Below are positions 1 to 36,125 of a stretch of DNA of 36,125 nt, in pieces. This DNA comes from Kipferlia bialata (lineage: Eukaryota), in the NCBI GenBank assembly GCA_003568945.1, contig BDIP01000051.1, forward strand, positions 1 to 36,125, in the 5' to 3' direction. Numbering within the stretch: the stretch's first letter is position 1; each line of letters starts with the position of its first letter. The notes beneath the pieces were generated by a model, which saw nothing but the letters and a program-made list of their open reading frames with translations, was not told where the DNA came from and made no database searches. The position numbers and the translations under genes were made by a program.

Positions 1-15
1 GGGGGGGGGGGGTGT

Positions 16-56
<41 letters not shown>

Positions 57-113
57 GTGAGAGATGAAAGGAAGAGAGTAAGAACACATATATGTATTAT
101 AATACATGTGTAC

Positions 114-1136
114 CTGAAGTTCCTTGCCAGCCTCTCCCCCAGCACCATGGCCCCTGGGGACTCGGGGAGGGAGGTGGACTGGGAGTGAGACGAAGTGTTG
201 ATAGAGAGTGTGTGAGAGAGAGTGGGGGGGGATATGGAACGTGGCTATAGGTGACTCAGGGAGGGAGGTGGACTGGGGTGAGAGGGTGTATAGTGAGAGA
301 GGTAGGAGGGGGGGGGAGAGACAGAGAGAGATGGAACAAAAAGAGACAAGGGAGGGAGGGGAACTGGGGTTGTTAAGGGCTATATGCGATATGAGGGTAA
401 CAAACAATTGTAACCATAATGAACATATATATGTATAGAGAATGAGGGTGGTATGCACAGGATAGTATCATGAAACATATATAGAGGAGATGGGAGGTGT
501 ATATATCAGAAAGGTAACAACGGAGAGAGATGGGAACGACAGTTATATGCAACAGGGTAGAATAGAGAAGGGAGGGGGTATAAATACAAGGAGGGGATGC
601 ATCATCATATAACATACAGTGTACGAGAGAGAATGAGATACACTCATACACACACACTCATACACATATACACAGAGCATGCTCAAGAGATAGGCAGGGA
701 TACCATTCACATGTGACAAGATGAAGACAGGGAACAGAAGTATATACACAGGGGAGGGAGTGGTGTGGTGCCTATCATTCTGTCATGCCAGTATACACAA
801 TAGGAGAGAGAGGGGTCTCCGTCAGTGAGTGACGGATAAGCTGTGATGGATATGAGATCGGTACCGGTACCAGACAAACCACTTCCATCCAACATCCAAC
901 ATGCACACACTCCCACCCACCTGTTGCGCCAATAGGTACGACACCCCATTGGAACGTCGCCTAGTATACCCCATGTGTCAGATAGAGGGGATTGCCGATA
1001 TCAAGGGTCTCTCTGTCTATGCGCAAGAAGGAGGCTCTGTACGGGCTCTGTGATTCCACTGAGGGATGTGCAAGCAGATCCACTCTAGCACTTCACCTGT
1101 CTCTGTATGTATAGAGTCTCTGCTGCCTCTCCTGTC
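114..1136 (-). CDS. Partial multi-exon hypothetical protein running off the left end; exon structure uncertain
   Basis: GC-rich segments flanked by AG/GT on the minus strand at 114-153 and 921-960, with further candidates at about 995-1085 and 1097-1136. One reading gives LRIDRETLDIGDVPMG, reminiscent of an ASH/Ig-like strand, but needs a GC donor. Start not resolved. Confidence 0.35.
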
Positions 1137-1457
1137 GTGCTATGTCACACTGAAAGGGGACTTGCAAGAGACCGCGCAAATGCGGCAGGATAAGAGCTGT
1201 TTTTGAGTTGTACATGAGAAAAGGGTGCAGTGACTTGAGCCAGATAGATACAGCAGTAGCGTCGCCCAGTACGAGCTAAACCCGGTAAATGGCCTAATTC
1301 CATGCGTACTAGATCCATAGAAACACACAAGGAGCCTCTGGACGGCTGGAACGGGAGAGGACCGGTTGAGATACTTCCATTGACTCGACTGACCATATCA
1401 GATATTCTTAATCTGATGAGCCTCAGACTCCTCTCTTCCTCAGGTACCTGTATCAAT

Positions 1458-3824
1458 ATGCTTGCCTCCCTCCGCTCCGTCCGCCCCTCCCTCTCTGCCC
1501 TGTCTGCATGCTTCAGCGTGTCCTTCTGTGACGACACGGAGCTGGCACACATGCTGGGGAGGTATGTATCATGTGGACACACATATCTGTATGTATAAAG
1601 GCAAATATAGGCATGGGACTGCCTATCACGTAATACTGGTTGTTTCCGGTGTGTTATAACTGTGTATAGCTATATTTTAGCTTTATCCCACCCCCTGTTG
1701 TGTGGGAGGTGATTGTTGAGTTGGCACAGTTTGATACCGGTACCGTCTGTTGACTTTGTGGATCTATCCATGTTTCACCCCCACACCTCTCTAGGTGTCT
1801 TCCTAGGGTTTTTTTATGTCTTGTAACTGTCGCAGCATTGACTCTTATCTGGTTTCGTGTCTCTTTGATCATCGTTGTCTACTGTTTCTCACTCGTCAAT
1901 CATATCACGTTTGTCATCTACTCAATCTCCTCCAATACACTATCACCCTGAGCATACTGTACCATATGCCTCTGTGTACGCTATATCCTTCTCATTGGTG
2001 CCCTCGTCAGACTTATCTCACCCCCATTATGTTGATGTGTCTGTTACCAGGTACCCCGACCACACTGCCTCTGCCATATTGAAATATATATATATGTGTA
2101 CATAGCAATACCATGTATATGCATACATATAGATACTGATACTGGTACTGATACCCAGGTACCCCGACCACACTGCCTCTGCCATATATGTATGTACACA
2201 CACATATTTGTATAGATATCATATACCATGTGTATAGATACATACTGATACTGATACCCAGGTACCCCGACCACACTGCCTCTGCCGTTGTGCCCCTCCT
2301 CCTGATGGCATCTGAGAGGTAGGATGGGTGTGTATATGTATATATATATATATATGTGTGTGTGTACATTGGTGGAGGGAACGGCTCATATTATCTCTTC
2401 GTCTGGTAGGTAGTGAGACAAGGATATAGAGATTATTACATTCTCTCTCTACAATGCACACCCACTCCCTTTACCTCTCTAACCCCTTACAGTGTCTGTC
2501 TCTGTGTATCTCTCTGCAATGCATACTCCTCCTCCTCACCCCAGGACCGGCATCACCGACGAGGTCATCGCTGAGATTGCCAGGGAGACCGGGTCCAAGG
2601 CATCAAAGTGAGTGGATACTATATACTGTATATAGTGTATAGTATATATAGTATATATATATATATATAGTATGTGTGATTGCCGAGATTGCCAGGGAGA
2701 CTGGGTCCAAGGCATCAAAGTGAGTATATTGGGTATATAGTGTATGTGGTGTAATATATTTTTATAGTATATATATATCATGTGTCATTGCTGAGATTGC
2801 CAGGGAGACTGGATCNNNNNNNNNNNNNNNNNNNNNNNNNNNNNNNNNNNNNNNNNNNNNNNNNNNNNNNNNNNNNNNNNNNNNNNNNNNNNNNNNNNNN
2901 NNNNNNNNNNNNNNNNNNNNATATTTATAGTATATATATATCATGTGTCATTGCTGAGATTGCCAGGGAGACTGGGTCCAAGGCATCAAAGTGAGTGTAG
3001 AGTGTATAGGGATTATCTTGGTGTCAATCCCGTCTGGTAGAGTCTCACCCCCAGGGTGTCTGCCGCCACCGACTTCTACCACATGCTCAACAGACACGCA
3101 CCCCCCAAGCACGACATCAAGGTAGGAATGGGCGGTGTCAGTAGTGAAATATTGTATTATCATTGCATAGGGAGTTTGTAATCCCAATAGCAACACTAAG
3201 GTGGGTAGTGTATATAGTGTATATAGTGTATTTGTATGCAGTCCCTCACTGCAGATCTGCACCTCCCCCTCCTGTGCCCTTGGTGGCTCTGAGGCCCTTC
3301 TGGCCGAGATCCAGGCCAAGGCCGACATCTGCAACGAGGGTATGCATACTGTTGTATATGTATATACTCATATGCTCTACCCCATCTCTTACTCCAGGCA
3401 TCCCCGAGGGTGATGCCCTGCTTGTGGGTATAGTATATATATATGTGCATACTATTGAATATGTATATACTCCTATGCTCTGCCCCATCTCTTACCCCAG
3501 GCATCCCCGAGGGCGATGCCCTGCTTGTGGGTGTGGGTGAGTGTGAGTGCCTGGGCGCATGCTGCTCTGCCCCTGCTGCCATGGGTGAGTGGGTGCACTA
3601 TATATACTATGATTCATATTTTTGTCTCTCTCTTTCTCTCTTTATATAGTCTAATCCTCAGTTGACGGCTGCATCCAGGACCACCTATCTCTCTCTCACA
3701 CACACACGTTCTCTCTCTCTCTCTCAATATATATATATATGTATTTTGACCCCCAGTTGATGGCTACATCAAGGACCACCTGTACATGGGGGACCTCGAC
3801 ACCATATTCGAGTCCTGCTGCTAA
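1458..3824 (+). CDS. nuoE: NADH dehydrogenase 24-kDa [2Fe-2S] subunit (NuoE/NDUFV2), probably targeted to a mitochondrion-related organelle; 7 exons, 175 aa
   Basis: Exons 1458-1561, 2262-2318, 2545-2607, 3055-3121, 3255-3339, 3501-3584, 3757-3824 join in phase: MLASLRSVRPSLSALSACFSVSF...RYPDHTASAVVPLLLMASER...VSAATDFYHMLN...ICTSPSCALGGSEALL...ECECLGACCSAPAAMVDG...CC*. The C-x4-C and C-x3-C (CLGAC) cluster ligands and the FY motif match the NuoE family. Confidence 0.93.
2048..2286 (+). repeat. Three copies of the NuoE intron-1 acceptor plus exon-2 start (two intronic echoes and the real exon)
   Basis: CAGGTACCCCGACCACACTGCCTCTGCC at 2048-2075, 2156-2183 and 2259-2286; only the last continues into the full exon. 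Confidence 0.95.
2564..2996 (+). repeat. NuoE exon-3 3' end plus donor, repeated at least three times inside intron 3
   Basis: GAGATTGCCAGGGAGAC[CT]GGGTCCAAGGCATCAAAGTGAGT at the real junction (to 2613) and at about 2680-2725, 2785-2815 (runs into the N gap) and 2947-2996. Confidence 0.95.
2816..2920. other. Assembly gap (N run) within a repeat array; a second small gap lies at 9021-9029
   Basis: Run of N in the sequence. Confidence 0.99.
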
Positions 3825-4242
3825 ACAGGAGAGAGACTGTGGAGTGACTGTAGAGTGACTCTGTGATAGGATATGACTGAATAGATGGATGGGTGTAGTG
3901 TGTATGGGTACTTGAGTCACTCAAGTACACTCAATGAGTGTTTGTACACACCTTCCCTGACACACACTCGAGACATGCCGTTGGACGGATACGTCATTCA
4001 CTACGACTGCATGTCTTTCTCACCAGAGTGTTATATTGACTATTTATTACATATACAGGCCCTGCCCTCCTCCTATAACCATTAGACACAGTCCATGGCA
4101 TAGAGAGGGGGCAGGGGGTGGGGGTGCGGTAGGTGCAGTGTGTGTGTGTGTGTGTGTGTGGAGGGACGCCCTAGCGTGGGTGTCTCCTCCCATTCCACAC
4201 ACCCTACACCACAGCCTCTCTCTCTCTCTCTCTCTACCCCCT

Positions 4243-4874
4243 TTACTGGCTCTCCACCACAGACTCCAGCACCTGGGTCAGCTGCTCCGCCTGCTCCTCC
4301 CTCTCGGCCCTCTCCCGGGCAATCTCAGCCTCGACCTGGGGGGTGAGGCATTGCACTATTCACAATATCTATACACACACTGTATATACCTGGTGGTGGC
4401 CTGTCTCGATGTCCCTGAGTGCCCTCTCCACCGACTGCATCAGCCTCTCCACCCTGCCAGACAGGGTGGTGGACCTGCGCTCAATGTCCTCGAGGCGGTG
4501 GGAGGTGTGGCCGTCCTGGGGGTTAGTATACGTGTTACACACAGATATAGTATATACAATACATACATATTGCATACCTGCTCCTCCTTGGCAAGGGTGA
4601 CTGGCAGCATATATATACATATACATATATACATAATAATACACAGTATATACTATATATGAATGTACCTGCTCCTCCCTGGCGAGTGTGACTGGCAGCA
4701 GCTTGTAGTCAACCATGCGCTGGAACACCTCGCGGCCATCCCTAGGGGGTGAGGTGTATGTGTACATGTATTTAATAATATATAGAATATATACATATAT
4801 ACACATTCATACCTGATGAAGACCAGTGCCTCGTTGATCATCCTGACACGCTCCTCGTCCTCCTTCTCCTGGGG

Positions 4875-4907
<33 letters not shown>

Positions 4908-6390
4908 TGTGTGTGCCCATACACATGCCCTCCCACCTTCTCCTGTCTGAACTGCTCGTACTCAGCCTTGAAGTCGAGGAGGGACTGGCGCACAGAGTCC
5001 CACAGCCTGGGGGGTCAGGGGGAGGGAAAGAGAGACAATAACAAGTAGGATAACATGTATGAACAAATGGAAACCCACCTTGTGTCCTTCTCTGAGGCAT
5101 CGTTGTGGTAGTTCTCGAGGAACTCAGCCATCTCGGCAAAGTGAGAGGTGGCACGGGACTGGGGAGAAGGAGGGATACATAAGTGGGATAGAGGTACATA
5201 CTATACACACATACCTTGAATGCCTCGAACCCCTCCCTCTGGCCTGTCAGCTGTGTGTCGAGGGCTGTGATGGAGGTGTCGAGAGAGGCCATCCTCTCCT
5301 GGGCAGCGGTCAGGCCCTGGGGGTGAGGGGGGGTATGCATATATGGGTATGGGTATGTGTGTACTGGGGGTGAGGGTACACTCATACACAATGCTGGCAG
5401 GTGCGCCATATACATAAATGTATACACTAATACCTACTGCCTGGTCTCCTCTGCTGTGATATGCATATATATTTTATATGTATAGTGTTATATATGGATA
5501 TCTATATACATATCCATACCTGCTGCCTGGTCTCCTCGGCTGTGATGAGGGCCTTCCTCTGGTTGGCAATGGCAAGCTCTGGAGGGTGAGGGTGTGTGTG
5601 TGTGTGTGGGAGAGAGAGAGAGAGAGAGAGAACGAAGCCAGACACTGATGAAACACCCTGGTCACACAGTGCATATACACATATTCATACTATACATACC
5701 GCACTGCAGGAACCTCTGCTCGATCCTCATGGCAAAGGGTACTAACAATATATATATATATATATAATACATATAAATACTATACATACCGCACTGCAGG
5801 AACCTCTGCTCGATCCTCATGGCAAAGGACCTGGCAAACTCAGCGTTCATCTGCCTCTGGGGGTGAGGGGGCATGGAATAATATAAATAACATATATACA
5901 TGTAATATAATGAATACACACATATATATATATATATAGTACCCAAATGCCCATACCTGGGATGTCTCCTCGGCAGCCACGCTGGTCTGCAGAGAGCGGA
6001 GCTTGGCCTCAAGCTCACCGACCTAGAAGTAAGAGAGACTGGGAGAGAGAGGGTAAGGAGAGGGGACACAGTGTATCAGGACTTGCCGCGTAATGATACA
6101 GTGTGAGAACACACATATACATATATCCATACATCCCCCACCTGTCCCTGCTGGGAGGCCAGTGTCTCCTGCTGGCCATCGAGGATGGTGCGGGTGGAGT
6201 TGAGCTGGGACTCGAGGGAGGCAGAGGTCACGGTCTCCACCTCGGCAGCTAGGTCGTCCTGCTTCAGAGCAGAGGAGGCGGCAGCGCCGGAGCCCTCAAG
6301 CCTGCTCTGGAGGGACAGGAGCCTCTGGGAAAGGGGGGAGTCAGCTGGAGTAAGAACGGTGAATGGCCGGAAGTATACGTTTCTAAGCAT
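4243..6390 (-). CDS. Coiled-coil protein, SF-assemblin/beta-giardin-like; about 12 exons
   Basis: In-phase exons give MLRNRLLSLQSRLEG...VGELEAKLRSLQ...LWDSVRQSLLDFKAEYEQFRQEKEKEDEERVRMINEALVFIRDG...VEAEIARERAEREEQAEQLTQVLESVVESQ* (TAA 4243-4245). EDEERVRMINEAL and the C-terminus resemble beta-giardin segments as I recall them (DDDTRVKMIKDAI; EEIDREKAERKEAEDKIVNTLEDVV). The start may instead be 6441. Confidence 0.7.
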
Positions 6391-6732
6391 CAAGAACAAC
6401 GTGGTAGAGCATAATCCCAGTGAAAACACTCGAGATAGCATGGACTGAGGCTATAGAATGAAACAATACCTCCAAGCAATTCTAGACGTCATAAAAGACA
6501 CCTGGAAGCTAAAGAAACCTCCAAATACCACCACACTAAGAAATAATGCACCAGCAGCCAGATACATACCCATTTTCAAGGATAAAAGTGAACTGACTCC
6601 AATCATCATATTTGCTCCGACGGAACCCTTTTGCATCGGTTTTTGTTTCTTGCCTAGCCCCTTTCTATAGGCTTCGCAAAACACACAAATGATAGTATCA
6701 GTGGGCGCCACGCTTCTCGAGTCGATCTAGCA
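6391..6732. promoter_or_regulatory. Probable bidirectional promoter region between divergent genes
   Basis: About 340 bp of non-repetitive spacer between two head-to-head start codons. No specific motif identified. Confidence 0.4.
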
Positions 6733-9160
6733 ATGGAGAGGTCCACATCCATCGAGAAGACAAAGTCCGAGGTCAAGAAGAACCTCAAGCCCTTCGAGCA
6801 GTACGTAGGAAGTGTATACTGTGTTTGGGAGCTGCAGTGACGTGTGACCTGCGAAGCTTTGTGTTTTGGCCTCTAACCTCCAGCTGGCTCACCTTCTGGG
6901 CCGATGGTCTCTTCTTTGAGAACAAGGTCTCCTTTGGCGCCTTCATTGCCGTCGATCTGGCCATCATCCTTGCTCTGATCAAGATCTCCTTCCCCCCTCT
7001 GTTCTGCATTGTCCTTGCATGCATCGCCACCCCTCTCCTCAAGTACGGTCACCCCCATGTATATCGACGCTTCTCTACCTCCTTGCTGCTGTGACCTCTC
7101 TCTCTCCCCTGCCTCTGACCGCTAGGGAGGGCCTTGTGCGCTCCTCCGCCCGCCTGTTCCCCCAGGGCTACACCCCAGGCCACGAGGGTGCTGGGTTCGA
7201 CAACATCGCCCTGGTAATCGCCACAGTCATGTTCCACGTCAGGAAGGAGGTGTCTAGGATGAAGGTATGGGGTGGTATGGACATGTGTATCATATGGGTG
7301 TACACGGTGTTGACGAGTGGTGACTGTACACCATGGGAGGTTGGGTGCGTGGGTGGATGTGTGTGTATGTGTGGTATTATTATCTACCCATTAGTATGAA
7401 GTCTGTGAATACTATTAATGACGGATACTGTGTGTTTTCTCACATGACGTTCTATCGGTGTAGAAGTGGATGGCACACATTAGTCATCTCATTCAATACA
7501 TCCCCTACCAATCTCCTTCTCCATTCCTCCCTCACCTTCTATCCCCCCCCCTCACCTCTCAGACCATGCGCGAGAAGAAGTTTGGCAAGTACGTCATTGT
7601 GGCCGCTGTCGTTGCCGTGTGTGCCCTGTTTGTGACATACATCCTGCCCCTCAAGGCACTCGTCATCCTGGCTCTCATCGCTCTCGAGGTACCCTCAATT
7701 AGATATATATAATTAGATGTCTACATGTGTAGTGTGAGACATATATTTTTTTGGCACTCGAGGTGTGTAATTGTCATTTATACTCATTTCTCTCTTCCTA
7801 TACACCCTCTCCCTTAACTCTAGGTTGTGCCTGTGTGCTACAGGTACAAGATCAGTATCAGTATCAGTATCAGTACTCCCTCTCCCTTTACTCTAGGTTG
7901 TGCCTGTGTGCTACAGATACAAGATCCACGAGATGGCCATGGAGGGGGCCAAGAAGTCAATGGGGTATGGATATATATGGATATATATATATATAGATAG
8001 ATAGTTTGTAGTGCCCATGTGTCCCTCCACACCCCTCACCCCCAGACCCCTGATGGCCAAGGCCAAGACAGCCTCTGCTGACAAGCTGGCAGAGCTCAAG
8101 GTATGGATATACGGTGTAATAGTATCTATGGTATATATAGTATATATGTATTGGTGAGAGATGGAGGGACTGTCTCTGCTGGCAGAGCTCAAGGTACGAG
8201 TGGATATGTATATATATATATTCATAAGTATATATATACATGTGCATTAGTATGCATCCTGACCCCCAGACCTCCCTGGCCAACATCAAGGACAGGATCC
8301 CCAAGCAGGGCGCTGAGAAGCCAGTGGTCAAGAAGGTATGGGTGTATATATATATATATATATCAAAATCGATGTATATAAAGATAGACATAGCCAGTGG
8401 TCAAGAAGGTATGGGTATATGTGTATGATGATACTCTCATGTAGTGATAACCCCCCCCCCCCCTCACCGCAGTCTGTGCCCGAGCCCGTTGCCGAGGAGG
8501 CCTCGGAGGAGGAGGAGCAGGTACAGATAGGGTATTGTATATAGTATGTGTATAATACTATACAGTGTAGTATTGGTTGGATATACACTCCATACATACC
8601 AAACATACCCTGATTGTATAGGTGGTTGGGGGAGAGAGGGAGGGAGAGGGTGTGGAGGTTAGACAGCGCATGCCCTACAGCCCCACTCACCAGAGCATGA
8701 CAATATAGGTATACATGCATTGCATCCATATATGGTACTAAGTATATATACATTTCCATTCTTACCCCCCAGGCCCCCGAGCCCGTTGCCTCTCCTGAGT
8801 CTGAGCCCGAGGTAGTGGTGACACCCACCCCCGAGGTAGAGGAGGTGCCAGTGCCAGAGGCCCCAAAGGTGGGTATATGTATAGTGATGATGTGTATGGA
8901 GATATGGATGTGTGGTGGATGTATCTGGGTACTGTCTCTCTCTCTCCCCCTTCCCCCCTCATACTAGGCCGAGGAGTTCTCTGAGTATCTCTCTCTCTCT
9001 GTCTGTCTCTCTCTCTGTCTNNNNNNNNNAGTTCTCTGAGTATCTCTCTCTCTCTGTCTGTCTCTCTCTCTGTCTCTCTCTCTCTCTGCACCCCTCACCC
9101 CAGGCCGAGGAGTTCTCTGAGGACGATGTGGCTGACACCATCGGATCCCCATCCTTCTAA
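6733..9160 (+). CDS. Reticulon-homology ER membrane protein, ARL6IP1-like, with an acidic Pro/Glu-rich C-terminal tail; about 10 exons
   Basis: Spliced: MERSTSIEKTKSEVKKNLKPFEHWLTFWADGLFFENK-[hydrophobic hairpin]-SARLFPQGYTPGHEGAGFDNIALVIA...MKTMREKKFGKY-[second hydrophobic hairpin]-...PEPVAEEASEEEEQ...AEEFSEDDVADTIGSPSF*. The layout parallels ARL6IP1. Confidence 0.75.
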
Positions 9161-9166
9161 GTACAG

Positions 9167-9198
<32 letters not shown>

Positions 9199-9553
9199 CA
9201 TGATCGACTTGGAGTCTATGATGCTGGAATATAATAGAATGTTCATTTGTTGTCAGTGGAGATGGGTGGGAAGCTTGAGGCTGAATAATACAATATGAAA
9301 CACATTACTTGAATAACATAGTGTGTGAGTACACATTCGTCTATTCACGCTATTCTATTGTAGTTTCAGATGATATCACACCGTCTCCACTTCTAAGGAG
9401 AGTGCATCGTTGCAGTGAGAGCAGTACTATACACATCTAAACATCGTCTAGCAACACTGAGTGTTAATCACTCTCTCTACATCTGCACCACCAGTGTCTG
9501 TATGCTGTTCATGGGCACAGTATCAGTGTCAGTATCATAGGTAGATACACTAT

Positions 9554-12500
9554 TTACATCTCAATGACAACAGTCTGTATGCTGTTCATGGGCACAGTGG
9601 TCTGGAACATGAATGTGTCGTTGACTGAGACGCGCATGACCCTGGGAGTCAGAGGGAACATATGAATGTATCTACATTCACATATATATATATATATATC
9701 CATCCCCCCTACCTGTCGTAGTTCTGTCTGTTCATCAGCACCATCTTGGCTGTGCCTGTCAAGGGGTCAACCACAGCCAGGGACTCGACATCGTCCTTCA
9801 TCTGACAGTCTACAGTGAGTCAAGGTGTGAACATATATATATAGAGTATATACAATGTATAGACTCAAGACTCATTTGTCATTGGGTAGGCAGCTAAGGT
9901 AAACTCTTCTAGACTAACAGCACAATAACATAGTATACAGCCGTATATCAACAGCAATAACAGAGAACACAGTGCCGTCGGTCATCTGGCAGATCCATCA
10001 ATTGAATGAAAATGCATATATGTATTCACCCCCATATGTCTTGAACACTCAGTCCCATATATGTATAAACTATGTAGTATATAGAAGTGAATTATAGTAC
10101 ACCCAAACCTGTTTTCAAGACCATGTCCCCCGGTCTCATGTGCTTGGAGAAGTGGCCCAGATAGTACAGGTTGGGTCTGGGGTCAGTGTCATGTAATGCA
10201 TATTATCATACACTTATATAGATAGTAGAAGTATGTATATAGAGAGGCCAGCCCGTGTAGTACAGGTTGGGTCTGGGGTAAGCATCATATTATGAATATT
10301 ATCATATACATACCATATAGTATATATATATAACAGTAGTAAACATAAAGAGAGGTATTACAGGTTGGGTCTTGGGGTAGATATCAATGTTTATCTCTCT
10401 ATCACTGTATACACATCCCCTTGCCTAGCCTCTATGTCTGTGTACAGCTCAAATATACAGATTGTAAGTATATACACACTGGTATGTGCATCTATCTACC
10501 TAGCCTCGATGTCTGTATACAGCTCATTGGCTATGATGGGGGCATCACACGAGTTGGCATTCTTGTTGGGGCCTGGGGTGAGTCTCTCTCGATATATAGA
10601 CACATACTATCACCACGCATTCCCAGTATCCCCCTCTGTAGTCCAGCATGTTCCAGATATATATATAGACTCCTCATAAACATATATATGTGTTGTATCA
10701 TATGTATGCTTGGAGGTACTATATATACACTATCCACCCACCCCCTGTGTAGTCCAGCAGCATGTTCCAGACATATGTATATACCCATTCAATATATAAT
10801 ATGCACATCTATATTGTCTATGTCTATATTTATACACTATAAACTATCCACCCACCCCCTGTGTAGTCTAGTAGCATGTTCCAGATGACCCAGGACTGGG
10901 CACCGCTCCTACAGGGTGAGGGTGAGGTACATCATGGTGATACATATGATATATATATATAAATTCACGATTTTACTATTCAGCATCCTGGGGGTGAGAT
11001 GTATATATGCCTATATATGTACATACATACCTATAGTGATATATATAAACCCTCACCTGATGTCCCAGAGTATGTCCCTGTATGTATCACTCTCTCTCAC
11101 CAGTCACATCCATTATCCATATATTCTGATATACACCCTACACTCTATACCTAATGTCCCACAGTATATCATGCCCCACGGCCTCTGCCCTACTCCACAG
11201 GGTGTCAGAGTCAGACGTGAAGGGGCAGGAGCAGGCCTGGGTAAGGTATGTGTATGTTGGTATCAAATGTATATATAACGAAGCAGAATATACATGAATG
11301 GGGATAAGGTGAAGGGACAGGAGCATGCATTTGTTGGGGGTATACGGAAACTTCTATATATACATAGTACATGTAGACCATATCTCGTTAATTAGCATCA
11401 GGGTGTCTTTGGCCACATATGTATATATAGAATTAATACATCTATATCTATCTATACCCATCCCTACCTCTGTCCCCATAAGCAGGGTGTCCTTGGGGTT
11501 CTCACTCCACCTGGCTGTCAGAAACGCGGTATGCAGTCATACTGTACCAACCATATTGTCTATGACATTTTGTATATATGTATATATATACTATAATGTT
11601 GTCATATATCCTACTATATATATGGTACTATCATACCTGATGGTCCATGCCACGCTGTTGACATCCTCAAACTCAGCATCAGTGGTCTGGGGTGAGTAAT
11701 GATAGAGGCATCAAACACACACACATGTATGGACATGGATACACTTCCTCACCTTGAGCCAATGATTATTATTATATATAGACTTCGTTCACATGTCTGT
11801 TCCGTACCTTGTACCAGTGGAATGCCACTCAAGCAGTACATGTTCATAAATACACATGTATATGTATATATATATATAGATACACAAATATATATATAAC
11901 TACATCCACCCACCTTGTACCAGTGGAATGCCACTCCGTCTGTATACATGAAGATATACATACATGTATCATGTCTATATACACTTGCTCTCTGTATGTA
12001 CACCCACCTTGTACCAGTGGAATGCCACTCCGTCTGTGTACTCACCAACACCTGGGGTGAGAAGAGAGAGTGGGCGTGTCGAGAGAGTGCTAATGGGACA
12101 TGGCAAATGCCGTGTGTATGTGACAGCAGTACCATTAGTGACAACACACCTGCCACACTGTGATATGCCTCAGTCCATCGCCAAACACACACATGTATAT
12201 GTACATATATATACCATACATATTTACATACCTGGCACACTGTAGTATGCCTCTGCCCACTGCAGGATGTCCTTCTTGTCATGGTCGAAGACAAGGACCT
12301 GGGGGTGAGGGGGATAGGTGTATATATAAATACACACACACACTGTGTATATACTATGTACTATGTATATAGTATGGGCATGGTGTATGATGTCCTTCTT
12401 GTCATGGTCAAAGACCTGGGATTAGTGGGAATGGTGTAAATGTATGAATTATTCCACATGGATGAGTACAATCCGGTCTATACACCAATGCCTCGATGGC

Positions 12501-12705
12501 TGTCAATATATATGTCTATCTAAGTATACCTTGATGTCTGTGCCGTTGTCCTCGTTGTAGGCCTGGATGGCAGGGCATGGGGTGAGAGGAGAGAGAAGTA
12601 TGTGTATGTATATATTATACATAATATACACATATTAGTATAATCAATATCATACATACATCTGTCTGGATGGCAGGGCATGGGGTGAGAGAGGTGTCTG
12701 GGTGC

Positions 12706-12757
<52 letters not shown>

Positions 12758-14623
12758 GTATACTATGAGAATACACACAATAGATATGTATGTATATACT
12801 ATACCATTCACACATCTGTATATATGGCAGGGCATGGAGTGAGACCAGGATGAATGAAAGGTATGTGATGTAATAACTGCCCATACCCAGGTGGTTGACC
12901 ACGAGTGATGCCATCTGGGAGACATGTGATATGTACATGTATACACATATATCTATATATTGTGATTCCCATCAAAGCATATATATACACATACACCGTA
13001 CCTAAGTGGTTGACCACGAATGATGCCATCTGGGATGCAGTGTAGGAGCAGCACTCCCACCTGGGGGTATGGAGGTGATATAAACACAAACACCTTACAA
13101 ATGGACATATTTAGGATTATGTGGTGGTCCATACCTGTGATCACCCCTCAGAGCTATATATAGTACATCGTATCTACGCCATGAGTATACCATACCTGTG
13201 AGTCCCCACCACCTCGTTCTCCACCGTGATGCCCCAGAGGTCAATCCCATGGGCAGCATATGCCTGAGGGGTCAGATGCTTCTATGTACATACATACATA
13301 TATATATATATACATATACACCCTCCCACCTCGAAGTACTTAGTGAAGTACTTGGCCCATGCTGCCAGGGTGCGGTCATCCCACTTGAGGCATGGGGTGA
13401 GGGGAGGGGGGTATATAGTATGTATATATACAAGAAATTGATGTAGACATGGGGTGACTTGGATATACAGAATAACAAGTAAATGTACGCACTATACATA
13501 TGTGTCAATCCATGAAGGTAGGGAAATGTGGGGATACACACACATACAGACATACCTGGTGTAGGGGAGGTCTCCATGGCTCCGTTGGACTGGGGGTGAG
13601 GGACCACGAAAGGGGGAGAAATATATGACTGTATGTAAATGTGTACCCATCTTCCTCCATGCGGGTGATATACTCAGGAATATGAATGCACCATATATGA
13701 CATATATATATGCACATATGTATGTGCATATACCTTCATCCAGGCCGGTGGTGACCATGGGCTGGCAAAGACAGAGAGGCCAGGGGTCAGGGCAAGGGCG
13801 TCCTGGGGTTATGGCTATTATGGATACATTGTACAGTATAGTGCACTGGCTACACTACATCCCCCCACCTGTATCATGGGTATCAGGTACTGTGTGTCGT
13901 GCTCCACACTGAAGTGGTCAAGGGCATAGTCACCCTGGGGGGTGAGATAGGGACACACTATATATACACATGTATATATGATATACTGATATGTATATAT
14001 ATATATATATACTAGAGTGGTCAAGGTCATAGTCACCCTGGGGTGAGGGGGGGACATAATATACATACACTATCTGTATGTATATACATACATAGTCATT
14101 CATGATACAGTCACCCCGGCTGAGGGAGAGAGAGACAGTGGAAAGTGTGTACACACTGCACCATACCTCCACGTCATCGTACGAGTAACTGCTGAGGCTG
14201 AGGTACACTACTATACATTTGACCACACACATATATATACACACTATGTATTACTACACTTGTACAATACCTCCGTGTCATCGTATGAGTAACTGCTGAG
14301 GCTGAAGTCACACGAGTTGATGTGGGTGCGGCACAGGGAGAAGCCCATGCCTGGGGGTGGGTGTATATATGCACACATTCACACACACATATACGTATGT
14401 ATATATATGTAGAAAGACAACGATAGTTATAGTTATCTATATTCGGCACAGCGAGAAGCCCATGCCTGGGGTGCGTACCCTTGTAAGCCATAGAGATAGT
14501 GGTGTCATTATCCTACTATAAAGCATAAATGCTACCACCCACCTTCCTCCTCATCGAAGAGTGTCCTCATGACCTTGGCCTGTGCAGAGGGGGGGAGCAT
14601 GGAGTAGACATAGGAGGCAGACT
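9554..14623 (-). CDS. Glycoside hydrolase family 30 glucosylceramidase-like protein; about 19 exons, 5' end not found
   Basis: GH30 motifs in order across in-phase exons: GMGFSLCRTHINSCDFS, ASPWSPPAWMK, LWGITVENE (acid/base), VLVFDHDK, DGVAFHWY, LLMGTEAC (nucleophile), WVIWNMLLDYTGGPN, DAPII, YYLGHFSK; ends NSIQTVVIEM* (TAA 9554-9556). Confidence 0.9.
12717..12753. repeat. (TA)n microsatellite, representative of many intronic (TA)n, (GA)n and (CA)n tracts
   Basis: Long TA run. Similar tracts occur in most introns, e.g. (CT)n 16524-16559 and (GA)n 33354-33387. Confidence 0.95.
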
Positions 14624-14653
14624 CTAGGGGTGAATGGAATGGTGTATATGTAT

Positions 14654-14685
<32 letters not shown>

Positions 14686-14832
14686 TAGACATAGGAGGCA
14701 GACTCTGGATGAGAGTAGAAACCATAGAGAGAGAAAGGGGGGGGGGGGGGGACAGAGGAGCACTGGGGGGGGGGGAGAGCCTGCGGATATAGTATTGGGT
14801 ATGGAAGGGTAACTGGCCTATGATCCAGTAAG

Positions 14833-14863
14833 CTGATACTGATACTGATACTGATACTGATAC
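14833..14863. repeat. (CTGATA)n hexamer microsatellite
   Basis: Five tandem CTGATA units. The same unit or its complement occurs at 2135-2154, 2245-2256 and 7851-7874. Confidence 0.9.
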
Positions 14864-15705
14864 AACAGGTATAATGGGCACAGAGTACAACGGCGGAAAT
14901 AGCGAATGGTGAAAGGAGAATGGGGAGGGGGGGGGGATACAACACATGCCCACTCAGTGAGTGGCTGGAACCACTGACTAACACATGAATATATGTCCAT
15001 ATGAATATATGTCTACACCCATATGTATATGTCAGCCATGCAATGCTATTAGCATGGCACATATACAAACAGTTGGCATAGACAGACAGATAGACTGAGG
15101 GATTGTTGCACACATGTGAGCATAGAAGAGTCACTCACTCAGACTCAACCACTGATACCAATGCACTGATGGATACTGACACCCTAAACACTGCTTGGTA
15201 GCAGTCGATATACTCATAAGCATACATATAGCGCCTATACTGAACGCAGTCCGCTAAGCACCACCAGACTATGCCTACTACCATGCATACCTGGTATATA
15301 CTTGCCAGTCTGGCATTAAGCTGGTCCAGATAGATCAGCATAGTCCCCTCTCCGCAGGTGCTGTCCTCAGACTATCCTGACGTACGGTCCCCTTACTCTA
15401 ACCTATTCCTCCCCCTATTCTCTGATTCACGCACTTACAGCTCACTGCCTGCTATCCACCTCCCCGCAGCCCACACACAGGTTAGCTTGACCGCTATAAA
15501 GCACTGTACCAGCCTAGTGGGGGGTGGGTTAAGTGGGTCTGTTTCTCAAGGCGCCTTTCAGCTTTCAAACACGTAAAAGGGTGCAGAGTAGTTTCTTCTG
15601 AACTAAGGGTTGATGTTCCTGGATCTGAATACGTGAATACACTCTATTCAACATTCAATAGAGTGAGTGAATTATACACTATCAACACAGCTTCTTGTGC
15701 CCTCC

Positions 15706-16519
15706 ATGTCACGTTATCGTGCCTGGCCACTTGTGTTGAGTGTGTTGCTGTGCCTAGCAGCCTGTCTTGGGTCCAAGTCTCCACTCAAGGCCAGCCTCAT
15801 TGGCCACAAGCACCATCTGGTCTCACTGTCCCCTGATAAGAGGTGTATATAGGTGTCCTCTCCCCTCCATTTCTGTATATATTTCTTGCCCCAAGCGTAA
15901 ACAATACCCTTTGAGTGAGCTGAATAGTGCTTGCACTTGTGCTCTCGTCTGTTCTCTATGATAGTCAGTGTCCACCGACTTCATTACACTGTCATTTATA
16001 CTATGGTTAGTTTACTATATTCCACTGCACTCTTACCCCAGCAAGAGACCATATGTGACCGACCTCCAGTATAGAGACTCCGTGTCAGTGCACCTCACAG
16101 ACATGGAGCCAAATGGAAGGTATGTAGATGTATTCATATGCATATGTGTATATGAGTATATATATATATGTATGTAGTTGGGTTACTGCTGTTGGAGTGC
16201 ACCTCACAGACATGGAGCCCAGTGGAAGGTATGTATGTATATATATATATATATGTATGTATATATATATATATGTATGTATATATATGAGTGTATATAT
16301 TTATATATCAGTTACGTCACTGGTGTTGTAGTGCACCTCACAGACATGGAGCCCAGTGGAAGGTGAGTATATACATGTGTTTGTGAGTGTATAATACCAT
16401 ACCTGTATAGGCGTTGGGTTACTGCACTTGTCAGTGGTGCTAGTGTTGAGGTATCTCACTCCCAGATATGAGCTAGTGTACTTCCCGACCCCAGAGTGCC
16501 AGGCCTCCCTGACACTGAG

Positions 16520-16562
<43 letters not shown>

Positions 16563-18622
16563 CCAGTAGTATCTCAGGCCTTCTTCATGCCAGTGAATCA
16601 GTGTATCAGTGTATCAGTGTGTTGTGTATCAGTGTATCAGTGTATCAGTGTATTAGTGTCTATATATATACATCATATCAGTGTATATGCCAGTGTAGTC
16701 CATTCCCACTCCGTATATTGATACTCTCACACCCTCCTCTCCCTAACTCTCTGCCACTCACATGCTCACCCATAGTCAATATGGATATTATCTAGTGTCA
16801 TTCTACATATTGACATGTACATATGTTGTGCAGTACCTTAGTCCTTATATGGAATGTAGCACCTTATACCTGTGCTTACAGTCAGGCTTGGCAGGGACTG
16901 CGACACAGACAGGGCAGGTATGAGTATTTATACATAGATATTTATGGATATTAGTATATATGTGTTTATATGTGTGTATGTATATATAGTATGTGTATAC
17001 ATAAAAATTAGGATATGAATATCTGTGATATTACTGTGACACGAACAGGGCAGGTATGTATGAGTATTGTGCGCGTATGTTTGTGATATAGTATATATGT
17101 ATGTATGGGCAAGGCACGTATGGTGGAGATACCCATACTAACCCATATTGTCATTTCTGTCTAGCCTTTGTCTGACCCCTTAGGTGTCTCTGTCACAGCT
17201 GACAGATTCCGTATAGTCACAGACAGTCAAGGGCATATCGAGAGGTATGCACATATATATGAATATTCAATAGGTCAGGGCATTCGCCATCTATAGTTCA
17301 GGATACATGCCTCACTATACACGTACTATACCTGGCATTCCCCTGTAGAGGCAGTCTATATATATATATAGATTGCTGAGCATTCACCCTAGAGTATCGG
17401 GTACTAGGGCCATGTGCACCGATGACACACTCACCCTGGAGGTAGACTCTAGGTATGCGGAGTATACACAGTATTTATAGTATGCATTGTTAAATCTACT
17501 ATGTTTACAGTGTCTGGGTCTTGTTCAGACTTCACTGTATGTATTTGTATACCCTGACCCCCCCATGTAAATGTAGCATAAGTATGTGTCTCTTGATCAC
17601 ATTTCACTATATATAAATTAACCTGTACCCTTCGTGTGGGACCCCTCCATGCCTCTGACCCCATGCTACCCATTGCGTGTACCCTCTATTGGGACCTCAA
17701 CACAATGGTGGGCGCTGTGCCAAAGGTGTGGGGTCATGTATATATATATATTATATGTATCATATTCAACAAGTTTATTGTGTGCAGTTTCCATTATGTA
17801 TTATCCTTGTGTTATTCCTTATCGTTGCATTAGATAGCTCTCTCTCTGCACTTTTTGGATCTCCTTCAACCCTTCCGATTACCTCAGCGTGTTGGACGCT
17901 CTCTCTCCCCCATGTGTGGGCTGATGGTACTTGTGGTAAAGGTGAGTGATGTCATACTGAAAGAGTATATGCTTGTTTCTTGCAAATCATCTATTCTGTG
18001 TGACATGTTTTGTCTCTAGAGTGGCTGATTCAGATTGTGCAGCGTGTACTAAAGGGAGCTCGCAACCCAGGGAACAGAAGAGACAGAGGCAAAGTGCCAG
18101 AGAGTGAGGAGCCCCAAAGCGTGGTATGATATGTGTCATCTAGCGATACCCTATTGTTCACCACATATAACATAATCTTATTCAAAGGATATATGGAAGA
18201 CTACGAATCGCAATGAAGCCCACGAGCATGCGAGGGAGAGACACACCTATGGGGGTGGACGGGCTAGTCCAGAGGAGGTGGATATGTGGAGAGAGAAGAG
18301 AGGGGGACAATGCCAATCGACAGCGGGTAGCACACACACTCCCCGTCCTACTCATAGTAATAGTAGCACGAGTGATAGTATGAGGGAAGGGCCACCTGGT
18401 GAGGAAGGGTCTGGTAGTGACGAAGTGTCTATGGCGGAGAGCGTCAGCGGGACCCCTTCCACAGACTGGACTCCAGAGGGTGACGCAGAGGGGAATGATG
18501 CTCTCCAGAGAGACTCCGCTGCAAGTAGTGGGACTCCCTCCTCTGATATGCCATATGGGATGGCACTAGAGGATGCAGACCCTGTGGCCGATACAACAAG
18601 TATGTACACGCATCCGTCGTAG
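15706..18622 (+). CDS. Hypothetical protein with an N-terminal signal peptide and a low-complexity Ser/Glu-rich C-terminus; middle exons uncertain
   Basis: MSRYRAWPLVLSVLLCLAACLG (signal-like), then in-phase exons SKRPYVTDLQYRDSVSVHLTDMEPNGR / YELVYFPTPECQASLTL / GVSVTADRFRIVTDSQGHIE / VSGTRAMCTDDTLTLE. The terminal ORF ends at 18622. Junctions at 17440-18020 are ambiguous and the C-terminal part could be a separate gene. Confidence 0.5.
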
Positions 18623-18903
18623 TCTGTAAGGAATAGAATGAACAATTGTCCCTCGTTACACTGTCCATCGCAGTACCCTTGTCATTGGCAGTTCTTGGGA
18701 GTAAGACACATATATGCTTGGAGTGGTGTCTAAGATAGATCAGTGATCAGGTCACTGCAGGCTGCCGTCTGAACTAATCGTAGGAACAGTGATGCGGAGT
18801 GTGACTGAGACGACAAGTGGCTCCTTGTGTGGGGCATCTTTGCCTCAAGGTAACAGGATCAGTGTCTGCAGTGCAGGGTTATAGGTGCTCGGAATCCCTT
18901 GCC

Positions 18904-19660
18904 AAGGGATTATCCCTTTGAGTCCAGACTAGGAGGAAACCACATGGCAATCGGGTGTCTGCTTGGACTATGAAACAATCGTACTTCATATCCCCAGAGG
19001 AGCCATATGATATATGATGTCAGTCAGTATTGCAAGTATGACGGGTAAAGTGTCTGAGAATTCGACTTTACGAACGCATCACAGAGGCATAGAGAGGGAG
19101 AGTGGATGAGTTGGTGCTTTCGTCATTGCCTGATTGGGTCTCAATACTAATAACGCAGACTATACTATAGAGTGTATAGTGAGCACTGAACTACTTGTTC
19201 AGTGAACTACATAAACCTGCAATGACCAATCAGCCATATACAAGACTCAGTGACTGTAACCAATATTCCTAACGTAACACTCACTAAAGAATGACATTTA
19301 CGATATTACCACTGCGGTCACTCCGTGGTCTATCCTTCTAGATCTGTTGATGCGTTTTGGATTCGTCACTTGTCACAAGTGACTCACTTGTGACAAATGG
19401 CACCGACACGGAAGATGGGTTCCGCTACAATGATGAGTCATAAGTTATGACTCATAATGCATCTATGACAGAGAGAATATGTCTCCATTGGAGAGTGAGG
19501 ACCTCATTGAGGTTGTTACTGAAATAGAGAGCCGGGGGGTTCTCTATTCTCCAATTCACAGTATGGAGGAGAGTAGGTCTGTGTTGGGGCCAAGAGGCTC
19601 TGTAGGGTCGGGGACCGTCGAGGACCCTCTATAGACAGGAGTCATGTCACATGATTGTTG
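18904..19660. repeat. Cluster of short inverted repeats with 1-nt spacers
   Basis: AAGGGAT-T-ATCCCTT 18904-18918; GTCACTTGT-C-ACAAGTGAC 19365-19383 overlapping TTGTCACAAGTGA-C-TCACTTGTGACAA 19370-19396; ATGAGTCATAA-G-TTATGACTCAT 19433-19455. Confidence 0.8.
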
Positions 19661-20419
19661 AGAGATAACGAGACTTGTTAGCGGCAATGGTGCAAGACCA
19701 TAGGCTTAGCGTCATTGCAAAGGCTTCATTCTATAGAGTATTGTGTAAGCTATTTAGTATAGTGTCTGTACTATAGACTCTATTCTACAGCCAAGAGTGT
19801 GTGATGAAACACAAAGTATACTCTCAATTCCCATAGACTCCAAGGGAAACCTATACATATGTATATCTCCATCTATACTATAGTTAATTAGTCGGTTGCT
19901 ATTTGGCACTGATACCACCACCGGTTCTATGTAGAGAAATACTGTACTGACCCGCACACCAGTGGTTAGGAGTTCTGACTGTATACCCATATCGACACTC
20001 ACTCAGAGTGTCGGTGCTGCTCGGTGTACAACTTTTCGACCACCAGTGATATTGGTCCACTAATGAGGTTACTTGTATTAACTCGAACACTATTTGTTTC
20101 TAATATACGTAATGTCCACATTAGTGGAGTCGTGACACTGTCACTGAGGGTGTTAACTTCATGGACACTCAATACACTGATAAGTAATACATAGACACCA
20201 GGATCTTGCCACTTGGACATATACAATGGATGTGCTGACTCTTCTCGAGCCAGCACTCAACTCATTTACGATAATAATTCTAGATGCTACACGATAATGA
20301 ATGTGATGAATGTGGTGTGACAGGGATAGATGCTGTGAAACATCCCACCACTGATCACTCTAAGCGGGAGCGAGCACGAACACAACACCCGAAGAGGCAC
20401 ACCTTGCCTCCAGTCCCAA

Positions 20420-20450
<31 letters not shown>

Positions 20451-20458
20451 ACTGACAC

Positions 20459-23400
20459 CTATGACATGAACTGCCCGTACACTGCCACTCCAGCCAGTCC
20501 CAGACACAGCCAGTTGAGGGCCTCCTGCTTCCTGTTCCACCGGCCAAAGGCCTAGGGTGAGGCATAGAGGATATATATATATGATATATATACACATATA
20601 TACATATACATACAATATGTCCCACATGCCAGAGGCCTGAGGTATGAGGTGGACGCGTAGTATATAATGGATGTATATATAGCACATCTATCCACAGATA
20701 CTATATGTGTAGGGTGCCATAGGCCAACCGGTGGGGCATGGACTGACTGCATACAGCATACCATGAACACCAATAATATATGCAGTGGCAATGAGATATC
20801 GGTGCAGGTCTCTACTCTTGCAGATAATAAATATTACACATATACACACAAGAGTGCACTTACCTGAATGATACTGTGACTCAACACACACACACATATA
20901 TCTATATACGAGAACCATATATAAATGTCGACAGTACACCCCCCCACCTGGATGATCTTTTTGTGGCTGAAGCATGGGATGAGGAATGCGTATATGCCAC
21001 CACCCACAGCCCCAGCAAATCCTGAGGGTGAGTAGCTATCCGCGAGATACTAGTATACATATAGGTAAGGACCACGACTGAGAATAGTAGTAAGAGAGCC
21101 CTGACCACCGCTTAGCTCTCCGAGAGAGATCAGTACATACATATCCTATCTGAATACAGAGAAATACGATACAAGACACTAACACACTGTCCCCCAAGAT
21201 GTCTCCGATATATATATATACTACCTAGGATATACATACACACTACCTAGGATGTCTCCGATATTTGGATAGAACAGAGCACACATGAGGCCTATAAACA
21301 CCACAGCTGCATTGGCGCTGTACTTGACCAGAGGATTGAGCATGGGGTCCATCCTAGGGGTCAGATACTAGAACATTGAGAGACATATATCTACATAGTG
21401 ATAGATACTATACATGTATATGACTATGCCCTGCAAAGGGTTCAGCATGGGGTCCTTCCTAGGGGTCAGACGTATTATCATACTAAAACACATATAAACA
21501 GTGATAGAATCATATATAATAACATATATACATATATATACACATATATATAAGAATACCCTGCAAAGTGTTCAGCATGGGGTCCTTCCTAGCTATCAGA
21601 CACTAGGCCTAATACATTGAGCACACACATATATATATGGTGATATATATATGTATATGTAACTAAGCGTATCCTGTCACTGGGTCCAGCCTTATATGCT
21701 GGATCTACTGTATACTATCCTACTACACGTGTATATGAATATGAATGTACTTACACACAGAGTATATATATATACACCTATATATATACACACGTATATA
21801 CCTAGCGTATCCAGTCACTGGCTCCAGTCCAACCTTCTGTGCCAGGGACTGGTTGGACTCCTGTACATACAGGTCAGAGGCTGGGGTCAGGGAGATATGT
21901 ATATGTATAATTTAATATATGCATACTTGCTGTCCGTACAGGTCAGAGGCTGGGGGTGAGGGATATGGGAATAGCAGAAAACAAATATATATGGATGGAC
22001 GAACACTCCACATGGCTCTGTTGGTACAGGTGAAAGGATAGGCAGCATTTACAAACATATATACACTTATCCATTCCTCTCCAAACTTACACACATAATA
22101 CATATTGATTATACATATGTAGGCATATACATAACCATACCCATACCTGCCCTGCCTCTCTTCGGTGTATATACCCTTATCCACTCCTCTCCTAACGTAT
22201 GTATATAACTATATATATATATGTATATAAATACTATATATATACACCCGTACCTGCCCTGCCCCTCTTGGGTGTCCCATACCCTTAATCCATTCCTCTC
22301 CTAACGCATATGTATATACATATATATATATATTCGTATATGAATATATCCACCCATACCTGCCCTGCCTCTCTTGGGTGTCCCATACTCCACACCCTCA
22401 CCTAAGGGGGTCAGTGGAATATTAGTGGTACTATACTATACTATAATGGTACTAAGGGTCAGTGTCAGTGGAATGGAAGTAATACTACCAATAGACTCAA
22501 TATTGTCATGATTATGAAATCACACCTGACACTGAGATCAAGATACAGTAAATATTTATGCAAATATGTGCTTAACAACCCACCCTGGTACAGAAGTGCC
22601 TGGCCCTCAGTGGTGTGCTCAGGGTGCCCCATGTCTCTCTCTCTCTCCCCCTCCCTCTCCCCCCCTCTCCCCTCCTCAGTGTCGATGACACTCAGCCTCG
22701 AGGGACGCTCTGGGGTTAATGCAAGCTAAAATTATATACATATACATACATATACATATCTCATCATATATTTCACTCTATACAAACACTCAGCCTCGAG
22801 GGACGCTCTGGTGTTAATCTAAGGTATAATGAATATATACTCAGTATATATCTCACAATGTATCTCACTATTAACCTCACAATACACAAACACTCAGCCT
22901 GGACGGCTGCTATGGAGTCGTTACCCAATACAGTCTTGCTCACTATACATATATACATGCCTGGGGCCTTGGGGGGGAACACATGTATATATGTATGAAT
23001 CACTAAATACAATTATATCCAAACAGTATATGAGACACTATAAACACACACCTGGGGTCTTGGGGGGGAACATGGGAGCCTCACTCCCATCCAACGTCTC
23101 GCTCTCTTCCTTGTGGAACATATCAATGGACCGCTGAGGTTAGGATAGGTGGATAGAACCAAGAGTAGCAGGGAAAGATGGATAGATATAGTGTGGTGTT
23201 GCTGGAATAACTAGGCGCGGTTCAGTTAATCAAATATACTTGAGGAATAGTGACAGTATCAAACACTAATATACACATATATCTATATATCTGTATAGAC
23301 ATATAATATCTGTGTATTCCTATGTATTCCTATGTATATGTGTATATCTATGTATATCTATGTATATTATATATATATATATAATATCATATATATAATA

Positions 23401-25471
23401 TAACATATTGCATAATACAATATATTGTATATATGGAGTATCTGTGTATGCCTATGTACATGTATATGTGTCCATACCCTTGACACCCTGGGTGTTGATG
23501 CCGCATCTCTCATCCTGACGGACAGGGCATGTCTCTTGGCCTGGGGTGGGATGTCTATCACATATATATATATATATGTGTATATATGTGTATTCTATAT
23601 ATACATATATTATACAGATACGAATACATGTATATAGGCACGTCTCTTGGCCTGGGGTGGGGGACACATTATGGATACATATCACACATATATAAATGTA
23701 TATATATGCAATGTATTCAGATAGCATATCTACATGTATATGGGCATGCCTCTTGGCCTGGGGTGGGGGGCATATTATGCATATATATACACTTCTATAT
23801 ATATATACATATGTGCCTGGCTGTCCCTCCTCTGGTACTCTCTCCCTCATAGTACATATGTACATATATATGTGTATATATATACTTCTATACATGTATA
23901 CTACTCTTCACCTGGCTGTCCCTCCTCTGGTCCGTGTACATCCAGTATACAAACATAGGAGAGTCTACACATATATACAGAGTATAGAGTGTATGTACGT
24001 ATACATACATACCTGGCTGTCCCTCCTCTGGTCCGTGTGTATCCAGTAGATGCCAACAAGGTTCTCTGGCACGTTGGAGTATATATACTACATATATGGC
24101 ATGTTAGACGGGGATAGATAGAGAGGGGGGGAGAGAGAAAGAGGGGGGGGAGAGAGAGAGAGAGAGAGAGATGCCAACAAGGTTCTCTGAAGCATGTTAG
24201 ACAGGGAGAGTATATATACGACATTACTATATAGCAAACTTGGTTCTCTGGCATGTTAGACGGCGATTATACAATTATGCACCACTTATCTACTCCAAAA
24301 TCGATGCCTGTAAGGCAAGCACAAGTAAGAATAACCAACAAATCTTCTGTGCCACTAGACAGGGACCAGTATCAGAGTCAATATCAGGAGAGTACGATAC
24401 ATGTGAGTGTATATGAGGATGAACGGTAACCTCTTCAAGTCTGAGAATATTACCGAGCAATATGTGTAGTATCCGTACATACATATCACTCAAGAAAGAC
24501 AACATAACAATCTCCATCTTCATATGCATACCTCTAACTATGAGGATGATGACTGGGAACACGCAGAGAGTATGATACACATGAGCATGTATGAGGATGA
24601 CCGGTTACTACATGTGCATGTATACCTCTAACTATGAGGATGATTACTGGGAACACGCAGAACAGGTCCAGGAACAACAGAGCAGACACAATGCCGGTGG
24701 CCAGATCCTCAGGGAACAGCTCGGACTGGGGGTGGGTATATATATGGGGTTAAGACACATACTCTACTTAGAGTATTTAGAATACTTACAGTATACACTT
24801 ACACGTATATAGCTCACACTCCCTACAATAAGAGACATTTGGCACTGCGTACACATAGACACACTGTGTCATATTCAAAGTTAGAATAGTGGATGTGAGA
24901 CATACACCATGTCACGTACAAAGTCCTGAGGGATAGACACATACTCTACATGCCGTATACACACACATATATATATAAACATGAATCTACACTTAAGTCA
25001 CGTACAAAGTCCTGTGGGATTGTGATGCCCCTGTACCCGAGCATGCCTATGCTGCCCACTGTGACATTAAGGACTAGGGTGATGAGGTAGGACAGCCACG
25101 TGTCCCGGGTGCGCTTGGGGGGGTTGCCATGACACCTGTGGGAAGGGAGAGAGAGAGGGAGAAAGAATGGGAAGGAAAGCAACATGGTATGGAACTACGA
25201 CCCTTCTCCTTGCACAATATCACTTTGTTACTATGAGATACATTTGTGCCCACACATAAACATACCTCATGATTGTGAGGATGACGGAGTGGATGAAGAA
25301 GTTGGTCACACAGACACCCAGGAACTTGAGGGTCTGACATAAGGGGCTAGATGGAGAGAGAGAAGAAACAGAGAGATAGAGAGAGAGAAGTTGGTCACAC
25401 CTACACCCAGGAACCTGGGGGTCTGGATGTGAGGGGGTGGTTATGTAGATACTATATATATGTATGTATAC

Positions 25472-25504
<33 letters not shown>

Positions 25505-27640
25505 CTGTGCGGGTGAGTAGACGGGCAAAGAGAGAGAATGTCAAACATTCCACTTGCAGCCATATGAACTCTATTCTACTGTGCATTGACCAGTGCGAAC
25601 AATTCAATACTGACACTGATAGGAAGCATAGATCTAATCTTACAGACACATTATGTAATATACATACAATACCTGTATTGTGATCTTTGGCACCTCTACC
25701 CCATACTATATATATATGAATTAACTATATATATATATATATATACGATGTGGTACACCTGTATTGTGATCTTTGGCACCTCTGCCCCAACCTGGGTGGG
25801 CATGTTCTGACAGCCTGGGGGGGGAGAGAGAAGTATACTTAGTAACGATACTCCACCCTACACCCTATAGGTATATTGTATATTGTATGTATACAATATT
25901 ACATAATGGCATGCTCTGACACCCTGTGTGATACAATGACAATCCCTGGCTCTATGCTACCATGGGATAACCAGGTATATATATATATATATATATAAAT
26001 GCATATATATACTAGGTATATATACCTAGGTACACAATGTACACCGCCAGGAACCCCATGGCCACAAACCCATAGCTGCCTGGGGTGAGGGTGCAGAGAG
26101 AGAGAGAGAGAGAGAGAGAGACAGCTACACAGAGGAGTGAGGAGAGTATTTCTATACGGCAGAGTACGTCTAACGCCTATTGATGATGATCACAAACCAA
26201 GGATACATGCATAGATATGTATGTATCCACGTACCTAGCTTCACGATCTTGTCGATCTTTGTGATGCAACTGACACCAAAGAGACCCACCATGACAACCA
26301 GCGACAGGAACACATCGGCCTAGGGTAAGTGTTATGCTGACAGTACATAGATATATAAGTATATATATATATATATCCTTAGGATACTATGATACAGTGA
26401 GACATTACCACCAGGGAAAGAAAGACATCGGCCTAGGGTCAGCACGTGTAGGTATGTGGATTGTGTATATGGATATATATATTACATGTTTAGTATGCAC
26501 TCATACAATGATGCAGGCCATGACAAACAGGGACAGTAAATACCTTGAATGTGGGCACTGCTAGGCATACCTTGATACACACACATATATATATATATGT
26601 ATATATATCATACACTGATATATATATATTATTATATGTATATACCTTGAATGTGGGCACTGCCAGGTACACAATGTGCTGCAACAGATGGGTGCTGGGG
26701 TGAGGGAGAGGTACTATCACGGGATTCGAATAAGTTACAAGACAGCCAGAAGTAGTGAATGTGTATACTCCACATCTCTATATTCAGACCCACCGGATGA
26801 CAGAAGATAAGTACCCGTCTGACACATATATAGAGACTGTAGCAGAAATCACCGATAATAGTAATCCCTACCCTGTGGTACCCAACCCACCTAATTACAA
26901 AGTAGCTGATGGAACCCCCCGTCATGATGATCAGAGAGGCATATATATATGTATATACTAATACATATATATATATATATCATACAAGTATCACCATGTC
27001 ACCTAATTACAAAGTAGCTGATGTACCCCCCTGTCATGATGATCAGAGAGGCATATATATATATATATACTAATATATATAGACAAAGTTATGTTTCACA
27101 CTCCCTATATTATACTATATTATACTGGAGTAGCTACTATGTTACCTAATGACGAAGTAACTGATGGACCCTCCTGTCATGATGATCAGAGAGGCATAGC
27201 GGGTGAGGGTGCTGCTCCAACGGCCTGGTATTAGGGCGAAAGGAGAAAGAAAGAGAAAGAAAGAGAGAGAAAGCAATGAGCATATCAGATTGAGGTATAA
27301 TAGGAAGTATAGGGTATATTGTGCATATACATGGTGTATAAGTGGTTAGACAGAGTGACAGAGAGAGGGAGAGACAGAGGGTCTCGACAGATACATAATT
27401 GAGCGACCAATATGGATGCCCGACAACACACACATACACACACACATGTATATATAAATAGCAGACTGGGTACCACCTGGGTAGCACCTCTAACAGAATT
27501 ACTATAATACTTGGAACAATAGTATCACACAAATGTATTACTAAGTGGCATTCAGTTACTTCACTGTGGGTACCTAGGTACATCTCTGATATCTCTGGGT
27601 AGTCAAGGGGGACAGGGCGGCCCTGAATGTAAGGGTGTAG

Positions 27641-27671
<31 letters not shown>

Positions 27672-28287
27672 TAGTCCAAGAGGACAGGGGGGCCTTGAAG
27701 GTCAGAGAGAGAGACAGAGACATAGAGGGCACCGAGGGGAGAGAGAGAATCAAAGGGGGTGTTTGCATCAACCGGACTGGATAATACAGTGTAGGTATAT
27801 ATATATATATACCCAATACTACTGAGGCAGTACCTGACTGAGCAAGATGGCCACATCTCTCAGAATGTATACACATGTGGTGCCGCATATAATCATGGCA
27901 ACTAGAGCAGCTAGGGGTCCACCTACGAATAAGGGTGTAGAGAGAGAGAGAGAGAGAATGATCATAGATACCAGGGCAGCAAGAGGGCCGATCGGTTCAG
28001 GGGGTAGAAGAGAGAGAGAGCATGGGCATATCATGGTAGCTAGGACCACTAGCACACCGAAGTATTGAGAATAGTTTAGGTGTGGGTCAAGAAAGAGTAC
28101 TGGATTACTAATGTGTATACCAACAGTGGAACACCACAGAGCGTGTCAAGTGTGGAGTACAAATAATTATAGAGGATATATATATTGAGGAGACGCACCC
28201 CATATTCCTGCGATCTGGTACCCCCAGGGCAGGGACAGGATGGTGGCACCATTCATGGTGGATACAAGTCTCAGGGTTAGAGAGGGG

Positions 28288-28318
<31 letters not shown>

Positions 28319-29062
28319 GGGCAGGATGGTGGCACCATTCATAGTGGATACAAGTCTGATGGTAAGGAGGATGGAAAGACAGAGAGAGAATGAGATATGG
28401 GCAGAACAGTGGAGACAGAACTGTTACTTGGAGGATGAAGAGAGAGAGAGTGAGAGAGTGAGAGAGAGGATTGTCCTACTTGAAATACAAAAGCTAGAGG
28501 GAAAGGAATATGGGTGGGTGGTGGGGGTGGGAGCCCCAATGTGAGAAGAGCCCAATACATAGAGTGAAGGTTACGCGAGAGAGGAGTAAGAAGAAATACT
28601 TCCAAATGCACGCCAACAAATCCTACACTGACCCATAATGGCTCAATACTAAGTCCCGCTGATGCTAGAAGAATAGGTGGGGTACATAGAGGCAGGTGAC
28701 TCTCACACCGAGTTTCAAATAGGCAATGATTCAAATCTACATACGTGAAGATGATCTCCCGACTACTCTTTGGCTGGAGTGCCTCTCCTCCTGCAGTGGC
28801 AGGGGCAGCATAGAGTGTCCCTAGAGTCAGAGACCGTGCAGAAGAGTGACACACATGCAAGCTATTACTGAATCCTCAGTGCATGCACAGACCATACAGA
28901 TAGACAGGAGTCATAGCACATGTACACAGGTACCACCCCCAGCAGTATATACACCCGTAAACATACACACGCACCATCCTCACTGGACATCCCAGAGGAA
29001 GGAAGATTCATGACTGGGGCTGACTGAGGGTGTAGAGACCTGTTTTTGTCTTGACGGTACAT
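20459..29062 (-). CDS. SLC38A9-like amino acid transporter (Aa_trans/SLC38 family); about 22 exons
   Basis: In-phase exons: KSSREIIFTLVSTMNGATILSLPWGYQIAG, LDYPEISEMYLGRWS, FLGVCVTNFFIHSVILTIMR, RTRDTWLSY, FCVFPVIILIVR, LFYPNIGDILGFAGAVGG, ending LAGVAVYGQFMS* (TAG 20459-20461). These parallel recalled SLC38A9 motifs (NTMMGTSILSIPWG, FFIHN, FYPNIG, QFFM). The start at 29062 is tentative. Confidence 0.88.
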
Positions 29063-29424
29063 GTTCTGGTCCTGTTGTTCCTTTACAGACAGAGTGACTG
29101 ATCAGAGCCCAGGTAGCGGGGCACCATGTTTGTGCTTACTCCTCAGTACGTGGTGGTGATTTGTATTTGACTCCTTAGTGTTCAGGTCAATTTGTGGAGT
29201 GTGCCGTATTGTGAGTCGAAGTGGTACTGATGTGTTGTAACTACTATATTGTCTTGTGTTGCCATAGTGAGTGCATAAGTTGTCCTATTTGAGTCTCATT
29301 GTCGTAGGGTAGCAGGTAGTGTATGTGTGTATTGTGTTGTGGCTTGTATGCCGAGAGTGCTTTTGATACCGGTACCGGTACCGATTACATACATTCATAC
29401 TTCTTATCAATTCACCACATTGCC

Positions 29425-30610
29425 ATGTGCATTTCCCCTGACCCCAGACTTGAGAGACACATCCTGAGTGCATGCTCCATACCTGCCCCCCTGGTGGGGG
29501 ATGCCCTTGGGAAGGCACTGTCTCTGCACGGTCAGAATGAGCTGGGTATGATTAGTGATATATATGTGTGCGTGCTATAATTGTGCTTCAGTCACCAGTC
29601 TTGGGGTGTGTAAGTGCATGGTATATACTTACTCCAGACATTGGATCCATGGTGGCCCATGTGTCTGAGGCCCTGGAGGGTCTTGGAGACCAGGTAGTGC
29701 AGACATGATAGTGTATATACTGTACTTGCACTGGTGTTCATTACTCATCGCTCACCCCAAGGCTGGAGCGTTTGCCAAGCACACTGATGCCGAGAAGGAG
29801 GCCGAGATCCGGTCCCTGTCGCTGCTGGCCATCCACATTGCATGTGTGGCTGTGCAGCATGCACCCAACCCCAAGCAGCTGAGGGCAGCGCTGGCCGGAG
29901 AACTAGGTACAGACAGTGCTGCAAGAGTGTTGAATTGGTGTGTCACTGACCTCTCTCTAAGTCACCCCAGGAATGCCCGAGGCCCATGCCGCCTCGTTTG
30001 AGAGACAGTGGAAGGAGAGTGGCCAGGTCAGTGGACACTATATATATATATATGTATGTATATACACGTCACATGCTGTCCTTCTCTTGTCCCCCTTTCT
30101 GACATTCACACAGGCTACTCTTGGGGCAGTGCGGAATAGGGTTCACAGCTTGGGACTGCCTGTACTGAGGGATGTAGACTGGGAGCTAGGTACTGACATA
30201 GTTGGTATCGTGTAGTTGTTTCGGTCTCATCCCAGGAGTGCTGCTGAGCCATGATGGAACCCAGAAGGCCAGGTAACTCTACTTACACGAAGTGGGGAGA
30301 GGAACAAGTGGTGGAGTGTGTTGTTGCAGTCTTCTCTTCCAGTTGTCACTTGTCACCTCTCACACCTAAGGGGAGTACGTGTTACAATGAAGCTAGCGGT
30401 AACAGACGACCATGCTGATGCAGTGGAGGATGAGCAGAGGGATATTATGTTCAACACTGGACGAGAGGGACTTGAGGGACTTCTCCAAGGTATATATATG
30501 CTGCAGTGGCGACAGGCCTCATCAGATTCGTCATCCACTCAGATTTATCTAATGCTTCATTCACCCCAGCTCTTGACCAGGCAGAGAGGGCGCTCTACCA
30601 GGATGAATAG
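29425..30610 (+). CDS. COMM domain-containing protein (COMMD family; C-terminus most like COMMD8/10); 8 exons
   Basis: Spliced: MCISPDPRLERHIL...FERQWKESGQATLGAVRNRVHSLGLPVLRDVDWELGVLLSHDGTQKARGVRVTMKLAV...IMFNTGREGLEGLLQALDQAERALYQDE*. The L-x-D-V-D-W-x-L motif and C-terminal helix are typical of the COMM domain. Confidence 0.85.
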
Positions 30611-30776
30611 ATTACTGATAGGTTATTAATTCTCAGTCAGTGAAAGATATGATCAGTATCAGCATAATGGACACCAAGCCAAACAAAGACCAAATACATT
30701 TCAACCACTATTACCCAACCCATACTCCCACAACTGAATACACCACCCGAGGCAAACAGGACCAACTAGACAAGAT

Positions 30777-31246
30777 TTACTTGGAGGTGTTGGACTTGGC
30801 GGCAATCTGGCCGGCGGTCATGGAGCCCCAGCCACGAGCCTGGGACTTCACGGACCTCTGGGATCTGCGGCGCACAGTCACGATGGACTCCTTCTTGTGA
30901 AGCCTACGGCAAGCGAGGGTCCAGTCGATCTTACGGGGGTTCCACCTGGAGCTGAAGTGAACAGCGGTCTTGTGGTCCTTGAACATGAAGGGCTTTCCGT
31001 CTCCACGGACAAAGATGCTTCCGTAACCAGCCTGGATCTGACGTCCGGAGTAGGAGCAAGTATCACCAGTGCTGTGGGTGAGACTGAGCCGGCATAGAAG
31101 ACACAATAAATGAGTCAAAGCACATAAGAATGCCACAGAACCACCAAACACCAACGAGAGGCCTCACACCGCTCTAACAACGCAGCATCCCAGCTCCCTA
31201 ACTCCATATCAGCATCCCCTAGCTATCTACACACGTACCGGACCAT
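30777..31246 (-). CDS. RPL24: 60S ribosomal protein L24 (eL24), 100 aa, 2 exons
   Basis: Exon 1 31239-31246 (ATGGTCCG|gtacgt) and exon 2 30777-31071: MVRTGDTCSYSGRQIQAGYGSIFVRGDGKPFMF...WNPRKIDWTLACRRLHKK. The CSYSG and NPRKIxWT motifs fit eL24; the four-Cys pattern of Rlp24 is absent. Confidence 0.93.
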
Positions 31247-31444
31247 TTCTGGGGATTATTCCGTTCGCAAAAGTAGGCTTCGAGCTGACTCGGGACGCTG
31301 CGTTCAAGTGCAACGCTAAATGCAACTTGATTAGAATAAGAACTACGACACGAGAAAAACAATGTTTTTCAAGAATCAAAAAAAAGGTTCACCAGAATCC
31401 TGTCTGCTTTGGTTCAATGAGCCCAGAGGTCACTCTGTTCTTCT

Positions 31445-31677
31445 GAGTATAGATGGGTTCGGTGATACAATGTATCGCCGGGGAACTTCTCTGGACCACA
31501 TGCTAGTAACTAGCGAGCCATGCGGCACAAAGCCTCCATCCCCGGCGTAATTAGCGAAGAAGCCTTTTGGCTGAGCGAAGTCGGTGGGTGGAGGTGGTTT
31601 GTCTTAGCACAGTTATCCCAGTCTGTCCCTCCTTCCTTGTGAAGGCGTGGGATACCTCAACAGAGGGCAATCACTCT
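31445..31677 (+). ncRNA. Candidate RNase MRP RNA (RNase P RNA less likely)
   Basis: CR-I-like GGAACTTCTCTG-GACC (31482-31497) pairs with CR-V-like ACCTCAA-CAGAGGGC-A (31654-31669) to form a P4 helix with a bulged U. Also present: CR-IV AGTTA (31611-31615), a P3-like hairpin 31460-31480, P8/P9-like hairpins 31502-31514 and 31517-31526, a long G.U-rich stem 31532-31595 capped by AAGAAGC..GCTGAGCG, and a P19-like hairpin 31631-31645. Folded by eye; ends approximate. Confidence 0.6.
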
Positions 31678-31932
31678 TGTTTATTTAATGGTTCGTGGTT
31701 TCAGTTGTTGGGGGCAATGGAAGAGAATGGGACCAAGATCAATGGGGTGGTCTACTTTCAGGTATTCCTCTTATTCAACTCTTCTTTCGGAGCCACTGCT
31801 TACAAGTAGCATTCCACAAGTACATAACAAATTTACTAATTGGGTATTCTACGGCAACAGGATATGTATCACCAACGGAAGTGATATACACCCACTTGCT
31901 CTTCCTCCGCACTGACATGGTACACTCTAATA

Positions 31933-33349
31933 TTACTGCACCTCTAGCACTCCATCACTGCCAATGAGCACAGTGAAGTCTCCCCCTAGGCCCTTCTCTG
32001 AAAGGAATGGTTGCACTGCATACAGGGTCTCGGGGAGGAATGTGCCCTGAGTCAGTGGGCTCATAAAAACTACGCTATGCATGAAACACAGATACAAACA
32101 CACCTCCACTCCAGTGCTCTGGCCCTCGGTGAACAGGGCACTGTCGAATATGACGTCAGCGAGTGTCTTCTTGAACAGCCGGAATCCAGCGCCAACATCC
32201 AACTCAGACTGCGAGTTAGAGACACAGAGGTATGAAACTCCACCCACTGTATATGATATAGACACCCCACCTCCAGTGTGGCCTGGGTCTCGACAACCTC
32301 TCCATCCTCGCCCTTGACCACCTGGGATGAGGGACAGACAACAAATGACAACACTGGATGATCATCAGGCACCCTGACACACGGAAATGATTATAGAAAA
32401 GAATATTTGATACCTGCTCTGGGAGTGGGTCTGGATATGGGTGCACGACGAGTGTCCCTCTGGATGGCTGTGTCTCAGTCTCATTCAGCTGGAACACAAT
32501 GACTGGGTTCTGTCCAGCACCCATGCTACAGTGAGATAGGGAGAAGGGGACACAGTATATAACTACTACGCTCCACTGCCACTCACCCCTTGGGTCCTCC
32601 GCTGTTCTGAAGGGTCCACCTGCCAGGGATCTGAGGGTGAGGGGTAGTCTCAGAATGACAACACAGGATGGTGATATAATGCAACATATATAGTCCATAA
32701 TGCAAAGAGGAGCTGCTAACATGGACGTTGTCTCTCAGCCAGTGAGGCATATATATATATATACATGCATATATATATGTACTGATATGGTACCTGTATG
32801 AGGTGTCTGTGCTGGGTGGGCAGGTGCACCACACACGCACTGGTGAAGAGGGAGGGGAGGGAGGAAACGGGTACTGAGTGTGAGTATCGGTGGGAGCACG
32901 GGATGGACAGGGTAAATATGTATATATATACATATACATAAACATATACAGAATAGAATGGTCATATGCACGCACCAATGTGGATCTGCCCCCCTCCGGC
33001 CTTGCCGGTGTGGGTGACCCTGGACTCGAGAGCTGCCACATTGCCTGGTACACTCCAGATGTCATCAGACCAGTTGTAGGGGCCTGGGGGTGAGTGCCCA
33101 GGGTGGCCATCAATAAGCATTAGTATCAGTATCTATAAGTGTCAGTGTCAGCAGTGAGTGGCCCCCACCTGTGTACCCCTCCTCTGCGTTCACCATGGAG
33201 ATGACCACAAAGTGCTCGAGGGAGGAGGGGGCGGGGAGGGCATCTGTGGAGAACATGTCTGGCTCGCCCCCATCTACAGGCTGGACAATGGGAATACGCA
33301 CAACCTGACCGTCAATACACAGTGGTAAGCACATCACATCTCTGTATGT

Positions 33350-33391
<42 letters not shown>

Positions 33392-36060
33392 ACCCACCTT
33401 GAGCACTGAGTAGAAGGCTGAGGGGGTCAGGGCAGTCTGGGACTCGGCTGGGCCTAGGGTCAGAGGGACAATACCATACACACACCCAAGACTGTGACAG
33501 AGTATATCAAGACAGTACCGGTGCATACAATATACCTATCTACATAATGTCCACATCCATACATACCTGACAGGAGGCATGCGACCTTGGTGGCCTTGCG
33601 GGCATTGGTCTCAGTCAGCAGCTTGAGGGAGTCATATAGACCCGCAGCGCCCCTGGGATGAGAGGTGGGTACAGATATATATATATGAATGTGACGCATT
33701 TTGTGAACTAAGGTACACATCAGTATATACCCACCTACGGAGCAGCTTGGGTGCCTCAGCGATGAACCCTGCAAAGAGAAGGGACACACACTGGTCGAGG
33801 GTCAGGGAGTGGGCCAGCTCATAGGAACCAGCCACCTGACAGGTTAGGAGACAGAGGGCTGCGTATACCTAGGTACCGATAGAGAGTCAGTGACACAAGG
33901 CCATAGTGGTTGTGTCACCTTAGCCACTGCCTTCTCCAGCAGGGGTATGAGGTACATGTGCCTGTCTGCACGGCTGAAGAGAGGCCGGTATGTCTCGTTG
34001 ACAGGGAGGTAGTCATCCACACACACGCTCTGCCAGGAGCCGTTGAGGAAGAATCTGAGGTGAGAAGGATAGATGCACCACTAGCATTGAGTATGGTCCC
34101 AACACCCACCCACATATATATACAAATTAATATGACAACACTACTCACTTGAAGGTGTGGATGCCGAGTTGAACGCTGGACAGCTCCCGCTGGTAGAGGT
34201 TCTCTGGGATAAGAAGGCTATCCATATATACTTGTGTATGTGCACTAGTAGTATAGAAATCTGCAAAACACATATACTCAGTATCAGTACTGTGAAACAG
34301 AGAGAGAGAGAGAGAGAGAGAGACTCACCCAGGAGACCAGGGCACATGTGGACAGTAGAGCACATGGCCTGAAGTGAGACAACACAGAGAGAGAGAATGG
34401 CATTGGTGAGAGAATACACAGGGTAGACATATACATAGATATGGACATACATGGATATTCACAGATACATACCTGCAGAAGCCCTGTTCTGTGGTCTGAC
34501 CGGAATGACAAGAGGTCTCCCTTCTGACATGAGAGAGAGAGAGACTGTCAGCCAGTATCAGAAAGGTCTGCATAGATATATATATATCGCTGACAGTGTC
34601 ACTATGGCAACACGGCAATGTTGCGAATGTCTGCCCATACCTCTGGCATGACGCATGCCTTCTTGTCCAGCTTGGTGATACGACGCCACCAGAAACACTG
34701 GGGGTGAGGGGCAGTATATCACTACAGCACTACTCCACTATCAGGGCTGAGCAGATACATATATATATACATATACATATATATATACCCTCACAGCAGT
34801 TGGACTGACCTGGTCATATGCGGGGAAGGAGGGTGTCCCAACGGACTCCAGCTGCAGTGGGAACTCACCATCCACCAGCCTGTTCTTGCCCTGAGGGTGA
34901 GTGAATACATATATACATATATGTATGCACTGAATGCGTGGGTGGGGGGTTGTTGTGGGGGGGGGGGGGGGGGGGGGGGGATACATATACACAAGAGTGA
35001 TGCACCACTGTCTCGTACCTGCTCCTGGCTGCGGGGCCTCTCACCAGGGTGGGTCCCTTACCCACAAGGGCTGTGTTGTCTGGTGGTTAGAGAGAACTCA
35101 TCCTACATATGCATACAGTACAGGGTATGTTCTAGTCCACAAATAGATGCACACTCAACCCCACCCTGTGTGTCTGTGAGGCTGTCCCCTAGGACACCCC
35201 CGAAGTCAGCCCTGGCCCTGTTGTACAGCGCAACCAGAACGGTGAGGGCAGCATTACTGGGAGGTGAGACAGAGAGGAGAGAGAGAGAGAGAGAAAGAGA
35301 GACATGCACTCCCAACCCTACCGCCACTCCTACCTTGTCTGCTCCTGGGCCATGTCACCCGACACAGAGGGGGTCTGGGGTGAGGGGGGGGGGTGATAGT
35401 AATAGTATGCGTGTATATACACACAGCTGTGTCCCCACCTGCGCCAGGCACATGGGCATAGAGAGTGCATGATACAGGGGGTGGAGGGGGTGGGTGGTGT
35501 CAAGGTGGGACTCCAGGGTGGTGGTGGTGGACCTAGGGTGAGAGAGAGTCACTGGAATATGTATAGAGAGTAGTGCCTGATACCTGGCCCTTCCGAACCC
35601 CCCCCCTGTCTGACACGACTCCTCCAGCACTGTCCTCAACAGCTCATAGTCCACAGCCCCTGCATCCTCAGTCAGCAGAGTGCTGAGCACAGTGTACAGA
35701 CCACCTGCCCCAGCAGCCCCCTGCTGCCTACCCCTAGTGGGGCCTGAGGGGGGTAGGCCATGGCCAGCCTCCCCGTCCCCGTCCCCCCCCTCCACCTGCA
35801 GCATGGCCCTGGCCACATGGGCCATCCCATACAGAGACACGAGGGCATGCAGGAGGGCATGGGCAGACAGGACATCGGGGGCAGGGCGCACACTCCCGTC
35901 CCCACTCTCCAGCCATGTCTGGAAGCAGGACTCATAGTACACATCCCCCTGGGGGGTGTCTGGGTGGGGTGTTGCCTCGTTGCACCCCAGCATGCACTGC
36001 ACAGCCAGGCACAGGTCGCAGTCTAGGTCGGAGCCCCCACTCCTCTGGCCACTCCGTTGC
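31933..36060 (-). CDS. Calpain-like protein (CysPc plus domain III), catalytically degenerate; 5' end beyond the window
   Basis: Exons give LVDGEFP, WRRI, GIHTFKFFLNGSWQSVCVDDYLP, LLEKAVAKVAGSYE, FYSVL, WSDDIW, then domain III IPGRWTLQNSGG..QNP and YAVQPF..GGDFTVLI; TAA at 31933-31935. One junction near 35020-35080 has an unresolved phase. Confidence 0.85.
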
Positions 36061-36125
36061 CTGGGACTCAGAGAGAGGGAGGAGGGGGGGGGGGGGGGGG
36101 AAAGAGAGAGAGAGACGCGGACACT

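Follow-up and report, generated by a model that had tools for sequence, protein, structure and literature searches.

Short copies of exon ends, together with their splice sites, recur inside the introns of the free-living protist Kipferlia bialata, raising the question of what template they were copied from and whether splicing makes use of them. The sample was a single 36-kb scaffold (BDIP01000051.1, 36,125 nt; hereafter the window), on which all counts of these copies, here called echoes, rest. Deposited and curated gene models were used; an automatic gene finder had called several echoes as exons. Echoes were sought by comparing exon-only 45-mers with their own intron at a score of at least 26, a level reached in 6 of 9,916 cross-intron null trials per side, and by a junction-anchored search, which disagrees with the first on one intron. 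A general repeat search of the window was dominated by TA and GA runs. The product of G1, whose protein matches PF01257 weakly, is presumably the NuoE/24-kDa [2Fe-2S] subunit, and that of G8 we take to be COMM-domain-like. The GH30 gene (G4) has further exons upstream of the 19 modelled.

A preliminary description of the window had reported echoes in many introns of six genes, and the copies were present in all 14 of the ranges it gave. The junction-anchored search found 56 echoes in 33 of the 72 introns of these genes (46%), and 33 of the 72 also matched their own exon 45-mers. Donor echoes were found by themselves in 13 introns, acceptor echoes in 10, and both in 10, with 1-2 copies per junction (Table 1). 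The echoed exon part measured 27 ± 9 nt (range 10-53), the filler 77 ± 21 nt (shortest 43 nt), and the period 105 ± 20 nt. The real-site dinucleotide was intact in 47 of 53 junction-flush echoes (donors 25/29, acceptors 22/24). The term pervasive fits the six genes but does not extend to the three genes at 29,100-36,125, where 29 introns held no echo (Fisher p 1e-6). An acceptor echo in a seventh gene (253-277) and an echo of a stop codon (9477-9521) were additional to those described earlier.

Table 1. Genes and echoes in the window (positions from its first nucleotide)
Feature	Position	Strand	Remarks
Seventh gene, acceptor echo	253-277	-	real exon about 112-179
G1	1458-3824	+	7 exons; 4/6 introns with echoes
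G1 intron 1, two acceptor echoes	2051-2075, 2159-2183	+	real acceptor 2261
G1 intron 3, donor echoes	2676-2719, 2947-2990 (array 2676-2996)	+	4/4 differences synonymous
G1 intron 5, acceptor echo	3398-3429	+	whole unit 93% identical to real one
G1 intron 6, acceptor echo	3662-3686	+	
G2	4243-6606	-	coiled-coil-like protein, matches no known family
G2, donor echoes	4578-4609, 5434-5460, 5700-5738	-	stop codon in 5434-5460
G3	6733-9160	+	predicted membrane protein
G3, acceptor echo	7824-7853	+	
G3, donor echoes	8178-8193, 8392-8408	+	
G3, acceptor echo	8968-8985	+	near N gap
G4	9554-14623	-	glycoside hydrolase family 30 (P0002); 19 modelled exons; 9/18 introns with echoes
G4 3' flank, echo of last 15 codons and stop codon	9477-9521	-	no splice site
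G4 intron 16 (10177-10499), acceptor echoes	10258-10272, 10353-10370	-	
G4 intron 16, donor echo	10425-10451	-	GT to GC
G4 intron 15 (10573-10855), donor echoes	10742-10771, 10631-10658	-	first intact, second broken
G4 intron 14, donor echo	11056-11082	-	three synonymous differences, GT intact
G4 intron 13, acceptor echo	11309-11328	-	AG lost
G4 intron 11, donor echoes	11808-11830, 11914-11947	-	
G4 intron 10, donor echo	12150-12177	-	
G4 intron 9, acceptor echo	12389-12415	-	
G4 intron 8, acceptor echoes	12666-12679, 12824-12833	-	both copy non-canonical AT acceptor (modelled)
G4 intron 8, donor echo	12887-12920	-	
G4 intron 2, acceptor and donor echoes	14016-14037 (acceptor), 14167-14208 (donor)	-	
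G4 intron 1, acceptor echo	14444-14465	-	
Acceptor echo upstream of first modelled G4 exon	14680-14706	-	
G5	16042-18622	+	protein without known identity; model uncertain at 3' end
G5, donor echoes	16196-16228, 16330-16362, 17033-17053	+	
G5 intron 1, array	16083-16436	+	
G6	20459-29062	-	amino-acid transporter (P0001); 22 exons; 11/21 introns with echoes
G6 intron 19, acceptor echoes	21434-21458, 21571-21588	-	
G6 intron 19, donor echo	21666-21689	-	
G6 intron 18, acceptor and donor echoes	21930-21949 (acceptor); 22147-22168, 22254-22282 (donor)	-	fillers alignable
G6 intron 16, acceptor and donor echoes	22786-22807 (acceptor), 22961-22981 (donor)	-	donor GT to GC
G6 intron 14, acceptor echoes	23637-23651, 23742-23757	-	
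G6 intron 14, donor echoes	23817-23836, 23912-23947	-	first with GC
G6 intron 13, acceptor and donor echoes	24169-24186 (acceptor), 24532-24567 (donor)	-	
G6 intron 12, donor echo	24920-24934	-	
G6 intron 10, acceptor and donor echoes	25386-25422 (acceptor), 25673-25703 (donor)	-	
G6 intron 7, acceptor echo	26403-26432	-	6/6 differences synonymous in 10 codons
G6 intron 7, donor echo	26544-26565	-	
G6 intron 6, donor echoes	26891-26943, 27003-27055	-	6/7 distinct differences synonymous
G6 intron 4, acceptor echo	27668-27694	-	AG lost
G6 intron 3, diverged acceptor-side echo	27956-27991	-	9 third-position differences in 11 codons, one residue change
G6 intron 2, acceptor echo	28317-28355	-	
Echo-free control region	29127-36125		G8 (+), RPL24 (-), calpain (-); 29 introns, median 91 nt; approximate models

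The polarity noted earlier is real as a layout: 54 of the 56 echoes reached the junction, none of 144 wrong-side probes matched, and donor echoes preceded acceptor echoes in all 10 mixed introns. It is not a special feature, since any head-to-tail duplication that spares the reading frame yields the same arrangement and only such duplications survive. The junction bias is likewise mostly geometry; in a simulation, 86% of tolerated duplications of about 100 nt spanned exactly one junction. Intron length rose by 93 nt per echo (Spearman 0.64), and 7 of 53 units showed whole-unit homology, as plain tandem copies do, supporting the earlier proposal that local duplications spanning junctions make introns longer. 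Searches of the introns for inverted echoes and ungapped extension past the echo ends yielded neither inverted copies nor hidden homology. Two arrays adjoin N gaps (2816-2920 and 9021-9029), and the duplicates flanking these gaps look like scaffolding artefacts; the G1 intron 3 copy at 2784-2815, beside the first gap, may be such a scaffold duplicate and was left out of the difference counts.

The differences between echoes and their exons were more informative about the template. Among 86 distinct differences, 54 were synonymous (63%) and 55 fell at codon position 3, whereas a dead copy alone would give 23-31% synonymous changes and a dead copy with an evolving exon 35-45% (p 1e-7 to 5e-4). 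Against 22.7 synonymous differences expected, the ratio was 2.4 (bootstrap over 43 arrays, 1.4-4.1), and synonymous:replacement counts were 31:19 on the donor side, 23:13 on the acceptor side, and 14:11 in the GH30 gene by itself. In donor echoes, GT differed at 4 of 58 sites compared with 64 of 174 at +3 to +8 (Fisher p 4e-6); in acceptor echoes, AG differed at 2 of 48 sites compared with 77 of 240 at -3 to -12 (Fisher p 1e-5). The filler was alignable in 7 of 53 units, whereas a divergence of 7, 16, or 35% should leave 48, 41, or 17 units alignable, respectively; its alignment fell as exon divergence grew (rho -0.33, p 0.016). The 32 replacements were no more conservative than random (BLOSUM -0.33 vs -0.40), and 4 of 12 GH30 replacements fell in conserved columns; plain decay therefore makes up a large part of the differences. 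Among the GH30 echoes, 3 of 12 echo residues were commoner than the exon residue among 70 homologues. The copies are now dead, as is evident from the two stop codons and 6 broken dinucleotides among them. The comparison of echo with exon nevertheless suggests two working alleles rather than a gene and a dead copy, a pattern that we present as new. The preliminary description had noted neither this tracking of codon and splice-site constraint nor the kinship with known mirage repeats.

We consider the chances even that many echoes were copied from a diverged allele during break repair off the homologue, closed by end joining, and then left to decay. After a break in a TA-rich intron, one broken end would invade the homologous chromosome through exon homology, copy the homologue's intron and splice site, and run 10-55 nt into the next exon. 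The copied end could not anneal in register, since the introns of the two alleles would no longer match, and polymerase theta would instead join it, at a microhomology, to what remained of the old intron. A sister chromatid as template would instead give identical echoes with alignable filler. Copies taking in a whole exon or intron would be purged, fixing the polarity, and the captured copy would then decay by about 3% per site. In the available text of PMC8516963, K. bialata is credited with PolQ and Spo11, and Ku70 is absent.

An allelic template is favored because the synonymous share is 63% rather than the 35-45% expected passively. It is also supported by the stop-codon echo at 9477-9521, in which TAA is replaced by TAG, the peptide is kept with three conservative residue changes, and no splice site is present; this echo and that at 27956-27991 are the most striking two and came from a search weighted for that pattern, the latter from a codon-weighted search and thus outside the echo counts. 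Visual inspection suggested microhomology at only two or three breakpoints, for example, 8 nt (16083-16090/16429-16436) at the inferred breakpoint of the G5 intron 1 array and 4 nt at the 3340 array; most fillers are unalignable. Allele capture would require alleles that differ by about 9% extra at synonymous sites and by >35% in introns. Against allele capture, protein searches for a second allele or close paralogue returned only the window's own proteins (the next GH30 match was 45% identical); a paralogue as template was likewise rejected for want of a close one, although the assembly is fragmented. The RNA run, from one strain, showed one version only at 85% likeness, in contigs that drop variants. 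A metagenome search for a relative gave 172 pattern matches, none confirmed, and the single match to a splice-motif pattern (L001) was unrelated satellite DNA. The narrow period, the 43-nt filler floor, and the echo-free right third are not accounted for by allele capture.

A broader form of this proposal, to which we give somewhat less than an even chance, is that Kipferlia introns are an archive of alleles. Each echo would be a fragment of a diverged haplotype, left by overshooting meiotic or mitotic repair between chromosomes matching only in their exons and closed by polymerase theta; intron growth throughout the genome would be driven mainly by this process, with outcrossing and allele diversity documented by echoes in the tens of thousands.

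The strongest rival, which we regard as rather unlikely, is that the echoes are ordinary mirage duplications off the same chromosome, made by slippage or sister-templated repair with TA filler and decaying passively. Random duplications of about 100 nt reproduce the junction bias, the seven alignable units are plain tandem copies, and 9 of 43 arrays show no difference from their exon. De novo filler beside the splice site would account for the divergence at +3 to +8, and the synonymous excess weakens to 38:31 (p 0.019) without the three most synonymous arrays. The unalignable filler would be attributed to fast microsatellite-slippage turnover or de novo synthesis, and the excess to faster exon substitution or later allelic conversion of the exon; the latter, however, itself requires diverged alleles. 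Passive decay falls short of the synonymous share observed. Nor does it produce echoes in which 6 of 6 or 9 of 10 changes sit at third positions, or an exchange of stop codons that retains the peptide. Echo-exon conversion as the source of the excess was rejected by reasoning, since it would erase both classes of difference alike and leave the ratio at about 0.5.

That echoes are kept for splicing, as nested introns formed by inner pairs or as stepping stones or decoys, is very unlikely. The dinucleotides are better preserved than the neighboring bases, a crude matrix gives 29 of 53 echo sites a score equal to or above that of the real site, and the inner gap has normal intron size (53-77 nt) in 4 of the 10 mixed introns. 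However, an inner donor-acceptor pair is possible in only 10 of 33 echo-bearing introns, the other 23 having one echo type, and the exon starts with GT, as a recursive AG|GT point needs, in only 3 of 20 acceptor arrays. Together with the 6 broken dinucleotides and the stop-codon echo, these counts weigh against the nested, stepwise removal that had been suggested; selection for splicing would also be blind to codon positions. The RNA evidence, spanning 10090-10925 and two loose ends, favored the other suggestion, that the spliceosome ignores the decoys. The contig joined the outermost sites (10176-10500 and 10571-10855) with no other letters, lacking all 323 nt of G4 intron 16 and all 283 nt of intron 15, and a loose end read the real exon (11151) and not the intron 14 donor echo. 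Intact decoy sites are skipped in the transcript examined at these three echo-bearing introns, although such end products are compatible with stepwise removal. The earlier statement that the outermost pair is always used thus holds for these three introns, but 3398-3427 may represent an additional exon of 30 nt that stays in frame. The first donor and last acceptor, which together define the smallest possible exon, are likely the sites that the spliceosome picks, as happens in human F7 and amphioxus, and the echoes themselves would need no function.

Least probable of all is an assembly artefact. Given a mixed or heterozygous culture, a short-read assembler would have strung at least two haplotypes together head to tail, and one would then expect differences to be synonymous, introns to be unrelated, and the period to lie close to read length. 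Such an origin agrees with the short-read SPAdes assembly described in the available text on the K. bialata draft (PMC5874029), the exact flank duplicates at N gaps in two arrays, and a filtered, incomplete DNA-run contig set with no contig over the tested arrays. However, the DNA-run contigs contain 0.97 of 993 sampled 31-mers from 9400-19000, where 19 echo breakpoints make up 6% of 31-mers, so that at least about half of these breakpoints are in reads. The stops and dead GT/AG, which working haplotypes would lack, the occurrence of as many as three versions of an exon end in a single array, and the presence of one version in RNA also tell against it.

So far, mirage repeats have been described at only a few animal loci, whereas the 46% of introns affected in these six genes are enough for statistics, which point to another copy of the gene, diverged but functional, as template. 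If this holds genome-wide, it would explain how duplications come to span junctions and how introns lengthen by about 100 nt at a time. In that case, the echoes would also offer many naturally duplicated donors and acceptors with which to study first-donor and last-acceptor choice, and a sequence record of haplotype exchange in Metamonada. The K. bialata spliceosome is reduced, with 87 of 174 proteins according to the available text of PMC6679479. In Metamonada, neither sex nor parasex has been directly observed, as stated in the portion of PMC8516963 covered; the echoes would be a trace of recombination in such a group, and under the archive reading, metamonad outcrossing and allele diversity could be read from a single genome. 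If the synonymous excess disappears genome-wide, the remainder would be an unusually dense case of a known, tolerated repeat.

Several known systems resemble the echoes in part. Introners, as far as the available accounts go, also alter many introns and place duplicated exon sequence at the border, but the duplicated exon part in Kipferlia is 10-53 nt; introners and transposon-derived introns were rejected as a source, with 1 of 5,050 masked intron pairs reaching a score of 40 and no terminal inverted matches in 101 introns. Stwintrons and nested or recursive (ratchet) introns share extra splice signals within an intron, but in the accounts covered they require either an intron inside the outer one or an AG|GT point, and most Kipferlia arrays have neither. 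Intron creation by duplication over an intron-exon boundary also carries splice signals along, and 3398-3427 could be an example; there the copy becomes a new intron, whereas in Kipferlia it stays inside and lengthens the old one. One-sided invasion followed by polymerase-theta end joining leaves short direct duplications with filler DNA and microhomology. The echoes share the direct duplications and filler and may share the microhomology, read by eye at few breakpoints; the literature covered on this process infers no diverged-homologue template from intronic codon patterns.

The 37-bp VNTR in human F7 intron 7 likewise repeats donor pseudo-sites downstream of the real donor, and these stay silent though functional, the most upstream donor being chosen (PMC1557585, available text). 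Unlike the echoes, it is one minisatellite with near-identical units on the donor side only, and that part of its description mentions neither TA filler nor a codon signal.

The closest likeness is with the mirage repeats of amphioxus (lancelet), described for the globins BflGb6/BflGb9, Adh3, troponin C, and PGBD5 (PMC3087553, PMC3902484, available parts); their origin was called unclear (PMC3087553). In the literature covered, neither repeats of this type in Kipferlia nor a synonymous bias in mirages is described, and "duplicat" is absent from the text of the K. bialata genome paper. The echo layout is of the mirage kind: as the available parts of these accounts have it, mirages are head-to-tail copies over the exon-intron boundary, at 5' or 3' ends, with AG/GT mostly kept and normally spliced mRNA (here at three echo-bearing introns), and with units of 10-160 bp (108 bp in PGBD5), compared with a Kipferlia period of about 105 nt. 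Those accounts, however, describe a small number of loci whose units, 6-7 at most, are homogenized and 81-100% alike along their full length, and make no mention of codon constraint, whereas Kipferlia has 1-2 copies per junction in 33 of 72 introns, an intron part that is mostly unalignable (7 of 53 units vs 41-48 expected), and differences that track codon constraint. Because their units are not alike over the whole length, the Kipferlia echoes are a variant of the mirage repeat and not a plain member of the class.

All counts refer to a single 36-kb scaffold of Kipferlia bialata. The genome paper describes this species as a fornicate that lives freely, and 124,912 introns of the GT-AG type are annotated in its short-read draft (PMC5874029). 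Exon queries returned one protein each, an amino-acid transporter (P0001, gene G6) and a family-30 glycoside hydrolase (GH30; P0002, gene G4), according to Pfam and to database labels naming K. bialata. The models of these two genes are the deposited proteins mapped exactly to the window, and the remaining genes were modelled using open frames and splice motifs. Six genes, G1-G6 (1458-29062), contain 72 introns, and three further genes (29127-36125, models approximate) contain 29. Internal exons varied little around a short median length of 68 nt (5-95% range 42-137), and intron lengths ranged from 46 to 700 nt. The longest, the first intron of the NuoE-like gene G1 (1562-2261, forward strand, 700 nt), has a lower TA content 5' of its echoes and contains additional acceptor-like motifs; the 5' model of G1 may be incomplete. 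G5 carries no family assignment, and at its end a long acidic, serine-rich frame (18020-18622, forward strand) is not joined in frame by the model. A palindromic motif of repeated GGTACC occurs at 849-862, 1735-1744, and 29368-29382, in each case close to a gene start or a first intron, and is possibly a promoter element.

The preliminary description held that introns here carry copies of the adjoining exon end with its splice signal (echoes), separated by TA-rich filler, and that introns grow by local duplication across junctions. Both statements held. Exon-only probes matched their own intron in 33 of the 72 introns of G1-G6, at a cut-off score that other introns reached in 6 of 9,916 trials per side. 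The junction-anchored search yielded 56 echoes in 33 introns (13 with donor echoes only, 10 with acceptor echoes only, and 10 with both); 54 of the 56 reached the junction, no echo was inverted, and 0 of 144 wrong-side probes matched. The echo period was 105±20 nt, made up of an exon part of 27±9 nt and a filler of 77±21 nt that was never shorter than 43 nt, and each echo added 93 nt to intron length. Microsatellites of related units (ATCAGT, CTGATA, and CAGTGTAT) occur at 7851-7875, 14833-14863, and 16591-16659, the first being the entire filler of one acceptor echo. No echoes were found in the 29 introns of the three right-hand genes (p = 1e-6), where TA runs were scarcer (0.057 vs 0.081 and 0.108). 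The switch from echo-rich to echo-free sequence is abrupt, and introns at 29100-36125 are short (median 91 nt). The echoes are real and dense, and their layout is already known.

The arrays were also compared with the contigs of a DNA run (X1), which is possibly the sample behind the window, so that the comparison tests the assembly and not the species. These contigs contained 0.97 of 993 sampled 31-mers from 9400-19000, where 19 echo breakpoints account for 6% of 31-mers; at least about half of the breakpoints are therefore present in reads. Alignment of X1 contigs to the window covered none of the tested arrays, a result of no weight for or against them. Two echoes contain stop codons and 6 of 53 have dead dinucleotides, and such echoes cannot be working haplotypes. 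Two arrays that adjoin N gaps are questionable; a single copy was excluded from the difference counts. At 2761-2975 and 8975-9075, exact duplicates (52 and 46 nt) lie on either side of N gaps and are likely scaffolding artefacts.

The polarity of the echoes was consistent, as first described (all 10 mixed introns have their donor echoes ahead of the acceptor ones), but it has no special meaning. After head-to-tail copying over a donor, the first copy would stay joined to the exon, and over an acceptor, the last; other arrangements break the frame, so polarity is forced by frame survival and adds no information. When duplications of the observed lengths were placed randomly on echo-free genes, 60% spanned one junction, 10% fell inside an intron, and the remaining 30% struck an exon or included an entire intron, so that 86% of the tolerated duplications were echoes. 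Purely intronic copies would also be difficult to detect because fillers diverge fast.

The preliminary description also held that the intact reading frame always uses the outermost splice pair, and proposed that the spliceosome either ignores the decoys or removes inner pairs stepwise as nested introns. A 1,682-nt contig of a second run (X2, classed as RNA by automatic guess) skips the introns at joints 10176-10500 and 10571-10855, reaches with its ends the exons at 9780-9809 and at 11151, and contains no other letters. In the three echo-bearing introns covered, the outermost sites were used, bypassing two intact acceptor echoes, a donor echo that scores equal to the real donor, and a second intact donor echo. 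A crude matrix ranked 29 of the 53 echo sites level with or above the real site, suggesting that splice-site choice is likely set by position rather than strength. In human F7, the first donor is chosen among repeats, according to the accessible part of the report (PMC1557585). A shortest-exon rule would account for the donor and acceptor sides alike. Nested excision is not needed, and it is impossible for the 23 introns with a single echo type; among 20 acceptor arrays, just 3 could re-form AG|GT. For the 10 introns with both echo types, stepwise removal would be compatible with the end products. In several introns of the deposited transporter model, upstream echoes outscore the real acceptors.

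Scores of real acceptors and upstream echoes in introns of the amino-acid transporter gene (G6)
Intron	Strand	Real acceptor	Upstream echo
28744-28270	-	1.2	4.5
25758-25334	-	1.3	7.7
24625-24066	-	-2.4	0.5

At 3398-3427 (forward strand), the duplicated stretch extends between the donor and a GGGT microhomology. It has left an acceptor, 30 bases in frame, and a weak GT, and may represent a new exon and intron of G1, the NuoE-like gene. Three introns apparently end in AT rather than AG (13555-13392 and 13001-12577, reverse strand; 17442-17664, forward strand), with the branch motif followed by CCCCAT|G. With AT acceptors, the GH30 model regains two conserved stretches that the deposited protein lacks, and its profile score is 468.5 rather than 445.2 bits; the AT acceptor is copied in two echoes. 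Such GT-AT introns, as read from the sequence, would escape the published GT-AG annotation. A metagenome contig matched by a splice-motif pattern is unrelated satellite DNA with an internal TTTAGGG telomere-like run (3120-3180).

The splicing puzzle is ordinary, but the divergence pattern is not. Across 43 arrays with 55 echoes, 86 distinct echo-exon differences were counted, 54 synonymous and 32 not, with 55 at codon position 3, 16 at position 1, and 15 at position 2. A dead copy would give a synonymous share of 23-31%, or 35-45% if the working exon also goes on accumulating synonymous changes; the excess had p values of 1e-7 to 5e-4 across transition biases of 1-10. With the replacements attributed to decay, at 3.0% per site, the expected number of synonymous differences is 22.7, which gives a ratio of 2.4 (bootstrap 1.4-4.1). 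The excess was present on both sides and, by count, in five of six genes; it was weak in GH30 (14:11), and removal of the three strongest arrays left p = 0.019. Splice sites show a like contrast: GT was changed at 4 of 58 donor positions vs 64 of 174 at +3 to +8, and AG at 2 of 48 acceptor positions vs 77 of 240 at -3 to -12. Of 53 units, 7 had filler alignable to the tandem partner, vs 41-48 expected at 7-16% divergence. A codon-weighted search, excluded from the counts, found an extra echo of 11 codons with nine third-position changes and one Ala-Ser change (score 28 vs a null maximum of 21.5 in 1,836). The GH30 end is echoed across its stop codon 77 nt downstream, without a splice site, with three conservative changes and TAA replaced by TAG. 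Against an allele-like origin, replacements were no more conservative than random; in GH30, 4 of 12 fall in conserved columns, while 3 of 12 echo residues are commoner than the exon's own among 70 homologues. The picture from these comparisons is that the echoes may be a mixture of allele-like divergence at birth, later decay, and some plain sister copies.

Because constrained features were kept and free ones changed, both lineages appear to have been functional over much of the period after they split. On a single chromosome only one of two versions of an exon end can work; with no close paralogue found in the protein searches, another allele is the candidate left. We tentatively read the introns as an archive of alleles, with the echoes as captured fragments of diverged haplotypes, at somewhat less than an even chance. 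The simplest route that we infer is break repair: a break within a TA-rich intron would let the broken end invade the homologue via exon homology, copying would run past the intron and enter the following exon, and the product would be closed by end joining to what was left of the original intron. In the available text of PMC8516963, PolQ and Spo11 are present and Ku70 absent in K. bialata; classical end joining is described, in the source text available, as absent from metamonads. At the presumed breakpoint of the 16120 array (G5 intron 1), an 8-nt microhomology was read by eye. For Carpediemonas, a life cycle that is haploid apart from a short-lived zygote is predicted (PMC8516963); such a cycle would leave these fragments in a culture that lacks a second allele, and none was seen in the X2 RNA contig data.

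Intron-family comparison within the window led us to reject Introners as the source of the echoes. Amphioxus and sea urchins, both hosts of mirage repeats, are highly polymorphic. The literature searched contained no report of such repeats in Kipferlia and no codon signal in mirage-type repeats. Amphioxus mirages are tandem copies of exon-intron boundaries that are silent in mRNA, and their mechanism is called unclear in the available portions of the two reports (PMC3087553, PMC3902484). As far as those portions describe mirages, the Kipferlia echoes share three of four testable features with them and differ in whole-unit likeness.

Follow-up and report, generated by a model that had tools for sequence, protein, structure and literature searches.

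RNA places the 3′ end of one intron of a Kipferlia bialata gene at AT instead of AG, a reading in which we have high confidence. A second intron of this gene very probably ends in AT too, as judged by homology, and a neighbouring gene holds a third candidate. All three lie in one window, the whole stretch of 36,125 nt that was analysed.

K. bialata is a free-living fornicate and likely diploid, and its AUGUSTUS annotation has 124,912 introns, counted as GU-AG (as given in PMC5874029). A peptide of the window was a 100% match to P0001 (GIQ79754.1, g449.t1), a K. bialata protein named glycoside hydrolase family 30. P0001 has a PF02055 domain and matches human glucosylceramidase (E 1.6e-58), with which its ENE and TEAC motifs, presumably those of the catalytic Glu residues, align. 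By domain, homology and motifs, the host gene is a GH30 glucosylceramidase-like gene, coding for a sugar-lipid hydrolase.

9332–14622, minus strand: GH30 glucosylceramidase-like gene; P0001, the exon table, RNA contig pieces (9332–12920) and human homology place 19 exons and 18 introns.

All 18 introns, between exons from 14622 to 9554 on the minus strand, start with GT; 16 end in AG and two in AT. The start of P0001 is an internal Met (14600), and exon 14543–14622 (minus strand) likely begins near 14622. The Dysnectes brevis orthologue P0015 was the top match to the gene. Next among the named best matches were bacterial GH30 proteins (Planctomycetota, Bacteroidota) at ~40% identity; judged by these matches, the fornicate gene could be of bacterial origin.

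The intron with RNA evidence, its surroundings and the internal copies ("echoes") of its ends are as follows.

12577–13001, minus strand: GT-AT intron, 425 nt, phase 1 (RNA joint 12576/13002; first of 156 in-frame options).
12530–12576, minus strand: exon after this AT acceptor, G-PAIQ...DIK, fully covered by the RNA contig.
12577–12586, minus strand: branch motif CTCAC fused to the CAT acceptor, predicted from sequence, with branch A at 12583 (−7).
12666–12691, minus strand: echo of the acceptor, 26 nt identical, AT (12680–12681) included; absent from the RNA contig.
12824–12843, minus strand: second echo of the acceptor, 19 of 20 nt, AT (12834–12835) included.
12885–12920, minus strand: echo of the donor with the preceding exon end, ending CTGG where the true exon has TTAG (sequence and RNA comparison).

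From 13001 to 12577 the intron reads GTACGGT...CTCACCCCAT, followed by exonic GCCCTG. Two sequencing runs cover the stretch: X1, a DNA run and possibly the window's own source, and X2, treated as RNA because its contig skips introns that X1 retains. The X2 comparison spanned window positions 9300–12926 and used assembled contigs of one sample, in which minor isoforms and collapsed alleles are therefore invisible. X2 gave one contig of 1682 nt (depth 98.9) with 10 listed joints over that span, nine of which have GT-AG ends. At the tenth joint the contig departs from the genome at 12576, without any ambiguous letter, and resumes at the true upstream exon end, 13002. The four X2 letters past 12576 equal those at 13002–13005 and differ from those of the intronic echo at 12887–12890. 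As the joint letters match the true exon, the 425-nt intron was removed between TTAG and GCCC. A parse in which both ends are shifted by 1 nt, giving TA...TG, fits the same RNA and needs two non-canonical ends; it was dropped on parsimony.

The sequence-only reading had placed a phase-1 GT-AT intron here and pointed to RNA across 12576/13002 as its check. Its coordinates and letters were right, and X2 joins 13002 to 12576 exactly, at the AT. It had also named an untranscribed or pseudogenic locus as what would overturn the claim; the GH30 locus is transcribed and spliced, as the X2 contig with its 10 joints shows. About 226 nt at the 5′ end of this contig, an N-terminal GH30 segment, could be located in the window neither with tblastn nor with a motif regex or an N-terminal profile (best E 0.31); the segment has perhaps diverged or is on a different scaffold. 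We do not take this to indicate a pseudogene: the contig is close to full length, and the reading frame is open where it was located. Since the segment is unplaced, the scaffold is possibly misjoined at poly-C/CT runs (14650–14950).

The AT might belong to one haplotype or one assembly, with the spliced RNA coming from an unseen AG allele or copy. Such a situation is conceivable in a species reported as likely diploid (so described in PMC5874029), the more so as contigs collapse single-base bubbles and X1 may be the window's own source, which would make it a second assembly and not a second sample. The DNA and RNA argue the other way. The X1 contig covers 12008–12698 with 0 differences and the same AT (depth 399, beside 467), X2 had zero listed letter differences from the window, and no other letters occur among the pieces listed for either run. 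None of the 10 RNA joints was present in X1. A dead haplotype with two of 18 acceptors hit should presumably differ in its exons also. Further, the echoes carry AT too, and the same context is read with AG elsewhere. This last point, CTCACCCC-AG-GCCC read as AG at 10573, rules out a context-driven sequencing error. We regard a hidden AG allele as very improbable. Editing of U to G in the RNA would be another way to an AG, and we know of no precedent for it.

Splice options at both GH30 sites were ranked by homology. Pairing GT/GC donors with AG/AT acceptors gave 336 pairs for the intron at 13392–13555 and 2283 for that at 12577–13001. Of these, 97 and 156 were in frame and free of stops, 27 and 30 of them with AG. 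Scores came from a profile of 125 of 131 homologues and from pairwise alignment with P0015. The AT forms topped both sets, by profile (428.6 bits) and against P0015 (raw 854). The best AG options reached 426.2 bits and raw 847 at 13392–13555, and 427.8 bits and raw 850 at 12577–13001. Homology scores alone are weak, because the profile margin at the RNA-confirmed intron was just 0.8 bits. At the junction of that intron, LG is followed by P in 103 of 103 matched homologues (28 of the 131 were unmatched).

The public model P0001 skirts both ATs with GT-AG substitutes. At 12577–13001 it uses a donor at +5 and an AG at +14, in frame, and reads NHLG-T-AYNE; this junction is contradicted by the RNA and is wrong. 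At 13392–13555 it uses an AG 30 nt downstream, in frame, reads TSPTP-A-WAKY and drops 10 aa; this junction is likely wrong too. The sequence-only reading had listed in-frame AG alternatives, and that list was incomplete. At 12577–13001 it lacked the +5/+14 pair chosen by the public model, and at 13392–13555 the +30-nt AG and a GT-AG pair shifted by 8 nt.

13392–13555, minus strand: GT-AT intron, 164 nt, phase 1 (homology: first of 97 in-frame options, with a gap-free PGLK alignment).
13392–13401, minus strand: branch motif CTCAC fused to the CAT acceptor, predicted from sequence, with branch A at 13398 (−7).
13330–13391, minus strand: exon after this AT acceptor, G-LKWDD...YFE (exon parse and homology).
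13448–13457, minus strand: weak echo or decoy of ~10 nt with AT (13449–13450), inside this intron.

From 13555 to 13392 this intron reads GTATGTC...CTCACCCCAT, then exonic GCCTCA; coordinates, letters and phase 1 had been given correctly from the sequence. With the AT form, PGLKWDDRTLAAW of Kipferlia matches PGLKQDARHQAAW of Dysnectes without gaps. The spacer between MK and W is 22 aa long in both, compared with 12 aa in the public model and 18 aa in 124 of 127 matched homologues. A second homologue, P0006, has PGL at the same place, so that both homologues with a true 22-aa spacer carry P-G-L where the AT form has P-G-L-K.

It could be that only 12577–13001 ends in AT and that this other intron is a canonical GT-AG intron, either displaced by 8 nt, with its donor following 13548 and its AAG preceding 13383 (giving PGMSW), or ending 30 nt downstream at the AG of the public model. 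Each option preserves the frame and has no stop, and the shifted pair keeps the intron length, has a GTATGT donor and trails the AT form by a small margin (2.4 bits by profile, 7 raw points pairwise). Against the two options stand the P-G-L of both 22-aa-spacer homologues, an 8.8-bit lower score for the 10-aa deletion, and AGs that lie 15 and 37 nt from the predicted branch A, outside the 6–9 nt of 17 of the 18 introns. Moreover, at 12577–13001, where the public model resorts to a rescue of this kind too, the RNA contradicts it. A canonical end at this intron thus appears improbable, and the preferred reading is use of the AT at 13392.

The third candidate lies in a neighbouring hypothetical gene on the other strand.

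17453–17664, plus strand: candidate GT-AT intron, the third, 212 nt long and predicted from sequence only, with branch motif CTGAC at −7.
17665–17725, plus strand: exon after the candidate AT acceptor, open, 61 nt, in phase with two upstream GT-AG exons (from sequence).

The candidate intron ends in CTGACCCCAT, with the predicted branch A at −7. Among 521 donor–acceptor pairs tried, 35 options were open and in frame, and none of these 35 used an AG. The public model KIPB_000451 starts at 17705, an ATG inside exon 17665–17725. Because it begins inside the exon after the AT, exons 16042–17452 and KIPB_000451 are likely one gene split by annotation. Judged from these sequence features, the third intron is likely spliced at its AT. 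GC follows all three AT sites, compared with five of 32 AG sites, a post hoc count on three cases.

The predicted branch A (in CTCAC, CTGAC and variants) lies 6, 7, 8 or 9 nt from the intron end in 1, 8, 5 and 3 of the 18 GH30 introns, respectively, with one intron left unassigned; it is thus 6–9 nt before the end in 17 of 18 and, in both AT introns, at the modal 7 nt. At 11511–11520 (minus strand), an AG 3 nt past the branch A (CTGACAG) is skipped for a CAG at 8 nt, and the RNA joint fits the latter, which is consistent with a minimum spacing. Across both strands of the window, the motif followed by three to six C and AN occurred 43 times, with AG in 32, AT in 9 and AC and AA in one each. In 200 shuffles the AT count had a mean of 1.8 and a maximum of 7, versus the 9 observed. 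Four of the nine AT matches are GH30 sites and echoes, and the remaining five alone are inside the shuffle range. On visual inspection, only one of these five, 17655, resembles a genuine acceptor; we took 2017, 7048, 17554 and 10025, the last of which is antisense to a GH30 intron, to lie within introns and rejected them. Elsewhere in the window, 31900–36125 (minus strand) holds what we take by eye to be a calpain-like multi-exon gene and 30780–31070 (minus strand) a short ribosomal-protein-L24-like gene; the acceptors seen in both regions end in AG.

The sequence-only reading had held that 3′ splice sites are set by distance from the branch point and tolerate non-AG ends, and had noted that intronic echoes carry AT as well. 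Use of the AT at 12577 in RNA and the spacing of 6–9 nt in 17 of 18 introns agree with the first view in part; the non-AG candidates in the window are AT only, and distance is not the whole rule. The echo at 12680 shares all 26 nt with the acceptor, among them the branch motif, yet is unused in the RNA contig, which means that spacing is not sufficient. The extra cue that chooses among equal sites is likely exon definition. As for the echoes, all three AT positions (12680–12681, 12834–12835 and 13449–13450) were right, and the third shares only ~10 nt and is maybe a chance look-alike. Introns rich in short echoes of neighbouring exon ends with splice sites were also seen at 9300–14800 (minus strand) and at 2050–2300, 2680–3000 and 16190–16365 (plus strand). 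Some echoes, e.g. 14047–14038, have a perfect branch motif and an AG and are unused by the gene model.

The AT introns work like U2-type introns, as non-canonical ones. Their donors, GTATGTC and GTACGGT, follow exonic AG and are of the GTA type, like those of the gene's other introns. The predicted branch motif is CTCAC, and its A lies at −7, as it most often does in this gene (8 of 18 introns). In place of a YAG acceptor there is CAT in the DNA, and for 12577 the RNA junction is found there. Precise removal is seen for 12577–13001 only and inferred for 13392–13555. The short, near-fixed spacing typical of a metamonad branch point fused to the 3′ splice site is likewise present, with 6–9 nt in 17 of 18 introns.

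Membership of the U12 type or of a mobile family of GT-AT introners was weighed as well. GT-AT ends account for seven of 66 non-canonical U12 introns in PMC1557818, and Giardia snRNAs have been described as U2/U12 hybrids. The donors and CTCAC do not match the minor-type consensus, RTATCCTTT with branch TCCTTAAC (as stated in PMC8199999), and none of the eight U11/U12 proteins is scored in Kipferlia (supplement 10 of PMC6679479). The three AT introns are unlike in length (164, 425 and 212 nt), and their pairwise similarity scores of 21–29 lie at background, compared with 17–36 for 28 AG-AG pairs. Target duplication was not seen in their 10-nt flanks. End-to-end inverted-repeat scores were 14, 27 and 8, versus 6–16 in eight AG introns, the 27 coming from low-complexity TA/GT sequence. 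It belongs to intron 12577–13001, whose 5′ end is complementary to the region just before the branch motif (GTAT/ATAC repeats); this pairing may shorten the intron or be chance. Both readings are largely refuted and are hardly credible.

We consider it probable that these are ordinary-looking spliceosomal introns ending in U instead of G, with the end set by a branch-anchored position, a weak check of the last base and the loss of factors. The branch point would sit fixed 6–9 nt before the intron end, and its position would fix the cut. U2 would pair with CUCAC, and branching would occur at A(−7). In yeast structures, the acceptor docks with C at −3 and with A at −2 beside the branch A; the C and A of CAU would dock as in CAG. 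The contact of U(−1) with intron G(+1) would be weaker, and the last base is probably checked weakly. Such a weak −1 state is rejected in yeast by Prp18 and Prp22; animals have an earlier screen for AG, by U2AF35. With Prp22, U2AF35 and SF1 undetected in Kipferlia, replacement of G by T at −1 would carry almost no cost and could become fixed by drift. AGs 8–30 nt downstream would be passed over because they fall outside the spacing window.

In supplement 10 of PMC6679479, a table in PDF form with columns assigned from the page layout, K. bialata has a score of 0 for U2AF35, SF1, Prp22 and all eight U11/U12 proteins, and 1 for Prp8, U2AF65, Prp16, Prp17, Prp18 and Slu7. The absences come from a draft proteome with faulty models and are soft. 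That Prp18, Slu7 and U2AF65 are scored as present is a point against a mechanism based on lost proofreading. The same paper reports that no snRNA candidates were found in K. bialata, and cites work on Trichomonas in which moving the branch point by 2 or 7 nt abolished splicing. In yeast without Prp18, the non-G sites used best are CAU and UAU; CAU is used more in the prp22-G810A mutant, and where the branch point is close to the acceptor, neither Prp18 nor Slu7 is needed (results given in PMC10711555).

Use of the AT could also be real and a local, leaky tolerance open to any spliceosome, unrelated to lost factors, with the two GH30 sites perhaps of one origin through local gene conversion. 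A U2-type GT-AT intron is conserved in DGCR2 of human and mouse (reported in PMC1557818), the two GH30 acceptors share 13 nt at a distance of 815 nt in a gene rich in local echoes, and Prp18 and Slu7 are scored as present (PMC6679479). On the other side, the third candidate is in an unrelated gene within 5 kb, and the AT junction is the path that the assembler kept. Two of 18 introns is far above the 0.26–0.58% of "other" ends given for animals, fungi and plants in PMC7072748, whose text holds no GT-AT string, with the reservation that the window was chosen for this feature. We judge local leakiness unlikely, and branch-anchored positioning with a weak last-base check is kept as the preferred explanation.

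Among known systems, yeast without Prp18 or with prp22-G810A is similar in its CAU end, its major-type donor and the short 7-nt branch distances that are activated there too (PMC10711555). Unlike in Kipferlia, the yeast sites are alternative ones that mutation brings into use and poly(U) assists; the Kipferlia CAU occurs in wild-type RNA, with a C-rich spacer and no AG at proper spacing. Fornicate and parabasalid introns fuse the branch point and the acceptor at near-fixed spacing (as described in PMC6679479). Giardia, Spironucleus and Trichomonas, of the same clade, share with Kipferlia the branch motif directly before the acceptor, this spacing and a reduced spliceosome, but their introns end in CAG or TAG and are few, whereas Kipferlia has ~125,000 introns and AT ends (PMC6679479). 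A Giardia candidate, DinF (row 36 of Table 1 in PMC10711314), is likewise a GT-AT intron of the major type in a fornicate host. It is spliced in 1.3% of reads ("rarely"), whereas removal of the Kipferlia intron is needed for the protein and is the assembled form.

The U2-type intron of human and mouse DGCR2 and the U12-type GT-AT introns have the same terminal dinucleotides and are functionally spliced; they differ in being single or few per genome and, for the U12 ones, in having the U12 donor and branch consensus (PMC1557818). Fritillaria borealis resembles Kipferlia in lineage-specific non-AG ends linked to U2AF, but there 95% of introns are non-canonical and are read by duplicated U2AF paralogues, while Kipferlia introns are mostly GT-AG and U2AF35 is undetected (PMC13326754). 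A literature search that left subscription journals aside found no report on non-AG acceptors in Kipferlia. GT-AT ends are known rarities elsewhere, and their apparently routine use in the Kipferlia lineage was not found in print.

A broader reading is that CAU, before exonic GC, forms a second regular acceptor class with hundreds to thousands of members among the ~125,000 introns, owing to lost Prp22 proofreading and lost U2AF35. We put this forward tentatively, as a possibility that is somewhat more doubtful than not. If true, the species would amount to a naturally occurring mutant in 3′ splice-site fidelity with a wealth of introns, concealed because its annotation admits only GT-AG. For annotation, the GH30 model is wrong at one junction, as the RNA shows, and likely at another; at the third site, annotation seems to have cut the neighbouring gene in two. 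The Kipferlia proteome serves as the reference free-living fornicate in comparisons of gene loss, including the spliceosome table of PMC6679479. Enforcement of the final G has been studied mostly in yeast mutants. If the reading given here is true, a wild, intron-rich CAU splicer without detected AG enforcers would allow public RNA data from tens of thousands of natural introns to be used to test the proofreading model. Taken as they stand, the results suggest that the splicing machinery of Kipferlia picks intron ends mainly by position.

Follow-up and report, generated by a model that had tools for sequence, protein, structure and literature searches.

Genes and exon-edge copies in the window

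Kipferlia bialata is a free-living fornicate protist. The stretch of its DNA analysed here, 36,125 nucleotides of contig BDIP01000051.1 and referred to below as the window, carries nine genes for which 104 exons and 95 introns were modelled from sequence (Table 1), the exon limits being partly uncertain in the calpain-like gene and in the gene at 16042–17941. All counts cover this one 36-kb window of the species, and the hypothesis arose from the very data on which it is judged here. According to the accessible text of the genome paper, the K. bialata genome is intron-rich, with 124,912 introns, and has been used in the debate on ancestral intron content (PMC5874029). A transporter exon of the window matches the public K. 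bialata protein KIPB_000452 (public model P0001) at 100%, and this protein contains the whole sequence-derived exon model of that gene. Two exons of the gene called giardin-like in a preliminary description of this DNA gave no match in Pfam, and in the echo-bearing gene at 16042–18599 (forward strand) the frame could not be chained through all exons.

Table 1 Genes, exons, exon-edge copies (echoes) and read-derived contigs, with positions counted from the first letter of the window
Feature	Position	Strand	Remarks
NuoE-like gene	1458..3824	+	weak PF01257 match; echoes at 2051, 2159, 2676, 2784, 2947, 3398, 3662
3′-edge echo of exon 4669–4741 (gene called giardin-like)	4578..4609	-	2 synonymous changes and R>K
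GH30 glycosyl hydrolase gene	9554..14623	-	weak PF02055 matches; echo in 10/18 introns; uncited in the preliminary description
Amino-acid transporter gene (PF01490, KIPB_000452)	20459..28820	-	21 exons modelled, continues upstream; echo in 14/20 introns
RNA contig using exon copies and skipping echoes; DNA contigs carrying exon and echo	20460..21883	-	
Upstream 5′-edge echo of exon 26235–26319	26403..26432	-	6 synonymous, 0 non-synonymous changes in 10 codons
Downstream 3′-edge echo of exon 26646–26694	26544..26570	-	2 synonymous changes and Y>C
Far 3′-edge echo with its own GT, cited	26891..26943	-	6 synonymous, 0 non-synonymous changes
Nearest 3′-edge echo with its own GT, absent from the preliminary description	27003..27055	-	4 synonymous changes and S>Y
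TA-rich intron filler, 90 nt, from true donor to nearest echo	27056..27145	-	
True exon RWSSTLTRYASLIIMTGGSISYFVI	27146..27224	-	donor joined to acceptor at 26694; identical in public model P0001
Upstream 5′-edge echo of exon 27574–27622	27668..27694	-	R>P, P>L, one Leu codon change; acceptor AG lost
True exon GPLAALVAMII...	27834..27922	-	
Upstream 5′-edge echo of the GPLAALVAMII exon, cited	27958..27991	-	7 synonymous codons and A>S; acceptor AG lost
Upstream 5′-edge echo of exon 28199–28269	28317..28355	-	1 synonymous change and S>P
Echo-free block: unnamed forward-strand gene (0/7 introns) and calpain-like gene (0/20 introns)	29448..36067	.	gene models

Copies of exon edges, hereafter echoes, were found in 37 of the 95 introns of the nine gene models. 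The scan was position-blind, each exon being compared with its two flanking introns at a score cut-off of 12, which 15 of 1500 unrelated exon–intron pairs reach by chance. It returned 64 matches scoring at least 12 in the window, 27 of them repeating a 5′ edge upstream of the exon and 32 a 3′ edge downstream of it, with five internal. Not one of the 59 edge-anchored echoes lies on the wrong side, 5′ edges being always repeated upstream and 3′ edges always downstream, and none spans both exon edges, i.e. there is no echo of a whole exon among them. All 59 run into a donor or follow an acceptor position, the repeated unit thus spanning the exon–intron boundary and consisting of 14–53 nt of exon edge plus a median of 72 nt of intron. 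Each edge has one to three echoes, arrays of two to four copies exist, and the median intron length is 276 nt with an echo versus 92.5 nt without one. The feature is therefore real and wider than had been claimed for it.

Concerning its distribution, the fraction of echo-bearing introns is 14/20, 4/6, 4/9, 10/18, 3/10 and 2/5 in six genes, and 0/7 and 0/20 in the two genes at 29.4–36 kb, an uneven spread (P = 1e-4). The echo-free block at 29448–36067, comprising 27 introns, might recombine little or have undergone a sweep recently; it adjoins genes with an echo in up to 70% of their introns. Both N gaps of the window (2816–2920 and 9021–9029) fall inside echo arrays. The copies at 2784 and 2947 are possibly a single one that was assembled twice, and echo arrays may help to account for the fragmented assembly. 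The echo at 3398–3427 of the NuoE-like gene (forward strand) has a GT after exactly 30 nt, and its filler, the intron part between echo and exon, reads as a complete GT–AG intron; judged from its letters, this echo could represent either an optional exon that keeps the frame or an intron that is just being gained.

As to the splice sites, a GT donor is present in all 95 modelled introns, and the acceptors read CAG (73), TAG (16), AAG (2), CAT (2) and GAG (1), with one unresolved. A branch motif directly precedes the acceptor window-wide, as CTCAC or CTGAC, then a C-rich part, then AG, and (TA)n and (CT)n runs are abundant in introns across the window. The two introns ending in CAT instead of AG after a normal branch motif belong to the GH30 gene (13391 and 12576, reverse strand); only these limits keep the frame open, and the upstream echo at 12679 also carries CAT, so that both are possible candidates for GT–AT introns. 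The acceptor at 28269 (reverse strand) is GAG, the same as in the public model, and its upstream echo at 28355 has the canonical CAG.

Differences between exon edges and their echoes

The preliminary description had proposed that echoes diverge from their exons almost only at synonymous sites, and its examples are borne out. Letter for letter, the exon end at 27146–27224 and the echo at 26891–26943 differ by six synonymous and no non-synonymous changes, the exon at 27891–27920 and the echo at 27960–27989 by seven synonymous codons and one A>S, and the pairs from the NuoE-like and giardin-like genes are present as described, the latter including R>K. The copy at 27003–27055 sits between the exon at 27146–27224 and the cited far echo. 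That the far echo ends in an acceptor and an 18-nt microexon was ruled out, the frame and P0001 joining the exon directly to 26694. The echo at 27668–27694 (Table 1) is a counter-example from within the span of the original claim and was omitted there.

Over 56 echo/exon pairs in five frame-checked genes, 80.5 synonymous and 47.5 non-synonymous differences were counted (pS 0.243, pN 0.043), distributed as 24:23:81 over codon positions 1, 2 and 3. Left out of the codon counts were three echoes of the gene at 16042–17941 (frame not secured), the copy at 2784 (cut by the N gap), the echo near 272 (three open frames), the five internal matches and all matches scoring below 12. Since 37% of the differences alter the amino acid, two of them being stops, the wording "almost only synonymous" is too strong for these counts; what stands is a per-site silent excess beyond chance. 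With one echo per edge (n = 45), 40 of 185 four-fold and 37 of 753 non-degenerate sites differ, which gives a 0-fold/4-fold divergence ratio of 0.23 (bootstrap 0.14–0.39). The null, a neutral echo beside a constrained exon, has an expected ratio of ~0.5 and was simulated through the same detector, yielding 0.55–0.60; none of the 300 runs made in each of four settings fell as low as the observed value. The earlier contention that the echoes do not behave like dead duplicates, neutral in one copy, is hence upheld by the observed 0.23 versus the simulated 0.55–0.60.

Leaving out the five edges cited in the preliminary description raises the ratio to 0.32 (p = 0.056 in a binomial test against 0.5; P 0.014 and 0.000 by simulation), and dropping the echo at 26403–26432 as well raises it to 0.39 (p = 0.22). 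After matched trimming of the simulated sets, by the top five or the top eight echoes, the null is still rejected (P 0.000–0.016), and for the set of uncited echoes the simulated P is 0.000–0.052, depending on statistic and setting. Taken by itself, the uncited GH30 gene has a ratio of 0.28 (p = 0.14), all genes except the transporter give 0.23 (p = 0.02), and the ratio is low for 5′ and 3′ echoes taken separately. Silent counts are overdispersed among echoes (P = 0.005) and the ratio climbs on trimming; therefore much of the signal lies in few strongly diverged echoes, and the silent bias is real but moderate. The differences between echoes are also silent-biased (8/42 four-fold vs 5/168 0-fold sites), 8 of 13 falling at four-fold sites vs 20% expected (p = 0.001). 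The direction of change is symmetric between exon and echo (27 vs 30), which rules out a directional shift in codon use.

Echoes in DNA and RNA contigs

Run X1 contains 97% of the 31-mers sampled from 20000–29500. Over 20300–22190, its contigs (1059 and 632 bases aligned) hold exon and echo together with 0 differences, at depths of 453 and 450 vs 471 in the flank, i.e. at single-copy and not half depth. In this stretch the tandem arrangement thus exists on read-derived contigs, which speaks against a collapse of haplotypes, named in the preliminary description as one way in which its reading might fail. It should be noted that X1 is possibly the source of the window and is therefore a second assembly, not a second sample. 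No other letters were seen in the X1 contigs over 20300–22190, contigs being known to drop variants, and this fits a haploid or homozygous culture.

Run X2 was taken as RNA by guess and from its spliced contig, and its word share of 0.18 was left out as evidence; an X2 record of 147 nt (depth 6.6, three gaps) and an X1 joint with a 21-nt side were disregarded as matches in low-complexity DNA. The spliced X2 contig of 1054 nt matches four exons with GT–AG joints and 0 other letters within 20300–22190 and continues into the exon copy of the next upstream exon, passing over the echoes. This test spans 20300–22190 of the same gene, not 26885–28055, and contigs drop rare forms; for the whole transporter gene, the public model uses the exon copies and the exon-proximal splice sites. 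The echoes lie within one intron bounded by these proximal sites, no new intron being spliced between the copies. The suggested use of echoes in mRNA is thus supported neither by the spliced contig over 20300–22190 nor by the extent of the echoes, none of which is a whole exon.

The present purifying selection on echoes that had been suggested alongside fares no better, as the amino-acid changes are no more conservative than random ones (mean BLOSUM −0.6, n = 35, vs −0.43) and include the two stops. Echoes also carry a 3-nt deletion, GT/AG dinucleotides are altered at 8 of 90 echo sites (38 of 45 echoes being intact), no acceptor-like motif precedes any of 32 downstream echoes, and an Rfam search gave 0 matches. 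Random-like changes, stops, splice-site decay and the skipping of echoes therefore give no sign of a selected, usable archive.

Intron flanks and candidate donors

The alignable intron beside an echo has a median length of 12 nt and covers 80% or more of the filler in just 5 of 47 cases. The fillers are 28–118 nt long and TA-richer than echo-free introns (0.195 vs 0.118 per base). Donor positions +3 to +6 differ at 36 of 92 sites vs 58% between unrelated donors, and acceptor positions −3 to −6 at 25 of 88 sites vs 40% between unrelated acceptors. Divergence thus amounts to 5–9% at 0-fold sites and GT/AG, 22% at four-fold sites and 28–39% at intron positions 3–6, whereas a plain young tandem duplicate with 5% change at 0-fold sites would be expected to have flanks ~10% apart. 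Echo and flank, being conserved at the sites that must be kept and divergent at the free ones, thus resemble a piece of another working allele. Across echoes, pS and pN are uncorrelated (rho 0.07); pN tracks flank decay (rho −0.34, p = 0.02) and is higher where the splice dinucleotide has been lost (0.098 vs 0.038, p = 0.006), as expected if pN represents age and pS dates from the birth of the echo.

A paralog of the transporter exists in the species as the partial models P0002 and P0003, with 74% and 65% identity over parts. At the 43 codons where the paralog differs, the echo follows the exon in 38, the paralog in none and neither in five; the paralog was therefore rejected as echo donor for the transporter gene (residues below 350). 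The echo at 26403–26432 codes for the gene's own peptide, not for that of the paralog. P0002 terminates exactly at an exon end of the transporter gene. Two metagenome scans for a second strain, with P0001 (63 pattern matches) and ribosomal protein L24 (420), revealed no relative, and P0001 has no other member in its 90% cluster.

Origin of the echoes

With slightly better than even confidence, we regard the echoes as untranslated remnants that an exchange with diverged alleles left behind and that decayed neutrally thereafter, and not as a selected archive. Among the ways offered in the preliminary description by which echoes may have been exchanged with the coding copy, the best fit is given by the exchange or capture of diverged alleles, which is, on balance, probably the right one; the selected archive proposed along with it is unsupported. 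A break in an exon would be repaired from the homologous chromosome, the copying running into the different intron of the other allele and rejoining out of register; alternatively, an unequal crossover might pair an exon with an echo. By either route—both would be compatible with the data—the exon edge of one allele would turn coding and the other edge would stay in the intron, and only the observed polarity would survive selection, because the mRNA would stay unchanged. The synonymous excess (~0.15 per four-fold site) would then represent allelic divergence and the non-synonymous differences (~0.05) the time since capture. A model with a mean allelic pre-divergence of 0.16 and a short neutral decay gives p0 0.058 and p4 0.207 vs the observed 0.049 and 0.216 and also fits the trimmed sets; it was hand-tuned to the same data, so that the fit shows sufficiency only.

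Exchange between alleles would require a silent diversity of ~0.15 in this species. High silent diversity is known from other microbial eukaryotes; a Paramecium preprint (10.64898/2026.05.26.727746) yielded no usable value for comparison. The main gap is that the X1 contigs, the metagenome scans and the P0001 cluster contain no second allele or strain. Two echoes, with 6/8 and 8/9 silent sites changed, need lineages deeper than a simple coalescent readily gives, and fast mutation of TA-rich introns may weaken the argument from the flanks. According to the accessible parts of one report, metamonads lack NHEJ, fornicates lack Rad51A, have two Dmc1 and retain key meiotic proteins, Carpediemonas is probably haploid, and sex has never been observed in Metamonada (PMC8516963). 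These features make the exchange route plausible but do not demonstrate it. A bolder extension, which we consider rather doubtful, is that repair or recombination in Kipferlia systematically replaces exon edges by those of diverged homologues, the displaced edge ending up in the intron. A dated archive of former alleles would then be spread over tens of thousands of introns, outcrossing and a very high silent diversity would be readable from one genome, and this would be the main way in which introns grow in Kipferlia; its plausibility stems from a lineage devoid of NHEJ and Rad51A.

Among the alternatives, old duplicates in place would have echoes conserved at all positions, through a role in RNA, splicing or chromatin or through low mutability, with the exon drifting silently and the TA-rich introns turning over fast. 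This would account for the low 0-fold divergence and the unalignable fillers without a second allele, and the narrow range of filler lengths (28–118 nt) suits it; it is nevertheless unlikely, as echoes, for which no function is known, would have to change at about a quarter of the rate of silent sites, the differences between echoes are silent-biased and not position-blind (8/13 vs 20%, p = 0.001), splice dinucleotides decay, Rfam gave 0 matches and whole genes are echo-free. Distinctly unlikely is a rotation of units on the same chromosome under second-order selection, whereby a harmful echo would kill descendants once exonic and echoes would so be kept coding-compatible: exchange that frequent should, as an argument and not a computation, also wipe out silent differences, the non-synonymous changes are unfiltered, including stops and the 3-nt deletion, and the even DNA depth and long identical contigs over 20300–22190 show no ongoing unit loss in the sampled cells, even though rotation would agree with the arrays of two to four copies, with some echoes being mosaics of exon-like and echo-like letters and with the lower pN of echoes that have intact splice sites.

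Ordinary tandem duplicates, neutral in one copy, in which a few lucky echoes and the selection of examples produced the silent excess, are very unlikely. The rejection of the null under matched trimming of the top five or top eight echoes (P 0.000–0.016), the ratio of 0.23 without the transporter gene (p = 0.02), its low value in 5′ and 3′ echoes each and the too strongly diverged intron flanks all oppose such an origin, against which have to be set the 37% of non-synonymous differences, the overdispersed silent counts and the plain binomial test, non-significant without the six most silent echoes (ratio 0.39, p = 0.22), which also counts against the exchange of alleles. We see little chance that protein-level selection keeps the echoes as minor alternative exon ends in mRNA. 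GT or AG is intact in 38 of 45 echoes, and the NuoE-like echo at 3398–3427 could, by its letters, form an in-frame 30-nt exon, but 0 of 59 echoes span both exon edges, the 32 downstream echoes lack a preceding acceptor-like motif, the spliced contig skips the echoes with 0 other letters and the public model runs on exon copies; contigs drop rare forms, so echo use at a low level is compatible with them. An assembly artefact, two haplotypes having been placed in tandem, is hardly credible given the 97% of 31-mers held by X1 and its exon-plus-echo contigs at depths of 453 and 450 vs 471 in the flank, notwithstanding the two N gaps inside echo arrays and a possible lack of independence of X1.

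If the exchange of diverged alleles is the true origin, a single genome would allow silent diversity to be estimated and would testify to outcrossing in a metamonad, sex being unobserved in that group, and the echoes would record hidden sex as well as a route of intron growth, echo introns being three times longer. Even under the rival explanations, the almost perfect decoy donors and acceptors, ~100 nt away from the true sites, offer a natural test of the choice of splice sites by a reduced spliceosome, for which 87 of 174 proteins were found according to the accessible text (PMC6679479).

Comparison with known systems

The accessible parts of the Kipferlia genome paper (PMC5874029) and of PMC6679479 do not mention such copies, and a literature search, with subscription journals mostly outside its reach, retrieved neither a description of them in Kipferlia nor one of an allele-like form present throughout a genome. 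In human F7 IVS7, CBS, LAMIN B2 and PDGF, minisatellites have been described in which the first monomer extends across an exon–intron boundary (Borensztajn et al. 2006, PMC1557585). As in F7 IVS7, the unit spans the splice junction and the donor is repeated in the intron; F7, in the accessible part of that report, uses only the most upstream donor, and in Kipferlia likewise the exon-proximal site is used (RNA contig over 20460–21883; public model for the whole gene). The human minisatellites, however, are described there as single-gene arrays of 5–25 monomers, with identical pseudo-sites in F7, whereas the Kipferlia echoes occupy 37 of 95 introns in one to three copies, on both donor and acceptor sides, their intron part being mostly unalignable (at least 80% in 5 of 47) and their exon part showing the silent-site excess. 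In potato, the duplicated 3′ end of an intron together with the 5′ part of the next exon made a new intron (PMC4974935, accessible text), a geometry shared by the upstream echoes. Unlike in potato, the Kipferlia copies lengthen an existing intron (276 vs 92.5 nt), and neither the RNA contig nor the public model shows a new junction.

Tandem exon duplication with mutually exclusive splicing also leaves neighbouring copies that differ mostly at silent sites; in contrast to such exons, the echoes are partial, have one splice site, are skipped in RNA and bear unfiltered amino-acid changes. Proulx and Phillips (2006) reportedly treated duplicates that arise from alleles which had diverged beforehand, and one study on repair-mediated duplication by capture is said to have found that break repair can duplicate nearby DNA. 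Such allele-capture duplicates share with the reading favoured here a birth with allelic divergence, but apparently concern whole genes or vertebrate loci, not intronic exon edges. Repeats at splice junctions are thus known, while the allele-like form spread over many introns, as seen in Kipferlia, appears to be new.
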